From positions 14,629-78,628 of the forward strand of contig NYZP01000019.1 of NCBI GenBank assembly GCA_002687175.1: DNA of 64,000 nt, read 5' to 3'. The translations under genes were made by a program, and so were the position numbers. Shown in pieces: positions 1 through 64,000 of this stretch (positions are counted from its first letter, which is position 1; every line of letters begins with the position of its first letter). The notes below the pieces were generated by a model, which was given only the letters and a program-made list of their open reading frames with translations, searched no databases and was not told the origin of the DNA. This stretch comes from Parcubacteria group bacterium. Lineage in GTDB: Bacteria > Patescibacteriota > Patescibacteriia > Buchananbacterales > UBA6539.

Positions 1-330
1 AGCCGCTTGTAATAAAATCTGGGTTCCAGTGACATTAGTTTTAACAAATGCTCCAGCATCAGTAATGGAACGGTCAACGTGTGACTCTGCCGCAAAATGA
101 ACGATTAAATCACACTCACTGACTAACGTTCCAACCACATCAACATTAGTAATACCTCCAAGTACAAATTTGTAATTATTATTTTTTTCAATCTCTTTCA
201 GATTTTCTAGATTTCCGGCATAAGTTAATTTATCTAAATTAACAATCTCATCACCTGGATGAGTCTTTAGCCAATAGCGAATAAAATTTGAACCGATAAA
301 ACCGGCTCCACCGGTAACAAGTAACTTCAT
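1..330 (-). CDS. rfbB: dTDP-glucose 4,6-dehydratase, N-terminal portion (gene continues beyond window start)
   Basis: Reverse translation from ATG at 330 gives MKLLVTGGAGFIGSNFIRYW...NLDKLTYAGNLENL...IVHFAAESHVDRSI...TNVTGTQILLQAA. This is the classic RmlB N-terminus: GxxGxxG Rossmann motif, then the DKLTYAGN and HFAAESHVDRS blocks. Confidence 0.8.
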   Translation of the reverse strand, partial: MKLLVTGGAGFIGSNFIRYWLKTHPGDEIVNLDKLTYAGNLENLKEIEKNNNYKFVLGGITNVDVVGTLVSECDLIVHFAAESHVDRSITDAGAFVKTNVTGTQILLQAA

Positions 331-332
331 AA

Positions 333-746
333 TTAGAATGCTTCTTTAATTTTTTTTAAGTATTCCTCTCTTTCACCCTCTTTATACTCTTTTTGTTTTA
401 AAAATCTAAAGCCATCATTGGCTACTCTGGGTACAACGTGAAAGTGACTGTGCTCAACAGTTTGTAGGGCAACTGGATCATTGTTAACTACTACATTATA
501 ACCTTCATAGCCTAAATTGTCTTTAATAATTTTTCCAACCTTTTTAACCATTTTAATGATAGCAACTAAATCTTCTTCTGGTGTTTCTTCTAAATTAGCA
601 TAATGTTTTTTAGTGGTAATTAAAGTGTGACCAGGGTGAACTGGTAGTTGATCTAAAAATACTATCAGTTGATCATCTTCAAATATTTTAGCTTCGTCGA
701 TTGGAATACCACCATCGACAATTTTACAAAAAATACAGTCAGGCAT
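333..746 (-). CDS. HIT-family (histidine triad) nucleotide hydrolase
   Basis: The ORF track protein contains MPDCIFCKI... and the HSHFHVVPR histidine triad (HxHxHxx). The likely true start is the internal Met (MPDCIF), which places the gene directly after the stop of the upstream gene at 748. Confidence 0.7.
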   Translation of the reverse strand: MPDCIFCKIVDGGIPIDEAKIFEDDQLIVFLDQLPVHPGHTLITTKKHYANLEETPEEDLVAIIKMVKKVGKIIKDNLGYEGYNVVVNNDPVALQTVEHSHFHVVPRVANDGFRFLKQKEYKEGEREEYLKKIKEAF

Positions 747-747
747 A

Positions 748-2439
748 CTACCTAGGTTCTTTAATCTTAAAAAAAACAAAATGCTCGTCTTCAAAAACTG
801 TAACAAAATATTGCTCATTTATCAAGTTTTTTGAAATTTTTATTTCTTCTTCACTGACTCCAGATGGGTAGTTATCTATACCAAAAATGACTGGGTAATA
901 TTCTTCAGCTTTAAAAAATAATAAGGCATCTACTTTGTCTATTGGAGAATTAATAAGTTTTTGATAAAAAGAATCGCTATCAACACTTGAAGCCAGCTCC
1001 GAAATAAATAAATGTCTTTCGGAAAAGTTAGCCGCGGGATGTGAAAAATGAATATTATAACTAATATAAAAATCAAGTGGTAAGTAAGCAGAAATTTGAG
1101 GAATACCGCTGGACAAAATAGTTAAATCTTGGATATTCTCAACATCTTTTAAATTATTAATTAAATTAACAAATTCCCCGCGTAAAGGTTGCTTCATTGT
1201 CACTAATTGTTTTTGAGTGTCTGGCTGATCCACAAAACTACCACCAAGCAGTTGATTGGCTAAAACCAACCAGCCTAAAATAAATAAACCAATTCTTATT
1301 TTTTCGCTTTTAATTTTTTCATTAATAAAAAAGCCGATGCCATAAGCTGCCGAAATTGTCAGAACCGCTCCACCTAAAAACAAAAACGGTTTTGCAGGTA
1401 GAAAAGTAACTTGCCAAAAAATTATGGTTAACAAATTAATAAACTGCCAAAGGTACATTGCTCCAAAAATCGTGGCTAGAGATTTAATAAAAGGTTTTGA
1501 CCAATAGAATATCATAGTCAATAAACCAACCAGAGATACTAAGCCAAAAATTGAAAACTCAAAGAATGGTAAATATAAATCTAAAAACTCAGGAATAAAA
1601 TAAGCTTGTGACCAATTCTCTGAACCAAAAGATATATACGAAGCAATCAGTGGCAGCAGAAATGGTGAAGAAACTATTATTGCTAAAATACCAACGATGG
1701 TTAATACGCTGAAATATCTCTTGGTGTTAACCTTACTAAAAAGTTTAAAAACCGTAAGAGCAATGGCAACTGGCAAAAACCAAAAATAGTAAGTCATAAA
1801 CAATAGGCCGCCAGTAAAACCATAAAAAATAACTTTTCCTAAATCAATTTTTTTATTTTCAAGGTCTGTCAATAAAAAAGCCGTCCAAAAAACTACCAAA
1901 ACGGCCGAGAGAAATTCATAAGGCTTTAAAATAATTGCCGTCCAATCCGCCACCACAAAAATTAAAGCCGAATTTAAAACTATTTGCCACTCGGCTAATT
2001 TTGTTTGCCAATGTGTTTTTTGCCAAACATAAACTATGAATGGTAGTAAAATTAAAACCAAGGTCACCCCTAATTGAGCAGCACTGATGCCATTAAGTTT
2101 AAACAAAAAAGCTAGTAAGCCAACTAGCCAAAAATAAAGTGGATGATAAAATGGCGGCAAGCTAGAGTAAAAAAAGTCAGAAAAGAATTGGCCGGCGGCC
2201 ATTTTTTGTAAAAAGGCAGTAACAAAAATTTCATCACCTTGTAATCCCCACCAAGTTAGCTGTGAACCGTAGATTAAAGCTAAATAAGTAGCCCCCAAAA
2301 AACCAGCTATTAAGCTGATAAACACAGTTGGCTTTTTTATTTTGAAATAAAATAATATTCCTAAACCAATAAACAAATAAAAAAGCAGTTTAACAGCTGC
2401 GATTTGCCATATTTCGCTACCAGTTAAAATCAGATCCAT
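748..2439 (-). CDS. large polytopic membrane protein, putative GT-C-type glycosyltransferase
   Basis: 563 aa. The N-terminal ~400 aa are strongly hydrophobic with many predicted TM helices, followed by a soluble C-terminal domain. It sits in the glycan locus. Fold assignment is inferred from architecture only. Confidence 0.4.
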   Translation of the reverse strand: MDLILTGSEIWQIAAVKLLFYLFIGLGILFYFKIKKPTVFISLIAGFLGATYLALIYGSQLTWWGLQGDEIFVTAFLQKMAAGQFFSDFFYSSLPPFYHPLYFWLVGLLAFLFKLNGISAAQLGVTLVLILLPFIVYVWQKTHWQTKLAEWQIVLNSALIFVVADWTAIILKPYEFLSAVLVVFWTAFLLTDLENKKIDLGKVIFYGFTGGLLFMTYYFWFLPVAIALTVFKLFSKVNTKRYFSVLTIVGILAIIVSSPFLLPLIASYISFGSENWSQAYFIPEFLDLYLPFFEFSIFGLVSLVGLLTMIFYWSKPFIKSLATIFGAMYLWQFINLLTIIFWQVTFLPAKPFLFLGGAVLTISAAYGIGFFINEKIKSEKIRIGLFILGWLVLANQLLGGSFVDQPDTQKQLVTMKQPLRGEFVNLINNLKDVENIQDLTILSSGIPQISAYLPLDFYISYNIHFSHPAANFSERHLFISELASSVDSDSFYQKLINSPIDKVDALLFFKAEEYYPVIFGIDNYPSGVSEEEIKISKNLINEQYFVTVFEDEHFVFFKIKEPR

Positions 2440-2471
2440 AGTAACTTAAATGATTGACTATTAATAATTAG

Positions 2472-2678
2472 CTATTTCTTGGTAATCAGTATTATAGCGC
2501 TAATTATAGCAATAATCAAGAGCCAGATCGGATTTAACCAATTGGTGACAAAGCCGGGCACCAGATAATCAATAGCTAATAAAACAGCAAAACCAATAAA
2601 GGTAAACCGAAAAACTAATTCCGCTAGGCCGTACCAGAATTTTTCTTCATACTGCAAAAAATCAAACTTCATTTTCAT
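2472..2678 (-). CDS. small membrane protein (2 predicted TM helices)
   Basis: 68 aa hydrophobic ORF. Its start overlaps the stop of the downstream ORF (2675-2678), suggesting translational coupling. Confidence 0.4.
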   Translation of the reverse strand: MKMKFDFLQYEEKFWYGLAELVFRFTFIGFAVLLAIDYLVPGFVTNWLNPIWLLIIAIISAIILITKK

Positions 2679-3196
2679 TTTTTTAGAATTACTTTTAATT
2701 GCTTAATTTGTAACTCCCCTTCTTTATCAGTTAATGATGTTGGCTCGGTAGAAATTAAAAAACGATTAATATTTTTTGGAGAATAAACATCAGCTAAGGT
2801 AAAATAAAAAACTGCCTTTTGCCAACCATCTTCTTGGTCAGTATTAATGGTAGCGGTTTTAACGTCATAATTAAATCCCGGACCGGCTTGCCCGCCAACT
2901 CCAGCTAGGCTAAGACCCTCTTCCTTATAAATCAAATGAACTTGGGCTTCTTTAAACCAAGGCATTGCTCGCAAATCAAAATAGATTGGACTTTCCAAAA
3001 CAGTTTGATAACCTTCAACCAATTTAACTCTTGGTTCGGGTCCCAGTTTAGAAATCGCCGGTAAATCTTGGCCTAACTCTGACTCAATAATTAAAGCATC
3101 GTATGACGGAAAATTAATATTAACCAGCCATATTGCAAAACCAATTGTTATGGCGGCGAAAACTAAACTGATTCTTTTTAACCAAGTTTTTTTCAT
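2675..3196 (-). CDS. membrane-anchored exported protein, unknown function
   Basis: 173 aa with an N-terminal signal/anchor (MKKTWLKRISLVFAAITIGFAIWLV). It overlaps the start of the upstream GT-C gene by 4 bp. Confidence 0.5.
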   Translation of the reverse strand: MKKTWLKRISLVFAAITIGFAIWLVNINFPSYDALIIESELGQDLPAISKLGPEPRVKLVEGYQTVLESPIYFDLRAMPWFKEAQVHLIYKEEGLSLAGVGGQAGPGFNYDVKTATINTDQEDGWQKAVFYFTLADVYSPKNINRFLISTEPTSLTDKEGELQIKQLKVILKK

Positions 3197-4764
3197 TTGA
3201 TCTTATATAATAATTCTTGACCAACATTAGTAACTAATTCAAGTTGCAAACCACGTTCCAAATCTAAAGTCGACTCCGGAGCTAAAGCATAATAATAAAC
3301 TGGAACAGCTTCTAATAAGCCTGGTAATAAATCTATAAGTGAGTCATTACGTGATAAAGCTTCAAATGAATGAATTACTCTACGGTCTGGAAAAAAAAGT
3401 TTATCTTTACGAACAGTAACTATCACTGCTTCTGGTTCCGTTAATTCAATGACCTTTGAAGCATTTTCTTTATAAGAAACAATCCGATTGCGTACTGGCA
3501 AAATACTATCAGGTTTTTTCTGTAATACTAAGTTGGCAGAACTATAAAATAAAAAAACTAGCAATAGGAATAAAACGATATTACGAAAACGACGTTTTAC
3601 AAAATTAGTTAAAAAAATTAAACCAATAGCGACAAACGGCAAAGCCAGTAAATAAAGTGGTAGCCAGTATCTGACATACGAAAGTCCTAAAGTATTTAAA
3701 TGTACGGTCAGTAAATCAGTAAACAGCCAGCTACCGTAATAAATAATAAGCCAACCAAAAATAAATAGACTAATACCCATGTAACCAAAGATTTCAATTT
3801 TTTGTTTACCGGTTTGAGTTAAAAAAGCAACTAATCCCAGTATTGCTAAAAGTGACAGCCACCACAAATTTGATAAGTAGTGATTCCAAAAATTTAGAAC
3901 CGCAGTGGTCGGATGAAAGCCAAAAGGTAAAATTAATGATTTAGCAATTTGGCAACTGTGACAAATTGATTCTGACCCTGCGTCAAGCTGACTGTAACCA
4001 GAGGTTAGAAAATTACCATAAATACTTTTTTGTTGATAAATTGCTGGACTAAAAACTATGACAGCCACCGCTAAAAATAAAATTATTTTAGTAAAACTTA
4101 TTTTACTTCTTAAATATACAAAAATAGAAGCATAAGTAGCCATTAGCCAAATAATTTCTGCAGGCCTAATAGCTACAGCCAAACCAGTCAACAAACCAGA
4201 TATTAATATTTGCGATAAGCTTAATTTATTACCTCTAAATAAAAAATAAATTGCTACTAAAATTAATGAAACAAAGGCGACATTAGGTAACATTGAAGTA
4301 ACCGAATAGTACCACCAGGCCGGATGAGCCAGCATCAGAATAGCAGCTAAAAAAGCTATTTGATTATTAAAAATTCTTCTGATAATACCGTAAAATGCTA
4401 AAACTCCTAAAATTGAGAGAATCGGCGTAAAATAGATTATCGCTTTAGTGCTAAATATTTTTGCTAAAGTGCCATAAAATAAAATTAATCCTAAAAAACT
4501 ACCAGGCACTAAGGCGCCATCGTCACGGACATTAAAACTTCGGGGATGAATTTGATTCTTAGCAATTATATTTAATGGTTCATCAATGATTAGTTGACCA
4601 GTTTGGGCATAATTGACTGACCAAAAATAGTTAGTGGTCTCGTCAGGCCAATCAAAACGATGGCTAACATTAGCTTCGGTTCGTCCTGGTGTCACCAACC
4701 AAAAATAAACACCCCCCATCAAGATGCTTAGAAAAACTAAAATAAAAATCTGCTTTTTAACCAT
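3193..4764 (-). CDS. ArnT/PMT-like GT-C family glycosyltransferase (polyprenyl-phosphate sugar dependent)
   Basis: 523 aa with ~11 predicted TM helices. An acidic DWPDET motif in the first periplasmic loop after TM1 resembles the GT39/GT83 loop motif. There is a soluble C-terminal domain. Confidence 0.55.
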   Translation of the reverse strand: MVKKQIFILVFLSILMGGVYFWLVTPGRTEANVSHRFDWPDETTNYFWSVNYAQTGQLIIDEPLNIIAKNQIHPRSFNVRDDGALVPGSFLGLILFYGTLAKIFSTKAIIYFTPILSILGVLAFYGIIRRIFNNQIAFLAAILMLAHPAWWYYSVTSMLPNVAFVSLILVAIYFLFRGNKLSLSQILISGLLTGLAVAIRPAEIIWLMATYASIFVYLRSKISFTKIILFLAVAVIVFSPAIYQQKSIYGNFLTSGYSQLDAGSESICHSCQIAKSLILPFGFHPTTAVLNFWNHYLSNLWWLSLLAILGLVAFLTQTGKQKIEIFGYMGISLFIFGWLIIYYGSWLFTDLLTVHLNTLGLSYVRYWLPLYLLALPFVAIGLIFLTNFVKRRFRNIVLFLLLVFLFYSSANLVLQKKPDSILPVRNRIVSYKENASKVIELTEPEAVIVTVRKDKLFFPDRRVIHSFEALSRNDSLIDLLPGLLEAVPVYYYALAPESTLDLERGLQLELVTNVGQELLYKIK

Positions 4765-4827
4765 GTTCTAATTATAGCAAAAAAAGCTCTTTTTGTGATA
4801 GAATGAATGTATTAAAATAAAATTCCC

Positions 4828-6924
4828 ATGGAGGAAAAGATTACTAAAGTAAAATATTTATCTGTCACTTTAATATTAGGTTTAATAGTGACTTTTAATT
4901 TTTTAAGTTTGTACAATCAAACAATTGGCCTACTAGCGGGCCTGGCTTATATTATTTTTTACAGTTTTATTTTTGGCTCAATTTTTATTAGTCAAAAACC
5001 TTGGCAGTCACTATTTGGTCTGCTTTTTTTTATTTCCCTAGTATCAATCGTTAGTGCTTTGGCTATTTATTTCTACAAGTTTAATGACATGTTCTTCATA
5101 ATTTTAATTTGGATAATTCCCCTGTTTCTCATTAATCCTTATTATAAAATTAGACCCCAAGAAAAATTTTCCTTGCCCAAACTTTTAAAAAAATATTTAG
5201 AAAAAGTTAGGCATCGTAAAGAACATAAATTACATTTTCTGCTGGTTATTCTGTATCTGGTTCTAACTAGTCTGAATTTTATTTTATTATTCTATGGTCA
5301 AACCATAGAATCAATTCAAGCTCCCTGGCAAGTGGTTCCCAGTGTATTTTTATTAATATATTTCTTGGCCACTCTTTGTTTATTAATCTATGTGTTTAAT
5401 GCTAAAAGGACAAAATTGCCTTTAATCTTAATAAGCATCCACACTTTTTTAAGTAGCTCCATTGCTTTAATAGTATATAAAATTGGCTACGGTTTCGACC
5501 CCTTCATTCATCAAGCCACCGAAAAGATTATCAACCAAACTGGTTCAATTGACCCAACACCTCTTTATTACTTAGGACAATATGGGTTGGTAGTTTTTTT
5601 ACATAAATTAACTTTAATTGATTTAGTAATACTTGATCGGTTATTAGTACCAGTATTATTTTCTCTATTATTACCATCAATTACTTTTTATGTTTTTAGT
5701 AAATGGATTCCCAAAAATTATGCTTTGATTTTATCCTTAGTTACTTTGATTATCCCCTATTCAAGTTTCATCATGACTGCCCCCCAAAATTTGGCAAATC
5801 TTTTTTTTATCATTACTATTTTGCTTTCCCTGCTTTATTTTAGAAACCAACTACCGGTGTCAATTCTTTACTTATTAACTATTACCACTTTGGTGATTCA
5901 CCCCCTAGCCGGTATTCCATTACTGATCACGGTTTTGCTAATCAATCTATTTAAAATGATGTATTCCAGTTATATAAAATCAATGAGTCTTTATTTCTTT
6001 GCCTCGTTGGTCTTTGTTTTATTTTTACCATTAGCATTTATGATTAATGGTTCTAATCTAAAGTTATCTATGCCAATATTTTCCAAAGTTGATTTCCCTT
6101 TACCTGTTTGGCTGGACCGCTTTGATCTACCACTTAATTTAGTTTATTTAATCAACTTTAATCAGGCGATCTTCGCTGGGTTGATTATACTAATTGGCAT
6201 AGTTTATATTGCCAAAAATAATTTGTTAAAAAACAATGCCCCCTATCTAATGGCCGCCTTTATAATTTTTTCCAATTTTATTATTACCAAGTATTTTTTA
6301 ACCTTTCCGGACTTAAGAATTTTTGATCAAAACTCTTTTGTCAGTCGTTTATCTGTCCTGACTTTTTACACTTTGCTCCCCTTCTTTTTAATTGGGCTTT
6401 ACGTAACTATTAAAAATGTCTGGACAAAAGATATTTATTTAAAATCATTTTTGGTACTTACTCTGGCTGGCGGGCTGACAATCTCGCTCTATCTTTCCTA
6501 TCCTAGATTTAATCAATTTGAACCAGCTAAATTTTTCAGTTTATCACAACACGATATTAACGCGGTTAATTTAATTGAAAAAACTGCTTCACCTCAACAC
6601 ATTGTCTTGGCTAACCAAATGGTTGGTGTTGCTGCGATAAAAGAATTTGGTTTTAAACAATATTATGACAATCAATTCTTTTACTCAATGCCCATGGGTT
6701 CTCCTCGAACCTTTTATGATCATTTCTTAGCTATGACCCATGAAGGTGCAAAAAAACAGACTATGGAGTCTGTGATGGACGAAGCCGGAGTTGATGAAGC
6801 CTATTTTGTGTTAAACAGCTACTGGCGAGATTTTGATAAAATTGCAACACAGGCACGACAATCAGCGGAAACGGTTTATGATATTGATGAAGGTAAAATC
6901 TTGATTTTTAAGTATATTAGGTGA
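4828..6924 (+). CDS. large polytopic membrane protein (YfhO/GT-C-like), unknown function
   Basis: 698 aa, highly hydrophobic, with many predicted TM helices and a ~150 aa soluble C-terminal domain. An extended -10 element (TGtgATAGAAT) lies upstream at ~4795. Confidence 0.4.
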   Translation: MEEKITKVKYLSVTLILGLIVTFNFLSLYNQTIGLLAGLAYIIFYSFIFGSIFISQKPWQSLFGLLFFISLVSIVSALAIYFYKFNDMFFIILIWIIPLFLINPYYKIRPQEKFSLPKLLKKYLEKVRHRKEHKLHFLLVILYLVLTSLNFILLFYGQTIESIQAPWQVVPSVFLLIYFLATLCLLIYVFNAKRTKLPLILISIHTFLSSSIALIVYKIGYGFDPFIHQATEKIINQTGSIDPTPLYYLGQYGLVVFLHKLTLIDLVILDRLLVPVLFSLLLPSITFYVFSKWIPKNYALILSLVTLIIPYSSFIMTAPQNLANLFFIITILLSLLYFRNQLPVSILYLLTITTLVIHPLAGIPLLITVLLINLFKMMYSSYIKSMSLYFFASLVFVLFLPLAFMINGSNLKLSMPIFSKVDFPLPVWLDRFDLPLNLVYLINFNQAIFAGLIILIGIVYIAKNNLLKNNAPYLMAAFIIFSNFIITKYFLTFPDLRIFDQNSFVSRLSVLTFYTLLPFFLIGLYVTIKNVWTKDIYLKSFLVLTLAGGLTISLYLSYPRFNQFEPAKFFSLSQHDINAVNLIEKTASPQHIVLANQMVGVAAIKEFGFKQYYDNQFFYSMPMGSPRTFYDHFLAMTHEGAKKQTMESVMDEAGVDEAYFVLNSYWRDFDKIATQARQSAETVYDIDEGKILIFKYIR

Positions 6925-6935
6925 CTCTGTTTTCC

Positions 6936-7054
6936 TTCTGTCATTCTGAGACCTCCTCTATTGTCATCCTGAGCGAAGCGAAGGATCTCTGGTGTTAAGA
7001 CGTAAGTAATATCACCAGAGATTCTTCGGCCTTCGGCCTCAGAATGACAGGAGG
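6936..7054. repeat. MITE-like palindromic intergenic element A
   Basis: Terminal inverted repeat CTGTCATTCTGAG (6938-6950) / CTCAGAATGACAG (7038-7050). There is an internal hairpin GAAGGATCTCTGGTG...CACCAGAGATTCTTC and a GGCCTTCGGCC mini-hairpin. A second half-site TTGTCATCCTGAGCGAAGCGAAGG lies at 6961-6984. The element fills the whole convergent gap between two genes. Confidence 0.6.
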
Positions 7055-7064
7055 AAAAAATGTT

Positions 7065-8237
7065 TTACACAAGCTTAGTGAGTTGTTTAATATAATTCGC
7101 CACCGAGAAGTTTCTGATGGACACAAAACAATTCTTGCGAAGCTTTTCAATATTTTCCGGATGATTTAAAAAGTGTTCCAATACTTCAATTAAAATTTTC
7201 TCATTACCGGGCACGAAAGTAAAACCATTATAATCGTCTTTTACAATCTCCGACACTCCCCCAATGTCCGCGGCAATCACTGGAACATTAGCCACCAAAC
7301 TTTCATCAATTACTTTAGGTGAATTTTCATAAACCAATGACGGCACTATCGTTAAATCCGTCTGACGATAATGCTCGGCCAACTTCGGCTGTTCAACATG
7401 GCCAATTAAATTAAACCGTTGATCATCTTTAATCGCTTGCTTAACATCTTTTTCCGCGCCACCAGAACCAATAATCTTCAACTGCCAATTAGTGGGGGTT
7501 ATTTTTTTAAGCGCTTCAATTAAAAATAAGATGCCTTTAAACTTTTCCAGCTGGCCAATAAACAGTAAATTAATTTTCCGGTTACCAATATCTTCTTGAT
7601 CTTCGCGTTTCTCTACTTGTTTAAATACCACTGGATTGGGCATGATTAGCTTTTTAGATTCATAAAAAAATCCTCGGGCTTGGTAATAACCTTGAAGCCA
7701 ACGCGATGGTGAAATTACAATATCGGGATTGCCAAACAACCGTTTAATGGTTTTCTCATAAACTTTGTCGATAATAAAGAAAGGTTTTTCCACTCCAAAG
7801 ATAATTAAACCAGATGGTCTTGATAACTGAACATCGTGAACCGTGTGAATGTGTTGAATTTTTAAACTCTTAATAGCCCTGGGTACCAAATAACCAATCC
7901 CTTTTAGATTATGGCTCATCACCACTTTTGGCTTTTCTTCCCGTAAAATCTTTTTAACTGAAAAATAAGAACTTAAATTAAAAACATCCAACGGATGCCA
8001 AAAAATACGTAACCAAATCGGCCGCTTGTTAATGTCTAAAAAAGAAAAAATATTAAGCGGCGTAATCCGGTGAATGGTTAGGTTGCCTTCCTTGCTAACT
8101 CCCTTTTTTCGGCCAACAGTAATTAACACCACTTCGTGCCCCAACTTCAAAAGCTCGTGGACAATAATTTCCACCACCACTTCCGCTCCCCCGCGAGTGT
8201 AAGGTTTATATAAGCTATGTATTAGACAGATTTTCAT
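7065..8237 (-). CDS. GT4 family glycosyltransferase (GT-B fold)
   Basis: Likely start at the internal MKICLIHSLYKPYTRGGAEVVV. A C-terminal EX7E-type block (SLVYENSPKVIDESLVANVPVIAADIGGVSEIV) is typical of GT4 retaining transferases. Confidence 0.8.
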   Translation of the reverse strand: MKICLIHSLYKPYTRGGAEVVVEIIVHELLKLGHEVVLITVGRKKGVSKEGNLTIHRITPLNIFSFLDINKRPIWLRIFWHPLDVFNLSSYFSVKKILREEKPKVVMSHNLKGIGYLVPRAIKSLKIQHIHTVHDVQLSRPSGLIIFGVEKPFFIIDKVYEKTIKRLFGNPDIVISPSRWLQGYYQARGFFYESKKLIMPNPVVFKQVEKREDQEDIGNRKINLLFIGQLEKFKGILFLIEALKKITPTNWQLKIIGSGGAEKDVKQAIKDDQRFNLIGHVEQPKLAEHYRQTDLTIVPSLVYENSPKVIDESLVANVPVIAADIGGVSEIVKDDYNGFTFVPGNEKILIEVLEHFLNHPENIEKLRKNCFVSIRNFSVANYIKQLTKLV

Positions 8238-8333
8238 AAATAGTTTATAAATAATATATACTTTAGCCAAAAAAGTCAATAAATTTTATATATCTACTAG
8301 TAATCAACTTAATTAATAATTAAACATAAAATT

Positions 8334-8594
8334 ATGTCCAAAGAACAAGGTCCATCTCCTGAAGAAATGGGTATAAAAAATGAAAATTCTGATGATGCAA
8401 AATTAAAAGAGTTTTGGGATCAGTATTCTACTGAAGAATTAAAAAGAGCAATTGAACCAGGTGATCCTATGGATGATATGTGGGGTATGACTCCAGATGC
8501 TGGTGAATTAGGTGAAGATTTCAATCCAACTAAAAGTAGTAAAGATGTTGTAAATAAAATTTTAGAAGAAAGAGGAGAAAATGTTGATAATTAA
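8334..8594 (+). CDS. small acidic hypothetical protein
   Basis: 86 aa ORF rich in D/E, placed 9 bp upstream of the methyltransferase gene. No recognisable motif. Confidence 0.4.
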   Translation: MSKEQGPSPEEMGIKNENSDDAKLKEFWDQYSTEELKRAIEPGDPMDDMWGMTPDAGELGEDFNPTKSSKDVVNKILEERGENVDN

Positions 8595-8602
8595 ATAAAA
8601 AA

Positions 8603-9451
8603 ATGGATCAAAAACAACAAGAACAATTAGAACAACAACGACAAACCTGGGATAAATTTTCCGCTGGTTGGAAAAAATGGGACGAGCTTTTAATGAGTAA
8701 AATGCGTCCGGTTAGTGAGGCCTTAATTGACTCTCTCACCATTAACGACAATGACTCTATCCTTGATGTTGCTTCCGGCACTGGCGAACCAGGTTTAACT
8801 TTAGCTAAAAAATTTCCTAATGCCCGAGTTACTGGCAGTGACTTGTCCGAACAAATGGTCAAGATTGCCAATGAACATGCCAAACAAAGAAATATTGCCA
8901 ATTACTTTAGTGTTCATGCTGATGCTTCTAACATGCCCTCTTTTGAAGATAACCAGTTTGACGGTTTGATTTGTCGCTTTGGTATCATGTTTATGCCCGA
9001 CCTGGACGGTTCGCTAAAAGAAATGGTTAGAGTGGTTAAACTAGGAGCTACCTTTTCCGTCGCTGTTTGGGCGGCACCACAATTTAATGATTTGTTGACC
9101 ACTATTGGTAAAATTGTTAGACATCAATTAAATATACCGGAACCTCCAGTAGACGTACCTGGTATATTTCGCTGTGCTCAAGAAGGTTTTACTTCAGGTA
9201 AGCTGGAGACGGCCGGACTTAATGAAGTTAAAGAATTTGAAATTGAAGGCGTTTCTGATTTTGATTCGCCAGAACATTACTGGGAAGTGATGTCCGACAT
9301 TGCCGGACCAATCATGGATGCCTTGAAAAAAGCCGATGAAGAAACTCAACAAGTAGTTAAAAAAGCAGTTTTGGAAGCAGCCGAAAAATTTGTGGTTGAC
9401 GGCAAGGTAAAATTAAACTGGAAAGCAATTATTGCCACCGGAATTAAATAA
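8603..9451 (+). CDS. class I SAM-dependent methyltransferase
   Basis: Motif I ILDVASGTGEPG and an acidic post-I block (SDLSEQMV), consistent with the Methyltransf_11/25 family. Its GC is moderately higher (~40%) than the neighbouring genes. Confidence 0.7.
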   Translation: MDQKQQEQLEQQRQTWDKFSAGWKKWDELLMSKMRPVSEALIDSLTINDNDSILDVASGTGEPGLTLAKKFPNARVTGSDLSEQMVKIANEHAKQRNIANYFSVHADASNMPSFEDNQFDGLICRFGIMFMPDLDGSLKEMVRVVKLGATFSVAVWAAPQFNDLLTTIGKIVRHQLNIPEPPVDVPGIFRCAQEGFTSGKLETAGLNEVKEFEIEGVSDFDSPEHYWEVMSDIAGPIMDALKKADEETQQVVKKAVLEAAEKFVVDGKVKLNWKAIIATGIK

Positions 9452-9454
9452 AAG

Positions 9455-9745
9455 AAAAAGGGTAAGTACTCTAAGAGCACTTACCCACATGGAATCCTTG
9501 AGGCCGTTACAGGCAGTGACGGGGTCGGATTAGCTAAGTTGCGGTATTTCACACCATTGCTGGTTACCCTCCCGAGGAGGACAATTGCGACTAGCTGTTT
9601 CCCAGAGAAAACAGTTCACAGTCTCCCGCATATTCTAGGAAGTAGCCATCCCCTCAATAGGACCAATGCTAGGGATTCGAACCCTAGTACGACCAACCAC
9701 TGTTTCCATGATGCTAAGATATTATTCTAAATTTTAAAAAAAGTC
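9455..9745 (-). ncRNA. candidate small structured RNA of unknown family
   Basis: A ~250 nt GC-rich (~50%) non-coding stretch in a 30% GC genome. On the minus strand a sigma70-like promoter (TTGACT, 17 bp spacer, TAATAT) sits at ~9743-9715. There is a canonical T-loop-like GGTTCGAATCC with a 5-6 bp stem at 9677-9695. Bases near the predicted 5' end (CAUGGA) can pair with UCCAUG just before the 3' hairpin. The 3' end is a hairpin (9460-9486) followed by a U-run on the minus strand. No full tRNA cloverleaf and no tmRNA/RNase P/SRP consensus could be aligned by eye. Confidence 0.3.
9460..9486 (-). terminator. rho-independent terminator hairpin (U-tract on minus strand; may also attenuate plus-strand read-through)
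   Basis: GGGTAAGTACTC-TAA-GAGCACTTACCC forms a 12-bp stem with one mismatch. The A-tract on the plus strand is a U-tract on the minus strand. Confidence 0.55.
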
Positions 9746-9787
9746 AAGGATAAAAAAAGGCCCAACTACGTTAATTCGTAGTCGGGC
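9746..9787 (-). terminator. rho-independent terminator of the GC-rich 3-gene cassette
   Basis: The plus strand reads AAAAAAAGGCCCAACTACG-TTAATT-CGTAGTCGGGC. On the minus strand this is a GC hairpin followed by UUUUUUU, immediately 3' of the stop at 9805. Confidence 0.65.
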
Positions 9788-9804
9788 TTAATGGTTGTAC
9801 GGAT

Positions 9805-10035
9805 TTACAACTCTATTCCTTGTTGCTCCGCCCATTCTCCTAGGGTCAGGTCTCCAGTGTGTTCTTCGTAGAAACCAAACTCTGGATATTCCGTTATACT
9901 GGGATTCTGCTTGGCCTTCTTAAGGGCTTCAACTTTTTTATCGCATTTAGCGACAACCAGTTCTTGCCACTCTTCTTCCGTGTCGATAACTTCACCGACC
10001 TGTCCGGAAAAACCAAATTTTGGCCACTTTGCCAT
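9805..10035 (-). CDS. hypothetical small acidic protein (foreign GC-rich cassette, gene 3 of 3)
   Basis: 76 aa ORF at ~50% GC. A strong RBS AAAGGAG lies 7 nt upstream of the ATG. It is followed by the terminator above. Confidence 0.55.
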   Translation of the reverse strand: MAKWPKFGFSGQVGEVIDTEEEWQELVVAKCDKKVEALKKAKQNPSITEYPEFGFYEEHTGDLTLGEWAEQQGIEL

Positions 10036-10053
10036 TGCACGCTCCTTTCTGGT

Positions 10054-10338
10054 CTAGTCAAAAACCTCGTAGACCTTCTTGGCTTCCAGAAGAATTCCAT
10101 GCCTGCGCGCTATCAAAAGTACGAACTCCTCGGTCAAGTTGCGACCGCCGGTGGTAGTGCGATTATGCTCCTCTACACCGTTGAAGAATTCATCTTGCTC
10201 GGGATCAAAGCATGGCTCTTCAGGATCTCCTTTGGTTAGATCCCATACCTGGACAAAAGCACCAACGGCCGGATGGTGATCGACACCAAACGCCATGGCA
10301 AACTGTGGGCCACTGACAACTTCGCGACTCATTGGCAA
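10054..10338 (-). CDS. hypothetical protein (foreign GC-rich cassette, gene 2 of 3)
   Basis: 94 aa ORF with RBS GAAGGAGA 8 nt upstream of the ATG. It is 12 bp downstream of gene 1 and 18 bp upstream of gene 3. Confidence 0.55.
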   Translation of the reverse strand: MPMSREVVSGPQFAMAFGVDHHPAVGAFVQVWDLTKGDPEEPCFDPEQDEFFNGVEEHNRTTTGGRNLTEEFVLLIARRHGILLEAKKVYEVFD

Positions 10339-10350
10339 TCTCCTTCTCGG

Positions 10351-10899
10351 TTAAACCAGAATTAAATTCCGGTTAAGTTTGATTCTGCTGCCTTGAGGAA
10401 TCTTTTTAAATTCCTTTTTATACGTTGCATACTGTATTGCGGTCTGGTACCAAGTTGACCAACGAAGTTCATAATCACGGCCAGCTGGGTCGTAAATTCT
10501 TTTCAACTCTTCCTTGAGTTTACGCCCGTACCAGCAATTCCTGGCAAAGGCTAAGCCGAGGAGCCAGTAGGCTGGTTCCAAGGTTAATGGCCCGGCAGGA
10601 ACTGCGGGTATGGAAACTTCACCAGTGACCCAGGTTCTGTTTATCGGCGCGCCGATAAAGTGCCTGGCTATAACCACGTTTCTCCCGGCAGCTTTTATTC
10701 CTTCGGCAAAGCTTAAGATGCAGCGATGCCGTGGCATCCATCCACCGAGTGCTTCGCCTAACTCTTTGGCTGGGTCAAAAAACCAAGCCTCACCGCGGGC
10801 GTTAGTCACCAGTACTGAACGCTCATGTTGAGCAAATCCACTTCTAACAATAATGATCTGGTTCTTCAGTCTCTGTTTCATTCCAATATCCTCCGTCAA
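10351..10899 (-). CDS. hypothetical protein, 182 aa (foreign GC-rich cassette, gene 1 of 3)
   Basis: RBS GGAGGA 8 nt upstream of the ATG. GC is ~50% and the codon usage is unlike the flanking genes. No motif I can assign confidently. Confidence 0.55.
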   Translation of the reverse strand: MTEDIGMKQRLKNQIIIVRSGFAQHERSVLVTNARGEAWFFDPAKELGEALGGWMPRHRCILSFAEGIKAAGRNVVIARHFIGAPINRTWVTGEVSIPAVPAGPLTLEPAYWLLGLAFARNCWYGRKLKEELKRIYDPAGRDYELRWSTWYQTAIQYATYKKEFKKIPQGSRIKLNRNLILV

Positions 10900-11112
10900 G
10901 CTCCCACTTGAAAGAAGGAGCTGGTGTTGTTGTGCAAACAGGTTGTAAGGTACTTCACTAAATACGTCAGAATTCGCAATACTAATTTACCTGGTTTAGA
11001 TTCTATATTGTTAGCTATATTTTTAGCTAGATAGAATACTAAAAGTTAATATTTTAGGTAAAAAAATAAGCGAATATCAAACAATTCACTATACACTATT
11101 TTACCAATTTTG

Positions 11113-11487
11113 TCAATGTTTTGTATCTCTTTTCTTCTGTATTAACTGCAAAACAATAAAGGCAATAATACCAAGGGCATCAATACCAACATCCATAATA
11201 CTACCAACACGTCCCAGAACAAAAGATTGATGCCATTCATCAAAGCCGGCATATCCAATGGCAAAAATAAAAGCGACGAATAATGATCGCTTGATGCCTA
11301 GACCAATACCTTTGAATGCATTAAATACTAAATAGGCTAAAACAAAAAATTCTGCACCATGGGCAATTTTTCGAAAAATTAAATCCCAGACTGGCTGTAG
11401 TTCTGATTTTAAATCTGGTTGAGCTGACAGAAAATAGATCAAGTGCATCCAAAAGTAGATGAGTACAAAGTTGATTATTTTTTTCAT
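11113..11487 (-). CDS. VanZ-like family membrane protein
   Basis: 124 aa with 4 predicted TM helices. It has the conserved HGAEFFVLAYL (H-x2-E-[FY]-x2-L) block and the GFDEWHQSF block typical of VanZ-like proteins. Confidence 0.65.
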   Translation of the reverse strand: MKKIINFVLIYFWMHLIYFLSAQPDLKSELQPVWDLIFRKIAHGAEFFVLAYLVFNAFKGIGLGIKRSLFVAFIFAIGYAGFDEWHQSFVLGRVGSIMDVGIDALGIIAFIVLQLIQKKRDTKH

Positions 11488-11532
11488 ACAATTAAAGCTT
11501 AGTAAAAATAGAAATATAGTTCAAAAAAATTT

Positions 11533-11663
11533 AAAATTCAAAATTTCAAATTTCAAATAAATTACAAATACCAATGATCAAAACTTAAAAATAATGATGA
11601 AAGTATATTTGTAATTTTGGATTTTGGATTTATTTAGAATTTGTAATTTTGGTTTTTGGATTT
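11533..11663. repeat. AT-rich imperfect palindrome built from CAAAAT/ATTTTG short repeats
   Basis: AAATTCAAAATTTCAAATTTCAAATAAATTACAAATA (11533-11571) is mirrored by TATTTGTAATTTTGGATTTTGGATTT...TTTGTAATTTTGGTTTTTGGATTT (11606-11663). It overlaps the last 11 codons of the GT4 gene ending at 11630. It may act as an intergenic terminator or promoter-spacing element. Confidence 0.4.
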
Positions 11664-12817
11664 AACCCATTATAAATCTCATCAAGCTGCTCCCCAATAA
11701 TCTTCCAGTCATATTTGGCCTTAACTTTACGTCGGCCAGCTTTGCCAAATTGTAATGCTTCGTCTGTGTCAGTCAATAAATAATTAATCTTATCGGCTAA
11801 TCCTTCAACATCTTTTGGTTTAACTAATAAACCATTAACATCTTGAGTGACCACACTACGAACACCAACCAAATCAGAAGCAATCACTGGTTTACCACAA
11901 GCCATTCCTTCAACCAAGGCTAAACCAAAAGCTTCGGACTTATCTATAGACGGTAATACTACAACGTTGGCTAAATTGTAATACTTTGGTAAATCTTCAT
12001 TGGAGACGTATCCAGTAAACACGGTCTTAAATTCCATTTTAAATTGAGAGGCTAAATTAAAATATTCTTCTTTTAATTCTCCAGAACCGACGATTACCAG
12101 CTTCCAACTATAAGTCGTGTCACGTAAACGGCTCATTGCTTCAATTAAACCTTCTATGCCTTTAAAGTAATGAGCTTTATCTAAACCACCAACAAATAAC
12201 ACAACTTTATCTTCTGGTTTAATTTCATGTTTGGACATTAAAGTCTGACTTTTGTCTTGTGGCTGAAAATTACTTGTATCAACACCATTAGGTACTTCAA
12301 TAAACTTGTTTGGCTCTTTAGCCGCCAACTTGGCTAAGTCAGAATTTTTACCATAATCCATGGAGGTAAAAATAACTTTATCAACCATCTTAACAATCCT
12401 AGGTAATAACAAGATTTTATGAATTTTAAAAATTAATTTGAATAAACCTTCACCAACCACGTCCATGTGATAGTGCAAGACAATTTTTGCTCCCCGCTTT
12501 TTAAACTTGCGTTTATAAAACCAGATAGTTTCCGCTCCACCAAAAAAGGGATAGTGAAGATGAATAATATTAAAGTCCTTAAGCATCCAATGTAAGGCCG
12601 GGACAAAGGCGGCATTACCATACTTAAGAAGCGGCTTAATCCGCTTGATTTTTAGCTCTGTAAGCTCCTCTTTAAAGTCTTTGGCCTTATTATACTGTGG
12701 GGTGAAAATAGTGACGTCATGGCCTAATTTTGCCAGTTCCAGAGCATTTGAGGCAGCGACATTACCAATACCACCAGCATATGGCGGAAGAGTTGGCGTG
12801 ATAATAGCAATCTTCAT
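11630..12817 (-). CDS. GT4 family glycosyltransferase
   Basis: MKIAIITPTLPPYAGGIGNVA at the N-terminus. The EX7E region is SEAFGLALVEGMACGKPVIASDLVGVRSVV. Confidence 0.8.
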   Translation of the reverse strand: MKIAIITPTLPPYAGGIGNVAASNALELAKLGHDVTIFTPQYNKAKDFKEELTELKIKRIKPLLKYGNAAFVPALHWMLKDFNIIHLHYPFFGGAETIWFYKRKFKKRGAKIVLHYHMDVVGEGLFKLIFKIHKILLLPRIVKMVDKVIFTSMDYGKNSDLAKLAAKEPNKFIEVPNGVDTSNFQPQDKSQTLMSKHEIKPEDKVVLFVGGLDKAHYFKGIEGLIEAMSRLRDTTYSWKLVIVGSGELKEEYFNLASQFKMEFKTVFTGYVSNEDLPKYYNLANVVVLPSIDKSEAFGLALVEGMACGKPVIASDLVGVRSVVTQDVNGLLVKPKDVEGLADKINYLLTDTDEALQFGKAGRRKVKAKYDWKIIGEQLDEIYNGLNPKTKITNSK

Positions 12818-12976
12818 AATTTTACTTAGTTATTCTAACCTATATTTTAATAAATATCAATGATTTTAGCTAAAATTAGCTACTTATTCTCACTATCTAT
12901 TGACAAAATATTAAAAAGTGGAAACAAAAATCACAAACAAATACATCCGCAAGGATGAAAACAAGGAGAATGCCTT

Positions 12977-13249
12977 ATGGCAATTACTGCTGATGACACC
13001 CGTGTTGGGAATGGCAAAGTGACTGATGAAGAGTCAACCGTAGTCTGCCCTTGCTGCGCGGGAATCATGACGGAAGACCCTGACACCCCGAACGGTATGG
13101 GTGTCAAGGGCTACTATGATTGTCCGGTGTGTGGCTTTAGTCACGAGAGTTACCTGCATACGCAGGGAGAAGACGCCGAGATAATACGCCGGGGAGTGGT
13201 CTATATGGACAAACTCGCGGCGGAAGCAGAAAAGGGACGAGGATCTTAG
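12977..13249 (+). CDS. small zinc-ribbon protein (CPCC...CPVC), GC-rich, probably horizontally acquired
   Basis: 90 aa at ~55% GC. Four Cys are arranged CxCC-x21-CPVC. An AAGGAG RBS lies 8 nt upstream of the ATG. It has its own terminator downstream. Confidence 0.55.
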   Translation: MAITADDTRVGNGKVTDEESTVVCPCCAGIMTEDPDTPNGMGVKGYYDCPVCGFSHESYLHTQGEDAEIIRRGVVYMDKLAAEAEKGRGS

Positions 13250-13301
13250 CGAATGCTCGATCTTATCGAGAACTCCGAAGAAAGACCCTAAGCTGCCTCT
13301 C

Positions 13302-13340
13302 CCCCCCCCGGACCCCACCTGATCACGAAAAGTGTGACGG
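13302..13340 (+). terminator. rho-independent terminator
   Basis: GACCCCACC-TGATCACGAAAAGTGTGAC-GGTGGGGTTC followed by TTTTTTT. A poly-C run precedes it. Confidence 0.6.
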
Positions 13341-13380
13341 TGGGGTTCTTTTTTTACCTAAAATTATTAAATTAAAATCA

Positions 13381-13410
13381 TTGGATGAATTTAAAACAAT
13401 CTGCTATAAT
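13381..13410 (+). promoter_or_regulatory. sigma70-type promoter with extended -10 (TGcTATAAT) for the peroxiredoxin gene
   Basis: TGCTATAAT at 13402-13410. A weak -35 TTGGAT lies ~18 bp upstream. Confidence 0.5.
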
Positions 13411-13453
13411 ACAAACGCTAAAAAATAATAATTTATTAAGAAAGGATAAAACA

Positions 13454-14017
13454 ATGATTAAAATAAATGAACAAATTCCTGATTTAGAGTTTGAAATATT
13501 TCATAATGATGAAGAAAAAAAAGCTAAGTTATCTGACTATAAAGGCAAATGGTTAATTTTAGTATTTTACCCGGCAGATTTTACTTTTATTTGCCCCACT
13601 GAATTACAAGAGCTAGCTAAACATTATGAGGAATTTAAAAAATTAGATGCCGAAATTATCAGTGTTAGTACTGATACTGTCTTTGTTCATAAAGCCTGGC
13701 ATGATAATTCCGAGGCAATTAAGCAAGTACAATACCCAATGGCGGCTGACCCAACTGGAAAAATTTGTCGTGCCTTTGGAACTTACATTGAAGACGAGGG
13801 GCTTTCATTGCGAGGTAGTTTTATTATCGACCCTGATGGTTATCTAAAATCTTCCGAAATTCACGATAACAGCATTGGCCGAAGTGCCAAAGAACTCTTA
13901 CGAACTCTTCAGGCTGCTAAATTTGTCAAGGAACACAAGGGACAGGTGTGTCCGGCCAGCTGGGAACCAGGCGAAGATACCTTAGAACCAGGTATGGATC
14001 TTGTGGGTAAAATATAA
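13454..14017 (+). CDS. typical 2-Cys peroxiredoxin (AhpC/TSA family)
   Basis: Peroxidatic Cys in FTFICPTEL and resolving Cys in GQVCPASW. The most plausible start is the internal Met (MIKINEQIPD), which lies after a GGA-containing RBS. Confidence 0.8.
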   Translation: MIKINEQIPDLEFEIFHNDEEKKAKLSDYKGKWLILVFYPADFTFICPTELQELAKHYEEFKKLDAEIISVSTDTVFVHKAWHDNSEAIKQVQYPMAADPTGKICRAFGTYIEDEGLSLRGSFIIDPDGYLKSSEIHDNSIGRSAKELLRTLQAAKFVKEHKGQVCPASWEPGEDTLEPGMDLVGKI

Positions 14018-14046
14018 ATATACCTCACAAATAAAATTAACATCGT

Positions 14047-15162
14047 ATGAGCGCTAAAAATCAAATTTCTAATCTCCTGGCAAAAGCTGATGTTAAAATT
14101 AACGGAAAACGTTCGTGGGATATTCAAGTAAAAAACGAGGCTTTGTACAGTCGATTAATGTCGCAAGGTTCAATGGGCCTCGGTGAATCGTACATGGATG
14201 GCTGGTGGGAATCTGCTGAGCTGGATGAATTTTTTTCTAAAATTTTATCTGCTGATTTAAGTTCACAGATTAAACCAAGTCCGGCATTAATCTTTTCTTA
14301 CCTTAGGAGTAAAATGTTCAACCTACAGAAAAGCTCTCGAGCTTTCCAGATTGGCGAAAGACACTACGATGTCGGCAATGATTTGTACCAAGTAATGCTG
14401 GATAAACGAATGGTTTACACTTGTGCTTATTGGGACAAAGGGGCAAAAAATCTAGATGCTGCCCAGGAAGATAAACTTGATCTAGTTTGTAAAAAAATGA
14501 AATTTAAAAAGGGCCAGCGGGTATTAGATATTGGCTGTGGCTGGGGTAGTTTTGCTAAATATGCCGCTGAAAAATGTGGCGTCAAGGTTGTTGGGGTAAC
14601 AGTGTCTAAAAATCAAGTAAAATTGGGGAACAAATTATGCAAAGGCTTACCAGTTGAATTAAGACTGCAAGATTATCGCGAACTAAATGAAAAATTTGAC
14701 CACATTGTATCCTTGGGAATGTTTGAACATGTTGGTAAAAAAAATTATAGAACATACATGGAGGTGGCTTCAAGAAACTTAAAAGATAATGGACTTTTTT
14801 TACTACAAACTATTGGTAGTAATTTATCAACCAAATCACTCGATCCCTGGATTGAAAAATATATTTTTCCTAATTCAATTCTGCCATCAATCTCAGAAAT
14901 TGCCAAAGCCTCCGAGAATATATTCATCATGGAAGATTGGCACAATTTCTCTTATGATTATTATCTAACTCTAAAAAGCTGGTTTAATAATTTTGATTCA
15001 CACTGGGATGAACTTAAACAAAATTATGATCAACGGTTTTACAATATGTGGAAGTATTACTTAAAATCAACCGCCGGTGGTTTTAAGTCCCGTTCTATCC
15101 AGCTGTGGCAAGTAGTACTGTCTAAGCACGGTGTTACTGGTGGTTACAAGTCGGTGAGGTAA
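14047..15162 (+). CDS. cfa: cyclopropane-fatty-acyl-phospholipid synthase family SAM methyltransferase
   Basis: VLDIGCGWGSFAKYAAEKCGVKVVGVTVSKNQ matches motif I and the post-I block of the CFA synthase/mycolic acid cyclopropane synthase family. Length 371 aa. Confidence 0.75.
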   Translation: MSAKNQISNLLAKADVKINGKRSWDIQVKNEALYSRLMSQGSMGLGESYMDGWWESAELDEFFSKILSADLSSQIKPSPALIFSYLRSKMFNLQKSSRAFQIGERHYDVGNDLYQVMLDKRMVYTCAYWDKGAKNLDAAQEDKLDLVCKKMKFKKGQRVLDIGCGWGSFAKYAAEKCGVKVVGVTVSKNQVKLGNKLCKGLPVELRLQDYRELNEKFDHIVSLGMFEHVGKKNYRTYMEVASRNLKDNGLFLLQTIGSNLSTKSLDPWIEKYIFPNSILPSISEIAKASENIFIMEDWHNFSYDYYLTLKSWFNNFDSHWDELKQNYDQRFYNMWKYYLKSTAGGFKSRSIQLWQVVLSKHGVTGGYKSVR

Positions 15163-15184
15163 AATATTGTTCATAACATTACCA

Positions 15185-15283
15185 TTTGTCATTGCGAACC
15201 CCGCGTATGCGGGGTGAAGCAATCTCTGTCTATAGAGATTGCCACGTCGTCCCGCTAAAGCGGGACTCCTCGCAATGACAAAA
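15185..15283. repeat. MITE-like palindromic intergenic element B (related to element A)
   Basis: Terminal inverted repeat TTTGTCATTGCGAA (15185-15198) / CTCGCAATGACAAA (15268-15283). Three internal perfect hairpins: CCCCGC-GTAT-GCGGGG, GCAATCTCT-GTCTAT-AGAGATTGC and GTCCCGC-TAAA-GCGGGAC. Confidence 0.6.
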
Positions 15284-15293
15284 AGAAAAGAAT

Positions 15294-15605
15294 ATGCCTT
15301 TTATTACTGTTTACACAACCAATAAAAACTTGGCGGAAGCTAAAAAAATTGCTAACTCTTTACTTAAACAAAAGCTGATTGCTTGTGCGAATTTTTTTCC
15401 AATCAAGAATATGTATTGGTGGAAAGGTAAAATAGAAAATGATAATGAAGTTGTCAGTATTTTAAAAACTCGTAAAGAAAATTGGAATAAAGTAAAAAAC
15501 CAAATAAAAAAACTTCATTCTTATGAAGTCCCGTGTATTGAAAAATTTAATGTTAGCGCTAACAAAGATTACGAAAACTGGATTATCAAATCTACCAAAA
15601 AATAA
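15294..15605 (+). CDS. cutA: divalent-cation tolerance protein CutA (CutA1 family)
   Basis: 103 aa. MPFITVYTT at the N-terminus, ...ACANFFPI...SYEVPCIEKF, and the conserved YEVPE-like block. Length and layout are typical of CutA1. Confidence 0.7.
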   Translation: MPFITVYTTNKNLAEAKKIANSLLKQKLIACANFFPIKNMYWWKGKIENDNEVVSILKTRKENWNKVKNQIKKLHSYEVPCIEKFNVSANKDYENWIIKSTKK

Positions 15606-16644
15606 TTTTTCTAATTATTTGCCAATACAAATTAAAGATTGGGTTGGCAACATACTTTAACAACGGATTCTGAACATCTTGAAAATCTATTGTGCCGACA
15701 AACCGTTTGGTAATTTTTTTATCACTAACCTCCCTAATTTTTTGAGCCTTAGTTCTGGCTTTAGATATTTTTATCCAATTAATTGGATTTAAAAAATAGC
15801 CATAAACTTTTAAAAGCTCCCACCACCAACCACTAAAGAATGAATAAAAAAACATTGCTACACTCATTAAAAGACAGGCTGGGGTAATTAAAATCAGCGT
15901 TGGGAGTTTATAATTTTGCAAAATAATTAAATAGCGATTTCGTTCCATCAAATAAAACTTTTTGATGCTTCGGGAGAACTGATACTTATGATAAACAATT
16001 GATTCTGGTGCCAACATTATTTTATAGTCAGCCAATCTCAAGCGCCAACCAAGATCACTGTCCTCGTGATAAGCAAAAAAATCGGGATTAAAAAACCCGA
16101 CTTTTTTTAAAGAATAAACACGTAGCAACACACTTGCTCCGGAAGGATAGGTTATTTCTTTAGATTCCATTTCAGAATCTGGTTTTCGATAGCCACCAGC
16201 AAAACCAAATCCCAGATAATGAGTTTCATTACCGATGCTGTTAATTTTATCTTTGTCAGGATGCAGTAATAACTTTGATTGAACTGCACCAATTTTATGA
16301 TCACTGTCTGCCACGGCCACTGCTTTTTCTAAAAAATCTGGCTCTACTATCGTATCTTGATTTAATAAATAGACATAGTCAAAAGCATAGTCAACGGCAT
16401 ACTGTAAACCCATATTATTAGCGTGAGCAAAGCCATAATTTTTTTGATTTTCCAACAGTTTAAGTGCCCCCCAATTATTTTTTACATAATCAACTGAACC
16501 ATCGGTGGAACCATTATCAACCAAAAAAAACTCATACCTACCGCGTTCGTAGGTAATCTTTGATAAGCTAGTTAAACAATCGCGGAGATAATCCGCGCCG
16601 TTATATATTACAATTACTATTAAAACTCTTTTAGGGTTTATCAT
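15592..16644 (-). CDS. GT2 family glycosyltransferase
   Basis: N-terminal VLIVIVIYNGADYLRDCLTSL and DNGSTDGS (DXD-type region). A soluble GT-A domain is followed by a C-terminal hydrophobic segment. Confidence 0.75.
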   Translation of the reverse strand: MINPKRVLIVIVIYNGADYLRDCLTSLSKITYERGRYEFFLVDNGSTDGSVDYVKNNWGALKLLENQKNYGFAHANNMGLQYAVDYAFDYVYLLNQDTIVEPDFLEKAVAVADSDHKIGAVQSKLLLHPDKDKINSIGNETHYLGFGFAGGYRKPDSEMESKEITYPSGASVLLRVYSLKKVGFFNPDFFAYHEDSDLGWRLRLADYKIMLAPESIVYHKYQFSRSIKKFYLMERNRYLIILQNYKLPTLILITPACLLMSVAMFFYSFFSGWWWELLKVYGYFLNPINWIKISKARTKAQKIREVSDKKITKRFVGTIDFQDVQNPLLKYVANPIFNLYWQIIRKIIFW

Positions 16645-16993
16645 TAATATCTTTTAAAGCAGTATTTCGAACAACTTTAGTAATTTCTTTATCTATTTTT
16701 TCTAGCTTCACAATAATACGAAAAACAATAAAAAACAAGGTGATAACTGATAAGTACACTAATAGGTCGGCTCCTCGTTCAACACCTAGATACTGAGAGA
16801 TAGTATCGGTTTGTTGTGGTACCAAAGTAACTCCCACGACTAGCAACCAAAAAACTGTCCAAATAACCACTTCCCGGCTGGTGATCTCAGCTGCTTTAAA
16901 TCTAACAAAAGTACGCCACAGCACAAAAGCCGCAAAAATAATTATAATAACTTTAATAATCATCGACTTATTCTCCCCAGGATTAAATCCCAA
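16631..16993 (-). CDS. small integral membrane protein (DUF2304-like) coupled to the GT2 genes
   Basis: 120 aa with 3-4 predicted TM helices. It overlaps both neighbouring GT2 genes (14 and 34 bp). Confidence 0.45.
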   Translation of the reverse strand: MGFNPGENKSMIIKVIIIIFAAFVLWRTFVRFKAAEITSREVVIWTVFWLLVVGVTLVPQQTDTISQYLGVERGADLLVYLSVITLFFIVFRIIVKLEKIDKEITKVVRNTALKDINDKP

Positions 16994-17631
16994 ATTATTT
17001 TAAACGAGTTACTGAACTTTTGACCTTTCTGTAACGAATACTCAGTATACTTGATAGTAACCGGAACTTCTCTGAAACGCAGCTGATGTTTTTTTATTTG
17101 TTCAATAATTTCCGAAGCATGCGCCATACCATCTTGTTTAATCTCAATTTTTTCTGCTGCCAAACGTGATAAGGCCCTAAAACCATTATGGGTATCAGTA
17201 ATTGATAATCCGGTATAGATTTTAGTAAAGTAAGTAGCTAATTTTAAGAGAATTTTTCTTGAAATTGGAATTTTACTTTTAGTGTTCAAAAATCTTGAGC
17301 CCAAAACAACATCCTCTTCACCAAGTAGTAGTGGTTTAATAACATTTTCAATATCATCCACTTGATGTTGACCATCAGCATCAAAAGTTACAATAATATC
17401 AGCCCCGGATTTTAAGGCAAAATTAATACCAGTTTGCAGTGCTGCACCCTGGCCTCGATTAATAAAATGTTGTACAACTTGAGCCCCAGCTAAACTGGCA
17501 ACTTCACCAGTCTTGTCGGTAGATCCATCATCAACCACAATTATTTTTGTCACCTTTCCTTTTAGATCAGTGACCACTTGGTTGATTACTTTAGCCTCAT
17601 TGTAAGCCGGCACAACTACTTGAATTTCCAT
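16960..17631 (-). CDS. GT2 polyprenyl-phosphate sugar synthase (DPM1/GtrB/ArnC-like)
   Basis: MEIQVVVPAYNEAKVINQVV...VVDDGSTDKT... This is the DPM1-like family that makes Und-P/Dol-P-linked monosaccharides. Confidence 0.75.
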   Translation of the reverse strand: MEIQVVVPAYNEAKVINQVVTDLKGKVTKIIVVDDGSTDKTGEVASLAGAQVVQHFINRGQGAALQTGINFALKSGADIIVTFDADGQHQVDDIENVIKPLLLGEEDVVLGSRFLNTKSKIPISRKILLKLATYFTKIYTGLSITDTHNGFRALSRLAAEKIEIKQDGMAHASEIIEQIKKHQLRFREVPVTIKYTEYSLQKGQKFSNSFKIIWDLILGRISR

Positions 17632-17643
17632 ATCTAGTTTTTA

Positions 17644-18672
17644 TTACTTTCTCAGTTTACTGGTAGGTCGTAAAATTGATTTATGAGCTTTAAAATAATC
17701 GATCGCGCCTTTTATCCCCTCTTCGAGCAGTACGACTGGAAACCAACTTAATCTTTCTTTGGCTAAAGTAATATCTGGTAGTCCTAAAGGAGACATAAAA
17801 AGTAAAGGCTTTTGAAAAACTACTTTTGATTTGGAGTCAGTTAGTTTAATAACTTTTTTAGCAACATCAGAAATTTTATAATCTAAATCACTGCCTAAAT
17901 TGACAGGACCTGACTCACCACTTCTCATCATTTTCATAAGTCCTTGTACTATATCGGATACATGACATAAAGAGGTTGAAAAACTATTATCGCCGTAAAT
18001 AGCAAGATCCTTGTTGTCTAAAGCATTAAATACAAAATCAGGAAGCATTCTACCTGTTTTCAGTTTCATTCTAGGACCATAGGTTCTAAATATTCTCACA
18101 ATTTTGGTATTTAGATTATATGATTGCCCGTAAGTATAGGTCATAGTTTCAGCAAACCTTTTTCCTTCATCATAACAAGAACGAGGATTTAAGTGATCCA
18201 TTGCTCCTTGATAATCCTCCTTGAAGTGAGGTTTTTTAATATCGCGTGGACCATAAACTACTGCCGAGGAGGTTAACAAAAATTTAGCTTTATATTTTAC
18301 GGCTAAATCTAAAATATTTCTCACGCCAACGGAATTTGCTAACACTGTTGCAATTTGAGTTTTTTTAAAGTCTTTTGGTGAAGTTGGGCAGGCCAAATGA
18401 TAGATTTCCTGAATACCTTGAAATTTAACTTGAAATTTTTCCAATTCTCTTAGGCTCTCTAAGTCAATTGGTTCATTTACATCATGTTTAATAAATTGAA
18501 AATCAGAATTCTGTAATAGATGATCAATGTTAGCCTCATCACCAGAAACAAAATTATCAATACAAATTACTTTATTTTTTTTAACTAGCTCATCACAAAG
18601 ATAAGAGCCAATAAAACCAGCTCCTCCAGTAACTAATATATTCTTTTTTTCAAAAATTGCTTTTGTTGCCAT
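17644..18672 (-). CDS. UDP-glucuronate decarboxylase (UDP-xylose synthase, UXS)-like SDR
   Basis: ILVTGGAGFIGSYLCDELV Rossmann motif. Strongly UXS-like block YDEGKRFAETMTYTYGQSYNLNTKIVRIFRTYGPRM (UXS: YDEGKRVAE...RIFNTFGPRM). Confidence 0.65.
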   Translation of the reverse strand: MATKAIFEKKNILVTGGAGFIGSYLCDELVKKNKVICIDNFVSGDEANIDHLLQNSDFQFIKHDVNEPIDLESLRELEKFQVKFQGIQEIYHLACPTSPKDFKKTQIATVLANSVGVRNILDLAVKYKAKFLLTSSAVVYGPRDIKKPHFKEDYQGAMDHLNPRSCYDEGKRFAETMTYTYGQSYNLNTKIVRIFRTYGPRMKLKTGRMLPDFVFNALDNKDLAIYGDNSFSTSLCHVSDIVQGLMKMMRSGESGPVNLGSDLDYKISDVAKKVIKLTDSKSKVVFQKPLLFMSPLGLPDITLAKERLSWFPVVLLEEGIKGAIDYFKAHKSILRPTSKLRK

Positions 18673-18707
18673 ATAAATTTATTCTACACATTTAGTATAA
18701 CTAAAAA

Positions 18708-19166
18708 CTATTCTAAAGGCAATTTGGTCATTATTTGATTATTTTTAAAAGTCCAAAACCGGTTAAAGCTAAAATTCCAAACGGTAACTAGGGCCGTTGC
18801 GAAAACCCAGGACAATAACCAATGCAGATTAACAAATTCGGTTAAACTATAAATGATACCAGTGTTAATTGTTAATCCAGAGACCATAACAACGGAAAAT
18901 TTTATTAATTGATTTAATACTTCTCTACCCTTTTCGATATTTCTAAAAGTCCAAAATTTATTAGCCCCGAAATTAAAAATGGCCGAGATCAAAAAAGCCC
19001 AAATGGCTGAATTAATATACCAAAATCCTAACCATTGAGTTGCTGAATAATAAATTAAAAAATTAATGACAGCAGAGGTTCCGCCAACAATACAAAATTT
19101 AACCACCTGTTTAAAAAATGGATACTTACGAATATGTTCAATAATTACTTTGGTTTGATACCTCAT
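18708..19166 (-). CDS. GtrA-family membrane protein (polyprenyl-phosphate sugar translocation/accessory)
   Basis: 152 aa with 4 predicted TM helices. It has the GtrA signature blocks KFCIVGGTSAVINFLIYY and NFGANKFWTFRN / NFSFNRFWTFKN. Confidence 0.7.
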   Translation of the reverse strand: MRYQTKVIIEHIRKYPFFKQVVKFCIVGGTSAVINFLIYYSATQWLGFWYINSAIWAFLISAIFNFGANKFWTFRNIEKGREVLNQLIKFSVVMVSGLTINTGIIYSLTEFVNLHWLLSWVFATALVTVWNFSFNRFWTFKNNQIMTKLPLE

Positions 19167-19172
19167 AAAAAA

Positions 19173-21428
19173 TTAATAGCTAATTACTTCGGGACGAACC
19201 CCACCTTTATAGTTTTGCAGATGAGTAACCAAATCAAATAACATTTTACCATTCAAATCAAAAACTTTAACTTCCGAGCTTCCGCCAACACCCATGCCAG
19301 TAACTATTTCATCAATGCCATCATTATCAATGTCATCAGCTGAAACATACACACCATCTAAAAAATTTGGTTCATAGGCAAAGAAGCTGGATAATTGCTC
19401 TCCTCGATGAGAAAACACCCTAACCGTTGGGACTGAATCTTTTTCAATGCTAGCAATGACTTCCGAACCACCATCACCCAATAAATCACCAACCGCAACG
19501 TTAACACCACCTTTGAAATTTTTATTATAAGCAAAAAATTGCGAGATCAAACTACCATCAAAGTTAAAAATTCTAACATGGGGTCCCCCGCCAGCACCAG
19601 CTCCACTAACAATATCATCAACTCCATCACCATTAACATCACCAGTAGCAACGTTAACACCTCCAGTAAAATTTTCTTGATAAGCCATGAATTCTGAAAA
19701 TAAATTTCCTTTAAAATCAAAAATTCTGACTTGTGGTAAACCGCCCTTACCAATTCCGGTGATAATTTCATCGACACCATCGCCATCAACATCACCTACT
19801 GAAACAGGAATTCCACCTCTAAAGCTTTTATCATAGACAAAAAATTGTGACAACACTTGCCCTTCAATATTAAATATACGAATATGCGGCCCACCGCCAA
19901 GTCCAGCACCAGTAATAATTTCATCTAAGCCATCACCGTTCACGTCACCAACCGCCACATTAATTGGACCTGAAAAAAGTGGATCGTAAGCATAAAATGT
20001 TTTAAACTCAGAACCATCAGTTCTTAATATTTTTATTTGGGGCAATGAGCCAAAACCTAGGCCAGCAACAATATAATTATTCTGACCACCTTTAGACTGT
20101 GGTAACTTGGTTCCTAAAGCAAGTTCCAAGGCCTTACCACCATCAATCAACCCAGAACCAAGTTTAGTTAAATAAGCCGGATTATGTGAAGATATATCTT
20201 TAGCAGTTTCTAATATAAAATCTCTAATTTCGTCGGCACTAAAGCCAGGCCTTAAACCTTTAATAGTCGCTAAAACACCACTAACCATCGGTGCCGACAA
20301 AGAAGTACCAGACCAATACCCGTCGTAATACTTGGTAAAACCACTGACACCTTCTTCGTAAACTTGCGCCGCATAAATATTTTCTCCTGGAGCCACAATA
20401 TCAATACAATCACCATAGTTTGAAAAACTTGATTTAGCTAAATTTGATCCGACTGAAGCTACACCAATGAGTATATTTTCAGAATCATCATAACAAACTG
20501 GATAAGATTTATTAAAATCTAAATTAATGCCATTAGCCTGAGGGTCAGTATTACCAGCAGCGGCAACTACTAGAATATCATTATCAAATGCTTTTCTAAC
20601 AGTAGCCAAGAAAAAATTATTAAAACCTGAACCAACAAAACTCATATTGATAACATCAGCACCATTATCAATCGCATAGTCAATAGCTTGCACGACGGAA
20701 AACACATCACCAGAGCCGTTGCTATCTAATACTCTAAGAGGCATCACTTTACTAAACCAGCTACTACCGGCAATGCCTTTAACGTTATGAACACTGGCCG
20801 CAGCCACCCCAGCAACGATAGTACCATGTTTCACGGCGTCTGCATTGTAACCATCACTAAACGATGGGTTAGGGTCAGCGTCACTATCGATAAAATCCCA
20901 ACCATTAATGTCATCGATATAGCCATTATTATCATTATCAATATTGTCGCCAGCAATCTCACTATTGTTGACCCAAATCTTATCAACTAAATCTGGGTGA
21001 TCTAAGTCAACCCCAGTGTCTAAGATGGCAATAGTCGGCTGGTAAGTTATTGTTTCTTGTTGACGAATTAATAAATCCTGAGACCACATATTTCTGGCAT
21101 TTATTTCCGATAGGTACCACTGTAAGGTATAGTCAGGATCATTTGGAAAGGCTGTTATAGTAAACAAGTAATTTGGTTCAATAAACTCTACCGTGGGATT
21201 ATCTTGATAACTGTTAATAATTTCCAATACGTCTTCTTGGTCTGAAAATTGAAATTTATATATTTCCGGATCATTTTTAAATTTAATTAAAAATTCACCA
21301 GACCTAAACTCCAGAATGTCTTCCTCATTTTCATAGGCAAACACTGGAAAATAAAAAAATAATCCGGAACCGATGGATACCAGAGTCAAAAAAAATATAA
21401 ATAAAAATGTTAGTTTAATCCTTAACAT
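19173..21428 (-). CDS. secreted S8 subtilisin-like serine peptidase fused to C-terminal FG-GAP/VCBS-like repeat beta-propeller
   Basis: Signal peptide. Catalytic triad blocks D (ILDTGVDLDHPDL), H (HGTIVAGVAAA) and S (GTSLSAPMVSGV). These are followed by at least 6 tandem ~50 aa repeats of the type GDVNGDG(L/V)DEIITGAG-GGGP-IRIF. Confidence 0.8.
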   Translation of the reverse strand: MLRIKLTFLFIFFLTLVSIGSGLFFYFPVFAYENEEDILEFRSGEFLIKFKNDPEIYKFQFSDQEDVLEIINSYQDNPTVEFIEPNYLFTITAFPNDPDYTLQWYLSEINARNMWSQDLLIRQQETITYQPTIAILDTGVDLDHPDLVDKIWVNNSEIAGDNIDNDNNGYIDDINGWDFIDSDADPNPSFSDGYNADAVKHGTIVAGVAAASVHNVKGIAGSSWFSKVMPLRVLDSNGSGDVFSVVQAIDYAIDNGADVINMSFVGSGFNNFFLATVRKAFDNDILVVAAAGNTDPQANGINLDFNKSYPVCYDDSENILIGVASVGSNLAKSSFSNYGDCIDIVAPGENIYAAQVYEEGVSGFTKYYDGYWSGTSLSAPMVSGVLATIKGLRPGFSADEIRDFILETAKDISSHNPAYLTKLGSGLIDGGKALELALGTKLPQSKGGQNNYIVAGLGFGSLPQIKILRTDGSEFKTFYAYDPLFSGPINVAVGDVNGDGLDEIITGAGLGGGPHIRIFNIEGQVLSQFFVYDKSFRGGIPVSVGDVDGDGVDEIITGIGKGGLPQVRIFDFKGNLFSEFMAYQENFTGGVNVATGDVNGDGVDDIVSGAGAGGGPHVRIFNFDGSLISQFFAYNKNFKGGVNVAVGDLLGDGGSEVIASIEKDSVPTVRVFSHRGEQLSSFFAYEPNFLDGVYVSADDIDNDGIDEIVTGMGVGGSSEVKVFDLNGKMLFDLVTHLQNYKGGVRPEVISY

Positions 21429-21439
21429 GTAGACAAAAA

Positions 21440-23938
21440 CTATTGTTCTAATAACTCGCCCTTATTTAAAAGATCCAAAAATGTTTCGGCTTCAGTTGCA
21501 AAATTAGGATCTAGATCAATTGCCATTTGGGTTATCTCTCTAGCTTTTTGATTTTGACCAACCTTGGCATAAATAGCAGCCAATTTTGCGTAATTCTCGG
21601 GGCTAACTTCTAACTCTGAAATTATTTCTTGAAATTCAATCATCTTGGTAAAATCATTGACCCGATTATATAGATCAAAAACTCTTTGATAATCACTAAC
21701 TGTTGGCTCCCACTCAAAATTTTCAAGCATATAAGTAAATCTCCGTTCAGCTAAATCTGTCTTTCCAAAAACTATATAAATTGTAAGTAAGTTCCATTGA
21801 TCAGCAATGACTTCTGGTGCAAGTTCAGCGCCTTTACTAAAAAATTCTTCGGCTTTTTCATAATTATTTAAAAAGGCATAAGCTTGGGCAATTTCATAAT
21901 AAATATGAGGACGAGTCGGTGAAAGTTCTATCGCTTCAGTCAATATATCAATGACTTGTTGAGAATGGCCTCGATCATACCTAGTAGTAGCATTTAAAAA
22001 AGTTGTTAAAAATAAATATTGCCTTATATTTTTTGAATCTTCAGCCACACTTTCTTTGATTTCGTCAATTGTGAAATCTACCAATTCCCTAGCCTTCGAG
22101 TCAGGCAAATTTTGTTGATTCCTAAGTACCCCATTAACAAAGTTAGCTAATTGTTGTCTGGCTTCATATTTGGTAACTACCGACAGGTCTATAGCTTTTT
22201 CAAAATGTTCCATCGAGTCTAAAAAAGTTTGATCAGATCTTTGGCTCACCAAGGCTTTAAAAATATAATTGTTAGCCTTTAGAGTTTTAATATTAATCGC
22301 CAGCGATCCAATTAAAACTACCAGAATCGTAGCCAAAAAGATATAAGCCGTAAGATCTAATTTATAGCCTTGAATATTATTCTCATCATCTTCGCTAGAA
22401 TTATTATTATTTATACTAAAAGCAACAAAAGCTAAAAATAGAAAAAACGGAATTTCGGTATTTAAAGTATCAAACACAAAAAAGTTCTGCATAAAATATG
22501 CAATGATCAAAGAAACTAACAGCCAACTATAACTAACTGATTTTGTTTTTTTATAATTATTTATTAATGCCAAAGATGCCAAAATTAATATGGCAAAATA
22601 AAGGAGCAATCCTAAAACACCAGTGGTAACAGCAACATCAAAAAAGATATTGTGAGCACGGTCAAACCAAATTCTCGAACCCTCATCCTTATATATTTCG
22701 TTTGGAAAATATTTATTAAAGGCGTAATAATAATTTTCGGGACCATAGCCAATTAAAAATGATTTTGGAGACTCAGTCCAGCCTTTCCAACTTGCTTCCC
22801 AGGTTAATAAACGAGATTCGGTAGTTAGGTCAGTTAACGAAATAGTGGCTAAACGTCTCAAAGTATTGTTCCCTTTAACCAATGCCGTATCTTTACTGGC
22901 CACCAAAACTAGAGGCGAAATTAATATCAAAATTAACAGAACTAGACTTACTATTTTAATCTTTTTATTAATTTTTAAAAATAGACTGACCAAAGCTAAA
23001 AACCCAATACCAGAAGCAAAACCAATAATCGCTCCACGAGTCTGAGTTTGATAAAAAATAAAAAATTCAAAAATAAATATTACCGAAAGTAAAACCCTAA
23101 TAACATGTGTTTTTTGCCGAAAAAACCAAACAGTAAATATAAAAACTTGGGATATTAAAAATGGCCAAAGAAATCTGGGAAATTTAAATGCTTCAATTAG
23201 CATTGGGGTTTTAAAAAATTCAAACAATCCCCAATTTGCACTACTAAATAACTTAAAGAAAATTGAGGAAATAATTAAAAAACCGTCAAACACGGCAAAA
23301 CTTAAAACAAAAAGTTTTAGATCAAATCTTCTTTCTTTAGCCCAAAAATAAAGAATAAAAAATAAATTAAGAACCAAAAAAGCTGCAAAAAAAGTTGGAT
23401 TACCAACTGTACCCGATAATCTACTACCACCTGATGATTGTAAAAGAAAAGTAACGTTGAGCCATTGAGCTAATGCGAGAAAACTCATAACAACGCTACC
23501 AAAAATTGAGAAAGTAAAAAATGAATGCCAATCCTTCTTTTCTTTAAAGGTACTGACTAAAATAAAAAAGTATAAAAGTATATGAAGGAAATGAAAAATT
23601 CCACCCATTCTTTCATAATTTCCCCAAAAGCTTCGATTAAAATTGATGCCAAGAATACCAGCCAAGGAGAATGCTCCAAAAAATGCCAAGACCGTCAAAG
23701 TTAATTTATTAAATTTCGGTCTGAACCTTGGCTCAAAATAAGCTAATATTAAATAAGCTGTGAAAATTAATTCAACAGCAACTCTAAATAAAACATTTTT
23801 CGGAACAATAAAAGGAAAGAAAAACTTACTGTTCATGACTAATGGTAAAAATAAAATAAAAAGAACACCAGCTTTTATAAATTTTTCTAAGTAAAATAAA
23901 ACTTTATCTTTATTAAGCATAATAAAAAGAAACCTCAA
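21440..23938 (-). CDS. O-antigen ligase/Wzy-like polytopic membrane protein fused to C-terminal TPR repeats
   Basis: 832 aa. The N-terminal ~520 aa has >10 predicted TM helices with a large periplasmic loop. The C-terminal ~300 aa are helical TPR-like repeats (YYEIAQAYAFLNNYEKAEEFFSKGAEL...). Confidence 0.65.
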   Translation of the reverse strand: MRFLFIMLNKDKVLFYLEKFIKAGVLFILFLPLVMNSKFFFPFIVPKNVLFRVAVELIFTAYLILAYFEPRFRPKFNKLTLTVLAFFGAFSLAGILGINFNRSFWGNYERMGGIFHFLHILLYFFILVSTFKEKKDWHSFFTFSIFGSVVMSFLALAQWLNVTFLLQSSGGSRLSGTVGNPTFFAAFLVLNLFFILYFWAKERRFDLKLFVLSFAVFDGFLIISSIFFKLFSSANWGLFEFFKTPMLIEAFKFPRFLWPFLISQVFIFTVWFFRQKTHVIRVLLSVIFIFEFFIFYQTQTRGAIIGFASGIGFLALVSLFLKINKKIKIVSLVLLILILISPLVLVASKDTALVKGNNTLRRLATISLTDLTTESRLLTWEASWKGWTESPKSFLIGYGPENYYYAFNKYFPNEIYKDEGSRIWFDRAHNIFFDVAVTTGVLGLLLYFAILILASLALINNYKKTKSVSYSWLLVSLIIAYFMQNFFVFDTLNTEIPFFLFLAFVAFSINNNNSSEDDENNIQGYKLDLTAYIFLATILVVLIGSLAINIKTLKANNYIFKALVSQRSDQTFLDSMEHFEKAIDLSVVTKYEARQQLANFVNGVLRNQQNLPDSKARELVDFTIDEIKESVAEDSKNIRQYLFLTTFLNATTRYDRGHSQQVIDILTEAIELSPTRPHIYYEIAQAYAFLNNYEKAEEFFSKGAELAPEVIADQWNLLTIYIVFGKTDLAERRFTYMLENFEWEPTVSDYQRVFDLYNRVNDFTKMIEFQEIISELEVSPENYAKLAAIYAKVGQNQKAREITQMAIDLDPNFATEAETFLDLLNKGELLEQ

Positions 23939-24023
23939 TGAATTAAGAAGAAGCTAAATAAAAGTGTATTAATTTTACCAATTAAATGATAAATTATCAA
24001 ATAATAAAAAAGTTAATTCAAGA

Positions 24024-24052
24024 TTGACGAAAATAGCTAAATATCGTATAAT
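24024..24052 (+). promoter_or_regulatory. near-consensus sigma70 promoter for the plus-strand operon starting at 24088
   Basis: TTGACG (24024-24029), 17 bp spacer, TATAAT (24047-24052). It lies in the divergent gap between the O-antigen-ligase gene and the PGT gene. Confidence 0.6.
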
Positions 24053-24087
24053 CTATTATAATCAATATTTTAGTTTGTAACTCCTAA

Positions 24088-25482
24088 ATGTCAAATAATT
24101 CAGTTATTAGTTTTAAAAAATATATACTTATTTTTGGGGATATAGCTATCCTCTATTTTTCTCTTTGGCTTACTTTAATTATCCGTTATCAAGCAGATTA
24201 CAACACGGGTTTGTGGCTTAAACATTTTTGGCCATTTACGATGGTCTTTGCTGTCTGGTTAATTATTTTTTATATTGATGATCTTTATGAAATTAACTAC
24301 AACCAAGGTAAAGCCGGACTATTGAGTAGGTTATTAAGAAGTATGCTGATTGGTATTATTTTTGCCATCATTATATTTTATCTTGGTCAAAATAGACTAT
24401 TTACCATTAGACCTCAAAGAGTATTGTTTATCGATGCCGCGTTTGTCACCATCCTAATTTATCTTTGGCATTTACTTATTAGATCATTAATAAAAATTTC
24501 TGGGCGAGCAAATGGTTTAATGATCATTGGTTATAATAAATTAGCTCAAGAGGTTATAACTGAAATTAATAAAAAATCACAATTTGGACTTCAATTAAAA
24601 ACAATTATATTGGATTCAGAAAACGATGAGGTGCCAGAAAAACTCAAAGCCATAACTAAATATAATCAGTTTGATAATCTAAAAAATATTTGTATCGATC
24701 AAAAAATAAATACTATAATTTCTACTGTTCATCCACGAGAAAATACCAAGTTATCTAAGAGTCTCTTTGAATGTTTACCCCTTAAAATTAATTTTTTTGA
24801 AGTTGCCACTTTTTATGAAAAAATTACTGGTAAAATACCAGTCACCACTATAGAACAAATTTGGTTTTTGGAAAATTTATCGGAGAATAGCAAAAAACCT
24901 TATGAAAGCTTGAAATTACTTTTTGACATATTCTTTTCTTTTATTCTTCTACTGTTTTCCTTACCTTTTATACCCTTAATCGCCCTGATTATAAAATTAG
25001 ACAGCAAAGGACCAGTATTTTTTACACAAATTAGAACCGGAAAAGACGGAAAAACATTCAAGGCTATTAAATTTAGAACCATGGTAGAAAATGCTGAGCA
25101 TAATGGTCCACAGTGGGCCAGTCAAAATGATCCACGAGTTACTAGCTGGGGAAGATTTTTAAGAAAAACCAGAATTGATGAGATTCCTCAACTGATCAAT
25201 GTACTGTGGGGAGAGATGAGCTTAATTGGACCACGTCCAGAACGTCCAGAATTTGTTCAACAATTAGAAACTGATATTCCATTTTACCGGGAGAGACTTC
25301 TGCTAAAACCAGGGCTGACAGGGTGGGCTCAGATTATGGGTCCGTCATACGGTGGATCGAAAGAAGAAAGTTTGGAAAAACTTCAATACGACTTGTTCTA
25401 CCTAAAAAATCGCTCACTGGCATTAGATTTAAGCATTTTACTAAAAACAGTTAGAACTGTTCTTAGTGTAAAAGGACAATAA
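24088..25482 (+). CDS. initiating polyprenyl-phosphate hexose-1-phosphate transferase (WbaP/EpsL-type bacterial sugar transferase)
   Basis: N-terminal TM helices, a central Rossmann-like region and the C-terminal bacterial sugar transferase domain, with blocks SLIGPRPERPEF, GLTGWAQI and FYL. Confidence 0.8.
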   Translation: MSNNSVISFKKYILIFGDIAILYFSLWLTLIIRYQADYNTGLWLKHFWPFTMVFAVWLIIFYIDDLYEINYNQGKAGLLSRLLRSMLIGIIFAIIIFYLGQNRLFTIRPQRVLFIDAAFVTILIYLWHLLIRSLIKISGRANGLMIIGYNKLAQEVITEINKKSQFGLQLKTIILDSENDEVPEKLKAITKYNQFDNLKNICIDQKINTIISTVHPRENTKLSKSLFECLPLKINFFEVATFYEKITGKIPVTTIEQIWFLENLSENSKKPYESLKLLFDIFFSFILLLFSLPFIPLIALIIKLDSKGPVFFTQIRTGKDGKTFKAIKFRTMVENAEHNGPQWASQNDPRVTSWGRFLRKTRIDEIPQLINVLWGEMSLIGPRPERPEFVQQLETDIPFYRERLLLKPGLTGWAQIMGPSYGGSKEESLEKLQYDLFYLKNRSLALDLSILLKTVRTVLSVKGQ

Positions 25483-25483
25483 A

Positions 25484-26464
25484 ATGACCACCGATGCCAA
25501 ACAAAAAATATTGATTCTTGGTGGAGCTGGATTTATTGGATCAAGAATTGCAAAAAAACTGGTTGACCTTGGACACCAAGTTATTGTCTATGACAAGTTT
25601 TATAATTTTATTGAACCAGAAAAAAGTAAATATGTTTTTTATCTTCAGAAACGTCTAAAAAACTTTTCCCCTGATGTAAAAATTATTTATGGTGATATCA
25701 GAGATGACGTGTCTTTGACAAAGACTTTAAATGAACATCGGCCAGATATTATTATTCACTTAGCCCAAATTCCTCTAGCCAATGTTTCCAATAAAATTTC
25801 GGGGGAAGCTCTAGATATTAATGTTAACGGAACAATTTCTTTAATTAAAGCAATTGGCTCAGTTGATTTTGTTAAACGATTGGTTTACGCCTCTTCAAGT
25901 TTTGTTTATGGTCATTTTCAATACGCTCCGGCTGACGAAAAACACCCGACTAACCCGATTGATGTTTATGGCGGGACAAAACTGGCCTGTGAAAATATAA
26001 TAAAAGGTTTTGGTACTCGTTTTGGAATTGATTATACAATTATCAGACCTTCCGCTGTTTATGGACCAACTGACGTTAACCTAAGAGTCAGCCAAATATT
26101 TGTTGATAATGCTTTTGCTGATAAAGAATTAATTTTAGATGGCGGTGGCCAAACTACCCTAGATTTTACTTACGTTGATGACATAGCCCAGGGTTTTGTT
26201 TTAGCAGCTTTATCAACTGAAGCAAAGAATGAGATATTTAATATCACTCGTGGTGAAGGTAGAAGTTTAAAAAATCTGGTCGATATTTTAAAAACACATT
26301 TTCCAGACTTAAAAACCGAAATTAAACCAGCGGACGAAACAAGACCCAAAAGAGGTGCCCTGGACATTTCCAAGGCAAAAAAAATTCTTGGCTATCAGCC
26401 TAAATATTCTCTTGAAGAGGGAATAAAAGAATATATTGAATACATTAAATCAGTAAAAAAATAA
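25484..26464 (+). CDS. NAD-dependent nucleotide-sugar epimerase/dehydratase (SDR)
   Basis: ILILGGAGFIGSRIAKKL Rossmann motif, a YxxxK-type region (YGGTKLACE), ~326 aa. Confidence 0.75.
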   Translation: MTTDAKQKILILGGAGFIGSRIAKKLVDLGHQVIVYDKFYNFIEPEKSKYVFYLQKRLKNFSPDVKIIYGDIRDDVSLTKTLNEHRPDIIIHLAQIPLANVSNKISGEALDINVNGTISLIKAIGSVDFVKRLVYASSSFVYGHFQYAPADEKHPTNPIDVYGGTKLACENIIKGFGTRFGIDYTIIRPSAVYGPTDVNLRVSQIFVDNAFADKELILDGGGQTTLDFTYVDDIAQGFVLAALSTEAKNEIFNITRGEGRSLKNLVDILKTHFPDLKTEIKPADETRPKRGALDISKAKKILGYQPKYSLEEGIKEYIEYIKSVKK

Positions 26465-26466
26465 AA

Positions 26467-27585
26467 ATGAAAATATCTTTATCAAAACCAGCTATTAGTA
26501 ACGCTGAACTTAAAGCTGCCCAATCAGTTCTCAAGAGTGGCTGGTTAACCGATGGCCCAAAGAATGAGCAGTTTGAACATTCCTTTGCTAAATACGTTGG
26601 GACTAAACATGCTCAAACAATTAATTCTTGTGCTTCGGCACTTTTTATTGTTTTAAAAGCTTTAAACATTAAAGGTGAAGTTATTATCCCCAGTTTTACT
26701 TTTGTTGCTACAGCCAATGCAGTTATGGCTGCTGGTGCTAAACCAGTTTTTGCTGATATTGATTTTGAGTCAGGTAACGTCACGGCTGATACTATTAAAC
26801 CACTAATTACTTCAAGAACAGAAGCGATTATGCCAGTTCATTTTGCTGGTCAAAGTTGTCAAATGGATCCAATTATAAAACTGTGTCGAAAACACAAATT
26901 AGTATTAATTGAAGATTCAGCTGAAGCTATCGGCAGTACCTACAAAAATAAAAAAACTGGCTCATTTGGTATTGGCTGCTTCTCTTTTTTCCCCACAAAA
27001 AATATTACTACTGGAGAAGGTGGAATGATAACAACTAACGATAAAAATCTGAAGCAAACTATAAAAACCATGATTTCCCATGGTATTGCAAAAAATACAA
27101 AAACAAGGTATAATTGGCAAAGAGAGGCGGTAGTAGCAGGCTTTAATTTACGTATGAGTAACGTTCTAGCAGCGATTGGATTAGAACAGCTAAAAAAACT
27201 CAATAAGCTCAATAATTTGCGTCGCCAGCACGCAAGATATCTGACAGCTGGATTAGATAAACAAATAGTTATCCCCCCTTCTGCTAAACAATTCTGTAAG
27301 CATGTTTATCAAATGTATACCGTAAAAGTAGATCCTAAAATTAGAAATAGATTAGTTGAAAAACTAAAGAAAGTAGGTATTGGGGCATCAGTTCACTTTT
27401 CACCGCCAGTTCATCAGCAAAAATTCTACAAAAAGTTTGCTCATCAAAATTTGAAAAATACTGACAAACTGGCAAATTCTATATTAACTCTTCCGATGTA
27501 CCCTGATTTAAAAATAAAAGAGTTAGATTATATTATCAATCAAACAAACAGATTAACTCATAAATTGTTGGAGGACAGAACTTAA
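26467..27585 (+). CDS. DegT/DnrJ/EryC1/StrS-family PLP-dependent sugar aminotransferase
   Basis: SGWLTDGPKNEQFEHSFAKYVGTKHAQTINSCASALFIV, and the SFFPTKNITTGEGG block with the PLP-binding Lys (FFPTK). Confidence 0.8.
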   Translation: MKISLSKPAISNAELKAAQSVLKSGWLTDGPKNEQFEHSFAKYVGTKHAQTINSCASALFIVLKALNIKGEVIIPSFTFVATANAVMAAGAKPVFADIDFESGNVTADTIKPLITSRTEAIMPVHFAGQSCQMDPIIKLCRKHKLVLIEDSAEAIGSTYKNKKTGSFGIGCFSFFPTKNITTGEGGMITTNDKNLKQTIKTMISHGIAKNTKTRYNWQREAVVAGFNLRMSNVLAAIGLEQLKKLNKLNNLRRQHARYLTAGLDKQIVIPPSAKQFCKHVYQMYTVKVDPKIRNRLVEKLKKVGIGASVHFSPPVHQQKFYKKFAHQNLKNTDKLANSILTLPMYPDLKIKELDYIINQTNRLTHKLLEDRT

Positions 27586-27588
27586 ACC

Positions 27589-28503
27589 ATGGAACGCTTT
27601 AATCTACCTTACATAGTAGTCTTTATTCCTGCTTATAACGAGGAGGAATCAATTGAGGAAGTAATTCGAAAAATTAAAGAGACGTATCAAGGACCTAATC
27701 AAAAAGATTTTGTTCTTGATATTATAGTCGTAAATGATGGATCAAAAGACAACACTTTTGAAGCTGCTCAAAAAGCCGAAGTTAGAAAAATAGTGAATCA
27801 TCCTTATAATAAAGGTCTGGGAGCGGCTACCCGAACAGGTTTACAAACAGCTTTGGAGATGAACGCTGATGTTGCGGTTAAGATTGACGCTGATATGCAA
27901 AATGATCCCAAGGATATTGAAACGGTTGTTCGTCCAATTCTTGATGACCAAGCTGACAGCGTTTTTGGATCTCGTTTAATGGGCGGATTAGAATATAAGA
28001 TGCCATTTTATCGAGATATGGGAAATAAATTTTTTGCTTGGCTGACCTCTAAGATAACTGGGCTGAAAGTCACCGATGCGACAACCGGCTTGATGGCTTT
28101 TCATAAAAGGTATTTAAAAATTTTTACAATTATCAAAGATTATAATGAAACTCAGCAATTGATTATTGATTCTTGGGGTAAACACATGCGAGTAATGGAA
28201 GTTTCAACAGTATTTCACGAAAGAAAAACTGGTCAATCATTTATTAAAATTGGTTTCAAATATCCGGGGATTGTTATCCCAACAATGATCCGGATGTATA
28301 TGCACTTTAAACCATTACGATTTTTTCTGACAACTGGTTTAATTTTTATAATCGTGGGTATTCTCGGCGGACTTCATATCATATTCAATGGTGGTGAAAC
28401 AACATTGTTTGGTGACGCCGCCGTGACTATTACCACTATACTAGGCTTTCAAATCATATTCTTTGGTTTATTAGCTGACCAGGTAAGTTACCGCAGAAAA
28501 TAA
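27589..28503 (+). CDS. GT2 polyprenyl-phosphate sugar synthase (ArnC/GtrB-like) with C-terminal TM helices
   Basis: VVFIPAYNEEESIEEVI...VNDGSKDNT. Two C-terminal TM helices. It is adjacent to the aminotransferase, as in arnB-arnC. Confidence 0.75.
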   Translation: MERFNLPYIVVFIPAYNEEESIEEVIRKIKETYQGPNQKDFVLDIIVVNDGSKDNTFEAAQKAEVRKIVNHPYNKGLGAATRTGLQTALEMNADVAVKIDADMQNDPKDIETVVRPILDDQADSVFGSRLMGGLEYKMPFYRDMGNKFFAWLTSKITGLKVTDATTGLMAFHKRYLKIFTIIKDYNETQQLIIDSWGKHMRVMEVSTVFHERKTGQSFIKIGFKYPGIVIPTMIRMYMHFKPLRFFLTTGLIFIIVGILGGLHIIFNGGETTLFGDAAVTITTILGFQIIFFGLLADQVSYRRK

Positions 28504-28561
28504 AACAATTAAAGAAATTTACAAGTTAAAAAATTATTAGTAATTAAATATCAATTAATAT

Positions 28562-30016
28562 ATGAAGATACTACTCATTAACCCCCCTACTTTCAATATG
28601 ATTACTTCGGCTTTGCCCGGTGTCATTGAAGAGGAACGAGGAGTCAATCCCCCCTTAGGCATCCTGTATATTGCAGGTTACTTAAGAAAATTTACTGACC
28701 ATGAAGTAGAGATGTTTGATACTCAATTGGAAAAGTCTAGCTATGAGGAAATTGAAGAACGTATCAAGAAAAGTAATCCTGATGCCGTTGGTATTACGGC
28801 AATGACATTTACCATTATTGATGTGATAAAAATTTGTAAAATTATTAAAAACTTTAACCCTAACATTAAAGTTATTTTAGGCGGACCGCACATCAATATT
28901 TATCCAAATGAAACAATGGAAATTCCCGAGGTAGACTTTCTGGTAATGGGTGAAGGAGAAATGGTGATAAAAGATTTGGTCAACAATATTAATGATCAAG
29001 AAAAACTACATCAAATTACTGGATTAGTTTTTAGAGATGATGGACAAATTGTTAAAACCGGTGTCAGAGAACTACTTCAAGATTTAGATATCTTGCCTTT
29101 TCCGGCCAGAGAAATAACGCAATACAAAAAATACTCTTCTGTTTTGGCAACGCATAAAATTGTAACAACAATGTTTACTTCTAGGGGTTGCCCTTACAAA
29201 TGTTCATTTTGTGATCGACCGCATCTAGGCAAAAGATTTAGAGCTCGAACAGCAGCAAATGTCGTAGACGAAATGGAATTATGCCAAAACATGGGTATTG
29301 GTGAAATATTAATTTACGATGATACCTTCACTATTGATCGACGTCGTGTTGTTGCTGTATGTGAAGAGTACTTAAAAAGAGGTCTAAAGATAAATTGGGA
29401 CATCAGGGCCAGGGTTAATACTGTTGACACCGAACTACTAAAATTAATGAAAAAATCTGGCTGCACCAGAATTCATTACGGTGTTGAAGCAGGAACCGAG
29501 AAGATACTTAAGGTATTGAAGAAAGGAATTAACCGTAAAATGGTTAAAAAGGCCTTTAAATTAACTAATAAAGAAGGTATAGAAAGCTTAGCCTACTTTA
29601 TGATTGGTTCTCCAACCGAGACAGTAGATGATATTAAAGAAACAATAAAATTTGCTAAAAAAATAAAACCAAATTTTGTACACGCTACAGTTTTAATGCC
29701 TTTTCCGGCCACTGATATTTACTACCAAGGTCTAGAAAGTAAGGTAATAAAATCAGACCATTGGCGAGAATTTGCCAAAAATCCTACAGCCGATTTTAAA
29801 CCACATCTTTGGACTGAAAACTTTGATGAGAAAGAACTGTTTCAATTGCTGCGGTTATTTTATCATAAATTTTATCTGAGACCATCGTTCATCGTTAAAA
29901 AATTAGCTGAATTAAAGTCTTGGGATGAATTTGTTAGAAAATTTAAAGCTGGGATGAGCATCATAAAAATGAAAAAAAATCCGCACAAGTTAATCTCCGC
30001 TAGAGTTGCCGAATAA
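28562..30016 (+). CDS. B12-binding domain radical SAM enzyme (class B radical SAM methyltransferase-like), paralog 1
   Basis: N-terminal cobalamin-binding Rossmann region (ILLINPP...VGITAMTF), then the radical SAM cluster motif CPYKCSFC (CxxxCxxC). 484 aa. Confidence 0.75.
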   Translation: MKILLINPPTFNMITSALPGVIEEERGVNPPLGILYIAGYLRKFTDHEVEMFDTQLEKSSYEEIEERIKKSNPDAVGITAMTFTIIDVIKICKIIKNFNPNIKVILGGPHINIYPNETMEIPEVDFLVMGEGEMVIKDLVNNINDQEKLHQITGLVFRDDGQIVKTGVRELLQDLDILPFPAREITQYKKYSSVLATHKIVTTMFTSRGCPYKCSFCDRPHLGKRFRARTAANVVDEMELCQNMGIGEILIYDDTFTIDRRRVVAVCEEYLKRGLKINWDIRARVNTVDTELLKLMKKSGCTRIHYGVEAGTEKILKVLKKGINRKMVKKAFKLTNKEGIESLAYFMIGSPTETVDDIKETIKFAKKIKPNFVHATVLMPFPATDIYYQGLESKVIKSDHWREFAKNPTADFKPHLWTENFDEKELFQLLRLFYHKFYLRPSFIVKKLAELKSWDEFVRKFKAGMSIIKMKKNPHKLISARVAE

Positions 30017-30087
30017 TATATATCCAAAATTAAAAAACCAAAGTATTTATGGTTTTTTAATTTGACCAAAATTGAATTATCATAAAT

Positions 30088-31077
30088 ATGTCAATAGCAT
30101 CTTATTTACTCTCAAAATCAAACGTTAGAGAATTGGATAAGCTTATCGCCAAAACACCAATTCTAAAACATCCCAGAAAATTATTAGTTCAGGGGTTGAT
30201 TGATTATGAGTTTCCGGTTCATATTTTTATGGAGCTGACTAGTGCTTGTAATTATTTATGCTTAATGTGTCCACGAACCAAGCCGGGTACCTTAGTAGGT
30301 CATATGGAAATCGACGTGATAAAAAAAATTGTTGATGAAGCAAGTAAGTATGGTGGTAAGTCATTCTCACTCCACGGTTTTGGTGAACCATTCATGGCAA
30401 AAAATTTCGACTTTGCCGTCAAATATATTAAAGAGAAACATCCCCAAAATAATATTTTACTTACTAGTAACGGTTCAAGAATAACTGACGATAAAGCCAA
30501 AAAAATAGTTGAAGCCGGCGTTGATAATATATATATAAGTTTCACCAGTCCTGATAGAGAAACTGCTATTAAAAAAGTTGGCGTTGATCAACTCGAGATA
30601 TCTGAAAAAAATATTAATAACCTGATTAGAATTAAAAAAGAACTTAATTCAAAAACTCCAAAAATTTATGTTCGGTTAATTGTTGATGCCGAGACAAAAC
30701 CGCAGACAGAAGAATTTGTCAATCGTTGGAAAGACAAAGACGTAACAGTAGAGCTCAGAGAAGTACATAACTACGGTGGTGAAATTGAACAACGCATAGA
30801 AAAAAAGCTGCCTACGAGGCACCCTTGCTATCATCTATGGTTTGCTCCAATGATTCACTGGAATGGAGATTTTTCTATCTGCTGCGATGACTGGCCACGA
30901 AAAGCAGTTCTTGGCAGTATTAAAAATCAAAGCATCAATGAGATCTGGAACAGTCGAAAGATAAAAGAATTTAGAAAACTTCATCTCTCAGGACAATACG
31001 ATAAAATGTCGCTCTGTAAAAACTGTAATGTTTGGTCTGAGTACAACGACTTCTTCTTTAAACATCAAAAAAAGTAA
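30088..31077 (+). CDS. radical SAM protein with C-terminal SPASM/twitch-like Cys-rich domain
   Basis: CNYLCLMC (CxxxCxxC) at residues ~54-61. C-terminal cysteines CYHLW...CCDDWP...CKNCNVW suggest an auxiliary Fe-S cluster. Confidence 0.65.
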   Translation: MSIASYLLSKSNVRELDKLIAKTPILKHPRKLLVQGLIDYEFPVHIFMELTSACNYLCLMCPRTKPGTLVGHMEIDVIKKIVDEASKYGGKSFSLHGFGEPFMAKNFDFAVKYIKEKHPQNNILLTSNGSRITDDKAKKIVEAGVDNIYISFTSPDRETAIKKVGVDQLEISEKNINNLIRIKKELNSKTPKIYVRLIVDAETKPQTEEFVNRWKDKDVTVELREVHNYGGEIEQRIEKKLPTRHPCYHLWFAPMIHWNGDFSICCDDWPRKAVLGSIKNQSINEIWNSRKIKEFRKLHLSGQYDKMSLCKNCNVWSEYNDFFFKHQKK

Positions 31078-31090
31078 TACTTTTTAATAA

Positions 31091-32071
31091 CTATTTTCTA
31101 AGATCTTTTAGCTTGATTGGTTTGAGTATCCAGGCCACTAGGCCAAAAATAGTTGTAGCCACGGTGATTAGTAGTAATAACATTGAAAAAATTATTGCCT
31201 TCTCGGCAGCAACGTCTTTCAGACCAAATAATAAAATAACCAAAGCATCGCGAGTACCAATTCCATATATGCTAACTGGTACTAGACTGATCAGCATAGA
31301 TAGAGCCAAAACTATAGCAGTATAGATAAATCCAAGGTAGTCTAAATTCATTGCCTTAACTATCCACCACGACATTACAAACGACAATAACCATGAAAAA
31401 AAAGTTAGAAAAGAAATTACTAAGTAGTCATTCAACTTAAATTGTTTAAATCGTTCAACAAAATCTGAGAAAACTAAATTAGCATTTTTACGATATTTTT
31501 TGGGAGTTAACCCAAAAAATATTTTTTTTAAAACACTTTTATAAATTCCTTTCTTGTATACAATAAAAATTAATAAAATCAACACTATTAATATTACTAA
31601 AGAAAAAAATATTACACTACTGCTATCAAGATAGGACGTAAAATAAAAAAAACTTGCTAGGCAAACGATAAGCAGAAATAACAAGTCAGATAATCGGTCT
31701 AAAAAAACTGAGACAATACCAGGAACTAACGGGTGGCCATCGGATTTTAAATAGTATACTTTACTAAACTCCCCTATTCTAGCCGGCGTAAACGAACCGA
31801 TATAAATTGAAGATAAGTAAGCCAAAAATGAATCTTTAAAACTGTAACTAATACCCATCGTACTAAGTATCATCTTCCAACGAAAAGATCTAATCATAAT
31901 AATTGGTAGTCCTAAAAAAATGGCTCCTACTATATAGATGATGTCAATTTGATTCAATAAACTAAGATAATAGCCAAAGTCAATCTTCGATAAGATAAAA
32001 ATAAAAAGACCAATACCAAATAAGTATATCAGCTTATCTACCCTACTAAAAAACCAACGTCCTAAAGCCAT
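31091..32071 (-). CDS. flippase-like (UPF0104/lysylphosphatidylglycerol-synthase TM-region-like) membrane protein
   Basis: 326 aa with ~8 predicted TM helices. The N-terminal block GAIFLGLPIIMIRSFRWKMIL is typical of the UPF0104 family. Confidence 0.5.
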   Translation of the reverse strand: MALGRWFFSRVDKLIYLFGIGLFIFILSKIDFGYYLSLLNQIDIIYIVGAIFLGLPIIMIRSFRWKMILSTMGISYSFKDSFLAYLSSIYIGSFTPARIGEFSKVYYLKSDGHPLVPGIVSVFLDRLSDLLFLLIVCLASFFYFTSYLDSSSVIFFSLVILIVLILLIFIVYKKGIYKSVLKKIFFGLTPKKYRKNANLVFSDFVERFKQFKLNDYLVISFLTFFSWLLSFVMSWWIVKAMNLDYLGFIYTAIVLALSMLISLVPVSIYGIGTRDALVILLFGLKDVAAEKAIIFSMLLLLITVATTIFGLVAWILKPIKLKDLRK

Positions 32072-32078
32072 AAAATAA

Positions 32079-33791
32079 TTACTTTACTAGATTTAGGAAC
32101 CACATTTCATTAGTATAAACATCGGTTGGTTTCACTAACTCATCCTCTGCCGGAGCAGAAGAAATATTAATTACAGAAGTTTGTTCAAGAATTTTTACTG
32201 ATTGATCTTCATGAAAACCAACAATATATTTAACCCCAAATTTATCAAAAGCTGACTGCAACTCTCCTTCTGCTATTAGTCGATCAGTCGTTTCGGGAGA
32301 AAAGTAAACAAAAGATTTTTCTGCCAAGTAATTGAATAAGACATGCCCTTCTCTAAATGATGTAGCAATTATTTCATCGTCAGCTACCTCTGATTGTTTA
32401 ATTTGTTCACCAATATAAATTGCAGCTAAATTATCTTTGTCGTCGTAAGCTCGTCCCCAAAAAACATGGCTGGCAATCACTAAATTATAAACTACCAACA
32501 AAACAACAATAATATAAATTGGCCAAAGGAATCTTTTTAATTTAAAATAATCTTTTAATAATAAAAATATAGAACTTAATCCCAACGATACCAAAAGAGC
32601 AATCACCCAACCAAAATCTATTAACCTATTTCTGGTAGATAAGCCCAGATAAGATAACAAAAATAAAACACCAATCATCCAAAAAATAAAAAATTGAAAA
32701 AGTTCTTTACTAATATACTTCAATTTATACAAACCCAATAGCATTAACAGGGTTATTAAGGGACCGCCAATTGCTTCGATCGCCAAAAAACGTGACATGT
32801 GCTTCAAAAATATATTACTACCCACTAACAAGCGCTCACCAAAACCAATAGACCGTTCACCAATATTAGCTCCTACTTTTAAACGACCTAAAACAGTTGC
32901 AAAATCAGAATCAGTATTGGTGATTTGTTGCTCTAACTCTTGATCAGCATCACCTTTCGCAAAATGGTAAGTATAAGGATCAGCGTATAAATGTCCGTAA
33001 AGATGGTAGGCAGGCGATTTTAATTCCTCGGAAGCACCAGTTTTAAAAAGATATAAATTAGAATTTTCTTGACTAAGAAAACTTGGTGCCCAAAAAACTA
33101 ACAGCATTAATGCTAAAGGAATAAAAACTGATAAAATTTCCAGCTTCTTTTTATGGAACACTAAATAAATAAAAAATAGTGGCAAAAACATCATGAAAGT
33201 CTCTCTAGACATTACGGTCAAAGACAGAAAAAATCCTGCCAAAACCAAATAAATTATTTTTAATTTCTGATCTCGCCCCCAAAAATAAAATAAACTGAAA
33301 AGTGATAAATAAAAAAGAGCAAACTCGTAAGTAGCTAGAAACTGGGAGTGTTGCCATTGAAAAGGGAAAAAAATATAAATAAAAGGAAAAACCAGGGCTA
33401 TTGATGAACCAAATAAATAGAAAATAAGCACTGTAAACAATACTAGCGCTAGGGCATGCAATATAAAGCTGGTTATTAAAAGTTGATTAATACTTAGCTG
33501 CCCAATGGCTTTAAATAAGTAACCATACGAATAGTAAGTAAATTTGTTACTGACTGTGCTAGTATTAGCCCTTTCTTCGACTAAACTTGGGGCAACAAAA
33601 ATATTAAGGTTATCTTCCATACCAAATACATCCGATTGACTATAATTTCTAGCTATTAAAATACCATAACCCATTGGCTGTGATGAATAACCTTTTAACA
33701 AAACAGGCGAATACCAAACAGTAATCGCCAATAAAAAAATAAAAACTAAAAATATACTAAACAATAAACGAGTCTTCAGCCGTCTAGACAT
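32079..33791 (-). CDS. large polytopic membrane protein, putative GT-C-type glycosyltransferase
   Basis: 570 aa with many predicted TM helices, large loops and a C-terminal soluble domain. No diagnostic motif. Confidence 0.4.
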   Translation of the reverse strand: MSRRLKTRLLFSIFLVFIFLLAITVWYSPVLLKGYSSQPMGYGILIARNYSQSDVFGMEDNLNIFVAPSLVEERANTSTVSNKFTYYSYGYLFKAIGQLSINQLLITSFILHALALVLFTVLIFYLFGSSIALVFPFIYIFFPFQWQHSQFLATYEFALFYLSLFSLFYFWGRDQKLKIIYLVLAGFFLSLTVMSRETFMMFLPLFFIYLVFHKKKLEILSVFIPLALMLLVFWAPSFLSQENSNLYLFKTGASEELKSPAYHLYGHLYADPYTYHFAKGDADQELEQQITNTDSDFATVLGRLKVGANIGERSIGFGERLLVGSNIFLKHMSRFLAIEAIGGPLITLLMLLGLYKLKYISKELFQFFIFWMIGVLFLLSYLGLSTRNRLIDFGWVIALLVSLGLSSIFLLLKDYFKLKRFLWPIYIIVVLLVVYNLVIASHVFWGRAYDDKDNLAAIYIGEQIKQSEVADDEIIATSFREGHVLFNYLAEKSFVYFSPETTDRLIAEGELQSAFDKFGVKYIVGFHEDQSVKILEQTSVINISSAPAEDELVKPTDVYTNEMWFLNLVK

Positions 33792-33855
33792 AAATAAATT
33801 TTGAGATTTATCCTACTGTTGTTATTTTAAAATGACAATAAAATAACAATATGTA

Positions 33856-35286
33856 TTACATTTTAACAAAAATTCCTCTAAGCACAATAAACAATCCGCT
33901 AATACTATTTTTCAATTCACTAAAATTCAAATTCATTAATCTTTTAAAGATGTACTTTGGTCGAAAATAAAATGAGGTTACTGCTTTACGATATGCCTTA
34001 CTGAGCTCTTTGTCTGTCATTTTAGTGGCATTAATTTGTAATTTTTCATATCCATAATCGTTGATATCATTCTTGTCTATAAACCAATCATTCTCAATGG
34101 CCTGACCATAAAGGTCGGAGCCAGGAAAAGCCGTCAGATAAGTAAACGAAGCGTAATCTGGATCAATATCTCTTAGAAACTTTAAAGTCTCATCTAAAGT
34201 CTCTGTGGTTTCTCCGATGCCACCAAGGATCATATCAACGGCTGACTTAATCTTATATTTTTTAGTTAACCTCATTGCCTCTACCGCCTGTTCAATTTTA
34301 GCATCTTTATTGAGGTTATCAAGTATTTCTTGACTACCTGACTCAACGCCGAACGTGATAAGCGAGCAACCAGCCCTACTCATTAGATCTAAAATTTCGT
34401 CATCAACCCGATCTACTCTAGAATTACATGTCCACACAAAATCATAATTCTTGGCAATCATTAAACGACAAAGGTCAGCAACATTTCTTCTGTTTATCAA
34501 AAAATCACTATCTTTAAAATTAATTTCTTTGACATTATAATCTCTAACTAAAGTATCAAGATTTTCTATTGTTTTTTCTGGAGACTCACTACGATACTTA
34601 CGGCCAAACATTGAACGAACGCCACAAAAATTACAGTTGAAGGGGCATCCCCGACTTCTAATATAAGTTACGTAAGGTTTACGTGTTGAAGCTAGACTAC
34701 TGTATTTATCTAAGTCTAGAAGGTCGTAGGCAGGAAACGGTAAACTGTCAACTTCTGGCATCAGCTGCCGAAATTCGGTCCGTATTAATTTGTCACCTTC
34801 GTGATAAAGAATACCTTTAATTTTACTATAATCTGAATCACCAGCCTCAAACTGTTTTAATAACTCAATCATAGTAATTTCCCCTTCACCGACAACCACA
34901 AAATCATAATTTTTGTTTTGAATTACTTCATGAGGCCTAACTGTGGAATGATAACCACCACATATCACAATAGTGTTAGGATTTATTGACTTAACAATGT
35001 CGGCAACGTCTGTTGCTCCGTCAACGAGCAAACTAGTATAGCTAAGGCAAACTACTTCTGGTTTAAACTCGAGAAGTACTTTTTTGATATTTTTAATAGG
35101 ATCTTTTTCAACATTACCATCAAATAATTTAACCTGATAACCATTATCTCTTACCACTGAAGCTAACGCCGTGATACCTATTGGTGGATATTTTAATTTA
35201 CCCACGATCCGATAACTAACCGTGGTTGGTGGATGAATAAACAATATTTTTTTGTCTTTGACTAACACTTTGTCTTTGACTAACAT
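33856..35286 (-). CDS. B12-binding domain radical SAM enzyme, paralog 2
   Basis: ILFIHPP...VVCLSYTS B12-binding region, then CPFNCNFC. 476 aa, colinear with paralog 1. Confidence 0.75.
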   Translation of the reverse strand: MLVKDKVLVKDKKILFIHPPTTVSYRIVGKLKYPPIGITALASVVRDNGYQVKLFDGNVEKDPIKNIKKVLLEFKPEVVCLSYTSLLVDGATDVADIVKSINPNTIVICGGYHSTVRPHEVIQNKNYDFVVVGEGEITMIELLKQFEAGDSDYSKIKGILYHEGDKLIRTEFRQLMPEVDSLPFPAYDLLDLDKYSSLASTRKPYVTYIRSRGCPFNCNFCGVRSMFGRKYRSESPEKTIENLDTLVRDYNVKEINFKDSDFLINRRNVADLCRLMIAKNYDFVWTCNSRVDRVDDEILDLMSRAGCSLITFGVESGSQEILDNLNKDAKIEQAVEAMRLTKKYKIKSAVDMILGGIGETTETLDETLKFLRDIDPDYASFTYLTAFPGSDLYGQAIENDWFIDKNDINDYGYEKLQINATKMTDKELSKAYRKAVTSFYFRPKYIFKRLMNLNFSELKNSISGLFIVLRGIFVKM

Positions 35287-35306
35287 ATATGTAAATTTGA
35301 TATTAA

Positions 35307-35984
35307 TTAAAATTTTTTACCAACGATTAATTGGTTACACATTATTTTTCCTAAACCAATACGACTTAAAAAATTTTCATATTGCTTTTCAAATGGAATT
35401 TTAAAAAAAGGAAATAACATAAAGTATTTCGATTTGACTACTTTAAAATTACTATCTCTTAGAATTGCTTCTAATTTTTTTAAAGTAAACTTCTCATTGT
35501 GCTCTTCAGAAGGGGTATACCCAAACATTTCTGACATATTGTCATGCCAGGGATTTGCAACAGTCAAAATAACGATACCATCATCTTTTAAAGCCCTAAA
35601 ACACTCTTTGAGCACTTTATGAGGGTCTTCTAAATGATCAATAGCAGATATTATTATTATAACATGAAATGAGTTATTTGCAAACTCTAAATTTGCGGCA
35701 TCACCAAGCTTTAATTGAATATTTGGATCCTTGTTTGTATCAATTAAATCTTGGCTCATATCAATGCCAATGGCTTGATTAAACTTAAAAATTTTATTAA
35801 GTTTGCTCAACATTAAACCATCAGCTGTCCCAATATCTAAGCAGTTTAAATCAGAATAGTTACTAAAATTCTTTTTAATCACCCTTTTAACTTCATCGGT
35901 GCGACGATTTAAACGATAGATATAATCAATTCTTTTTTGTCTTTGATGATGATAATGTTTTTCTACTACTCCTGGCTCATGCAT
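35307..35984 (-). CDS. class I SAM-dependent methyltransferase
   Basis: Motif I CLDIGTADGLM. 225 aa. Confidence 0.65.
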   Translation of the reverse strand: MHEPGVVEKHYHHQRQKRIDYIYRLNRRTDEVKRVIKKNFSNYSDLNCLDIGTADGLMLSKLNKIFKFNQAIGIDMSQDLIDTNKDPNIQLKLGDAANLEFANNSFHVIIIISAIDHLEDPHKVLKECFRALKDDGIVILTVANPWHDNMSEMFGYTPSEEHNEKFTLKKLEAILRDSNFKVVKSKYFMLFPFFKIPFEKQYENFLSRIGLGKIMCNQLIVGKKF

Positions 35985-35990
35985 AAATTT

Positions 35991-37262
35991 TTATTCTAAT
36001 GATTCAAAATAAAACTTCTCTAACTTTCTGGCCTGTTTTTCTAAAGTAAAAAACTTAGTGACTCTTAACAAACCATTATTACCAAACTCCTGAGCTAAAT
36101 CTTCGTTCTTCAAAAGAGTTAATAATTTTTCAGCGAACCTGTCAATATTTAACGGATTAACAATAAAACCTGTCAAATCATTTATCACTAGCTCTTTCGT
36201 GCCACCGAAACAGGTTCCAACTACAGGTAACCCAGCGGCCATTGCTTCCAAATTAACAGTCGGAAAAGGATCAAGGTATATTGAAGGCACCACAACGATG
36301 TCTGATGCTTGGAAAGCAACAGCAATCTCCTCTCGATCTAACCAGCCTGTAAAAACTAGATTATCTTCAACTCCTAATTTCTTAGCAAACTCAATTAGCT
36401 TAAGTGCAACGTCACCTTTTTTGCCAGCGATCAATAATTTTGTTTGTGGAGCTTGATGAATTAATCTGGCCAATGCTGCTACTATTACTTCAGCGCCTTT
36501 AGCCCCGGAAAGTCGTCCGCCATATAAAATAATTTTATTACCCGCTAACCCATGTTTAATCTTAAATTTTTCCTTCTGATCCTTGTTAACTGTTGAAATA
36601 ATTGAATCAATTCCGTTATGAACCGTTATAATATTTCTAACACCGTTAGTCTCCAAAGCATTTTTTAATTCATCACAGACGCTAAAAATTTGATCGATAT
36701 ATTTTAAGTAATACCTAATAATAATATTACGAAAAGGGTTAAAACGTTTTTTAGAAAACCTTAAAAGATGCCAAACTGAAATTTTATAATTAAATTTTGG
36801 TTTATCAGACAAGTCATTATAATTTACAAACTCTCTAAACTTATCATAATGAACTAACATCATATCATGAACGGTTAAAAAAGTTTTGGCACCGAATTGC
36901 TTAGCCAGCTTGAAACAAGCATAAGATAATCGCCAATGCACATTATGAAAATGAACGATATCTGGTTGAATATCTGATATTAACTGTTTAACTCGCTTAA
37001 CAGTATTTTTATTATACAAACTGTGATAAGCGCGCCAGCGAACATGATGGTTAGTATAAATTTGAAAAATTGTTAAACCTTGATATTCAATTTTCTCTGG
37101 TAAATCAGATTCTTGAACAGTAGTGATTATATAAATCTTGTGTCTCAACTCTTTCATTTTTTTAGCTAAATTGTAAGCAACAATACCAGCCCCAGCCGAA
37201 TGAGGTGGAAAGGAGTCATTAAAATAAATGATTTTTAATTTTTTATTTAGTAGATCTGCCAT
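35991..37262 (-). CDS. GT4 family glycosyltransferase
   Basis: EX7E block PFPTVNLEAMAAGLPVVGTCFGGTKELV. Glycine-rich GGRLSGAKG nucleotide-binding loop. Confidence 0.8.
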   Translation of the reverse strand: MADLLNKKLKIIYFNDSFPPHSAGAGIVAYNLAKKMKELRHKIYIITTVQESDLPEKIEYQGLTIFQIYTNHHVRWRAYHSLYNKNTVKRVKQLISDIQPDIVHFHNVHWRLSYACFKLAKQFGAKTFLTVHDMMLVHYDKFREFVNYNDLSDKPKFNYKISVWHLLRFSKKRFNPFRNIIIRYYLKYIDQIFSVCDELKNALETNGVRNIITVHNGIDSIISTVNKDQKEKFKIKHGLAGNKIILYGGRLSGAKGAEVIVAALARLIHQAPQTKLLIAGKKGDVALKLIEFAKKLGVEDNLVFTGWLDREEIAVAFQASDIVVVPSIYLDPFPTVNLEAMAAGLPVVGTCFGGTKELVINDLTGFIVNPLNIDRFAEKLLTLLKNEDLAQEFGNNGLLRVTKFFTLEKQARKLEKFYFESLE

Positions 37263-39274
37263 AAATAATAGTCTTCATCGGGATCAGAACTGTTCCATTG
37301 TCCTAGAATTTTAAATAATTCGGGATCAGATAAAAGCTTATCCCAAAGAATTTTTTCTCTAGGGTAATAGGTATTATTATTTTTTAAAACGTACTTTATA
37401 TTTTTATCCTTAAACAGTGCCGATAGTTCTTCTACAGTTAGATCATCGTTATATTCTAAATCCGTTAGCAGATTAAAGCCAAAAGTGGTTATCCGGGCAA
37501 CATTATAGTCACCGTGCCAAGCTAAGTACTGAGTCTGGCGAGTCAGAATATAAAAATCATCCTTATTATTTGGATGAAGTTGATCCAAAATTTTTCTTGC
37601 TTCAACACCACCGTAATAAACGTGTTGTACTGGAAAATGGAAACCACCATGTCGAGGGTAATAGACAAACGACATTCCCCAGGAGTTTAAAAACAAAATG
37701 ATTATAATAAAAGCCATCAACCATGCAGCTTTTACCTTTTTTAGCATCGGAACTAATAAAACAAAAAATAAGAAAATTAAAATTGGGATCCAAACATTAA
37801 CCCAACTTTTATTAGCGACAAATCTTATTTTAAGAAAATATAGACTATAGGTAAAAAGTAATACTAATTTATAACGATCAGTATTTTTCCATATTGCCAC
37901 CGCCATAAATGGCAACAAAATAATTAATACTGTCAAAGCATTATTGGCTACCAAGTCAACAAAAAATTTAAGTGGTTCTAAAATTGTCTCAAATTTTGAG
38001 ATAAAAACACTTGATGAATCAACAACGGCTGTTGTTAAAATACCGAATATCGCTAAAAGCTGCAAACCAAGTAAGAACCACTTAGACTTAAGCTGTTGGA
38101 GATATAAAATACCATAAACCAACCAAAGGCCAAAAAAGGCATAATGCCAACGATCAATTGAAACCGAAGAAAAGAAAATTGTTAAAGTGGCAACAAAATA
38201 GATTATATTGAAAGAAAGATACTCCCATTTTTTATTTTTTATAAACCCCAAAAAACTTAAAATAATAATCGGGTATATAAAAAACATCTGTCTAAATGAA
38301 TAGATAACTCGATGTAAAGGCTGCAGTAATCTATCATCAAGAATAGTAAAAAGCCTTGAAGCATCAAAAATTTCATAATACTTACCCTTGAATATATCAT
38401 TAAATAGTGGAAAAACTGGATTCTCGTAAATTAAATAATTTCGGATGAACCAAAGTATTACTGGAGTACCTAAAAGTAAAGCATAAATGATAAATCTTTT
38501 TTTGTTTTTTGACTTCCAAAACATGTAGAGCAACAATAAACCCCACAACAGTCCTACCATCTTAGATAAAATAAGTAGGACAAAACTTAATATAACGATA
38601 AGTAAATCAAAGTTTGACTTTTGAATTTGATATTTCTCCCAAAAGTATAAAAAACAAGTAGCCGAAAAAATAATTAATGTTTCCTGCATTATATTCCAAC
38701 CACCCCAAAACCAAACCATTTCATTTGTCAAAAATAAAAGAACTAGAAATGCTAAGTTAGTCTTATTGATACCCTTCTCTTCCCCCCACTTGTAAATCAA
38801 ATACAATGTCAATGAGCCGAAAATAAATGGAATCCACATCAATGTTAACTCATTAAATGTGTTAAGAAGTAAAAAGGTGCTGGCTGACAGAATTGGTAAT
38901 AATGGCATACGGGCAAAATGATACAACTCTGTACCATAAGCAAAATCAACAAAGCCATTATTTTCAACAACTAGCCTAGCGTAAGGTAACCAATAGCCAG
39001 TAACATCACCGGAGAAAAAACCACGAAGCATCATTACTCCTAAGATACTTGCGGGAAATAAAACTAGAAAAATTAGCACCTTTTTATCAAAAACTATTTT
39101 TTTTCGAAATACGAATAGCAATAATAAAATGAAAAATAAAGAGAGTGAAACCGTAAAAAAATTAAGGATCCCTGCTAACCCAAAAATTAAATTTAATAAA
39201 AAGAAACTATAAACTAAAATTAGAAATGATTGAATGGTATCTAGGTTAGGTAATTTTTTAATAAAATTTTGCAT
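37247..39274 (-). CDS. large polytopic membrane protein, putative GT-C-type glycosyltransferase
   Basis: 675 aa. The N-terminal ~540 aa are highly hydrophobic and the C-terminal ~130 aa are a soluble domain rich in W/Y. Confidence 0.4.
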   Translation of the reverse strand: MQNFIKKLPNLDTIQSFLILVYSFFLLNLIFGLAGILNFFTVSLSLFFILLLLFVFRKKIVFDKKVLIFLVLFPASILGVMMLRGFFSGDVTGYWLPYARLVVENNGFVDFAYGTELYHFARMPLLPILSASTFLLLNTFNELTLMWIPFIFGSLTLYLIYKWGEEKGINKTNLAFLVLLFLTNEMVWFWGGWNIMQETLIIFSATCFLYFWEKYQIQKSNFDLLIVILSFVLLILSKMVGLLWGLLLLYMFWKSKNKKRFIIYALLLGTPVILWFIRNYLIYENPVFPLFNDIFKGKYYEIFDASRLFTILDDRLLQPLHRVIYSFRQMFFIYPIIILSFLGFIKNKKWEYLSFNIIYFVATLTIFFSSVSIDRWHYAFFGLWLVYGILYLQQLKSKWFLLGLQLLAIFGILTTAVVDSSSVFISKFETILEPLKFFVDLVANNALTVLIILLPFMAVAIWKNTDRYKLVLLFTYSLYFLKIRFVANKSWVNVWIPILIFLFFVLLVPMLKKVKAAWLMAFIIIILFLNSWGMSFVYYPRHGGFHFPVQHVYYGGVEARKILDQLHPNNKDDFYILTRQTQYLAWHGDYNVARITTFGFNLLTDLEYNDDLTVEELSALFKDKNIKYVLKNNNTYYPREKILWDKLLSDPELFKILGQWNSSDPDEDYYLWQIY

Positions 39275-39277
39275 AGG

Positions 39278-40057
39278 TTATCTAAAACTTTTGCCTAAAG
39301 ATCTAAATTTTTTAATTTCTTCTTTACCAGGATCGCTAAAATTTGTGCCATCAATTGGATCATTAGCTTTCGGCTCTACCTGATTTTGCTTAATTAGATT
39401 AACTGCTTTAATTAATAAATCTCCTCCTAAAGGAACCGTTTTTTTATAAAGGCTATCAACGGTCTCATTAGAAGAAATTGAAACCTCTTGTTGATTAATA
39501 ATTTTTCCGGAATCTATTTTATCATCAATATAATGAACAGTCACTCCAGTCTTAGTCTCTTGATTCAACAGCAGCCAAAAAGCAATATTTTTTCCTCGGT
39601 ACCTTGGTAACATAGAACCATGAACATTGATATTACCATGCTTTGCTTGTGATAACAAAGGTATTTTTAAAATCACCGGACAAGCGATTGATATAACTAT
39701 GTCAATTTCTAAATCTTTTAATTTATTCACAAACTGTTGATCATTAACGTTTGCCGGATAATGAATAGGTATTTTATTATCTTTAAAAATCTTAGCCACT
39801 GAATAATATTTTCTGATAGGAAAAATGTAACTAATTTTATTTAACAACTTGGCTTTCATAAAATCAAACACCTGAATAACAAAACTTCGTAAACCATATA
39901 ATTCAAAAAGTCCGGACATGACCTGAAAACTGGACTTCCTTGTATACCTTGGTAAAATTGCCACTCCCACAATTTCGGTTGCCAATGATCTTACTACTTT
40001 CTCTATTGATAAAGGTAAGTAGAATGGTTCATCTTGGGTGATTATAAAAATTTTCAT
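39278..40057 (-). CDS. formyltransferase-domain protein (ArnA N-domain/Fmt-like sugar N-formyltransferase)
   Basis: HGSMLPRYRGKNIAFWLLLN...GVTVHYIDDKIDSGKII carries the formyl_trans_N signature (SLLP-x-xRG, H...D). Confidence 0.65.
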   Translation of the reverse strand: MKIFIITQDEPFYLPLSIEKVVRSLATEIVGVAILPRYTRKSSFQVMSGLFELYGLRSFVIQVFDFMKAKLLNKISYIFPIRKYYSVAKIFKDNKIPIHYPANVNDQQFVNKLKDLEIDIVISIACPVILKIPLLSQAKHGNINVHGSMLPRYRGKNIAFWLLLNQETKTGVTVHYIDDKIDSGKIINQQEVSISSNETVDSLYKKTVPLGGDLLIKAVNLIKQNQVEPKANDPIDGTNFSDPGKEEIKKFRSLGKSFR

Positions 40058-40851
40058 CTCAATTTTGTTTGGTAATCGTTAGCTAATTCAGAAATGGCAG
40101 CTGACTTGTAACCCTGAGCCAAAATATATTTAATAAATTTCTCTAAAATTTTTAATCCTTTGCCCTGATTCCTAATATAAAAAATTCTTTGCAAAAGTGG
40201 TAATTTTTGTTTACCAGCGATTTTACTTAAATTATGGAGATGAAAATCAAATATTAAAACGTGTGGCAAACCAAGAAGCTTTAAAATAATTTTGTAAACA
40301 TGCCAACCTAAAAATTGAATGTAACTCTGAGAAATTGGAAACCTAAGCTTTGGAGTAACGGCAAAAGGAAACTCTAAAATTCCATTTGTCTGTTTAAAAG
40401 GTACCATTGGTGAACTGGCGTTATTAAACACTCCTGGTCGATAAAATGGGAATAAGCTAAAATTATTTTTAAAACCAAATTCTTTCAGGACATCAAGATC
40501 TTGGTCAGTAAAATATCCTTGAGGAAAACGATAATGCTCTGGCGGACTGTTGAAATAATTAATAAAAGCCTGCTGAGACTTTTGAACTTCTTCTCGAGTC
40601 TCTGCCAGGCTATTTTTTTTACCAGATATATGATAATAAGAATGCACTCCAAAATCACATCCAAATTTTTGCAATTTACTGATAACTTCAGGATATTCAT
40701 CAATTAAATGCCCAGAAAGAAATACCGAAAGTTTAATATTATATTTTTTAAAAAGATTCAGTAAAGGATCTATGTTTTCTGCTGCCGTAAAAGTGTCTAA
40801 CCAACCATAATCTTTTTCTAAATCTAAGGTGAAACAAACTAATTTTTCCAT
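40054..40851 (-). CDS. NodB-type polysaccharide deacetylase/deformylase (ArnD-like)
   Basis: FTLDLEKDYG (Asp motif) and HSYYH (His motif) of the carbohydrate esterase 4 fold. It overlaps the formyltransferase gene by 4 bp. Confidence 0.6.
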   Translation of the reverse strand: MEKLVCFTLDLEKDYGWLDTFTAAENIDPLLNLFKKYNIKLSVFLSGHLIDEYPEVISKLQKFGCDFGVHSYYHISGKKNSLAETREEVQKSQQAFINYFNSPPEHYRFPQGYFTDQDLDVLKEFGFKNNFSLFPFYRPGVFNNASSPMVPFKQTNGILEFPFAVTPKLRFPISQSYIQFLGWHVYKIILKLLGLPHVLIFDFHLHNLSKIAGKQKLPLLQRIFYIRNQGKGLKILEKFIKYILAQGYKSAAISELANDYQTKLR

Positions 40852-40935
40852 AAATTACATTCTTATACTTTCTTTTTACCACCCTACCAATTAATATCTC
40901 AGACAAAATCAGCAATTATTTGATTTGCTTTATAT

Positions 40936-41154
40936 TTATTTATTGACTGCTTGATCTTCACCATTCCATTCTTTTATTTTTTTTGTTTGATTGTCTACCG
41001 CTTTATTATAACTGTTGCAATTTTCTGCTGTCCAATGCACGGCATCATCTGAAAAAACATGGATTTTATCTAACTTAATTGCTTCAACAACAGCTTTAGA
41101 TATTTCCTCGACTGAACTATTGGGATATTTAGCCTTCAGCTCCTTTAAAGTCAT
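40936..41154 (-). CDS. small hypothetical protein
   Basis: 72 aa ORF filling the gap between the deacetylase gene and the radical SAM gene. No motif. Confidence 0.35.
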   Translation of the reverse strand: MTLKELKAKYPNSSVEEISKAVVEAIKLDKIHVFSDDAVHWTAENCNSYNKAVDNQTKKIKEWNGEDQAVNK

Positions 41155-41156
41155 AC

Positions 41157-42593
41157 TCAGTTACATTTTTTAATTTCTTGTTTCCACTCAAACATACGAC
41201 GTATAAGGCCATACAGCCCTCTGCTATAAGCTTTAAACTCACCCCAGGTTTTAATTCTAGAAATCATTTCAAATACTTTCTTTGGCCGAAAATAAAACTG
41301 TTTAAAAGCACTATTAGTATAGTCTTGAAGTTCTTGACTGGAAACATCACAAATATCTGCCATTGGAACGACACCTTTTGGTACAAAATCATCCCAATTA
41401 GTGGCATTGTCTAAATGTTTGTAATGAGTGGTATATACTTCTGTACCAGGAAAAGGTATGAGGCGATTAAATGAGGCTATCGTTGGGTTAACCTCTTTTG
41501 CAAAATCAATAGTTTGCTCAACAGTTTGTTTTGTTTCACCAGGAGCACCTAAAATAAAAGAGGCGATAGTTTTAAAACCAAGTTCATTTGACCTTTGAAC
41601 AGCCCAACGAATTTGATCAAGAGTTGTTCCCTTTTTAAAATTATTTAAGATGTCTTGATTACCAGATTCAATGCCATATAAGATACTAAAACAACCGGCT
41701 CTTCTCATCAACTTTAACATTTCTTCATTAATGGTATTCACTCTAGAAAAGCAGTACCAATCAATTTTCAATTGACGATCAATTATTCCTTGACAAATTT
41801 CCGTTGTCCTTTCTTTATTTACGGTAAAAGTGTCATCAACAAAAATAATATATTCAACTCCATATTCCTTCATTACGTACTCTATTTGGTCTAACATATA
41901 TTTAGGGCTATGATATCTAAAAGAGTAACCTAAAGTTTTCCACGAAGCGCAAAATGTACACCTTGCTGGACAGCCACGACTAGATATTAAAGTAATTGAT
42001 TTTTTACCCCTATCTAAATGGACATTTGGTCGATAATTATTAATATCAACAAGTTCCCAAGCAGGATATGGCAAATCGTCCAGCTCTTGAATTAATTGAC
42101 GAGCTTCTGTCACTACAATCTCACCATCTTTGTTTTTATAAACGAGCCCTTTAACATCAGAAAAATCCCGTGAGCCACTTTCATATTTTTTAACAATATC
42201 AAGTATGGTGTAATCTGACTCAGCAATTGATATTAAATCAAATTGTGGAAAATTTTTGGCTATTTGAGTTGGTACTGATGAGGCGTGAATACCACCTAGG
42301 ACAGTAAAAGTACCTAATTCTTCCTTGATTAATTCCGCCATTTTAGATGCCCCTTTAAAATTTGCTGTCATACAGGTGATACCAATAATTTCAGGATTTT
42401 TTGCTCGTAAGTAAGTAAGTATTTCTTCCTTACCCATATTATATATTTCCGGCTCAAAGATTGATACCTCATGACCCTCTCTCTTTAAAACAGCTGCTAA
42501 ATAACCAATACCAATGGGAAAAGTATAATTAGGACCAACATTTAATGATCCGTATATATCAAGATATGGAGCTTGGATTAAGACTACCTTCAT
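41157..42593 (-). CDS. B12-binding domain radical SAM enzyme, paralog 3
   Basis: VVLIQAP...IIGITCMT B12-binding region, then CPARCTFC. Confidence 0.75.
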   Translation of the reverse strand: MKVVLIQAPYLDIYGSLNVGPNYTFPIGIGYLAAVLKREGHEVSIFEPEIYNMGKEEILTYLRAKNPEIIGITCMTANFKGASKMAELIKEELGTFTVLGGIHASSVPTQIAKNFPQFDLISIAESDYTILDIVKKYESGSRDFSDVKGLVYKNKDGEIVVTEARQLIQELDDLPYPAWELVDINNYRPNVHLDRGKKSITLISSRGCPARCTFCASWKTLGYSFRYHSPKYMLDQIEYVMKEYGVEYIIFVDDTFTVNKERTTEICQGIIDRQLKIDWYCFSRVNTINEEMLKLMRRAGCFSILYGIESGNQDILNNFKKGTTLDQIRWAVQRSNELGFKTIASFILGAPGETKQTVEQTIDFAKEVNPTIASFNRLIPFPGTEVYTTHYKHLDNATNWDDFVPKGVVPMADICDVSSQELQDYTNSAFKQFYFRPKKVFEMISRIKTWGEFKAYSRGLYGLIRRMFEWKQEIKKCN

Positions 42594-42598
42594 ATTTT

Positions 42599-43468
42599 TT
42601 ATTTTTCCCGCCTTAATGATGCCAACTGATCAGCCAATAATCCATTAAAAAATAAAATAACACCAGTTAATATTATAAGGATGCCAGAATTTGGCATACG
42701 ACCAAAAATGACAATACCATTGACCGAGAACAGTAAACCAAAAATAGTTAAAAATAAACTAATTGGCATAAATATTTTAAGTGGATTAAACAACATAATA
42801 ACTCTTAAAATTAATAGAATTGTTTTAAAACCATCTCTAAAATATTTAACGGAACTGTGACTACCTGGTTTTCTTTCTTGAATATGGATTGGAACATAAC
42901 CAACGTTAAGACCTTCTTTGAAAAAAGCTAAAGTGATTGTTGTTGACAAAGAAAATGAATTAGGCAAGATATGAACAAACTTTAAAAATAAATCTTTTTT
43001 AACAACTCTTAATCCTGAATTTAAATCAGGAATTTTTTTATCAACTAATACATTAGCTATCAACTGTAATATTTTCTTACCGGGCATTCTAGATTTTGGA
43101 CCTTTATACTCAACCCGAGAACCAACGACCATATCAAACTGATCAATTTTTTCTAACACCGGTTGCAAAATTTCGGCTTGATGCTGGCCATCACCATCAA
43201 AAAATAATACCCAATCATATTTAGAATTTTTTACACCAGTTTTCAATGATGCACCATAACCCTTATTATAAGGATGATTAATTAATCTGACAGGTTTAGA
43301 CTTTACTAATTCTGCTGTCTTGTCAGCTGAAGCATCATTAACAATGATAATCTCATGTTTATAATCTTTAAAAAAATTATTTAAGTTATCAATAACTCCT
43401 GAGATTGCTTTTTCTTCATTGTAGGCAGGAACAATAACTGAAATTCCCTGATTTTTAAAACTCATCAT
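42599..43468 (-). CDS. GT2 polyprenyl-phosphate sugar synthase (DPM1-like) with C-terminal TM helices
   Basis: ISVIVPAYNEEKAISGVI...VNDASADKT. Two C-terminal TM helices. Confidence 0.75.
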   Translation of the reverse strand: MMSFKNQGISVIVPAYNEEKAISGVIDNLNNFFKDYKHEIIIVNDASADKTAELVKSKPVRLINHPYNKGYGASLKTGVKNSKYDWVLFFDGDGQHQAEILQPVLEKIDQFDMVVGSRVEYKGPKSRMPGKKILQLIANVLVDKKIPDLNSGLRVVKKDLFLKFVHILPNSFSLSTTITLAFFKEGLNVGYVPIHIQERKPGSHSSVKYFRDGFKTILLILRVIMLFNPLKIFMPISLFLTIFGLLFSVNGIVIFGRMPNSGILIILTGVILFFNGLLADQLASLRREK

Positions 43469-44433
43469 ATAAAATCAATATTAGACTCACGGTCAGGATG
43501 TTTAATATGATAAAGTAATTTATTTATTTCATGATCTTTGCAACATACTTGGCAATCATTATCAACTAATTTACAAGCTTTAATCTTTTTTCTTTTATCT
43601 GATTTCCAGATATCAAGAAAACTGTGTTCATTCAAATTACCAAAAATATATGGCTCCTTACCAAGCTTGTACATGCAAACATTGACATCACCTCGAAAAT
43701 CGATTACTGGACAAAAATTATGGCCGTAGCAGGTATCATAAGTTCTAGGTTTTGTAGCATCTTCAAATTTATATTCTGATAAAATGATTTTAAAATTTTC
43801 GTCTTCTAATTCTTTCAGCTTATAAGGTATTTCAAGATTCTTCTGTTTATCATAGGTTTTGGCTAAAGCTGGTCTAACTTGAAAATAATAAACTCCTAAC
43901 TCTTTGGCTTGTTTGGCATATTCATAAGCTTTTGGATAACTTTCTTCAGTAACATTTAAACAAATACCTATTGGTGTTTTACTGCTGGTATATTCTTTGA
44001 GTAATTTACGATCAATACCATCCATAAATTTCTCGGTTAAAGAAATACGAATCCAATCATAAAATTCTGGATTTATTCTATTTTTTTCGTAACTTAAAGC
44101 ATTAGTAAAAAGTCCTTGAGAAAAACCAAGTTTATGAGCAGTTTCATTAAATTCGTTAATATTTGGATGTAGAGTTGGTTCTCCTCCACCAGTCCAGGAA
44201 ATAGCTTTAATACCCATTGAAGCCATGTCAGATAAGGTTCTAAGCATTACATCTTTATTAATACCGTCACCGCTATGAGTACCACCATAAAAACACCACG
44301 GACATTTAGCATTACAGTAGTTTGTTGGTGAAATCTCGATTAGTACCGGTACGTTATCGCCTGTTTTTAACCAGTCATTAACACGATCCCAATTCCAGAG
44401 TAATTTCATTTGCGGATTAAAGGTAACTTTCAT
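43465..44433 (-). CDS. radical SAM protein (non-B12) with Cys-rich C-terminus
   Basis: SPTNYCNAKCPWC (CxxxCxxC). C-terminal CQVCCKDH cluster. 322 aa. Confidence 0.65.
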   Translation of the reverse strand: MKVTFNPQMKLLWNWDRVNDWLKTGDNVPVLIEISPTNYCNAKCPWCFYGGTHSGDGINKDVMLRTLSDMASMGIKAISWTGGGEPTLHPNINEFNETAHKLGFSQGLFTNALSYEKNRINPEFYDWIRISLTEKFMDGIDRKLLKEYTSSKTPIGICLNVTEESYPKAYEYAKQAKELGVYYFQVRPALAKTYDKQKNLEIPYKLKELEDENFKIILSEYKFEDATKPRTYDTCYGHNFCPVIDFRGDVNVCMYKLGKEPYIFGNLNEHSFLDIWKSDKRKKIKACKLVDNDCQVCCKDHEINKLLYHIKHPDRESNIDFI

Positions 44434-45208
44434 GTATGTATTCTTTTAAAGCTAATTTATAAGATCTTAAGTGTTTAGTTTTAATTGATGAGTCTTTAAC
44501 TCTCGGGGCAATTTCTTTGAAGTTATTATTGATAAAAAATTTATGTTTTTTCCCTAAAATATTTGCTATTTCGTTAGCTAGTTGCCAACGGGTGACCCGA
44601 CCTTGATTACCAACTTCATAAATCCCAAACTGTTTATTTTGATATTTTTTCCAACAAAAATCTATTAGATCTTTAATATAAGTTGGCGAGCTATACCGAT
44701 TATTAGTAAGTTCTATCCGGTGTCCAGTTTTTAAAGATTTCAGTAAAAATCCTACAAAATTTTTATCCTTATGTTTTCCGCCACCAAACAGTAAGTCCGT
44801 CCGAAAAACAAAAAACTTTTTATAAATTTTTTTATTAAATAACTTAACTGATAGATATTTAGTAACTGCGTAAACATTTATCAAATCTTTATCTTGGGTA
44901 GACCCAAAATGCATCAGGGGAACATTTTTTTGTTGACAGATTTTTAACAGATTAGCTGGGCCTAAAAAATTTGTTTTTACTGCTTGTTTAGGATTTTTTT
45001 CACAGTAATCTATATTACTAATAGCAGCACAGTTTATTACTAGATCTATTCCTTTTTTAATATACTGTTTCACCTCTGGTAACTCAGCAATGTCACACTC
45101 TTTTTGTGTAGGTAAAATCAATTCATAGTCTTTGTCAAGAAACCTTACAAACTCACTACCCAACATACCATTACTACCGAAAATCAAAATCTTTTTATTT
45201 TTTACCAT
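44417..45208 (-). CDS. dTDP-4-dehydrorhamnose reductase (RmlD)-like NAD(P)-dependent reductase
   Basis: KILIFGSNGMLGSEF Rossmann motif. A YxxxK region (YAVTKYLSVK). 263 aa. Confidence 0.55.
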   Translation of the reverse strand: MVKNKKILIFGSNGMLGSEFVRFLDKDYELILPTQKECDIAELPEVKQYIKKGIDLVINCAAISNIDYCEKNPKQAVKTNFLGPANLLKICQQKNVPLMHFGSTQDKDLINVYAVTKYLSVKLFNKKIYKKFFVFRTDLLFGGGKHKDKNFVGFLLKSLKTGHRIELTNNRYSSPTYIKDLIDFCWKKYQNKQFGIYEVGNQGRVTRWQLANEIANILGKKHKFFINNNFKEIAPRVKDSSIKTKHLRSYKLALKEYIHESYL

Positions 45209-46774
45209 CTAGGTAACCCGCGCTTCCTTCTGGGTCAATACTTGAAACAAAAATTTTATTCTTTCGGCAAACTTCAAAATTGAACCACTAAATAAATATA
45301 CCAATATTCCTTTAGAAGCTAACAAGCGCTCATTGGTCTTATTAAAAAAACTTCTTTTTTCTGGATCACCAATTCGAAAAATATGCTGTCTGATTAATAC
45401 TCGACTTAAATAATGATCATTATATCTTAAAGATTCTTTAATAAGATGTGGTAAAACAGTCTCGTGAGGAATATTTTCAAATAATGGAATGTGTGTTGGC
45501 GTTGACATTAAATAGTTACGCTTGTCTTCAAACGGTTCAACCCAACTAAAATTCATTTGATTTCTTCTTTCAGCTACTTTTTCTAATTCAGCACCAGGAT
45601 AAATTCTTAAAGCGCCAATACCACCAGCTTCAATCAAATACTTTCTTAATTTTTTATGTAATCTGACATTTTCTGAAACATCATCGAGGGTCTCACCAGG
45701 AGTGGAAATTAAAATACCACCACGAACAATAATTTTATTTCTGTTGAGAGTTTCGAGACACTTAAAAGTTTGATCTATACCAATCTTTTTCTTCATTAGC
45801 TTCAAAGAATTGTTGCTTAAATTTTCTATACCTAAGGTAATCATTCGGCAACCACTTTCGTAAAGTTTCTTAGCTGTTTCATCATCAACTGAATCAATCC
45901 TAGCCAAGCAAGCATAACGTATTCGACTGTCTAGATTCTTTAGACCGTCGGCTAACTCATGAAACCATTTTTTATTGGCGATTAAATGATCGTCCTGAAA
46001 AACAAAATCGGTGATTCCTTGATCTAAAAAATACTTTACTTGCTTTAAACAATTTTCTACTTTTAATGTTCTTAATGTTCTGGTCCACATTGCTTCGGCT
46101 GAACAAAAGACACAGTTAAACGGACAACCACGAGAAAAAATTAAATTAGCCATTGGCTTTTCAGTTTTGTTCTGACGAACAATGGACATCTTATCTAAGT
46201 CATCATATTCTTCTTCCTGTGGAATATAAGATTTATACTTATGATTGTTAGCCAGTGAGAAATCCGGCATTGGCAAGTCATTCAAATCTTTGACAGCATC
46301 TTGAGCAGGGTTAATAATTGTCTTACCATTTTCTCGATAAGTTATACCCTTAACTTCCGCCATTGACCTTTTGCCTTCTAAAACTTCAAATAACTGAACA
46401 ATTGTTTTCTCACCTTCACCGCGAATTGCCACATCAACATAATCTAACTTATCAATAATATCTCGGTGAACCATGGTGGGAAAAGGACCACCCAGTACCA
46501 CCAGTGACTGCGGACGCGCTGCTTTGGCAAGCTTAGCCGTGTCAAAAGCGGCAATGCGGTCTTCAACATTAAAAGATATTCCAATAACGTCTGGCTTAAA
46601 ATCTTTGACCATGCCTTGAAACTCTTCTGGGCTTGGATTATCCAAATAAGCATCCATATACTTAACCTCCGCGCCATACTGTTTGGCAACCGTGGCTATA
46701 CTGAGCATGCCAATTGGGCTTAAAATGTGCTTTTCGCCATAATACCCTATTGGATTTGTAATAAAAAAACGCAT
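45209..46774 (-). CDS. B12-binding domain radical SAM enzyme, paralog 4
   Basis: B12-binding N-terminal region, then CPFNCVFC. 521 aa. Confidence 0.75.
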   Translation of the reverse strand: MRFFITNPIGYYGEKHILSPIGMLSIATVAKQYGAEVKYMDAYLDNPSPEEFQGMVKDFKPDVIGISFNVEDRIAAFDTAKLAKAARPQSLVVLGGPFPTMVHRDIIDKLDYVDVAIRGEGEKTIVQLFEVLEGKRSMAEVKGITYRENGKTIINPAQDAVKDLNDLPMPDFSLANNHKYKSYIPQEEEYDDLDKMSIVRQNKTEKPMANLIFSRGCPFNCVFCSAEAMWTRTLRTLKVENCLKQVKYFLDQGITDFVFQDDHLIANKKWFHELADGLKNLDSRIRYACLARIDSVDDETAKKLYESGCRMITLGIENLSNNSLKLMKKKIGIDQTFKCLETLNRNKIIVRGGILISTPGETLDDVSENVRLHKKLRKYLIEAGGIGALRIYPGAELEKVAERRNQMNFSWVEPFEDKRNYLMSTPTHIPLFENIPHETVLPHLIKESLRYNDHYLSRVLIRQHIFRIGDPEKRSFFNKTNERLLASKGILVYLFSGSILKFAERIKFLFQVLTQKEARVT

Positions 46775-46778
46775 ATTG

Positions 46779-47999
46779 TTAAGAATTTCTTAATAATAAC
46801 GAAGAATAAGAATCTCTGATTCTTAAAGCTAATTGGCTAAAATTAGTATTTTTCTCGACAAATTGACGAGCATTTTTGCCGAATTGTGATATATGAGAAG
46901 GATATAAGATAAAATGCTCCATGGCTTTAGATAACTCCTCTATATTACCATGATTTATAGAAATTCCAAGACCACTATTCTCAAAGTTAATTGTATCATA
47001 CTTCTTTGATAAAATCACTGGTTTTCCCATTGCCATGGCCTCGATATGGACTTTATAAATACCAAATTGACCCAAGGCATCAGACACGAAAACATCACAA
47101 ACAGCATAATAGTCAAGTCGTCTATTTCCGACTACTTTTCCGACAAATTCGATTTTTTTATTATCTCCAGCTAATTTTTTAAAATCAGCTTCACTTGAAG
47201 GGGCTCCTTCACCAGCAATAATTAATTTAACATTTTTATATTTTTGACAAAGTAAATTAAAGGCTTGAATAACATAATGGAGACCTTTTCTCTTTGATAG
47301 CATACCTAAAAATAAAAAAGTAATAGCTTTATTATCTTTTTCTATATTAGACTTGTAATCTAAATTAAATTTTTCAGCATTAACTGCCATGGGGAAAAAA
47401 ACAAAATCAGATTTATAACCCTTAGCTTTTAAGTCATCAATAATTTTTGTTTCCCTAACAGCGTACAAATCAACGCCGCGAGGAAACTTTTCATCAGGAA
47501 TAAAAATTTTGTAAAAGTAATGAGAAAACTTATTAAATATTTTTTCTAATAGGCCATACTTAGGTTGTGGCAAAGAAATTTCTTCCCATTTTTTTTGACG
47601 GTCATAATTAATGTCGTCAAGAAACTCTTTATCTTCATAATCGTACGGTAGGTCAGCAGTTGAAACAAATGGTCTAAGTTTAAATCGACTAAAAGGATGA
47701 GGACCATTAGTTGGTATTAAATGAATAATATCTATTTTTTTAAAAAATATTAATGGCAGGGAATAAAAAAATGTTTTTAGCATATATGGTTTAGTGAAAT
47801 TAGGAATTTTTTGACACCCCGGAACTGTATAAACTTTAATATTAGGATGAAGCTTGGACTCTTTAATCTCGGTAAAGCAAGACACTACATAAATTTTAAT
47901 ACCTAGCTTGGCCAGTTCATGTGATAACCCCCAAGCACCTTGGACCTCCCCGCCAACATGGATGTCAGAAAATATGTGTGTGATAAATAAAATTCTCAT
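46779..47999 (-). CDS. GT4 family glycosyltransferase
   Basis: Two-domain GT-B layout. A C-terminal block HIEAMAMGKPVILS ends in an acidic/G-rich region. Confidence 0.7.
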   Translation of the reverse strand: MRILFITHIFSDIHVGGEVQGAWGLSHELAKLGIKIYVVSCFTEIKESKLHPNIKVYTVPGCQKIPNFTKPYMLKTFFYSLPLIFFKKIDIIHLIPTNGPHPFSRFKLRPFVSTADLPYDYEDKEFLDDINYDRQKKWEEISLPQPKYGLLEKIFNKFSHYFYKIFIPDEKFPRGVDLYAVRETKIIDDLKAKGYKSDFVFFPMAVNAEKFNLDYKSNIEKDNKAITFLFLGMLSKRKGLHYVIQAFNLLCQKYKNVKLIIAGEGAPSSEADFKKLAGDNKKIEFVGKVVGNRRLDYYAVCDVFVSDALGQFGIYKVHIEAMAMGKPVILSKKYDTINFENSGLGISINHGNIEELSKAMEHFILYPSHISQFGKNARQFVEKNTNFSQLALRIRDSYSSLLLRNS

Positions 48000-49396
48000 G
48001 ATGCTTTTTGCTGTATTTTATTTAATTGATTTCTTAACAGAAAAAAATTAACTACTAAGGAAAAAAGAGCCCAATAAATTATCAGAGTGATAACACTTTT
48101 TAAAGGTGACATAAATTGCAATATAAAAATAAATAAAGCGAGGCCAGAAACTAAATTAGTGACATTAGCTGCTATCACTGTCTTCATTTTATTCATCGTT
48201 CTATATAATGAACTGTAACCAACGGCAAATCCTGCCATGATAGTACTAAGACTTAAAACATAAACTAAATTAATACTTGGAATAAATTCACGCCCATATA
48301 AAAATTTAATAAGCACTGAAGCAATCACTAAAAAACCTAAAGTTAAAATAATAAAAATTATACCAGTATAAAATGACGATTTATAAAAATTACTTTTTAA
48401 ATCTCTAGCGCTAGCAGCCTTAGCTTTAGGTAATTGAACTTGTAATAGTCTGGCAATTGGTCCTAAAAATATTTTTGGTAATGTTAAATAAGCAATCGCT
48501 ATTTTTAAATTAGCAACTTGCTCTGGTGTTCCTAAAAAACCTAAAAAAATTAAAGGTAAAATAGCAAAAGAGTTAGCAATGTTTTTATCAACTGCAATAG
48601 TAAAACCAAATTTAAAATATTTAGAAACTTTTACTTTACTAAAGTTTTTATATATTTCTACCAATGATGGGACTAATTTATTACGCCGAGAAAAATGAAA
48701 GTATACCCATAACGAAAAAAACATAAAAACTATCGTGGTCAATAAGTGACCCCAAACAATCCCCCAAAGACCCAAACCTAATAAAACAAAAATAGCCGGA
48801 ATAAGATTTAAAAATAATTTATTAATATTTTCTACTACTGTTAAGTACCTTATTTTTCTTAATACTTGAAGCATAATTACCAGTAAAGAAAAAAATGTAC
48901 GAATAATAACAGCTATTAAAATTAATCTAGCTAAGTTACCAATTTGTGGTTGATGATATAAAATATTGGTTAACCAGGGAGCTAGAATAATTGCTAAAAA
49001 ACCAACGGTTAATACAGAAATTAAACTAACTTTTAAAAAATAGGTTAGAATATCTTTTACTTCGTCTTTATTACCGTTAGCATATGCCTCAGACAACAAG
49101 GTAATAGTGGCATAGCCAATCCCCCAATCCATAAAAATACCAACTAAAGCAGTAAAAGCAAAAATCAAAGCATAATTTCCATAAACTTCAGCTCCTAAGA
49201 CACGGGCAAAGATAACCGAGGCTACCAAGGCGATAGCTGTACCAAAAAAAGATCCTACTTGTAAGGTAAATACATCTCTGACAAACTTTAAATTTCTAAA
49301 ATAATTAAATTTATTTGTTAAAACCTTAACCATAAACTTTTTTATATTTTTCAATAACCTCTGACCAATCAAATTGTCGTACCCATTTTTTACCAT
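47996..49396 (-). CDS. Wzx-like oligosaccharide flippase (polysaccharide biosynthesis protein, MOP superfamily)
   Basis: ~12 predicted TM helices. The true start may be the internal MVKVLTN (~49333), which would remove the 71-bp overlap with the upstream GT4 gene. Confidence 0.65.
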   Translation of the reverse strand: MVKNGYDNLIGQRLLKNIKKFMVKVLTNKFNYFRNLKFVRDVFTLQVGSFFGTAIALVASVIFARVLGAEVYGNYALIFAFTALVGIFMDWGIGYATITLLSEAYANGNKDEVKDILTYFLKVSLISVLTVGFLAIILAPWLTNILYHQPQIGNLARLILIAVIIRTFFSLLVIMLQVLRKIRYLTVVENINKLFLNLIPAIFVLLGLGLWGIVWGHLLTTIVFMFFSLWVYFHFSRRNKLVPSLVEIYKNFSKVKVSKYFKFGFTIAVDKNIANSFAILPLIFLGFLGTPEQVANLKIAIAYLTLPKIFLGPIARLLQVQLPKAKAASARDLKSNFYKSSFYTGIIFIILTLGFLVIASVLIKFLYGREFIPSINLVYVLSLSTIMAGFAVGYSSLYRTMNKMKTVIAANVTNLVSGLALFIFILQFMSPLKSVITLIIYWALFSLVVNFFLLRNQLNKIQQKAS

Positions 49397-50444
49397 TGAC
49401 TCCTAATTCTTGTGAGAAGTCTTTATCTTTTAAAATTTTAATAATTGCTTGAGCAGTTTGGTCAATGTTCTCTTGTTCAACTAATAAACCGCTATAACCA
49501 TCTCTGATGGCATCTTCGGCACCGCAACCTTTAGTACCAATAACTGGTTTACCATAGGCGCTAGCCTCTAAATAAACTAAACCAAAACCCTCAAACTTAT
49601 TTTTACTGACAACAATTGGCGTTAACAAAAAAAGATTACATTTTTGATAGAAATCTTTTAGCTCATTATCAGATAAATTTTGTAAAAATATAACAGTTTG
49701 TTCTAATCCATGTTTAGCGGTTAATTCCTCAAGTTGATTAAAATAGTCAGCGTCTGGTTTACTGGCAACAATAAAATATTTAACGTCGGGAATTTCTTTT
49801 TTAACCTTGGCCATAGCGGCAATAGTAACATGATAACCTTTACGATGTTTCAAGTTACCGACACTTAGGACAATCGGAAAATCTTCTTGACCATGACGAT
49901 CAACTAACTGGCCTTGACTGGTAAATTCATCCAAGTTAATTCCATTACTAATGACTTCTAAATTATTGAGTTCTATCCTTTTGGTAATTTGTTGCTTAGT
50001 AAAATTACTAACACATATAACTTTGTAAGCCACTTTAAAGGATTTTATTAACAGACCACGAGAACGTTTATTGTCCAACGGGGCAACACCGTAAGTACCG
50101 TGAACGGTAATAAATCTTTTTTTAAATTTAGCTGGAATGAAACTAAAAAAAGTACAGTAAGGATAATCAGAAAAAAAATGAACTAAATCTGCTTTTAAAA
50201 AATAAGGTAAAATTTTAAGTGTTTGCCGTAGATAAATCAACGGCTTTGTTAATTTTTCTATTGCCGGTAAATCGTAAATTTTCAACTTCAAACCGTCTAA
50301 ATCATGTTCGTCAGACCTTGGTCTTTCCGAAGTAAAAACAGTGATTTGAAAATCACTACTTAACTGCTTCAGCATTTCCACAGAGTATCTCCCCTGCCCT
50401 TCAGTCACCGATAACGACCTGGTTAAAACTAACAATTGTTTCAT
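49326..50444 (-). CDS. GT4 family glycosyltransferase
   Basis: EX7E block GFGLVYLEASAYGKPVIGTKGCGAEDAI. Confidence 0.8.
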   Translation of the reverse strand: MKQLLVLTRSLSVTEGQGRYSVEMLKQLSSDFQITVFTSERPRSDEHDLDGLKLKIYDLPAIEKLTKPLIYLRQTLKILPYFLKADLVHFFSDYPYCTFFSFIPAKFKKRFITVHGTYGVAPLDNKRSRGLLIKSFKVAYKVICVSNFTKQQITKRIELNNLEVISNGINLDEFTSQGQLVDRHGQEDFPIVLSVGNLKHRKGYHVTIAAMAKVKKEIPDVKYFIVASKPDADYFNQLEELTAKHGLEQTVIFLQNLSDNELKDFYQKCNLFLLTPIVVSKNKFEGFGLVYLEASAYGKPVIGTKGCGAEDAIRDGYSGLLVEQENIDQTAQAIIKILKDKDFSQELGVNGKKWVRQFDWSEVIEKYKKVYG

Positions 50445-51814
50445 AATGCTGAGCGGACAAATTTTACTAGCCGAGTATAAAATTCCGGCTTTAGGAAATA
50501 AAAATTACCAAAATTGTATTTATATTTATAGTGCCAACGGTAAATTCTGGCTAACCACGGTGGCTGAGCTACGCCAACACGGCCGGCATATTTTTCTAAA
50601 TTTTCCCAGTCAAAATCTTTACCTTCTTGTTTTTTTAACATCTGATACATTTCCGTTCCAAAATAAGGGATTGGTAAGTTAGGAGCACACATCGTTTTTA
50701 TTTTATTATCAGCTAAAAATTTTTCGGTTTCAGCAATCGTCTGCCTGGTTTCACCAGGAAGATTCAAAATTGAATAGGCACCAATATTAATGTTGTGCTT
50801 TTTACAAATATCAATTGAATTTTGGGTCTCAGACATCTTAACCTGTTTTTTGGCCATGTCTAAAACTTTTTGAGAGCCACTTTCAAAACCAATGTTAATT
50901 CGGACACAGCCAGCTTTTTTCATTTTAGCTACTCGTTCATCTGTTAAATCAGAAACCCTGGCATTGGCGCCCCATTTAATATCTAAACCGGCTTCAATAA
51001 TTAAATCGCAGATCTTTTCTACTCGTGAATGAATTATCAAAAACTCCCAGTCCTGAAAATATATTCCCTTGATCCCATAATTTTCTGCCAAGTACTTCAT
51101 CTCTGCTACTACACTTTCCGGACTGCGAACAATGTAAAGTTTATCCATCATCTTTTTTAAACAATAAGTACAGTTAAATGGACAACCACGGGAAGTGATC
51201 ATCAAAGAAAATGGTTTAGGAATATCAGGGAAAGAATAGCTGTACTTGTCCATTGGTAATAAATCAAAAGCCGGGTAAGGCATCTCATCTAAACTTTTAT
51301 TCCGTCTGGCATCAGGGTTATTAGTGATCTGGCCGTCTTTAACATAAGAGATGCCGGCGACGTTTGAAGTATCTCCACCAGCAACCAAGGTATTTACTAA
51401 ATCTACGGTGGTTAGTTCTGGTTCGCCACGAATGACATAATCAACTTTGGCTCTTTCTAAAATCCATTCCGGTTTCACCGTACCATGTGAACCAAGTAAT
51501 ATAGTATGCTTGATTTCTACACTATTGATAGTATTTACCAAATTATCAATCAATAACTTAATGTGGGCATGCGATGGTACCTCCCAACGGTCCATGGGAG
51601 TTGAGGTTAAAATAAGCATGTCCGGTTTAAACTTTCTAATTTTTTCAATAGTACTGGCAAAATCTAACTTAAGAACGTTAGCATCCAAGAGTCTAATTTC
51701 ATGCTTATCACGAAGCAAACTGGCAATGTAAGCCAAGCCTAGCGGCTGACGTCGACGTGACAGCGTTTTAAGTTTTCCCGTAAAAAGAAATGGATTAAGA
51801 ATAAATATCTTCAT
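50441..51814 (-). CDS. B12-binding domain radical SAM enzyme, paralog 5
   Basis: B12-binding N-terminal region, then CPFNCTYC. 457 aa. Confidence 0.75.
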   Translation of the reverse strand: MKIFILNPFLFTGKLKTLSRRRQPLGLAYIASLLRDKHEIRLLDANVLKLDFASTIEKIRKFKPDMLILTSTPMDRWEVPSHAHIKLLIDNLVNTINSVEIKHTILLGSHGTVKPEWILERAKVDYVIRGEPELTTVDLVNTLVAGGDTSNVAGISYVKDGQITNNPDARRNKSLDEMPYPAFDLLPMDKYSYSFPDIPKPFSLMITSRGCPFNCTYCLKKMMDKLYIVRSPESVVAEMKYLAENYGIKGIYFQDWEFLIIHSRVEKICDLIIEAGLDIKWGANARVSDLTDERVAKMKKAGCVRINIGFESGSQKVLDMAKKQVKMSETQNSIDICKKHNINIGAYSILNLPGETRQTIAETEKFLADNKIKTMCAPNLPIPYFGTEMYQMLKKQEGKDFDWENLEKYAGRVGVAQPPWLARIYRWHYKYKYNFGNFYFLKPEFYTRLVKFVRSAL

Positions 51815-51828
51815 ATATCTAATATAAA

Positions 51829-52413
51829 TTATTTGATCATATAAGCATTATACCCCGACGTTTGGTTTTTAGAAGGTAGTAAATTATCTAAAATTCTGGC
51901 TATTGGCCGACAAAACCGACGGATTGGACTAACCGGGAATAGATTAACAATGGTCTCAAAAATACCTCTAACTTTAAAAATTTCAATTTTAGAAAAATCC
52001 CTAAACATATACTTAACACCATCGGCAGTAAAGCGATAAAAATCGCCATAATAGCCCTTTTCCGCATGATAAGGGTATAAAAATGGTACTGATACCAAAC
52101 ACTTGCCACCGGGCTTTAAAACACGGTGCATTTCAGCCACTGCTTTAAAAGGATCATCAATATGTTCCAGAACCGCCCGACAAATTAAAGCATCAAGGCT
52201 AGCATCAGCTAAAGGAATATTCTTGATATCCCCGATAATATCTGGTTTATAGTCAGGTACATTATCTAAAGTTTTGTAATCAGCTTGACTAAACAAGGCC
52301 TCATATTCCTTCATTCCTTTTTGAAATCTGTTGCCACCTCCAACATCCAAAACAGATTTGGAAGTTTTGGCAATTTCAGATATTTTTTCATCCCAAAATA
52401 TTTTCCACTTCAT
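51829..52413 (-). CDS. class I SAM-dependent methyltransferase
   Basis: Motif I VLDVGGGNRF and the LDALICRAVLEH block. 194 aa. Confidence 0.65.
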   Translation of the reverse strand: MKWKIFWDEKISEIAKTSKSVLDVGGGNRFQKGMKEYEALFSQADYKTLDNVPDYKPDIIGDIKNIPLADASLDALICRAVLEHIDDPFKAVAEMHRVLKPGGKCLVSVPFLYPYHAEKGYYGDFYRFTADGVKYMFRDFSKIEIFKVRGIFETIVNLFPVSPIRRFCRPIARILDNLLPSKNQTSGYNAYMIK

Positions 52414-52461
52414 ATAATTATGACGTTATTTATCACTATTAGTTTCAGAAGGTATACTCGT

Positions 52462-53616
52462 TTAGGAAATAAAATTTAACACCTTTTTAGCTCTTTTATC
52501 CCAGGTGTAATCCTGAACCGTAGTATAGGCATTCTGGGAAACCTTCTCTGCTAGCTCTTCGTTGGATAAAATATTTTTAATACCATCTGCTAGGGCTGAG
52601 GAATCATCTGGTGCAACTAGCACTGCATTGTCTGAATTTAAAACTTCTTTGATCGACGGAATGTCCGAAGCAACAATCGGTTTGTTAGCGGCCATATATT
52701 CAAACATCTTCATTGGTGAAGTGTAATGTTCAGAAATTTTATTCTTGCCTGAGTTAGGTAATACTAGGATATCGGCGGCTTTAAGGTAAACTGGAATATC
52801 CTTTGGCGGTTTATAACCAACGATTAAAATATTTCTTAAATTTTTTTCTGAAATAAATTTATTTAATTTTTTTTGATCATGTTCCATGCCGCCAACTATA
52901 ACTATTAAATCATTATCGGCTAAATAACTGGATGATTCAACCAATCGGTTTACTCCCTTCCAACCAAATAAATGCCCCGTGTATAAAATAATATTTTTAT
53001 CAAGCGGTAAACCTAATTGGTCGCGACACTCTTTTCTAGTTTTGGAAATTACAAATTGTTTTAGGTCTACAGCATCGGCCGATACCACAATTTTATCTTG
53101 ACTTACCCCCAATTGATTCTCTAGTAAACCCTGAAGACCTTTAGTGATAACAACTATTTTTTTTACTCTGCGAAAAAGAAATTTGAATAAAATCATTTTG
53201 TATAATTTTTTGCTTTCAGTAAAAGTATGAAGTTCAAAAACCAAATTTTTTTTAAAAAAACTTAATAAGAACAAAGAAAATTCATCTCGAGAATAAATAA
53301 TATCTGCTTTACTAAACAGTAAGCTAAAAAATGCTGAGATGGCAAACGAAGTATTTTGCAATGGTACGCTTAAGCCTTTAATTGAGAGACCAAGGTCAAC
53401 TAAATCTATTAGCGGTAATTTTTTAATTTTGAATCTTTTTTTAAGACCGTAATAATTAAAAGGATCTTCATGCTCCAGTTGATTATTAGCCCGCTTAGCC
53501 ACCACCAATTCTACGTCAACTCCCTGACCTTGAAAAGCTTCTACCATCTTCATTATCTGAAGACCGTGAGCTTTTTCAGTTGGAATTCTAGCATTTTCTA
53601 AATAGATCATTTTCAT
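52462..53616 (-). CDS. GT4 family glycosyltransferase
   Basis: GT-B layout with a C-terminal EX7E-type block EHYTSPMKMFEYMAANKPIVASDIPSIKEV. Confidence 0.75.
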   Translation of the reverse strand: MKMIYLENARIPTEKAHGLQIMKMVEAFQGQGVDVELVVAKRANNQLEHEDPFNYYGLKKRFKIKKLPLIDLVDLGLSIKGLSVPLQNTSFAISAFFSLLFSKADIIYSRDEFSLFLLSFFKKNLVFELHTFTESKKLYKMILFKFLFRRVKKIVVITKGLQGLLENQLGVSQDKIVVSADAVDLKQFVISKTRKECRDQLGLPLDKNIILYTGHLFGWKGVNRLVESSSYLADNDLIVIVGGMEHDQKKLNKFISEKNLRNILIVGYKPPKDIPVYLKAADILVLPNSGKNKISEHYTSPMKMFEYMAANKPIVASDIPSIKEVLNSDNAVLVAPDDSSALADGIKNILSNEELAEKVSQNAYTTVQDYTWDKRAKKVLNFIS

Positions 53617-53623
53617 AATAAAA

Positions 53624-54724
53624 CTAGTTTCCTGGAATCTGTTTTAAACTATTAGCTACGTACTCTTGCTCTTCTTTAGTAATTCCCAAAAATAGTGGCA
53701 AAGACAGTACTTGTTCAGAAACTTTATCGGTTATTGGACAGGGGTCACCCGATTCTTTATAAAAGGGCTGATCATAAACCGGTACCGGATAATGGACTGC
53801 TGTTTGGATTCCTAGCTCTAACAAGTCTTGTCTAACTTTATCTCTATCCCCTTCTAAGATTCTAATTATATATAAATGATAAATACCAGAGCCCTTATCA
53901 AGCTCTTTAATTAATTTAATTTTATTATTAGATATTAGATCATTATAAATTTTAGCAGACTTAATTCTAGCGTCATTATTATCTTCTAGAAATGGCAACT
54001 TTAAATTTAAACAAATGGCTTGGATTGGATCAAGGCGCATGTTATAACCTAACTGCTCATGTTGATTATTTTTGTTCTTACCTAAATTCCTAATAACATT
54101 AATTTTATTTTTTATTTCTTCATTGTTAGTGACTACTGCTCCCCCATCACCAAAAGCCCCTAAATTTTTAGTCGGATAAAAACTGAAGGTTGCAACATCA
54201 CCCCAATTACCAACGTATTTATCTTTAAACTTTGTCAGATGGGCTTGAGCACAATCTTCAATAACATATAAATTATGCTTTTTAGCAATCTCTACAACTG
54301 TTTCAATGTCACAAGATTGACCATATTGATGTACTGGTAATATTGCTTTGGTTTTGTCAGTGATAATATCCTCAAGTTTCGTAACATCAAGTGTTAAGCT
54401 GTCTTCATTAATATCGCAAAATCGTGGCACAGCTCCCACTCTTAGAATTGCGGTAACCGTGGCATTATAAGCATTCCCCTGAGTTATTACTTCATCACCA
54501 GCTTTAATATCTAGGGCTCGTAAAGCTAAATACAAAGCATCAGCACCGCTACTGGTGCCGATACAAAATTTAGTACCAACGGCTTTGGCCCAGCTATGTT
54601 CAAACTTTTCTACCTCTTCAGTTAAAATAAAACGACCCTGATCTAAAAATTGATCAACTGACTTTAAATAGTCTTCTTTGATTTGTTGAGTATTTTTAGT
54701 TAAATCGTTAAATGGTACATTCAT
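53624..54724 (-). CDS. DegT/DnrJ/EryC1/StrS-family PLP-dependent sugar aminotransferase (second copy)
   Basis: GTKFCIGTSSGADALYLALRAL, and SFYPTKNLGAFGDGGAV with the PLP-binding Lys. Confidence 0.8.
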   Translation of the reverse strand: MNVPFNDLTKNTQQIKEDYLKSVDQFLDQGRFILTEEVEKFEHSWAKAVGTKFCIGTSSGADALYLALRALDIKAGDEVITQGNAYNATVTAILRVGAVPRFCDINEDSLTLDVTKLEDIITDKTKAILPVHQYGQSCDIETVVEIAKKHNLYVIEDCAQAHLTKFKDKYVGNWGDVATFSFYPTKNLGAFGDGGAVVTNNEEIKNKINVIRNLGKNKNNQHEQLGYNMRLDPIQAICLNLKLPFLEDNNDARIKSAKIYNDLISNNKIKLIKELDKGSGIYHLYIIRILEGDRDKVRQDLLELGIQTAVHYPVPVYDQPFYKESGDPCPITDKVSEQVLSLPLFLGITKEEQEYVANSLKQIPGN

Positions 54725-54811
54725 AGTTGTTGACTGATTGATTCATCTCTGTCAAAATGTGAAATAGATATAAATTGGATTAATAATTAATTTGTTATTT
54801 AAGATAATACT

Positions 54812-55303
54812 ATGATTGATGGTGTAAAAGTAAAAAATTTAGTTATTCGCCAGGACATGCCCGACAAGGGAGAAAAAGGTGATGCTCCCAGTGGTGAAAA
54901 ACGCGGTATCTTATTAGAAGTTCTTCGAAAAGATGAAGGACTGTTATCTAAATTTGGTCAAACCGTTTTTACCATTTCTTATAAAAATACGATTAAGGCA
55001 TTTCATTGGCATCGAAAACAAGATGATCTGTGGTTTGTCGCCAGTGGTAAAGCCAAAATTGTTTTATATGATCAGCGTAAGGACTCGCCAACTCATGGTG
55101 AAACTCAGGTTCTTTACGCCGGTACTGATGACTACAAACTTATTTTGATTCCAGTTGGTGTGGCCCATGGTTATAAAGTAATCGGTGATGAACCGGTTCT
55201 GCTGTTTTATCACGTGACTGAAACTTACGTTGATTGGGAACCAGACGAAAAGCGTATTCCCTTCGATGACCCAACTATCAACTTTAACTGGGACGAAGAC
55301 TAG
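54812..55303 (+). CDS. RmlC-family cupin (dTDP-4-dehydrorhamnose 3,5-epimerase or 3,4-ketoisomerase-like)
   Basis: FHWHRKQDDLWFVASGKAKIVLYDQR...LIPVGVAHGYKVIGDE...YHVTETY matches the RmlC blocks (H-x-H/Q, WIPxGFAHGF, YK-T-Y). Confidence 0.65.
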   Translation: MIDGVKVKNLVIRQDMPDKGEKGDAPSGEKRGILLEVLRKDEGLLSKFGQTVFTISYKNTIKAFHWHRKQDDLWFVASGKAKIVLYDQRKDSPTHGETQVLYAGTDDYKLILIPVGVAHGYKVIGDEPVLLFYHVTETYVDWEPDEKRIPFDDPTINFNWDED

Positions 55304-55310
55304 TGGCTAT

Positions 55311-56027
55311 CTAATGCTTAAATAATTTAGTCTCGTCGTCAATCTCTAAAAATTTCTTCATCTTACTAATATCTAAACTGGTGTCTTGGGGCACCCACTC
55401 AGGACGAGGAATGGTTTCAATATCAGACCTCGTTCTTTTGGCATAATCTTCTAAGCTATTTCGCGGCCCACCCAAATTCATTACTCCGGTCGCTTCTGAT
55501 TTAGCTGCTTGAACAATCAATGGTGCCATCTCGTCAACATAAAGCTTGGAATTAAATTGGTCTTCATAAACTTTTTCCCAGGGAAATGGTATTGGACCAA
55601 AACTTAACCGAAGAATCAAATGGTTATCAATCATTCGAACAGCACACTCACCACCAACTTTTGACCAACCAAATTTATAAGGTGTTAAAATAGCTTCATC
55701 TTCTTTATGTGGTCCTGGTCCAGTATATAAATAATCAGTTGAAGTATAAACTAATTTGGCGCCAATCTGATGACAACCTAAAACTATATTAGCCGTACCT
55801 TTAATATTAATTTCTAATCCTGGCTCAGGATTTTTTTCATGTTCTGGTGGTTGAGTAAAAGCCGCTAAATGAATAACCACATCTGGTTTTTCTTTTTGTA
55901 AAACCTCGATCACCTGATCCTTGTTGGTAATGTCTAATTCGGCAACATCAGTAGCAATAATTTCTGGATCAACTTTTTGTATTTCACTACCCATTAAGCC
56001 GGCGCTGCCAGTCATTAAAATTTTCAT
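55311..56027 (-). CDS. short NAD(P)-dependent epimerase/reductase (SDR fold)
   Basis: MKILMTGSAGLMGSEI Rossmann motif, and YTSTDYLYTG. 238 aa. Confidence 0.55.
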   Translation of the reverse strand: MKILMTGSAGLMGSEIQKVDPEIIATDVAELDITNKDQVIEVLQKEKPDVVIHLAAFTQPPEHEKNPEPGLEINIKGTANIVLGCHQIGAKLVYTSTDYLYTGPGPHKEDEAILTPYKFGWSKVGGECAVRMIDNHLILRLSFGPIPFPWEKVYEDQFNSKLYVDEMAPLIVQAAKSEATGVMNLGGPRNSLEDYAKRTRSDIETIPRPEWVPQDTSLDISKMKKFLEIDDETKLFKH

Positions 56028-56665
56028 ACGTTTAATTGTTTAAGATAATCTAAACCTTCTTTAAAAGACGCCATAGCATAATTAGCGTCGCCACTGTTGG
56101 CTAACTGGCGATAATTTAATATTCTAGCAAACTCGGCTGATAATCTTCCTAAACGAGTAGTCACTTCTGGCGGACTGGCTAAAGCTTTTATTTCAATTTC
56201 TTCCATCCAGTTACAATTATTCAAAGTCTTGGGATAAAGTTTTGTGTTAACTTGATTTTTTTTGAAAGTTGCTAAATTTGTCAAAAATGCTCTAATAATA
56301 TGTTGTGGCGTAGAAATTATAATTGCTGAATCAATATTATTTTCTTTAGCAAATTGCATAAAACCTTTGGCTTCAGCATAAGTATGATCAGCCTCGCCAA
56401 TGGAGTGAATCACATCTTGCGGAATAGAAAATTTGTTTTCTAGCTGTTCTTTCCAATATTCAAAACCTTTTAAACCAACTTCGTATTCGTCGTGGCCATT
56501 GAGCACAATCATCTTAGCTCCTGAATCTTCATAATGAAGAGCCACTAATTTAATCATGTCATCCTTTAAATCATCCCAGCCATGGACAAAAATTGCTTCA
56601 GCTTTAACCTGATCTTGATTAAAAATTTTGTTAGTTAGCTCTAACCAGTCTTGTTGGTTTTCCAT
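56024..56665 (-). CDS. DUF218/YdcF-like domain protein
   Basis: IFVHGWDD...IVLNGHDEYE...ISTPQHIIRAF resembles the ElyC/SanA/YdcF fold. Low-confidence family call. Confidence 0.35.
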   Translation of the reverse strand: MENQQDWLELTNKIFNQDQVKAEAIFVHGWDDLKDDMIKLVALHYEDSGAKMIVLNGHDEYEVGLKGFEYWKEQLENKFSIPQDVIHSIGEADHTYAEAKGFMQFAKENNIDSAIIISTPQHIIRAFLTNLATFKKNQVNTKLYPKTLNNCNWMEEIEIKALASPPEVTTRLGRLSAEFARILNYRQLANSGDANYAMASFKEGLDYLKQLNV

Positions 56666-56668
56666 AAA

Positions 56669-57841
56669 TTATTCAATGATTCGTGGCTGCGGGACATGAG
56701 TAATCCATTTACCGCCACCTTGGCGAAACCAAGCTTGGTACTTATCAATTTCTGGTAAATGATTCCAAGCAAACAAGAAAGAATAATCAACATTTTTAAA
56801 TTCTTCTTGGGGCACAATTGGAATATGTACTCCTGGATAAAATTTACCTTGCTTGATTGGCGTATTGTCAGTAATAAATGGAATTAAATCAGGACCAATG
56901 TCACAGTAATTACAAATAATTACTCCCTTTGAAGTTGCGCCAAAACCACAAATCTTTTTATTTTCTTTTTTAACTTTATTCAAAATGTTTACTAACTCAA
57001 CCTTAGACTTTTTAATATTGCTGTTTAACTCCTCCATTTTTCGGTCTAGATCTTTTTCTTTATTCAACCATTTATCAACTTCTGGTTTCTTAGGAAAATT
57101 ATCTTTGTGACCAACGTACATTCTAAGTTCACCACCATGAACATCAATATGCTCACAGTCAAAAACATGATAACCTAGTGGCTCTAAGACATTATTGATA
57201 AACGAAATGGTAAAATACCAAACATGCTCATCATAGACTTGGTCATAAGAAGTTTTTTCATAGATATCCATAAAGTAAGGATCTTCAAATACCCAAACAC
57301 CTTCTTTGCCAATTAGTTTAGTCACATTTTTTACATAACTTAAAAAATCTTCTATATGACAAGAAACATTGGCACCAAAAACTAAACTAACCTTACCTTT
57401 GCTTAATATATCTTCGACGACTTTATCGTTCATGAAACTATTAATTACATGATGACCTTTAGACCGAGAAACTTCAGCCACATTTTTTGATGGTTCAACC
57501 CCAACTGCGGCCACACCTAATCTTTTCCAAGCTTTAAGCATAATGCCATCATTAGAACCAACTTCCACCACAATTCCCTCTTTAGCATAGGGCGCTAATT
57601 TTTGAGCAGTCTCAGCAAAATGCAATGCCATCCCTTGAGAAGTTGAAGAGAAGAAAGCATAATTTTCGTGAAACATTTTTTCTGGCGGTACTTTATTAAT
57701 TAAGCCAATCGCTTTTGTGTTAGCATCATAACCAAGCACCATGTCATAAAAAAACTCATCTTTAAATTGATCCTCAGTTAAAAAAGCATTAGCAATGGGC
57801 ATTTTGCCAAAATCAATTAGTGGTTGTAATTTTATATCCAT
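56669..57841 (-). CDS. SAM-dependent sugar C-methyltransferase-like protein (TylCIII-like architecture)
   Basis: Motif I VVEVGSNDGIMLKAW. The ~390 aa length and the C-terminal extension resemble NDP-hexose C-methyltransferases. Confidence 0.5.
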   Translation of the reverse strand: MDIKLQPLIDFGKMPIANAFLTEDQFKDEFFYDMVLGYDANTKAIGLINKVPPEKMFHENYAFFSSTSQGMALHFAETAQKLAPYAKEGIVVEVGSNDGIMLKAWKRLGVAAVGVEPSKNVAEVSRSKGHHVINSFMNDKVVEDILSKGKVSLVFGANVSCHIEDFLSYVKNVTKLIGKEGVWVFEDPYFMDIYEKTSYDQVYDEHVWYFTISFINNVLEPLGYHVFDCEHIDVHGGELRMYVGHKDNFPKKPEVDKWLNKEKDLDRKMEELNSNIKKSKVELVNILNKVKKENKKICGFGATSKGVIICNYCDIGPDLIPFITDNTPIKQGKFYPGVHIPIVPQEEFKNVDYSFLFAWNHLPEIDKYQAWFRQGGGKWITHVPQPRIIE

Positions 57842-58750
57842 TTATTTTTGTATTCCTTTTAAATTATTAATAGTTGTGGCAATCCCTTCTTCTAAATCAC
57901 CCTGAGCGGTAAATCCTTTTTGGGCTATCTTGTCAATTTTAACATCATAAGACAATTGATTCATAATTTCTGATTCAACCATCTTTACCTCTAAATCTGG
58001 AATAAACTTCTTAATTGTTTCGATAATATCTTTGACCGCCAAATTTGCAGTCACCACATTATAAATTTCTTCGTCAAATATATCTTTATTTAGAATTAAA
58101 TTTATTGCCTTAACGCAATCAGCTAAATCTAAATAAGGTCTTTTTTGATCCATGGCAGTTTGCCAAACAGTTACCGGCTGACTATTGACCGCTTGCCAGG
58201 TAAATTTATTAACCGCCGTATGGAAACGCATGCCAACTGACCAACCAAAAATAGTACCGAACCGACAAATCACATATTTTAAACCTTTAATCTTTAATTC
58301 AGCTAAATATTTTTCGGCATCGATCTTTGATTGAGCATAAGGACTTTGAGAATTAACTTCACTGGTTTCATCAACAATTGACTCTTTACTACCATATACA
58401 CTAGTAGTTGAGGGAAAAATTAATTTAACATTTTTTTCCAAACATTGATCAGCAACTTTTTTTAAACCATCAAGGTTAACTCGCTCAACTTCTTCTGGTT
58501 CTTTTGTCGAATAAGTAGCATCGGTAATTGCCGCTAAATGAATTACCGCTTCTACACCATCAAGTGGCAAAGCAGTATCTAAAATATCACCCTGAATGAA
58601 TTGATATTTTTTATCAGTTGGTAAATTAAAAAGTGAGGCATATCGCTGGGTAACTAAATTATCAACTAAAATAATTTCTTCAGCCTCAATTTCTCTGATT
58701 AATTTTGAACCGATGTGACCAAGAGCACCGGTAACTAAGACCTTCTTCAT
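57842..58750 (-). CDS. NAD-dependent nucleotide-sugar epimerase/dehydratase (SDR)
   Basis: VLVTGALGHIGSKL Rossmann motif. A YAQSKIDAEKY catalytic YxxxK. Confidence 0.7.
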   Translation of the reverse strand: MKKVLVTGALGHIGSKLIREIEAEEIILVDNLVTQRYASLFNLPTDKKYQFIQGDILDTALPLDGVEAVIHLAAITDATYSTKEPEEVERVNLDGLKKVADQCLEKNVKLIFPSTTSVYGSKESIVDETSEVNSQSPYAQSKIDAEKYLAELKIKGLKYVICRFGTIFGWSVGMRFHTAVNKFTWQAVNSQPVTVWQTAMDQKRPYLDLADCVKAINLILNKDIFDEEIYNVVTANLAVKDIIETIKKFIPDLEVKMVESEIMNQLSYDVKIDKIAQKGFTAQGDLEEGIATTINNLKGIQK

Positions 58751-58752
58751 AA

Positions 58753-59724
58753 TTATTTTTTAATTCTTTCCTTGGTTAACTTTAGACCTTCAGCTAGTGA
58801 ATATTTCGGTTGCCAATCAATTAAGCCCCGAAGTTTGTCTGAAGAAAATAATACTTTTTCAATTTCAATACGTTTACGTAAATCAGGCCACGGTTCAAAT
58901 TCTACTTTAATTTGACCAAATGTTTCGGCAATGGCCTCAGCAATTTCCTTAACACTATGATGATCAGTATGAGTTGCAAAATAAGATTCCCCAAATAATT
59001 TAGAACTATGAGCTGCTTGCCATAAAATTTCGGTTGCGTCATCGACAAACATCACATTTCTAGTCTGATGGCCATCACCAAAAATTTTAATTGGTTCATT
59101 GTCAGCAGCTAAACCAATAAAATAATTTACAAAACCAAAGGCTGGATCCTTTTTGCCATAAGGACCATACAAATTGGCAAATCGTAAGACGACTGTTTTA
59201 ATATCATAAACCGTATTAAAAACTCGATAATATTTTTCGGCTACTCCTTTGTTAGTCGAGTAGATGTCTAATGGGCGCTCACCATGATTTTCATCAATCA
59301 CGTCACCAACCGCTTTACCAACAACTGTTGAGGATGATGGATAAACCACTACCGCGTCTTTGGCATGATCACGAACAGTTTCTAAAAGTTTAATGTTACC
59401 AATGCAGTTAACTTCTGTATCAAAAACAGGATCTTTAAAAGATAAAGTGTGAGAAGTTTGGGCAGCACAATTAAAAATAATATCTTGACCAGTTACTACT
59501 TCCTGAAGTAATTTTCTATCTAAAATATCACCTTCAATAAAGGTGATTTTATCCATGACATCAGCCAAGGTATCTTTGGTGCTTAACAATTTTGGATCTA
59601 GAGAATCAACGGCAGTTACTGCAATATTTTCTTCTTGAAGTACCCGACGAACCAAGTTTGAACCTAAGAAGCCGGCAGCCCCTAAAATTAGCACTTTTTT
59701 TGGGTTTTTTAAGCTATTTTCCAT
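58753..59724 (-). CDS. NAD-dependent nucleotide-sugar epimerase/dehydratase (SDR)
   Basis: VLILGAAGFLGSNLVRRV Rossmann motif. A YSTNKGVAEKY YxxxK. Confidence 0.7.
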   Translation of the reverse strand: MENSLKNPKKVLILGAAGFLGSNLVRRVLQEENIAVTAVDSLDPKLLSTKDTLADVMDKITFIEGDILDRKLLQEVVTGQDIIFNCAAQTSHTLSFKDPVFDTEVNCIGNIKLLETVRDHAKDAVVVYPSSSTVVGKAVGDVIDENHGERPLDIYSTNKGVAEKYYRVFNTVYDIKTVVLRFANLYGPYGKKDPAFGFVNYFIGLAADNEPIKIFGDGHQTRNVMFVDDATEILWQAAHSSKLFGESYFATHTDHHSVKEIAEAIAETFGQIKVEFEPWPDLRKRIEIEKVLFSSDKLRGLIDWQPKYSLAEGLKLTKERIKK

Positions 59725-59825
59725 TTAAAATTAGTGGTTACTAATACAAAATAATAACACAAAAGGTATAAAATTACAAGGGTTTAATGTTCATTGACAA
59801 AGTCAAGTATTTTTAATAGGATTAA

Positions 59826-60908
59826 TTGTTGGCATTACGTCAATTTGCACCTATAAAACTCAGAGGAGAGATACTGATGGAAATTACATTGTTTGATTTC
59901 GTGCTTCATGTCATGGAAGAGATTGACAAGCAACGCATTCGGCTCAAAGATCAGATCTCCCAAGCGGTTGAGTCAACTGATCGAGGTAAACAACAAGCTC
60001 GGCTGGAACAATGGATTTATGATTTTCTCAAACAAGAAGTCATGGAATCACTCAAGTCGATGAATGCGGGGGTTCGGCTCAATGCTGAAGGTTATGAACC
60101 AGTAGAAAACGGCTTACCGGTAGAACAAGTGATCAATATTGATCCTTGGGATGGCACGGCCAATGGTTGTCGCTTCATAGATGGCGGTCAGCAAATTGGC
60201 TCCTCCTTTGCGACGGTGATCTCGGTAATGCCGGAAATGGAAAATACGACGTTTGGTGATGTTTAAATCGGCGCTGGACTTGACCTTCGTACCGGACAGT
60301 ATTGGATTGCTGAAGTAGGACGAGGGGCTTTTAGTGGAATTGAGGCAGCTCAAAGATCAACAATTCAAAGATCAGAAATACAACAGCTGGCTCCAAATCC
60401 TCAGTACCACCGCCACAGTCCATTACTGGCCTCTGAGTTCTGTCGTCAGATCAATTGGCTCACTCGTTTGCTGATCAACCAACCAGTTGAATGGACCGAC
60501 TGCGCTAGCAGTTTCATCAACATGCTACGGGTTGCTCTTGGTGAAACTGACTGTTTCTTCAATAATGTTTTCCCATCAATCTCCAAGGAGGGACAGCGTG
60601 GACACGAACTTGGTGCCATGATGCCGTTCATTAAAGAACTTGGGGCTTGTGCCATTGATACCAGAACTGGTAAAAATCTAATGACAACACCTTTCACCTT
60701 TGACGGTATGACACCGGTGATGATCGGCGTTGACGAAGATACGGTCAAGTACTACAAAGAAATGATGGAGGAAAATCTTGAACAAGAAATTCAAATTTAT
60801 CCTGGGCTGGCTATAAAGCTTCGAGATCTGATTCCGGCCATTCATAACGGAATTGGCACTCAGCGCTGGTCTCATCGAGATCTACCACGAGCTAAAGTCG
60901 AAGTTTAA
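59826..60908 (+). pseudogene. GC-rich inositol-monophosphatase-like gene split by one in-frame TAA (two ORFs in the same frame)
   Basis: ORFs 59826-60266 and 60468-60908 are in the same frame, with no other stop between them. The first contains the IMPase-family DPxDGT-like block INIDPWDGTANGCRF. A strong RBS (GAGGAGAG) precedes the internal ATG at 59877. Both annotated ORF starts are TTG. GC is ~45% against ~30% background. A terminator follows at 60920-60950. Confidence 0.5.
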
Positions 60909-60919
60909 ACATTGTTCTT

Positions 60920-60950
60920 TATTTCTGCCATTCCATTGGAGTGGCTCTTT
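60920..60950 (+). terminator. rho-independent terminator
   Basis: GCCATTCC-ATT-GGAGTGGC hairpin (8-bp stem, one G-U pair) followed by TCTTTTTTT. Confidence 0.6.
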
Positions 60951-60957
60951 TTTTACT

Positions 60958-62013
60958 TTAAAGTTCTAACAAAATATTTTTAAAAGTCTCACCAATCTTT
61001 TTTGATGTAATTTCTGCTTTAAACAACTGATAACCATTGTTGGCAATCTTGTCTGCGAAATCTGGATTATTTTTTAGTTCTAAAATCTTTACCGCTAAAT
61101 CCTTGCCATCAGCACCCTTACAAAACAAGATATGTTCCCGGTCAACAAAAAATTCTTGCATTGCTGGAGTGTCAGCGGTGATTACCGGTTTTTTTAAAGC
61201 CATGGCCTCAATTACTTTAAAAGCCGCAGTCATGTAGGACTTTTGAACATGGCCAAACATTCCTAAACAAATATCAGAAACTGCCATTTGCTCAGCCAAT
61301 TTTTCGTACGGTAGTAGATCAATAAAGTTAACTCTGGCTAAACTGTTTTTTCTACAATAATCTATTTCTTTATGATAATTGCCCAATTTTCCAATAATAT
61401 TAAAGGTTATACCTTCATTTTTTAATTCTTCGGCGGCTTTAATAATATAATCCACCCCTTGAACCGGGGCATAACTGCCGTGAAAATGGACGATAAAGTC
61501 ATCACCATCTCTTTTAATATCTCGAGGATAAAAAATATCTTCATCACAACCAATTTCTAGTCGTCTAAATTTCTTCTTTGAAATTTTAAAAGTTTTTACA
61601 AAATAATCAATATGGGTATTAGTTTCTAATAAAACTCTGTCCGGCAAAAAACTGGCCAACCAATCCATAAAATAATATTTCAAACCCCAAAAACTGTATT
61701 TTGAATGGGCCTTACGATCAAAGATAACTGAATCATATTCCGAAACAAACATGTCAATGACTAACTTTTTTCCATTTAGTTTAGCTAACAACCAAGCCAA
61801 AGGCATAATGGCATGTCCAGCAAAACCAACCACCATCACGTCATAGTTATTCTTAACAGCTTTATGTTTTTTTATTAAATCAAAATATTTCCTTTTTGAT
61901 TTTAGTTCTGTCCGGCACTCGATCACTTCAATACCATTTTCTTTTAAACCCTTTATATTAATTCTATTGCGAGTATACAAAGGATCAAATGTTCCAAAAT
62001 AACAAACCTTCAT
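60958..62013 (-). CDS. GT4-like glycosyltransferase (GT-B fold)
   Basis: C-terminal block AAFKVIEAMALKKPVITADTPAMQEFF (EX7E-like). 351 aa. Confidence 0.65.
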   Translation of the reverse strand: MKVCYFGTFDPLYTRNRINIKGLKENGIEVIECRTELKSKRKYFDLIKKHKAVKNNYDVMVVGFAGHAIMPLAWLLAKLNGKKLVIDMFVSEYDSVIFDRKAHSKYSFWGLKYYFMDWLASFLPDRVLLETNTHIDYFVKTFKISKKKFRRLEIGCDEDIFYPRDIKRDGDDFIVHFHGSYAPVQGVDYIIKAAEELKNEGITFNIIGKLGNYHKEIDYCRKNSLARVNFIDLLPYEKLAEQMAVSDICLGMFGHVQKSYMTAAFKVIEAMALKKPVITADTPAMQEFFVDREHILFCKGADGKDLAVKILELKNNPDFADKIANNGYQLFKAEITSKKIGETFKNILLEL

Positions 62014-63273
62014 CTAGTTTTTTATAATTTCTAAAAACTTATTAATGATCGCATCGTAAGTATAGTTTTCTAAAACTCTCTTCCGAGCATTGTCGCCCAA
62101 TTTCTTGGCCAAAGCCTCATCTTTTAAAATATTAATTACCGAGTTAGCCAAAGTGACTGAATCTCTAACTGGCACCACAAAACCGGTCTGACCATTAATA
62201 TTTATTTCTGGACTGGCTCCGGCATCAGAAGTAACCACTGGTACTCCACAAGACATTGCCTCAATAGTGACTTGACCAAATGCCTCCATCCAGATGGACG
62301 GCACAACAAACACGTCAGAGGCATTAATATATTTTACTAAATCCTTGAACGGTTTTTTACCAACAGCTTGAACATTATTTTGTAAGTTCAAATCACCAAT
62401 TAACTTATTCATCCACTCGCTCTCTCCTCCTCCACCAATGATTACCAAATTTGAATTAGGAACTTCAGTAATAATTTTTTGCATCGCATCAAGCAAAACA
62501 CCAATGCCTTTTTCGGCAAAATTTATTCGACCAATAAATAAAACTACTTTTTCACCTTTAATTCCCAGCTCTTGCCGTAATTCAGATTTTCTATTCAACG
62601 GTTTAAATAAATCTTCTTCAATGGCCACACCTAAGTCAACCGCTTTTGTTTGATCAAGACGGAAGGCCTTACTTTCTTCAATTGCTGCTTTACTTAAAAA
62701 AACTATTTTGTCAGCATTATCATAAATTGACTTGGCAAAAATTTGTTGAGATTTTTTATCCAATAAAAACTTTAATATTATATTAACGCCAAAATTCCGT
62801 AATACTTTATGCCAACGACGATTAGCAAAAATTTCTTCCGGACCACGTTTAAAATGCCACTGCCAAGCAGTAATTTGCCGAAAATAAAATGGTACTCCCA
62901 ATTGCTCTTTAATTTGGGCAATAGCGTAACCGCTTTCCCTAGCCTGCCAAACATAGACTAGATCTACCGAGTTTTGTTTGACTACTTTTAAAGTTACTTT
63001 TTGGGTTTGTTTAATATAAAGCCGTCTAATAATCTTGTTAATTGGCCACAACCAAATTTTATTAACCATTAATGGCCAAAAACGGATAATTTTTACACCA
63101 TCAACTTCTTTACTGCCGCGTTTAGTCAAACTTAACCACGGACAAACCACATAGACTTGATGGCCTTGTTTAACCAACTTCCGCATTTTTTCAATAAAAT
63201 AATGATACGTTCCGAGATGTTCTCCCAACTCTTTTTCAGTACCAAATTTATAAGCCACTACACAAATTTTCAT
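62014..63273 (-). CDS. GT4 family glycosyltransferase
   Basis: EAFGQVTIEAMSCGVPVVTSDAGASPEII EX7E block. GIGVLLDAM loop. 419 aa. Confidence 0.8.
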   Translation of the reverse strand: MKICVVAYKFGTEKELGEHLGTYHYFIEKMRKLVKQGHQVYVVCPWLSLTKRGSKEVDGVKIIRFWPLMVNKIWLWPINKIIRRLYIKQTQKVTLKVVKQNSVDLVYVWQARESGYAIAQIKEQLGVPFYFRQITAWQWHFKRGPEEIFANRRWHKVLRNFGVNIILKFLLDKKSQQIFAKSIYDNADKIVFLSKAAIEESKAFRLDQTKAVDLGVAIEEDLFKPLNRKSELRQELGIKGEKVVLFIGRINFAEKGIGVLLDAMQKIITEVPNSNLVIIGGGGESEWMNKLIGDLNLQNNVQAVGKKPFKDLVKYINASDVFVVPSIWMEAFGQVTIEAMSCGVPVVTSDAGASPEININGQTGFVVPVRDSVTLANSVINILKDEALAKKLGDNARKRVLENYTYDAIINKFLEIIKN

Positions 63274-64000
63274 ACAAATTGTTCAACAATTTTTTTAACT
63301 AGATTATCTAGGTTATGATTGTCTACAACTTCTTGTCTTAACTGTTTACGTAACTGAATGGCTTTATCTTTAAGATCAAATAATGATCTAATACTTTCTG
63401 CCAAAGCCTTTGGATTATTTTGTTCAACCATTAATTCTAAAGGCAAAATATTTTTAAAGGCTTCATTACTGGTTAACACTAAAGTCCCCGAAGCCATGGC
63501 TTCTAAAACCGCCTTATCAATGCTGCCCGTTCCACTAAGGTTTATAAAAGCATCCGCTATCCTTAAATAATCCGGGATTTGAGAATTTTTAATAGCCCCC
63601 AAAAAATGAACTTGCTCACTTAAATTCATCTTAGTCACCATGGTTTTAAGATTTTCTTCATAGGCCTTGTGATTCTCAAGACCTGGCTGACCAATGATAG
63701 TTAGGATAACATTTTTATCATCTAAAATATCAACGGCTTTAATCATTGTTTCATAATCCTTGGTTGGTGAAATTCGACCGATTGACATTAAATTGAATTC
63801 ATCTGTATCCTGACCATAGAAGCCGGGACTAAATTTTTCAGTATCAATTCCATGTCCGGTTATTTTTAATTTTTTGGTATCTAAACGAAAACTTTCCTTA
63901 GAAGCTGATAAAACAACATCTGCCAACTTTTCCATTTTTTTCATTTTATAATCAACTTGTTTATGCATATACCAGCTAACAACTTTTTTCTTATGTCGTT
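63270..64000 (-). CDS. GT4 family glycosyltransferase, C-terminal portion (gene continues beyond window end)
   Basis: EX7E block KAVLEAMASGTLVLTSNEAF. The reading frame stays open upstream of the listed ATG to the window edge (...RHKKKVVSWYMHKQ...), so the N-terminal domain lies outside the window. Confidence 0.7.
   Translation of the reverse strand, partial: RHKKKVVSWYMHKQVDYKMKKMEKLADVVLSASKESFRLDTKKLKITGHGIDTEKFSPGFYGQDTDEFNLMSIGRISPTKDYETMIKAVDILDDKNVILTIIGQPGLENHKAYEENLKTMVTKMNLSEQVHFLGAIKNSQIPDYLRIADAFINLSGTGSIDKAVLEAMASGTLVLTSNEAFKNILPLELMVEQNNPKALAESIRSLFDLKDKAIQLRKQLRQEVVDNHNLDNLVKKIVEQFV

What the first reader, a model, noticed from the sequence alone, without database searches (positions are those of the whole stretch)
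17644..40851. Dispersed Arn-like pathway: Und-P-linked 4-amino-pentose/aminosugar route with separate decarboxylase and formyltransferase
The window contains a UXS-like UDP-glucuronate decarboxylase (17644-18672) and two DegT aminotransferases, one directly followed by an ArnC/GtrB-like GT2 (26467-28503). It also contains a stand-alone formyltransferase overlapping a NodB-type deformylase/deacetylase (39278-40851), which resembles the ArnA-N/ArnD pair. There is also a GtrA-family protein (18708) and an ArnT/PMT-like GT-C transferase (3193-4764). Together these recapitulate arnB, arnC, arnA, arnD, arnT and arnE/F, but with ArnA split into separate decarboxylase and formyltransferase genes. This implies that an N-formylated then deformylated amino sugar (Ara4N-like) is carried on a polyprenyl phosphate and transferred outside the membrane, possibly to a protein or wall polymer rather than to lipid A.
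Basis: inference. Interest (0 to 1): 0.6.

Follow-up and report, generated by a model that had tools for sequence, protein, structure and literature searches.

The report
Separate glycan modules, not one Arn pathway

Summary
All the listed genes exist at the stated coordinates, in a roughly 63-kb glycan region of a Parcubacteria genome assembled from a metagenome. They do not form one dispersed Arn pathway.

1. The UXS-like enzyme, GtrA and the PMT_2 transferase (3193-4764) belong to a core locus conserved across Patescibacteria. That locus has its own PpgS-like lipid-sugar synthase plus DUF2304, and in three relatives it has no aminotransferase, formyltransferase or NodB within 10 kb.

2. The UXS-like enzyme has lost the UXS/ArnA signature Glu and Arg (E120V, R277T). 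All 120 closest homologs lack the Arg and 117 carry the same Glu-to-Val change.

3. The NodB-formyltransferase pair is a conserved two-gene unit, adjacent in 70 of 86 loci from many phyla. It travels with GT4/GT2 glycosyltransferases, almost never with a DegT aminotransferase (1 of about 83 loci), and no UXS-type decarboxylase lies next to it.

4. No gene reaches an Arn equivalog score. No ArnD, ArnT or ArnE/F model matches at all.

My best model is that lipid-linked HexNAc is deacetylated, N-formylated, flipped and transferred outside. This is inference. In a relative, a carbamoyltransferase takes the formyltransferase's place.

The parts
17644..18672 (-). UXS-derived SDR. It keeps the S/Y/K triad but has V at hUXS1 E120, T at R277 and R at N176. 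It is the presumed supplier of the nucleotide-sugar donor for the neighbouring PpgS-like GT2.
   Evidence: hUXS1 239 bits. Residue-level alignments. Among the 120 closest homologs, 117 have V at E120 and all 120 have S/T at R277 and R at N176. Syntenic in L090, L092 and L136-L138.
16960..17631 (-). PpgS-like soluble GT2 (223 aa, no TM helix): candidate polyprenyl-phosphate monosaccharide synthase of the core module.
   Evidence: NCBIfam PpgS NF058614 scores 231.8 bits over the full length, below the cut-off of 370. No TM helix. Always next to the UXS-like gene and DUF2304 in relatives.
16631..16993 (-). DUF2304 small membrane protein. By analogy with Rv3632 it would partner the PpgS-like GT2.
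   Evidence: Pfam PF10066, 76.9 bits. Three to four TM helices. Role of Rv3632 with PpgS: PMC9671496.
18708..19166 (-). GtrA-family 4-TM protein: candidate flippase for the lipid-linked monosaccharide.
   Evidence: Pfam PF04138, 90.9 bits. Conserved upstream of the UXS-like gene in L090, L092 and L136-L138.
15592..16644 (-). GT2 (350 aa, 1 TM helix), last gene of the conserved GtrA - UXS-like - GT2 - DUF2304 - GT2 run.
   Evidence: Pfam. Orthologs at E of 1e-125 to 1e-162 in L136-L138.
3193..4764 (-). PMT_2-type GT-C (523 aa): candidate extracytoplasmic transferase of the core module.
   Evidence: Pfam PMT_2, 41.5 bits. About 11 TM helices. Orthologs at the same relative position in L137 and L138. 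No ArnT model hit.
4828..6924 (+). 698-aa polytopic membrane protein with no Pfam hit, a conserved divergent neighbour of the PMT_2 gene.
   Evidence: No Pfam family. At least 15 hydrophobic segments. Orthologs in L137 (1e-250) and L138 (1e-122).
748..2439 (-). AftA_N-type GT-C (563 aa), a second candidate lipid-sugar-dependent transferase.
   Evidence: Pfam PF12250, 58.7 bits. Polytopic.
19173..23938 (-). S8 peptidase with FG-GAP repeats (19173-21428) and a Wzy_C + TPR protein of 832 aa (21440-23938). They open the conserved core operon. The Wzy_C protein is a candidate ligase, polymerase or O-oligosaccharyltransferase.
   Evidence: Pfam. Syntenic in L090, L092 and L136-L138.
24088..25482 (+). 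Polyprenyl glycosylphosphotransferase (PGT), divergent from the core operon and conserved with it.
   Evidence: Pfam Bac_transf, 227.6 bits. NCBIfam TIGR03025 scores 395.5 bits, above the cut-off of 295.55. Syntenic in L090 and L136-L138.
25484..28503 (+). GalE-like SDR (25484-26464), DegT aminotransferase (26467-27585) and DPMS/AglJ-like GT2 with two C-terminal TM helices (27589-28503).
   Evidence: Pfam. NCBIfam: PseC 323.7 bits and ArnB 304.3 bits (cut-off 631) for the DegT; AglJ 107.8 bits and ArnC 54.5 bits (cut-off 529) for the GT2. PDB: DPMS 68.9 bits against ArnC 47.1 bits. The SDR's nearest solved relative is a UDP-hexose 4-epimerase, 4zrm. This operon is absent beside the PGT in L136-L138.
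42599..43468 (-). DPMS/GtrB-like GT2 (289 aa, 2-3 C-terminal TM helices): the lipid-sugar synthase that travels with the NodB-formyltransferase pair in the closest relatives.
   Evidence: Pfam. TM helices. NCBIfam AglJ 101 bits, PpgS 79 bits. An ortholog (2e-84) lies just upstream of NodB-formyltransferase, separated by one small ORF, in L139, and a homolog (2e-59) lies directly downstream in L140.
40054..40851 (-). Cytoplasmic CE4/NodB-family deacetylase (265 aa), translationally coupled to the formyltransferase.
   Evidence: Pfam Polysacc_deac_1, 71.7 bits. Motifs TLDLE, HSYYH and RFPQG read in the sequence. No signal peptide or TM helix. Adjacent to the formyltransferase in 70 of 86 loci. 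Its closest homolog is in L142 (8e-81), next to a carbamoyltransferase.
39278..40057 (-). Stand-alone formyltransferase (259 aa) of an uncurated family. The Asn-His-Asp catalytic triad is intact, there is no Fmt/ArnA C-terminal subdomain, and a family-specific 33-residue helix is inserted.
   Evidence: Pfam Formyl_trans_N, 90.7 bits. N144, H146 and D182 are invariant in A1. ArnA-N 78.7 bits and Fmt 80 bits. AF2 model pLDDT 93; fold hits to Fmt and ArnA-N both near 1e-17. 84 database homologs and 91 genome loci.
37247..39274 (-). GT-C-fold membrane glycosyltransferase (675 aa) starting 3 nt after the formyltransferase stop. It belongs to a rare family; the nearest solved fold is ArnT.
   Evidence: Weak PMT_2 hit of 20.5 bits. 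Seven proteins, the query's own entry included, in the 5.8-billion-sequence database. AF2 pLDDT 81.6, pTM 0.86. Foldseek best hit is ArnT 5ezm (E 3e-5, TM 0.47/0.56), followed by other GT-C enzymes. D90 is invariant in the first loop. Orthologs lie beside NodB in L142 and beside a weak NodB-like gene in L143.
31091..37262 (-). Tightly packed downstream genes of the same unit: GT4 (35991-37262), SAM methyltransferase (35307-35984), B12-radical SAM (33856-35286), 570-aa 8-TM protein with no Pfam hit (32079-33791) and LPG_synthase_TM (31091-32071).
   Evidence: Pfam. TM helices. LPG_synthase_TM and a methyltransferase also accompany the GT-C675 ortholog in L143.
53624..55303 (.). Second DegT (53624-54724, minus strand) and a cupin RmlC/FdtA-like gene (54812-55303, plus strand). 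Together they give a classical NDP-amino-6-deoxyhexose route, which is the alternative source of an amine for the formyltransferase.
   Evidence: Pfam. NCBIfam PseC 228 bits, dTDP-4-amino-4,6-dideoxygalactose transaminase 209 bits, ArnB 183 bits.

Best explanation
The window is an envelope-glycan super-locus of a Parcubacteria (Patescibacteria) genome.

Module A (748-25482) is a core locus conserved across Patescibacteria.
- A PGT starts a lipid-linked glycan, and GT4/GT2 enzymes extend it.
- A classical three-component side-branch system decorates the product outside the membrane.
- In that system a UXS-derived SDR makes a special UDP-sugar, and a PpgS-like GT2 with its DUF2304 partner loads it onto polyprenyl phosphate.
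- GtrA flips it, and a PMT_2-type GT-C (possibly also the AftA_N-type and the 698-aa proteins) transfers it to a wall polymer or protein.

Module B (25484-31077) is a strain-specific SDR - DegT - DPMS-like GT2 operon with radical SAM enzymes.

Module C (31091-63968) is a variable Wzx-type cluster. It contains the unit: DPMS-like GT2 (42599-43468), B12-rSAM, NodB, formyltransferase, ArnT-fold GT-C.

Proposed mechanism for that unit (inferred, not shown):
1. The GT2 makes polyprenyl-P-HexNAc from UDP-HexNAc.
2. The cytoplasmic NodB enzyme removes the N-acetyl group.
3. The coupled formyltransferase re-acylates the free amine with formyl from N10-formyl-tetrahydrofolate.
4. The lipid-linked N-formyl-hexosamine is flipped and transferred by the GT-C to a surface acceptor.

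This is the 'GT2 + deacetylase + GT-C' logic of the Francisella FlmF2/NaxD/FlmK, Bordetella LgmA/C/B and mycobacterial PpgS/Rv3779 aminosugar systems, with an added N-formyl cap. The deacetylate-then-reacylate step parallels NodB/NodA.
For: Shown by tool results:
- Source organism: NCBI names for identical proteins.
- Module A synteny: PGT | Wzy_C-TPR, S8, GtrA, UXS-like, GT2-223, DUF2304, GT2-348, GT4, VanZ, GT4, 698-aa protein, PMT_2. Seen in L136, L137 (Buchananbacteria) and L138 at E of 1e-80 to 1e-300, and in part in L087-L092. L136-L138 have no DegT, formyltransferase or NodB within 10 kb.
- PpgS-like score of 232 bits over the full length.
- A literature precedent for the same gene set (SDR epimerase Rv3634c + PpgS + Rv3632 + GT-C Rv3779): PMC9671496, PMC5389812.
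- The NodB-formyltransferase pair is adjacent and co-directional in 70 of 86 loci from Planctomycetota, Chloroflexota, Cyanobacteria, Binatia, Bacteroidota, Aureabacteria and Patescibacteria.
- The 4-nt stop/start overlap occurs in the window and in L002, L003 and L005.
- The formyltransferase triad N144/H146/D182 is invariant.
- NodB metal and catalytic motifs are present and it has no signal peptide.
- Among the pair's immediate neighbours, Pfam finds GT4 about 30, GT2 18, hexapeptide acyltransferase 5, SDR 4 and PGT 3 of 103 proteins. The next ring gives SDR 13, GT4 11 and AsnB-type 7 of 86. Neither ring has a DegT or a PMT-type protein.
- A DegT lies within 10 kb in 1 of about 83 non-window loci, and in none of L002, L140, L142 or L143.
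- In the window's own formyltransferase subclade the pair sits with DPMS-like GT2 and GT-C genes. L139: GT2_289 ortholog, 87-aa ORF, NodB, formyltransferase. L140: GT2, PMT_2, PMT_2, NodB, formyltransferase, GT2_289-like. L002: YfhO ... GT2, NodB, formyltransferase, GT2 ... DUF2304.
- GT-C675 has a GT-C fold with ArnT as nearest solved structure.
- In L142 the closest NodB homolog and a GT-C675 ortholog flank a carbamoyltransferase exactly where the formyltransferase sits. A different small-acyl transferase in the same slot fits 'expose an amine, then cap it'.

Inferred:
- the identity of the sugars;
- the order NodB then formyltransferase;
- a lipid-linked substrate for both enzymes;
- the acceptor.
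Against: - No enzyme assay or glycan structure exists for any of these proteins.
- Known formyltransferases of this fold act on soluble substrates (NDP-sugars, tRNA, GAR). Action on a lipid-linked amine has no precedent.
- NodU/CmcH-type carbamoyltransferases are, to my knowledge, O-carbamoyltransferases. The slot swap in L142 may therefore be a coincidence.
- The window itself contains two DegT genes and a cupin isomerase, so an NDP-aminosugar substrate is available 12-13 kb away.
- In most phyla the pair sits among Leloir GT4 and PGT genes rather than GT2/GT-C genes. The lipid carrier form (P versus PP) is therefore not uniform.
- In L003 the pair stands among non-glycan genes.
- For module A, the donor sugar is unknown because the UXS-like enzyme has lost its signature residues.
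- It is not known whether this organism makes N10-formyl-tetrahydrofolate.
Confidence: 0.5

Rival explanations
1. Local Arn-type logic with different parts. An NDP-aminosugar made by a DegT route (53624-54724 with the cupin 54812-55303, or 26467-27585) is N-formylated by the formyltransferase. The DPMS-like GT2 (42599-43468) then transfers it to polyprenyl phosphate. NodB deformylates it as ArnD does, and the ArnT-fold GT-C transfers it, leaving a free cationic amine on the surface.
For: - A GT2 with C-terminal TM helices, NodB, a formyltransferase and an ArnT-like GT-C lie in one tightly packed minus-strand run.
- ArnA is the best NCBIfam hit of the formyltransferase, at 120 bits.
- ArnD is also a CE4 enzyme acting at the cytoplasmic membrane face (own knowledge).
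- DegT genes exist in the window.
Against: - The pair and the quartet recur without any DegT within 10 kb (L002, L140, L142, L143, and 82 of about 83 other loci).
- No ArnD model hit appears even at E<=10.
- A transient protecting group does not explain a carbamoyltransferase in the same slot in L142.
- Known aminosugar systems of this architecture (Lgm, Flm/NaxD, PpgS) reach a free amine by deacetylation alone, without a formyltransferase (own knowledge; PMC9671496).
Confidence: 0.2
2. The formyltransferase is an ordinary NDP-aminosugar N-formyltransferase. It makes an N-formyl deoxy-aminosugar (for example a 3- or 4-formamido-6-deoxyhexose) that a Leloir GT4/GT2 builds into the Wzx-exported repeat unit. 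NodB independently deacetylates another residue, and the neighbouring GT-C is unrelated.
For: - A DegT, a cupin RmlC/FdtA-like gene, a C-methyltransferase and RmlD-like and SDR genes lie upstream on the same strand, apart from the plus-strand cupin gene.
- The fold also matches the sugar formyltransferases WbkC, FdtF, QdtF and WlaRD at E of about 1e-13 to 1e-14.
- In most phyla the pair is embedded among GT4 and PGT genes.
Against: - This does not explain why NodB is the conserved, translationally coupled partner in 70 of 86 loci while DegT is almost never nearby.
- The characterised sugar formyltransferases are more distant than Fmt or ArnA-N.
- No nucleotidyltransferase gene was found among the window ORFs scanned.
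Confidence: 0.13
3. UXS-like (17644) acts as ArnA-C, DegT (26467) as ArnB, formyltransferase (39278) as ArnA-N, GT2 (27589) as ArnC, NodB (40054) as ArnD, GtrA as ArnE/F and GT-C (3193) as ArnT. Together they form one dispersed pathway to a lipid-linked 4-amino-pentose.
For: - All seven superfamilies are present.
- The hUXS1 R277Q mutant stalls at UDP-4-keto-pentose and releases NADH (PMC3438964). A natural UXS relative without this Arg could in principle deliver the ArnB substrate.
Against: - The genes lie in at least three transcription units on both strands.
- UXS-like, GtrA and PMT_2 are conserved as a block with their own PpgS-like GT2 in genomes that have no DegT, formyltransferase or NodB nearby.
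- E120V also applies, and the E120A and R277Q mutants lose 100- to 1000-fold in kcat.
- All Arn equivalog cut-offs are missed (ArnB 304/631, ArnC 54.5/529, ArnA 120 and 48.7/777), and ArnD, ArnT and ArnE/F give no hit.
- There is no Ugd in the window.
- The formyltransferase-NodB pair has its own adjacent GT2 and GT-C.
Confidence: 0.05

Closest known systems
Arn (PmrHFIJKLM) pathway of E. coli/Salmonella: ArnA, ArnB, ArnC, ArnD, ArnT, ArnE/F
   Same: - A formyltransferase with the Asn-His-Asp triad.
- A CE4 deacylase with no signal peptide, presumably cytoplasmic.
- A GT2 with C-terminal TM helices that would load polyprenyl phosphate.
- A GT-C whose nearest solved fold is ArnT.
- These four genes lie in one co-directional run (42599-37247), interrupted by a B12-radical SAM gene and a small ORF.
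   Different: - There is no adjacent aminotransferase or 4-oxidase/decarboxylase.
- The formyltransferase is not fused to an SDR and lacks the C-terminal subdomain.
- NodB is not ArnD-like by profile.
- No EamA/SMR-type ArnE/F is present.
- The host phylum is not known to make lipid A.
- All NCBIfam Arn equivalog cut-offs are missed.
- Gene order is NodB before the formyltransferase.
- The pair is conserved by itself in many phyla.
Aminosugar decoration systems built from GT2 + deacetylase + GT-C: mycobacterial/corynebacterial PpgS-Rv3632-Rv3779 with epimerase Rv3634c (PMC9671496); Francisella FlmF2/NaxD/FlmK and Bordetella LgmA/LgmC/LgmB (own knowledge)
   Same: - Module A has the same gene set as the actinobacterial GalN system: an SDR, a PpgS-like GT2, DUF2304 and a GT-C, plus a GtrA flippase.
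- Module C has the GT2 + deacetylase + GT-C logic.
   Different: - The SDR here derives from UXS rather than GalE.
- The PpgS model cut-off is not reached (232 of 370 bits).
- Module C adds a formyltransferase, which none of these systems has.
- NaxD belongs to the YdjC family, not CE4.
- The acceptors here are unknown.
Three-component extracytoplasmic glycosylation: GtrA/GtrB/GtrV of Shigella/Salmonella phages; CsbB/GtcA/YfhO of Bacillus/Listeria teichoic acids (own knowledge)
   Same: A DPMS-like GT2, a GtrA-family flippase and a GT-C-fold transferase. A YfhO gene accompanies the pair in the Aureabacteria locus L002.
   Different: The sugar is modified on the carrier (NodB and formyltransferase), and several GT2 and GT-C paralogs occur in one region.
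Nod-factor tailoring: NodB (deacetylase) then NodA (N-acyltransferase), and NodU (carbamoyltransferase) (own knowledge)
   Same: - A cytoplasmic CE4 enzyme exposes an amine that a partner transferase re-acylates.
- A NodU-family carbamoyltransferase occupies the formyltransferase's slot in L142.
   Different: - The acyl group here would be formyl from folate, not a fatty acyl group.
- The substrate is probably lipid-linked rather than a free chito-oligosaccharide.
- The window NodB scores only 26 bits against the NodB equivalog (cut-off 240).
UDP-xylose synthase (hUXS1, bacterial Uxs) and the ArnA C-terminal decarboxylase
   Same: Overall sequence (239 bits to hUXS1), the YDEGKR motif and the Rossmann fold.
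   Different: Glu120, Arg277 and Asn176 are replaced by Val, Thr/Ser and Arg throughout a Patescibacteria clade, and the DDP motif is lost. The product is therefore uncertain.

Membership tests
ArnA C-terminal domain / UXS (UDP-GlcA 4-oxidase-decarboxylase) | Extended-SDR fold with a Thr/Ser-Tyr-Lys triad | tested here: met
   S at T118; Y and K in the YDEGKR motif.
ArnA C-terminal domain / UXS (UDP-GlcA 4-oxidase-decarboxylase) | Signature Glu (hUXS1 E120 / ArnA E434) and Arg (R277 / R619), which distinguish the UXS group (PMC3438964; PMC12820599 Table 3) | tested here: not met
   E120->V and R277->T in the window. Among 120 homologs: V in 117, S/T in all 120, and N176->R in all 120.
ArnA C-terminal domain / UXS (UDP-GlcA 4-oxidase-decarboxylase) | Reaches a curated family score | tested here: not met
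   ArnA NF005998 48.7 of 777 bits. Bifunctional UDP-4-keto-pentose/UDP-xylose synthase NF008872 48.0 of 294 bits.
ArnA C-terminal domain / UXS (UDP-GlcA 4-oxidase-decarboxylase) | Decarboxylates UDP-GlcA | not testable with these tools
   Requires an enzyme assay. A relocated Arg at the N176 position might compensate.
ArnA N-terminal formyltransferase | Asn-His-Asp catalytic triad of the folate-dependent formyltransferase fold | tested here: met
   N144, H146 and D182 invariant in A1. Aligned to the ArnA 'NLHGSLLPKYRG' region.
ArnA N-terminal formyltransferase | C-terminal subdomain (Formyl_trans_C-like), and fusion to or adjacency with the decarboxylase and ArnB | tested here: not met
   Only Formyl_trans_N is found and the protein ends at residue 259. 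A DegT lies near the gene in 1 of about 83 relatives. The one apparent formyltransferase-SDR fusion (P0005) reads as a truncated formyltransferase run into the start of the next gene.
ArnA N-terminal formyltransferase | Closer to ArnA-N than to Fmt or other formyltransferases | tested here: inconclusive
   PDB sequence search: Fmt 80.0 bits against ArnA 78.7 bits. Fold search: Fmt 3e-18 against ArnA-N 5e-17. NCBIfam: ArnA 120 bits, PRK06988 107 bits, fmt 96 bits.
Methionyl-tRNA formyltransferase (Fmt) | C-terminal OB-fold tRNA-binding domain (PF02911), about 310 aa in total, reaching the TIGR00460 cut-off | tested here: not met
   No PF02911 hit and a length of 259 aa. fmt 96.1 of 201.5 bits.
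ArnB | DegT/DnrJ/EryC1 PLP aminotransferase fold | tested here: met
   PF01041 397.5 bits for 26467-27585 and 357.6 bits for 53624-54724.
ArnB | ArnB equivalog score, and ArnB as the best-matching family | tested here: not met
   ArnB 304.3 and 182.8 bits against a cut-off of 631. PseC scores higher (323.7 and 228.2 bits). The best PDB hit is a scyllo-inositol transaminase at 244 bits.
ArnC | GT2 catalytic domain plus C-terminal TM helices (polyprenyl-phosphate glycosyltransferase architecture) | tested here: met
   27589-28503 and 42599-43468.
ArnC | ArnC equivalog score | tested here: not met
   54.5 of 529 bits for 27589-28503. AglJ (107.8 bits) and DPMS (PDB 68.9 bits against ArnC 47.1 bits) match better. 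42599-43468 gives no ArnC hit at 1e-10.
ArnD | CE4/NodB fold with no signal peptide or TM helix (so presumably cytoplasmic), and metal-binding His-His | tested here: met
   PF01522 71.7 bits. HSYYH motif. No signal peptide or TM helix.
ArnD | Matches an ArnD-specific family model | tested here: not met
   No ArnD-named family at E<=10. The best matches are PdaB at 67 bits and the XrtA-system deacetylase at 52 bits. That NCBIfam holds an ArnD model was not verified and rests on my recollection.
ArnT | GT-C fold with an acidic residue in the first extracytoplasmic loop | tested here: met
   GT-C675: the best Foldseek hit is ArnT 5ezm (E 3e-5), and D90 is invariant. 3193-4764: PMT_2 at 41.5 bits.
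ArnT | Sequence-level membership in an ArnT family; lipid A as acceptor | tested here: not met
   No NCBIfam hit for GT-C675 and none named ArnT for 3193-4764. No PDB sequence hit. TM-score to ArnT is only 0.47/0.56 at 15% identity. The absence of lipid A in Patescibacteria is own knowledge.
ArnE/ArnF | Small EamA/SMR-type 4-TM heterodimer | tested here: not met
   18708-19166 belongs to the GtrA_DPMS_TM family (PF04138), a different family with an analogous proposed role. No Arn-named hit.
Ugd (supplier of UDP-GlcA) | A UDP-glucose 6-dehydrogenase gene is present | tested here: not met
   None of the ORFs of 100 aa or more that were scanned hits UDPG_MGDP_dh; one 100-aa ORF at 60446-60748 was not scanned.
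PpgS / Rv3632-type polyprenyl-P-HexNAc synthase system | Soluble GT2 of about 225 aa matching the PpgS model over its full length, with an adjacent DUF2304 partner, an SDR and a GT-C | tested here: inconclusive
   231.8 bits covering profile positions 3-222 of 226, below the cut-off of 370. DUF2304 and the SDR are adjacent and a PMT_2 GT-C lies in the same conserved locus. The donor sugar is untested.
XrtA/PEP-CTERM-type polysaccharide deacetylase (TIGR03006) | Reaches the family cut-off and carries the DUF3473 C-terminal domain | tested here: not met
   51.8 of 276.2 bits. DUF3473 is present in some formyltransferase-associated NodB relatives (L005; 2 members) but was not detected in the window protein.

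The most novel reading that the evidence does not exclude
The NodB-formyltransferase pair is a widespread, uncharacterised 'N-acyl editing' cassette. It converts N-acetyl to N-formyl on lipid-linked hexosamines at the cytoplasmic membrane face. The second gene is exchangeable, as with the carbamoyltransferase in L142. In Patescibacteria and their neighbours it feeds an ArnT-fold GT-C. Separately, the Patescibacteria-wide UXS-derived SDR without Glu/Arg would make a new donor sugar, or release UDP-4-keto-pentose, for a PpgS-type lipid-sugar synthase in a core envelope locus of this reduced-genome group.
Probability: 0.35. Interest if true: 0.65.

Novelty: new variant of a known kind. Interest (0 to 1): 0.45.

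Why it matters
Patescibacteria (CPR) have tiny genomes and an almost unknown envelope chemistry, yet this genome devotes more than 60 kb to surface glycans.

- The work identifies a core locus conserved across the group: PGT, Wzy_C-TPR, S8 peptidase, GtrA, UXS-derived SDR, PpgS-like GT2, DUF2304, GT4s and a PMT_2 GT-C. This gives a concrete target for studying how these episymbionts build or decorate their surface.
- The NodB-formyltransferase pair occurs in at least 80 species across many phyla and has no curated family or assigned function. If it swaps acetyl for formyl on lipid-linked hexosamines, it would explain how 2-formamido sugars arise without an aminotransferase. It would also extend the known Lgm/Flm/PpgS aminosugar logic.
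- As a caution for annotation, the 'UDP-glucuronate decarboxylase' label carried by this clade in public databases is doubtful.

Tried and rejected
- PDB sequence searches gave nothing for GT-C675, alone or as a profile, and nothing meaningful for the PMT_2 protein. The fold had to be obtained from an AF2 model.
- A literature search for a formyltransferase plus polysaccharide deacetylase pair found nothing relevant. A search for 2-formamido sugars found only a mention of GalNFmA in the P. aeruginosa O6 antigen, with no biosynthetic genes.
- P0005 looked like an ArnA-style formyltransferase-SDR fusion. The alignment shows a truncated formyltransferase running into the start of an SDR (MTTLKNKSILVTGGAGFIGS) on a 1.36-kb contig. 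I treated it as adjacency or an assembly or gene-call artefact, not as a fusion.
- The SDRs next to the pair in Planctomycetota were tested for UXS/ArnA signatures. By motif they look like Gmd, Fcl and GME-type GDP-sugar enzymes, not decarboxylases. Only L032 has a canonical UXS.
- The small ORFs between the B12-rSAM gene and NodB (window 40936-41154; L139 1674-1937) are soluble and unrelated to each other. They are not a hidden ArnE/F.
- No tRNA genes were found in the window.
- The fold search of the formyltransferase did not separate Fmt from ArnA-N.
- Naive ORF calling in the high-GC loci produced spurious opposite-strand ORFs. Only same-strand neighbours were counted.

Full report
SOURCE AND LAYOUT

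Proteins identical to those of the window are named by NCBI as coming from a 'Parcubacteria group bacterium' genome assembled from a Tara metagenome (locus tags CMI53_03300 and CMI53_03305). They lie on contigs of up to 91.5 kb. The window has about 33% G+C and no tRNA genes.

Pfam scans of all ORFs of 100 aa or more, apart from one 100-aa ORF that overlaps another on the opposite strand, show that almost the whole window encodes glycan biosynthesis:
- 12 GT4, 5 GT2 and 7 SDR-type genes;
- 2 DegT aminotransferases;
- a PGT and a Wzx flippase;
- a Wzy_C-TPR protein;
- 4-5 polytopic GT-C-like proteins;
- 5 B12-binding radical SAM and 2 SPASM radical SAM enzymes, plus methyltransferases;
- one formyltransferase and one NodB-type deacetylase.

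In such a region, finding one member of each superfamily used by the Arn pathway is expected by composition alone.

CHECK OF THE OBSERVATION

- The SDR at 17644-18672 matches human UXS1 far better than any other solved protein (239 bits against 99).
- DegT 26467-27585 is followed by GT2 27589-28503, which has two C-terminal TM helices.
- The second DegT is at 53624-54724.
- Formyl_trans_N 39278-40057 and Polysacc_deac_1 40054-40851 overlap by ATGA.
- GtrA is at 18708-19166, and a PMT_2 GT-C is at 3193-4764.

- a PpgS-like GT2 (16960-17631; NCBIfam PpgS 232 bits over the full length, cut-off 370) with a DUF2304 partner (16631-16993), directly beside the UXS-like gene;
- a second DPMS-like GT2 with C-terminal TM helices (42599-43468);
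- a 675-aa polytopic protein starting 3 nt after the formyltransferase stop (37247-39274);
- further GT-C candidates (748-2439, AftA_N type; 4828-6924, no Pfam hit).

THE UXS-LIKE ENZYME IS NOT AN ORTHODOX DECARBOXYLASE

In the residue-level alignment to hUXS1, STSEVYG reads TSSAVVYG and GSQTRAFQYVSD reads DNSFSTSLCHVSD. That is T118->S, S119->A, E120->V and R277->T. YDEGKR (Y147, K151) is kept.

This is not a sequencing error.
- The orthologs in syntenic metagenome contigs show the same changes.
- Among the 120 closest database homologs (60-100% identity, all from Patescibacteria where a source names them), 117 have V at E120.
- All 120 have S or T at R277, and all 120 have R at N176.

Eixelsberger et al. 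list Ser119, Glu120 and Arg277 as the features that distinguish the UXS group.
- E120A loses about 100-fold in kcat.
- R277Q loses about 1000-fold, stalls at UDP-4-keto-pentose and releases NADH (PMC3438964).
- ArnA carries the equivalent residues E434 and R619 (PMC12820599).

This clade is therefore a UXS derivative of uncertain product. It may still make UDP-xylose through the new Arg at the N176 position. It may release the 4-keto-pentose. Or it may have become an epimerase-like enzyme, since SSxVVYG is an epimerase-type motif (own knowledge). Only an assay can decide.

THE UXS-LIKE GENE, GTRA AND THE PMT_2 GT-C BELONG TO A CONSERVED CORE LOCUS

A metagenome scan anchored on the PpgS-like GT2 found the run Wzy_C-TPR, S8, GtrA, UXS-like, GT2-223, DUF2304, GT2-350 in related contigs (L090, L092; partial in L087-L091).

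Three long contigs carrying UXS-like orthologs were examined: L136 (922 kb), L137 (Buchananbacteria GCA_013359225.1) and L138. They show the gene order:

PGT (divergent) | Wzy_C-TPR, S8/FG-GAP, GtrA, (HD), UXS-like, GT2-223, DUF2304, GT2-348, (CutA), GT4, VanZ, GT4, 698-aa membrane protein (opposite strand), PMT_2 GT-C, small protein.

L137 and L138 carry the full order; the L136 stretch ends at the second GT4. This order is window 748-25482 read backwards, with phmmer E-values of 1e-80 to 1e-300. None of these three loci has a DegT, a formyltransferase or a NodB gene within 10 kb.

This gene set parallels the actinobacterial galactosamine system:
- an SDR epimerase (Rv3634c);
- PpgS (Rv3631) assisted by Rv3632;
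- a GT-C (Rv3779);
- flipping and deacetylation 'by as yet unidentified factors' (PMC9671496, PMC5389812).

A more distant relative (L096) has a canonical UXS (STSE, QTR) beside GtrA and a PpgS-like GT2. The ancestral donor may therefore have been a pentose.

My reading is that module A is a self-contained three-component glycosylation system inside a core envelope-glycan locus. It has no functional tie to the formyltransferase or NodB.

THE FORMYLTRANSFERASE AND NODB ARE A CONSERVED PAIR

The formyltransferase belongs to a family of proteins about 260 aa long.
- It has an N-terminal QEEPFYLP motif and an invariant Asn-His-Asp triad (N144, H146, D182).
- It has a conserved C-terminal ATYFSFPT..FR motif and no Formyl_trans_C domain.
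- Its AF2 model (pLDDT 93) shows the formyltransferase fold with an inserted 33-residue helix.
- Fmt and ArnA-N tie as nearest relatives in sequence (80.0 and 78.7 bits) and in fold (3e-18 and 5e-17). Characterised sugar formyltransferases follow at about 1e-13 to 1e-14.

A motif scan of one genome per species returned 91 loci, of which 80 were kept. Most are Phycisphaerales and other Planctomycetota. Others are Chloroflexota, Cyanobacteria (including the cultured Mastigocoleus testarum BC008), Binatia, Bacteroidota and more.

With a profile built from neighbouring NodB genes, a NodB homolog is adjacent and co-directional in 70 of 86 loci, on either side, and within 10 kb in 5 more. The ATGA overlap recurs in L002, L003 and L005.

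Pfam scans of same-strand neighbours gave these counts.
- Immediate neighbours (103 proteins): GT4 about 30, GT2 18, hexapeptide acyltransferases 5, SDR 4, PGT 3.
- The next ring (86 proteins): SDR 13, GT4 11, AsnB-type amidotransferases 7.
- Neither ring contains a DegT or a PMT-type protein.

phmmer with both window DegTs finds a DegT within 10 kb in only one non-window locus, L009. The SDRs beside the pair in Planctomycetota look, by motif, like Gmd, Fcl and GME-type GDP-sugar enzymes rather than decarboxylases.

The conserved partner of this formyltransferase is therefore a deacetylase, not an aminotransferase. That is the opposite of what is seen for ArnA and for the known NDP-sugar N-formyltransferases.

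A LOCAL ARN-SHAPED QUARTET

In the formyltransferase subclade closest to the window, the pair sits with DPMS-like GT2 and GT-C genes.
- L139 (49% identity): GT2_289 ortholog (2e-84), 87-aa ORF, NodB, formyltransferase.
- L140 (41%): PTPS_related, B12-rSAM, GT2-239, PMT_2, PMT_2, NodB, formyltransferase, GT2_289-like (2e-59), SPASM rSAM, methyltransferase, GT4.
- L002 (Aureabacteria): YfhO ... GT2-327, NodB, formyltransferase, GT2-238 ... DUF2304, with six B12-rSAM genes.

The window protein at 37247-39274 belongs to a rare family, with seven database proteins counting the query's own entry. Its AF2 model (pLDDT 81.6, pTM 0.86) matches only GT-C enzymes. ArnT of C. metallidurans ranks first (E 3e-5, TM 0.47/0.56), followed by DPY19, STT3/PglB, ALG9, Emb and Pmt. 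An Asp in the first loop (D90) is invariant.

Two of its orthologs could be seen in their genomic context.
- L142 (Patescibacteria GCA_042571625.1) reads: methyltransferase, NodB, carbamoyltransferase, GT-C675 ortholog, SDR, GT4 ... B12-rSAM. This NodB is the closest homolog of the window NodB (8e-81). The carbamoyltransferase matches Carbam_trans_N and Carbam_trans_C (180 and 235 bits). A different small-acyl transferase therefore sits exactly where the formyltransferase sits in the window.
- L143 reads: GT2_304-like, GT4, methyltransferase, weak NodB-like gene, LPG_synthase_TM, methyltransferase, GT-C675 ortholog.

Neither locus has a DegT.

MECHANISM (INFERENCE)

The NodB protein has the CE4 motifs (TLDLE, HSYYH, RFPQG). 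It has no signal peptide, so it is cytoplasmic, as the folate-dependent formyltransferase must be.

The most economical model that fits the comparative data has four steps:
1. The DPMS-like GT2 makes polyprenyl-P-HexNAc.
2. NodB removes the acetyl group.
3. The formyltransferase formylates the amine.
4. After flipping, the ArnT-fold GT-C transfers the N-formyl-hexosamine to an extracytoplasmic acceptor.

In Planctomycetota and Chloroflexota, where the pair sits among GT4 and PGT genes, the same chemistry would act on a polyprenyl-PP-linked repeat unit. Caulobacter HfsH is a precedent for a cytoplasmic CE4 enzyme in a Wzx/Wzy pathway (own knowledge).

The deacetylate-then-reacylate logic is that of NodB/NodA. 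The GT2 + deacetylase + GT-C logic is that of Lgm, Flm/NaxD and PpgS. 2-Formamido sugars do occur in nature, for example GalNFmA in the P. aeruginosa O6 antigen (PMC4773840).

The main rival is true Arn logic: formylate an NDP-aminosugar, transfer it to the lipid, then deformylate. It remains possible in this window because two DegT genes and a cupin isomerase are present. It does not explain the absence of DegT in nearly all related loci, nor the carbamoyltransferase swap.

COMPARISON WITH ARN BY MEMBERSHIP

NCBIfam equivalog scores:

| Model | Window protein | Score (bits) | Cut-off (bits) |
|---|---|---|---|
| ArnB | DegT 26467-27585 | 304 | 631 |
| ArnB | DegT 53624-54724 | 183 | 631 |
| ArnC | GT2 27589-28503 | 54.5 | 529 |
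| ArnA | formyltransferase | 120 | 777 |
| ArnA | UXS-like SDR | 48.7 | 777 |

- For both DegTs, the PseC model scores higher than ArnB.
- For the GT2, AglJ and DPMS match better than ArnC.
- No ArnD, ArnT, ArnE or ArnF model appears even at E<=10.
- GtrA belongs to a different family from ArnE/F.
- No Ugd gene is in the window.

The system resembles Arn in architecture (GT2, CE4, formyltransferase, GT-C).

VERDICT

- Novelty: a new variant of known lipid-linked aminosugar decoration systems. The region also yields two uncharacterised but well-defined families (the NodB-formyltransferase pair and the UXS-derived SDR clade) and a conserved Patescibacteria core glycan locus.
- Interest: moderate (0.45).

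Noticed in passing
window 28562-30016(+), 33856-35286(-), 41157-42593(-), 45209-46774(-), 50441-51814(-); SPASM genes at 30088-31077(+) and 43465-44433(-): Five B12-binding radical SAM genes and two SPASM radical SAM genes are interleaved with glycosyltransferases. The same enrichment occurs in glycan loci of Aureabacteria (L002, six B12-rSAM genes), L140 and L142. This suggests radical (C-)methylation or other radical tailoring of sugars. I know of no described role for these enzymes in such loci.
   Followed up: no
window 17644-18672; P0085-P0204: A Patescibacteria-wide clade of UXS-like SDRs has hUXS1 E120->V, R277->S/T, N176->R and a lost DDP motif. Public databases annotate it as UDP-glucuronate decarboxylase or GDP-mannose 4,6-dehydratase.
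   Followed up: yes
window 748-25482; L136, L137, L138, L090, L092: A core envelope-glycan locus is conserved across Patescibacteria. It includes an 832-aa Wzy_C + TPR protein and an S8 peptidase with FG-GAP repeats at the head of the operon. The Wzy_C protein could be a PglL-like O-oligosaccharyltransferase or a ligase.
   Followed up: partly
L142:1449-3170 (Patescibacteria GCA_042571625.1): A NodU/CmcH-type carbamoyltransferase lies between the closest homolog of the window NodB and a GT-C675 ortholog, exactly where the formyltransferase sits in the window.
   Followed up: partly
L003:9165-10777: Here the NodB-formyltransferase pair stands alone among Kelch, HEAT-repeat and GGDEF genes, with no glycosyltransferase within 10 kb.
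   Followed up: no
window 4828-6924(+) and 32079-33791(-): Two large polytopic membrane proteins (698 aa and 570 aa) have no Pfam hit. The first is conserved next to the PMT_2 GT-C in L137 and L138.
   Followed up: partly
window 55311-56027(-): This RmlD-like ORF of 238 aa matches only the N-terminal half of the RmlD profile (positions 1-148 of 285). Its C-terminus is either divergent or truncated.
   Followed up: no
window 54812-55303(+): A cupin gene of the dTDP-sugar isomerase/3,5-epimerase type lies on the plus strand inside an otherwise minus-strand gene run, next to DegT 53624-54724 and a sugar C-methyltransferase (56669-57841).
   Followed up: partly
window 39278-40057, residues 43-75: A family-specific 33-residue helix, rich in aromatic and hydrophobic residues (G55, F59 and K70 conserved), is inserted in the formyltransferase N-domain. 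It could be a membrane-binding or partner-binding element.
   Followed up: no
window 13385-15162(+) and 15294-15605(+): A peroxiredoxin (AhpC), a cyclopropane-fatty-acyl-phospholipid-synthase-like methyltransferase and CutA1 are inserted within the core glycan locus. L136 carries a different set of redox genes (desulfoferrodoxin, hemerythrin, cupredoxin) at the same position.
   Followed up: no
L024-L085 (Phycisphaerales loci): In Phycisphaerales the pair is usually preceded by an SDR and a GT4 (SDR, GT4, formyltransferase, NodB). By motif the nearby SDRs look like Gmd, Fcl and GME-type GDP-sugar enzymes.
   Followed up: partly

What the first reader, a model, noticed from the sequence alone, without database searches (positions are those of the whole stretch)
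27589..54724. Modular glycan locus with five paralogous B12-binding radical SAM enzymes, each next to a glycosyltransferase
Five colinear paralogs (28562-30016, 33856-35286, 41157-42593, 45209-46774, 50441-51814) carry an N-terminal cobalamin-binding Rossmann region plus a CxxxCxxC radical SAM motif (CPYKCSFC, CPFNCNFC, CPARCTFC, CPFNCVFC, CPFNCTYC). Each sits directly beside a GT4 or GT2 gene. Three of them are also flanked by class I SAM methyltransferases, at 35307, 51829 and, one gene further away, 56669. This gives a repeated unit of glycosyltransferase + B12 radical SAM (+ methyltransferase). It suggests that each sugar added to a polyprenyl-linked glycan is individually tailored by radical chemistry. 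Class B radical SAM enzymes such as GenK/Fom3 C-methylate unactivated carbons. So many of them in a Wzx/Wzy/PGT-type surface polysaccharide locus is, to my knowledge, not a described system. It is especially odd if the host is a small-genome organism unlikely to make cobalamin. What the enzymes actually do (C-methylation, epimerization, deoxygenation, ring contraction) cannot be inferred from sequence alone.
Basis: partly seen in the sequence, partly recalled or inferred. Interest (0 to 1): 0.85.

Follow-up and report, generated by a model that had tools for sequence, protein, structure and literature searches.

The report
Radical-SAM-rich glycan locus in Parcubacteria
A tiny marine candidate-phyla-radiation bacterium carries a surface-sugar gene island with five vitamin-B12-type radical enzymes (plus two other radical enzymes); related gene sets occur unstudied in many uncultured microbes, so this is probably a common, undescribed way of chemically modifying lipid-carried sugars.

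Summary
The five ORFs exist as stated. Each has a B12-binding-type Rossmann domain, a radical SAM core and the quoted CxxxCxxC motif. They are old paralogs (25-32% identical), each with its own orthologs elsewhere. None reaches the cutoff of any named family (BchE and HpnJ score best, at under half the cutoff). Two SPASM radical SAM genes were missed.

Details that fail:
- R2 is not next to a glycosyltransferase (GT).
- The methyltransferase at 56669 lies six genes from the nearest B12-type enzyme and is a TylCIII-type sugar C-methyltransferase.
- GT adjacency inside the window alone is not significant (P=0.13).

Cross-genome synteny is real. R1 orthologs (54-61% identity) follow a GT2 in 42 of 68 metagenomic loci. 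They recur with a deacetylase, an LPG_synthase_TM flippase-like protein, a methyltransferase and a PMT_2-like GT-C. These are the same protein types as HpnI/K/J/L. The R5 and R4 blocks recur in the same order in other Patescibacteria; one locus has six B12-type enzymes.

Best reading: cytoplasmic radical tailoring of polyprenyl-linked sugars within a Wzx/Wzy locus. The chemistry is unresolved. The locus is not unique, but this kind appears uncharacterised. Host label: Parcubacteria MAG.

The parts
21440..23938 (-). Wzy_C (O-antigen polymerase/ligase-like) membrane domain fused to TPR repeats
   Evidence: Pfam Wzy_C 65.8 bits plus TPR families. About 15 hydrophobic segments. Orthologs sit at the same edge of the cassette in L107, L109 and L118.
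24088..25482 (+). Initiating polyprenyl-phosphate glycosylphosphotransferase (PGT)
   Evidence: Pfam Bac_transf 227.6 bits. NCBIfam TIGR03025 395.5 bits, above the 295.55 cutoff.
25484..27585 (+). NDP-sugar SDR epimerase/dehydratase (25484-26464) and DegT-type aminotransferase (26467-27585)
   Evidence: Pfam Epimerase and DegT_DnrJ_EryC1. Best NCBIfam hits are PseC/ArnB-like, below cutoffs. 55% identical orthologs lie upstream of GT2 and B12-rSAM genes in Omnitrophica locus L019.
27589..28503 (+). GT2_a: GtrB/DPM1/ArnC-like polyprenyl-monophosphate sugar synthase candidate, partner of R1
   Evidence: Pfam Glycos_transf_2. The best NCBIfam hits are all polyprenyl-P sugar synthases (AglJ 107.8, PpgS 87.3, Dol-P-hexose transferase, PgfS, ArnC), all below cutoff. 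C-terminal TM hairpin at about residues 247/273. A GT2 directly precedes R1 orthologs in 42 of 68 loci.
28562..30016 (+). R1: B12-domain radical SAM enzyme, member of a large conserved ~470-aa family
   Evidence: Pfam PF02310 and PF04055. Motif CPYKCSFC. More than 5000 homologs, with orthologs 56-66% identical in several phyla. AF2 model pLDDT 90.4. Fold nearest AprD4, OxsB, TsrM, MgmA, CysS and TokK. Cbl motifs G77xT79, G107G108 and G130E131 are present.
30088..31077 (+). S1: SPASM/twitch radical SAM enzyme, BtrN-like (not in the original finding)
   Evidence: Pfam Radical_SAM and SPASM. The best solved relative is BtrN, E 4.9e-20. 46-53% orthologs lie beside R1 orthologs in L096, L107, L143, L165, L098 and L137.
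31091..32071 (-). LPG_synthase_TM (flippase-like, AglD/HpnL-type) membrane protein
   Evidence: Pfam PF03706 147.6 bits. NCBIfam TIGR00374 flippase-like domain 93.8 bits, above the 43.2 cutoff. 8 hydrophobic segments. Present near R1 orthologs in 31 of 80 loci.
32079..33791 (-). MEM570: divergent PMT_2-like GT-C glycosyltransferase candidate
   Evidence: The window protein alone has no Pfam hit at E<=0.001, and a weak PMT_2 hit at E 0.0095. 24 of 61 family members match PMT_2, best E 1.5e-12. 3 members are fused to a GT4 domain. 8 hydrophobic segments. Orthologs occur near R1 orthologs in 22 of 80 loci.
33856..35286 (-). R2: B12-domain radical SAM enzyme
   Evidence: Pfam. Motif CPFNCNFC. A 51% ortholog in L019 lies next to an R1-like gene and an MT_a homolog.
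35307..35984 (-). MT_a: class I SAM methyltransferase
   Evidence: Pfam Methyltransf_23/11/25. A class I MT is the immediate downstream neighbour of R1 orthologs in 21 of 65 loci.
35991..37262 (-). GT4_a glycosyltransferase
   Evidence: Pfam Glycos_transf_1 138.5 bits. 41-52% orthologs lie next to MEM570 orthologs in L096, L107, L118 and L154.
37247..39274 (-). MEM675: 12-TM membrane protein, weak PMT_2 (ArnT-like GT-C) candidate
   Evidence: Pfam PMT_2 E 5.9e-4, 20.5 bits, below the 26.1 cutoff. The L090 counterpart is marked PMT_2 (weak). Orthologs in L005 and L091.
39278..40851 (-). Formyltransferase (39278-40057, ArnA-N-like) and polysaccharide deacetylase (40054-40851, ArnD/NodB-type)
   Evidence: Pfam Formyl_trans_N and Polysacc_deac_1. 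The best NCBIfam hit of the formyltransferase is ArnA, 120.3 bits, far below the 777 cutoff. A deacetylase sits next to a B12-rSAM in L091 and directly upstream of R1 orthologs in 10 of 68 loci.
41157..42593 (-). R3: B12-domain radical SAM enzyme, best model HpnJ (sub-threshold)
   Evidence: Pfam. Motif CPARCTFC. HpnJ 241.5 bits against a 577.6 cutoff. No relative above 39% identity among the sequences fetched.
42599..43468 (-). GT2_b: polyprenyl-monophosphate sugar synthase candidate, partner of R3
   Evidence: Pfam Glycos_transf_2 106.8 bits. Best NCBIfam hits are AglJ, PpgS, Dol-P-hexose transferase and PgfS, below cutoffs. C-terminal TM hairpin.
43465..45208 (-). S2 SPASM radical SAM (43465-44433) and RmlD-like reductase (44417-45208)
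   Evidence: Pfam. 74% and 52% orthologs lie in the same order after the R4 ortholog in L090.
45209..46774 (-). R4: B12-domain radical SAM enzyme from a rare family
   Evidence: Pfam. Motif CPFNCVFC. Only about 18 relatives at 37% identity or more. Cbl loop G-I-S-F-N matches the OxsB type.
46779..50444 (-). GT4_b (46779-47999), Wzx flippase (47996-49396), GT4_c (49326-50444)
   Evidence: Pfam. Orthologs lie in the same order in L090, L091 and L092. The GT4_c start overlaps the R5 stop by 4 nt.
50441..51814 (-). R5: B12-domain radical SAM enzyme; named orthologs are mostly Patescibacteria
   Evidence: Pfam. Motif CPFNCTYC. About 117 relatives at 40% identity or more, mostly Patescibacteria where named. 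It is followed by a GT4_c ortholog in all three other loci, and lies between GT4_d and GT4_c orthologs in L090 and L091.
51829..54724 (-). MT_b class I methyltransferase (51829-52413), GT4_d (52462-53616), DegT aminotransferase (53624-54724)
   Evidence: Pfam. L090 orthologs are 70% (MT_b) and 59% (GT4_d) identical and in the same order.
54812..59724 (.). NDP-deoxy/amino-sugar precursor genes: RmlC-like cupin (+), RmlD-like, DUF218, TylCIII-type C-methyltransferase (56669-57841), two SDRs
   Evidence: Pfam dTDP_sugar_isom, RmlD_sub_bind, Methyltransf_14/13 and Epimerase.

Best explanation
The window is a cell-surface glycan island of a marine Parcubacteria (CPR) MAG. It combines a Wzx/Wzy/PGT repeat-unit pathway with at least two 'three-component' side-branch systems. 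Seven soluble, cytoplasmic radical SAM enzymes are built into it as sugar-tailoring steps: five with a B12-type Rossmann domain and two of the SPASM type.

Mechanism proposed (inferred, not shown):
(1) GT2_a and GT2_b load a hexose or N-acetyl/N-formyl-aminosugar onto polyprenyl monophosphate at the inner face of the membrane.
(2) R1 and R3 then change that lipid-held sugar by hydrogen-atom abstraction. A deacetylase or deformylase, the BtrN-like dehydrogenase S1 with a DegT aminotransferase, and class I methyltransferases may also take part. The chemistry would be either cobalamin-mediated C-methylation or an HpnJ/OxsB-like rearrangement.
(3) An LPG_synthase_TM flippase-like protein moves the modified donor outwards.
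(4) PMT_2-like GT-C enzymes (MEM570, MEM675) attach it to the polymer or another acceptor.

R5, R4 and R2 lie between GT4 genes, a Wzx gene and methyltransferases. They most likely modify the growing polyprenyl-diphosphate-linked repeat unit or its NDP-sugar precursors between glycosyl transfers.

The R1 module uses the same four protein types as the hopanoid cyclitol-ether pathway HpnI (GT2), HpnK (deacetylase), HpnJ (B12-type rSAM) and HpnL (LPG_synthase_TM), but seemingly on a polyprenyl carrier.

Shown: domain content, conserved synteny and phyletic spread. Inferred: the substrate (a lipid-linked sugar), the order of steps, the chemistry and cobalamin use.
For: Domains and motifs of the five enzymes. 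No predicted TM segments in the rSAMs, so they are cytoplasmic.

R1 family synteny in 80 metagenomic loci at 54-61% identity:
- GT2 directly upstream in 42 of 68 loci; a deacetylase directly upstream, with a GT2 further upstream in the loci printed in full, in 10 of 68.
- Class I MT directly downstream in 21 of 65; LPG_synthase_TM directly downstream in 8 of 65.
- Within 8 kb: GT2 69/80, MT 42/80, LPG_synthase_TM 31/80, MEM570 22/80, PGT 21/80.
- One such locus was verified with Pfam.
The same module occurs in a Patescibacteria and a Brocadiaceae genome and in Saccharibacteria, PVC, FCPU426, Scalindua and Iainarchaeum MAGs.

GT2_a and GT2_b have their best matches only to polyprenyl-P sugar synthases and carry a C-terminal TM hairpin. 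The MEM570 family is PMT_2-like: 24 of 61 members match, best E 1.5e-12, and 3 are fused to a GT4.

The block GT4_d-MT_b-R5-GT4_c-Wzx-GT4_b-R4-RmlD-like-S2 keeps its order at 36-74% identity in L090; parts of it recur in L091 and L092.

Across 80 species-level loci of the wider subfamily, the most frequent immediate neighbours are GT2 (9 of 98), GT4 (5), MT (5), NDP-sugar SDR (4), LPG_synthase_TM (4) and PMT_2 (3).

Cbl-contact motifs defined from OxsB, TsrM and TokK are kept in R1 and R4 and mostly kept in R2, R3 and R5. S1 resembles BtrN.

Precedents from the literature: HpnI/K/J (PMC12583986, PMC13459092), HpnL as an AglD/LPG-synthase family member (PMC12324291), auxiliary enzymes acting on lipid-linked donors in three-component systems (PMC11127046), and MoeK5, GenK and Fom3 listed among the Csp3-methyltransferases (PMC12931638), MoeK5 and Fom3 colocalising with HpnJ in the network (PMC9204698).
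Against: - No biochemical or structural-glycan data exist for any member.
- All family assignments beyond the superfamily level are below curated cutoffs.
- GT adjacency within the window is not significant on its own (P=0.126).
- R2 and R3 have no close orthologs among the sequences retrieved, so their synteny is weakly tested.
- The best structural match of R1 is AprD4, which does not bind cobalamin.
- In one genome the R1 ortholog is an orphan with no glycan genes nearby (L008).
- Many multi-copy B12-rSAM arrays elsewhere have no recognisable GT.
- The acceptor of the GT-C enzymes is unknown.
- The MAG label rests on binning.
Confidence: 0.6

Rival explanations
1. All or most of the five are cobalamin-dependent C-methyltransferases (like GenK, GenD1, MoeK5 or Fom3) that add C-methyl branches to sugars of the glycan. 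This is a specific version of the main explanation.
For: Most characterised Cbl-dependent rSAMs are methylases (PMC9204698). Cbl-contact motifs are kept. MoeK5, Fom3 and HpnJ share one sequence-network cluster.
Against: The best profile matches are to the non-methylases BchE and HpnJ. Methylase models (PhpK, HpnR, KedN5, TsrM, MgmA) score lower, though all are sub-threshold. The locus already has a classical TylCIII-type C-methyltransferase and several class I MTs. Sequence cannot separate methylases from non-methylases.
Confidence: 0.4
2. R1, and perhaps R3, is an HpnJ/Cds/OxsB-like non-methylating enzyme that contracts or rearranges the ring of a lipid-held (amino)sugar. The result would be a carbocyclic (cyclitol) or otherwise rearranged unit, which S1 and DegT process further.
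For: The conserved partners GT2, deacetylase, B12-rSAM and LPG_synthase_TM mirror HpnI/K/J/L (PMC12583986, PMC12324291). HpnJ is the top or second model for R1, R3 and R5. S1 resembles BtrN, which oxidises an aminocyclitol in concert with a DegT-type aminotransferase (the BtrS link is from own knowledge). OxsB is a top structural hit.
Against: HpnJ scores are under half the cutoff. HpnJ chemistry has never been reconstituted (PMC13459092). As I recall it, HpnK belongs to a different deacetylase family (YdjC-like), so the parallel there would be analogous rather than homologous. The GT2s are not HpnI-like.
Confidence: 0.25
3. The N-terminal Rossmann domains do not bind cobalamin. The enzymes would be AprD4-like: plain radical SAM dehydratases, epimerases or dehydrogenases acting on sugars. 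This would remove the 'B12 in a CPR bacterium' puzzle.
For: AprD4, a sugar 1,2-diol dehydratase, is the best sequence and fold match in the PDB (E 8.8e-25; TM 0.71/0.75). The 2026 review states that AprD4 and ArsL sit in the B12-rSAM network without binding cobalamin. The R5 PF02310 score is low (44.9 bits) and several R5 orthologs lack a PF02310 hit. No cobalamin genes were seen in the window or in the flanks that were fetched: about 4.4 kb (to a contig end) on one side and about 9.4 kb on the other.
Against: The three Cbl-contact motifs (G-x-S/T-x-X loop, GG on beta-4, GE before alpha-5) sit at the right secondary-structure positions. They are invariant or nearly so in the R1 family. Identity to AprD4 is only 19% and the sequence match covers only residues 166-392, which excludes the Rossmann domain.
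Confidence: 0.25
4. The rSAMs act on lipids rather than sugars. Candidates are the polyprenyl carrier or scavenged membrane lipids (methylation, cyclisation, cross-linking), as with HpnP/R, the ladderane enzyme or archaeal GDGT enzymes.
For: Sub-threshold hits to lipid-modifying B12-rSAM models (ladderane TIGR04072 at 119-160 bits, HpnR). A cyclopropane-fatty-acid synthase gene lies in the window. Many B12-rSAM arrays in other genomes lack GTs.
Against: The tightest and most frequent conserved neighbours are glycan enzymes. R5 is translationally coupled to a GT4. No lipid-synthesis genes lie inside the operons.
Confidence: 0.08
5. The rSAMs mature a peptide or protein (RiPP-like or post-translational C-methylation), and the glycan genes are merely neighbours.
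For: Sub-threshold hits to ApyD and RiPP C-methyltransferase models. One unannotated 72-aa ORF lies in the R3-deacetylase gap.
Against: Genes are packed with 0-70 nt spacers and leave no room for precursor peptide genes beside R1, R2, R4 or R5. The 72-aa ORF gap is absent at the equivalent place in L091. Conserved partners are GTs, flippase-like proteins and GT-Cs.
Confidence: 0.04

Closest known systems
HpnI/HpnK/HpnJ(/HpnL) hopanoid cyclitol-ether pathway
   Same: The protein types recur together: a GT2 that puts a HexNAc on a lipid, a deacetylase, a B12-domain radical SAM enzyme and an LPG_synthase_TM/AglD-family membrane protein (PMC12583986, PMC12324291). HpnJ is among the two best profile matches for R1, R3 and R5.
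   Different: Scores are under half the HpnJ cutoff. The GT2s resemble polyprenyl-P sugar synthases, not HpnI. There are no squalene-hopene cyclase or HpnH genes here, and the host is a CPR bacterium. GT-C transferases, a PGT and Wzx/Wzy are attached, so the product is exported to a glycan rather than staying as a lipid head group.
Three-component extracytoplasmic glycosylation systems (GtrA/B/type-specific Gtr; CsbB-GtcA-YfhO; ArnC-ArnD-ArnE/F-ArnT; PpgS-Rv3779; pentofuranose systems of Kelly et al. 2024)
   Same: A GT2-type polyprenyl-P sugar synthase with C-terminal TM helices, a flippase-type membrane protein and a GT-C transferase. Auxiliary enzymes act on the lipid-linked donor: ArnD deformylase, DprE1/E2 and the ORF13 epimerase (PMC11127046). 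The window also holds ArnA-N-like, ArnB-like and ArnD-like genes.
   Different: No described system of this type contains a radical SAM enzyme; 'radical SAM' does not occur in PMC11127046 or the related papers. The flippase candidate is an LPG_synthase_TM protein rather than a GtrA, SMR or MATE type. The GT-C (MEM570) belongs to a small divergent family of 198 representatives.
Sugar-modifying class B radical SAM enzymes of antibiotic pathways (GenK, GenD1, Fms7, MoeK5, Fom3) and OxsB
   Same: The same two-domain architecture and the same Cbl-contact motifs. Substrates are sugars or sugar-like units; MoeK5 acts in the pathway of the lipid-linked saccharide moenomycin (own knowledge). OxsB, TokK, CysS, TsrM and MgmA are top fold matches.
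   Different: Those are single enzymes in secondary-metabolite clusters of Actinobacteria and the like. Here five distant paralogs sit in a primary cell-envelope locus of an organism with a reduced genome. About 18-19% identity to any solved member.
AprD4 (radical SAM 1,2-diol dehydratase of apramycin biosynthesis)
   Same: It is the best sequence and fold match in the PDB, of similar length, and has a sugar substrate.
   Different: AprD4 does not bind cobalamin (PMC12931638). The window proteins keep the GxS/TxX, GG and GE Cbl-contact motifs. The sequence match covers only the radical SAM half.
BchE (anaerobic Mg-protoporphyrin IX monomethyl ester cyclase)
   Same: It is the top NCBIfam model for R1, R2 and R4. 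It is also the name some pipelines give to homologs.
   Different: Scores are 147-258 bits against a cutoff of 481. There are no chlorophyll genes and the host is not phototrophic. The name on homologs is a similarity artefact.

Membership tests
Class B (cobalamin-domain) radical SAM superfamily | Radical SAM core with a CxxxCxxC cluster motif (PF04055 above gathering score) | tested here: met
   All five score 69.6-101.3 bits against a 29.5 cutoff. The motifs were read in the sequence.
Class B (cobalamin-domain) radical SAM superfamily | N-terminal Rossmann-type B12-binding domain (PF02310 above gathering score) | tested here: met
   44.9-88.5 bits against a 32.1 cutoff for all five. The AF2 model of R1 shows the five-strand Rossmann domain followed by the barrel.
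Class B (cobalamin-domain) radical SAM superfamily | Cbl-contact motifs seen in OxsB, TsrM and TokK: G/A-x-S/T-x-X loop after beta-3, Gly-Gly on beta-4, Gly-Glu before alpha-5 | tested here: met
   R1: GITAM, GG, GE. R2: CLSYT, GG, GE. R3: GITCM, GG, AE. R4: GISFN, GG, GE. R5: ILTST, LG, GE. Positions agree with the model's strands and helices. R3 and R5 each deviate in one motif.
Class B (cobalamin-domain) radical SAM superfamily | Actual binding of and dependence on cobalamin | not testable with these tools
   This needs purified protein. AprD4 and ArsL show that the domain annotation is not sufficient.
HpnJ (TIGR03471) | Score at or above the curated equivalog cutoff (577.6 bits) | tested here: not met
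   R1 229.9, R2 202.7, R3 241.5, R4 108.6, R5 173.2 bits.
HpnJ (TIGR03471) | Genomic association with hopanoid genes (shc, hpnH, hpnI, hpnK) | tested here: not met
   None in the 64-kb window or the flanks fetched. The GT2s do not hit the HpnI model. The rest of the genome was not available.
BchE (TIGR02026) | Score at or above the curated cutoff (481.35 bits) | tested here: not met
   147.1-257.7 bits. There is no photosynthesis gene context.
Other named B12-rSAM equivalogs (PhpK, HpnR, BzaD, ladderane, MgmA, KedN5, TsrM, ApyD, AprD4, ArsL) | Score at or above each curated cutoff | tested here: not met
   All are far below their cutoffs for all five proteins.
Wzx/Wzy-dependent polysaccharide locus | Initiating PGT, Wzx flippase, Wzy-type polymerase/ligase, several GTs and NDP-sugar genes in one cluster | tested here: met
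   PGT TIGR03025 at 395.5 bits, above the 295.55 cutoff. Polysacc_synt 80.5 bits. Wzy_C 65.8 bits. Four GT4 and two GT2 within the interval.
Three-component polyprenyl-P-sugar glycosylation system | GT2 polyprenyl-monophosphate sugar synthase (GtrB/ArnC/DPM1 type) | tested here: inconclusive
   All top NCBIfam hits of GT2_a and GT2_b are of this type, but below cutoffs (101-108 bits against 325 for AglJ). A C-terminal TM hairpin is present.
Three-component polyprenyl-P-sugar glycosylation system | Dedicated flippase | tested here: inconclusive
   The LPG_synthase_TM protein passes the TIGR00374 'flippase-like domain' cutoff and co-occurs with R1 orthologs. This family has not been shown to flip polyprenyl-P sugars.
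Three-component polyprenyl-P-sugar glycosylation system | GT-C fold transferase | tested here: inconclusive
   MEM570: the window protein hits PMT_2 at E 0.0095 only, but 24 of 61 family members hit PMT_2 down to E 1.5e-12. MEM675: PMT_2 at 20.5 bits, under the 26.1 cutoff. The single-sequence AF2 model is unusable (pLDDT 46.5). No PDB sequence hits.
Arn (4-amino-arabinose lipid A modification) pathway | ArnA, ArnB, ArnC, ArnD and ArnT equivalogs | tested here: not met
   ArnA 120 against 777, ArnB 304 against 631, ArnC 40-55 against 529. Only the same enzyme classes are present.

The most novel reading that the evidence does not exclude
A widespread, uncharacterised HpnIJKL-like module (GT2 sugar loader, deacetylase, B12-type radical SAM enzyme, LPG_synthase_TM flippase, GT-C) makes rearranged (for example carbocyclic) or C-branched sugars on polyprenyl phosphate. 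It then exports them onto the cell surface of CPR bacteria, DPANN archaea and many anaerobes. In Patescibacteria several such radical steps are stacked in one locus. Envelope glycan synthesis in these organisms, which cannot make B12, would then depend on cobamides taken from hosts or neighbours.
Probability: 0.25. Interest if true: 0.85.

Novelty: new variant of a known kind. Interest (0 to 1): 0.6.

Why it matters
If the reading is right, radical SAM chemistry is a routine part of cell-surface glycan synthesis in a large share of uncultured life (CPR, DPANN, Omnitrophota, Planctomycetota and others). So far it is known only for antibiotic sugars and for two lipid head groups (hopanoid cyclitol ether, calditol).

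It would predict unusual C-methylated, deoxygenated or carbocyclic sugars on the surfaces that episymbionts use to contact hosts.

It would assign a function to one of the largest unannotated parts of the B12-radical-SAM superfamily.

It would suggest a role for the unexplained HpnL/LPG_synthase_TM proteins as flippases of modified lipid-linked sugars.

It would also point to a cobamide (or iron-sulfur/reductant) dependency in organisms with minimal metabolism.

The GT2-R1 pair is small, strongly conserved and directly testable in E. coli.

Tried and rejected
- Rfam and tRNA scans of the window found nothing.
- PDB sequence searches for MEM570 and MEM675, alone and as 4-sequence profiles, gave no meaningful hit. 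The 61-sequence profile gave none either.
- hhalign of the MEM570 family against the MEM675 family gave 15% probability, which is not significant.
The single-sequence model has pLDDT 46.5 and was not used.
- The afdb50 fold library was unavailable.
- The promoter/terminator scan is uninformative in this AT-rich DNA: 112 sites against 87 expected.
- Ten literature searches for B12/radical SAM together with polysaccharide, glycan, CPR, Patescibacteria, DPANN or GT-C terms found no description of such loci. Only the HpnJ search gave useful precedents.
- Rejected: a recent tandem duplication. The paralogs are 25-32% identical and R1, R2, R4 and R5 have closer orthologs (51-73%) elsewhere; R3's best relative among the sequences fetched is only 39%.
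- Rejected: membership of BchE, HpnJ or any named equivalog.
- Rejected: coproporphyrinogen oxidase, MiaB or Elp3 placement (only weak hits).
- Rejected: uniqueness of the five-paralog arrangement.
- Considered unlikely: RiPP maturation.

Full report
OBSERVATION

The ORF table reproduces the five coordinates exactly. Pfam places a B12-binding domain (PF02310) and a Radical_SAM domain (PF04055) above the gathering score in each protein. The translations contain the quoted CxxxCxxC motifs. I call them R1 (28562-30016, +), R2 (33856-35286, -), R3 (41157-42593, -), R4 (45209-46774, -) and R5 (50441-51814, -). They are homologous but distant, at 25-32% pairwise identity.

R1, R2, R4 and R5 have much closer relatives in other organisms: R1 up to 66%, R5 73%, R4 66% and R2 51%. 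R3 has nothing above 39% among the sequences I retrieved. The locus was therefore assembled from old, separate lineages, not by recent duplication.

Two further radical SAM genes with SPASM domains were not in the finding. They are S1 (30088-31077, +) and S2 (43465-44433, -).

Three details of the finding fail:
- R2 is flanked by a methyltransferase and a membrane protein, not by a GT.
- The 'methyltransferase one gene further away' at 56669 is six genes from R5. It is a Methyltransf_13/14 (TylCIII-type) NDP-sugar C-methyltransferase.
- With 6 GTs among 23 genes, finding at least 4 of 5 rSAMs beside a GT has P = 0.126 under shuffled gene order. The window alone does not prove a repeated unit.

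SOURCE

The exact proteins are on record as hypothetical proteins of 'MAG: Parcubacteria group bacterium', locus tags CMI53_03265 to 03360, on a 91.5-kb contig from Tara Oceans marine metagenomes. The CPR guess is therefore right as far as binning can be trusted.

The whole 64-kb window is glycan machinery. It holds an AftA_N-like protein, a PMT_2 protein, several GT4 and GT2 genes, GtrA, and a Wzy_C-TPR protein next to an S8 peptidase. The flanks fetched beyond the window run into ordinary housekeeping genes. No cobalamin genes were seen.

WHICH FAMILY

Against NCBIfam, the best models are BchE and HpnJ at 108-258 bits, against cutoffs of 481 and 578. Every other named B12-rSAM model is also far below its cutoff. 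HemN, MiaB and RimO hits are marginal.

An AlphaFold model of R1 built on 43 orthologs is confident (pLDDT 90.4). Its nearest solved folds are AprD4 (TM 0.71/0.75), then OxsB, TsrM, MgmA, CysS and TokK, all at about 18-19% identity.

The review by Bridwell-Rabb and colleagues defines three cobalamin-contact elements in solved class B enzymes: a G/A-x-S/T-x-X loop after beta-3, Gly-Gly on beta-4, and Gly-Glu before alpha-5.
- R1 has G77-I-T79-A-M, G107-G108 and G130-E131, at exactly those secondary-structure positions. These residues are invariant or nearly so in its family.
- R4 has the OxsB-type G-I-S-F-N.
- R2, R3 and R5 each deviate at one position.

This favours real cobalamin binding. However, a 2026 review stresses that AprD4 and ArsL sit in the same sequence network without binding cobalamin. 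Cobalamin use remains an inference.

CONTEXT ACROSS GENOMES: THE R1 MODULE

R1 belongs to a very large family of ~470-aa proteins. It has more than 5000 hits, with orthologs 56-66% identical in Patescibacteria, Brocadiaceae, Eisenbacteria and a Deltaproteobacteria-labelled MAG, among the hits a source names.

In a Patescibacteria genome the order is GT2, R1 ortholog, LPG_synthase_TM, class I MT, then a 572-aa membrane protein, GT2, SPASM rSAM, GT2 and Wzx. In a Brocadiaceae genome it is GT2 (overlapping the rSAM start), R1 ortholog..., MT, LPG_synthase_TM and a PA14-PMT_2 protein. An Eisenbacteria copy is an orphan.

In these loci:
- The gene directly upstream on the same strand is a GT2 in 42 of 68 loci, and a deacetylase in 10 of 68 (in the loci printed in full, a GT2 lies further upstream).
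- The gene directly downstream is a class I MT in 21 of 65 and LPG_synthase_TM in 8 of 65.
- Within 8 kb there is a GT2 in 69 of 80, MT in 42, LPG_synthase_TM in 31, another B12-rSAM in 26, a MEM570 ortholog in 22, a PGT in 21 and a deacetylase in 16.

One locus was checked with Pfam: PGT, SPASM rSAM, GT2, nitroreductase, MT, Polysacc_deac_1, R1 ortholog, LPG_synthase_TM, S1 ortholog, MT.

Window bases 21440-37262 are syntenic with such loci (L107, L118): Wzy_C-TPR, PGT, ..., GT2, R1, S1, LPG_synthase_TM, MEM570, GT4_a.

THE PARTNER PROTEINS

GT2_a and GT2_b have best NCBIfam matches only to polyprenyl-monophosphate sugar synthases (AglJ, PpgS, Dol-P-hexose transferase, PgfS, ArnC). All are sub-threshold. 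Both end in a two-helix membrane hairpin, as GtrB-type enzymes do (own knowledge).

MEM570 has no Pfam hit of its own at E<=0.001. An exhaustive search found only 198 representatives in 1.84 billion. Of 61 full-length relatives, 24 match PMT_2 (best E 1.5e-12) and three carry an N-terminal GT4 fusion. I read it as a divergent GT-C transferase. MEM675 is a weaker PMT_2 candidate.

Around R3 sit a GT2 (ArnC/PpgS-like), a Polysacc_deac_1 deacetylase (the ArnD class), a formyltransferase (best hit ArnA, N-terminal part) and MEM675 (the ArnT class). These are the same enzyme classes as the Arn pathway, though none is an equivalog.

THE GT4-LINKED ENZYMES

R5 orthologs are numerous; those carrying a source name are almost all Patescibacteria. 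R4 orthologs are rare.

In a 200-kb Patescibacteria contig (L090) the order is GT4_d, MT_b, R5, GT4_c, [extra B12-rSAM], Wzx, [hypothetical], GT4_b, R4, RmlD-like, S2. This matches the window at 36-74% identity. It continues with three more B12-rSAMs, two MTs, a GT2, an LPG_synthase_TM and a PMT_2-like protein. That makes six B12-type and one SPASM rSAM in 21 kb.

Two further contigs keep R5 followed by a GT4_c ortholog and also hold other B12-type rSAM genes (an R4 ortholog only in L092); one also shows a B12-rSAM directly followed by a deacetylase. In the window R5 and GT4_c overlap by 4 nt.

The arrangement is thus a conserved Patescibacteria operon type, and this window is not the richest example.

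THE WIDER SUBFAMILY

A scan of one genome per species returned at least 600 stretches in very many bacterial and archaeal phyla. Among the 80 loci kept, 26 have two or more B12-rSAM genes within 21 kb and 9 have four or more; the maximum is 8.

The commonest families among 98 immediate non-rSAM neighbours are GT2 (9), GT4 (5), class I MT (5), NDP-sugar SDR (4), LPG_synthase_TM (4), other rSAM (4) and PMT_2 (3). GT2 at 9% is roughly ten times what I would expect for a random gene; that baseline is my own knowledge and was not computed.

Only 5 of the 14 arrays with three or more copies show a GT recognisable by similarity to the window's GTs. Arrays therefore also exist in other, unknown contexts.

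MECHANISM

The rSAMs have no membrane segments. They need SAM and a reductant, so they act in the cytoplasm.

For R1 and R3 the conserved partners form a complete three-component system: lipid-P-sugar synthase, flippase-type protein and GT-C. Such systems are known to include enzymes that alter the lipid-held donor before export, namely ArnD, DprE1/E2 and the ORF13 epimerase (PMC11127046). I therefore place R1 and R3 on the polyprenyl-phosphate-linked sugar.

The four protein types GT2, deacetylase, B12-rSAM and LPG_synthase_TM are those of HpnI/K/J/L. There, HpnJ is proposed to contract glucosamine into a cyclitol.

S1 resembles BtrN (E 4.9e-20), a radical SAM dehydrogenase of an aminocyclitol. 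With the adjacent DegT aminotransferase it could convert a CH-OH to a CH-NH2; the BtrN/BtrS pairing is own knowledge.

Sequence cannot tell whether the B12-type enzymes C-methylate (the majority activity of the class) or rearrange. I give about 0.4 to methylation for most of them and 0.25 to HpnJ-like rearrangement for R1 and R3. Separately, I give 0.25 to the possibility that cobalamin is not used at all.

R5, R4 and R2 most likely act between GT4 steps, on the polyprenyl-diphosphate-linked repeat unit or on NDP-sugar precursors. R4 forms a conserved cassette with an RmlD-like reductase and S2.

NOVELTY AND VERDICT

The enzymes belong to a known superfamily and the locus to a known kind (Wzx/Wzy plus three-component systems). 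The combination is what appears undescribed: several B12-type radical SAM enzymes as conserved parts of cell-surface glycan pathways, and the HpnIJKL-like module on a polyprenyl carrier. I found it in none of the ten full-text searches. A 2026 B12-rSAM review does not contain the words glycan, polysaccharide or sugar at all. Public annotations are 'hypothetical protein', 'radical SAM protein' or spurious BchE/YgiQ names.

I rate it a new variant of a known kind, with interest 0.6. The underlying phenomenon is real, widespread and experimentally tractable.

Noticed in passing
window 30088-31077 (+) and 43465-44433 (-): Two SPASM-domain radical SAM genes lie inside the finding's interval but were not reported. 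S1 is BtrN-like (PDB 4m7t, E 4.9e-20) and recurs beside R1 orthologs at 46-53% identity. S2 has a 74% ortholog at the same position in L090.
   Followed up: partly
window 40936-41154 (-): A 72-aa hydrophilic ORF on the operon strand fills most of the only long gap (305 nt) in the minus-strand operon, between R3 and the deacetylase. At the equivalent junction in L091 there is no gap. Function unknown.
   Followed up: partly
window 32079-33791 (-); proteins P0347, P0359, P0432: The MEM570 family is tiny (198 representatives in 1.84 billion). Three members of about 900-980 aa carry an N-terminal GT4 domain fused to the PMT_2-like membrane domain. A cytoplasmic GT-B fused to a GT-C is unusual.
   Followed up: partly
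L064 (1-11324), L030 (1-16749), L025, L044, L048: These are tandem arrays of 5 to about 9 B12-domain radical SAM paralogs in single loci of unrelated MAGs (unclassified bacteria, Bathyarchaeota, Myxococcales, Bacteroidales). Most have no glycosyltransferase recognisable by similarity to the window's GTs. What these arrays do is unknown.
   Followed up: no
L043 (Nitrospira MAG, 4938-21284): This glycan locus has a PGT, GT4 and GT2 genes, one B12-domain rSAM and about five SPASM-type rSAM genes. It is a SPASM-rich counterpart of the window's locus.
   Followed up: no
window 19173-21428 (-) next to 21440-23938 (-): An S8 subtilase with FG-GAP repeats lies directly downstream of the Wzy_C-TPR gene at the edge of the glycan island. 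It may be a surface or secreted protease linked to the envelope.
   Followed up: no
window 13385-15162 (+): A peroxiredoxin (AhpC/TSA) and a cyclopropane-fatty-acyl-phospholipid synthase (CMAS, 298 bits) sit in a CPR genome, a group generally thought not to make its own lipids (own knowledge). This suggests remodelling of scavenged lipids.
   Followed up: no
window 9452-11100: This stretch has higher G+C (0.39 against about 0.33). It holds only short ORFs with GTG/TTG starts and no Pfam hits (9859-10239, 10351-10899). It may be non-coding, degraded or foreign DNA. Rfam found nothing.
   Followed up: partly
window 748-2439, 3193-4764, 4828-6924: Three more large polytopic membrane proteins: AftA_N-like (58.7 bits), PMT_2 (41.5 bits), and a 698-aa protein with about 18 hydrophobic segments and no Pfam hit. 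Together with MEM570 and MEM675, the window holds at least four or five GT-C-type candidates.
   Followed up: no
window 47996-49396 and 49326-50444 (-); 55311-56027 (-): The Wzx ORF as listed overlaps the end of GT4_c by 71 nt, so its true start is probably a downstream ATG. The RmlD-like protein at 55311 is short (238 aa) and matches only profile positions 1-149 of 287, so it may be truncated.
   Followed up: no
L107 5763-6425 (+): A nitroreductase-family gene is embedded between the GT2 and MT of an R1 module. It could be a redox partner or a further tailoring enzyme. It is absent from the window.
   Followed up: no
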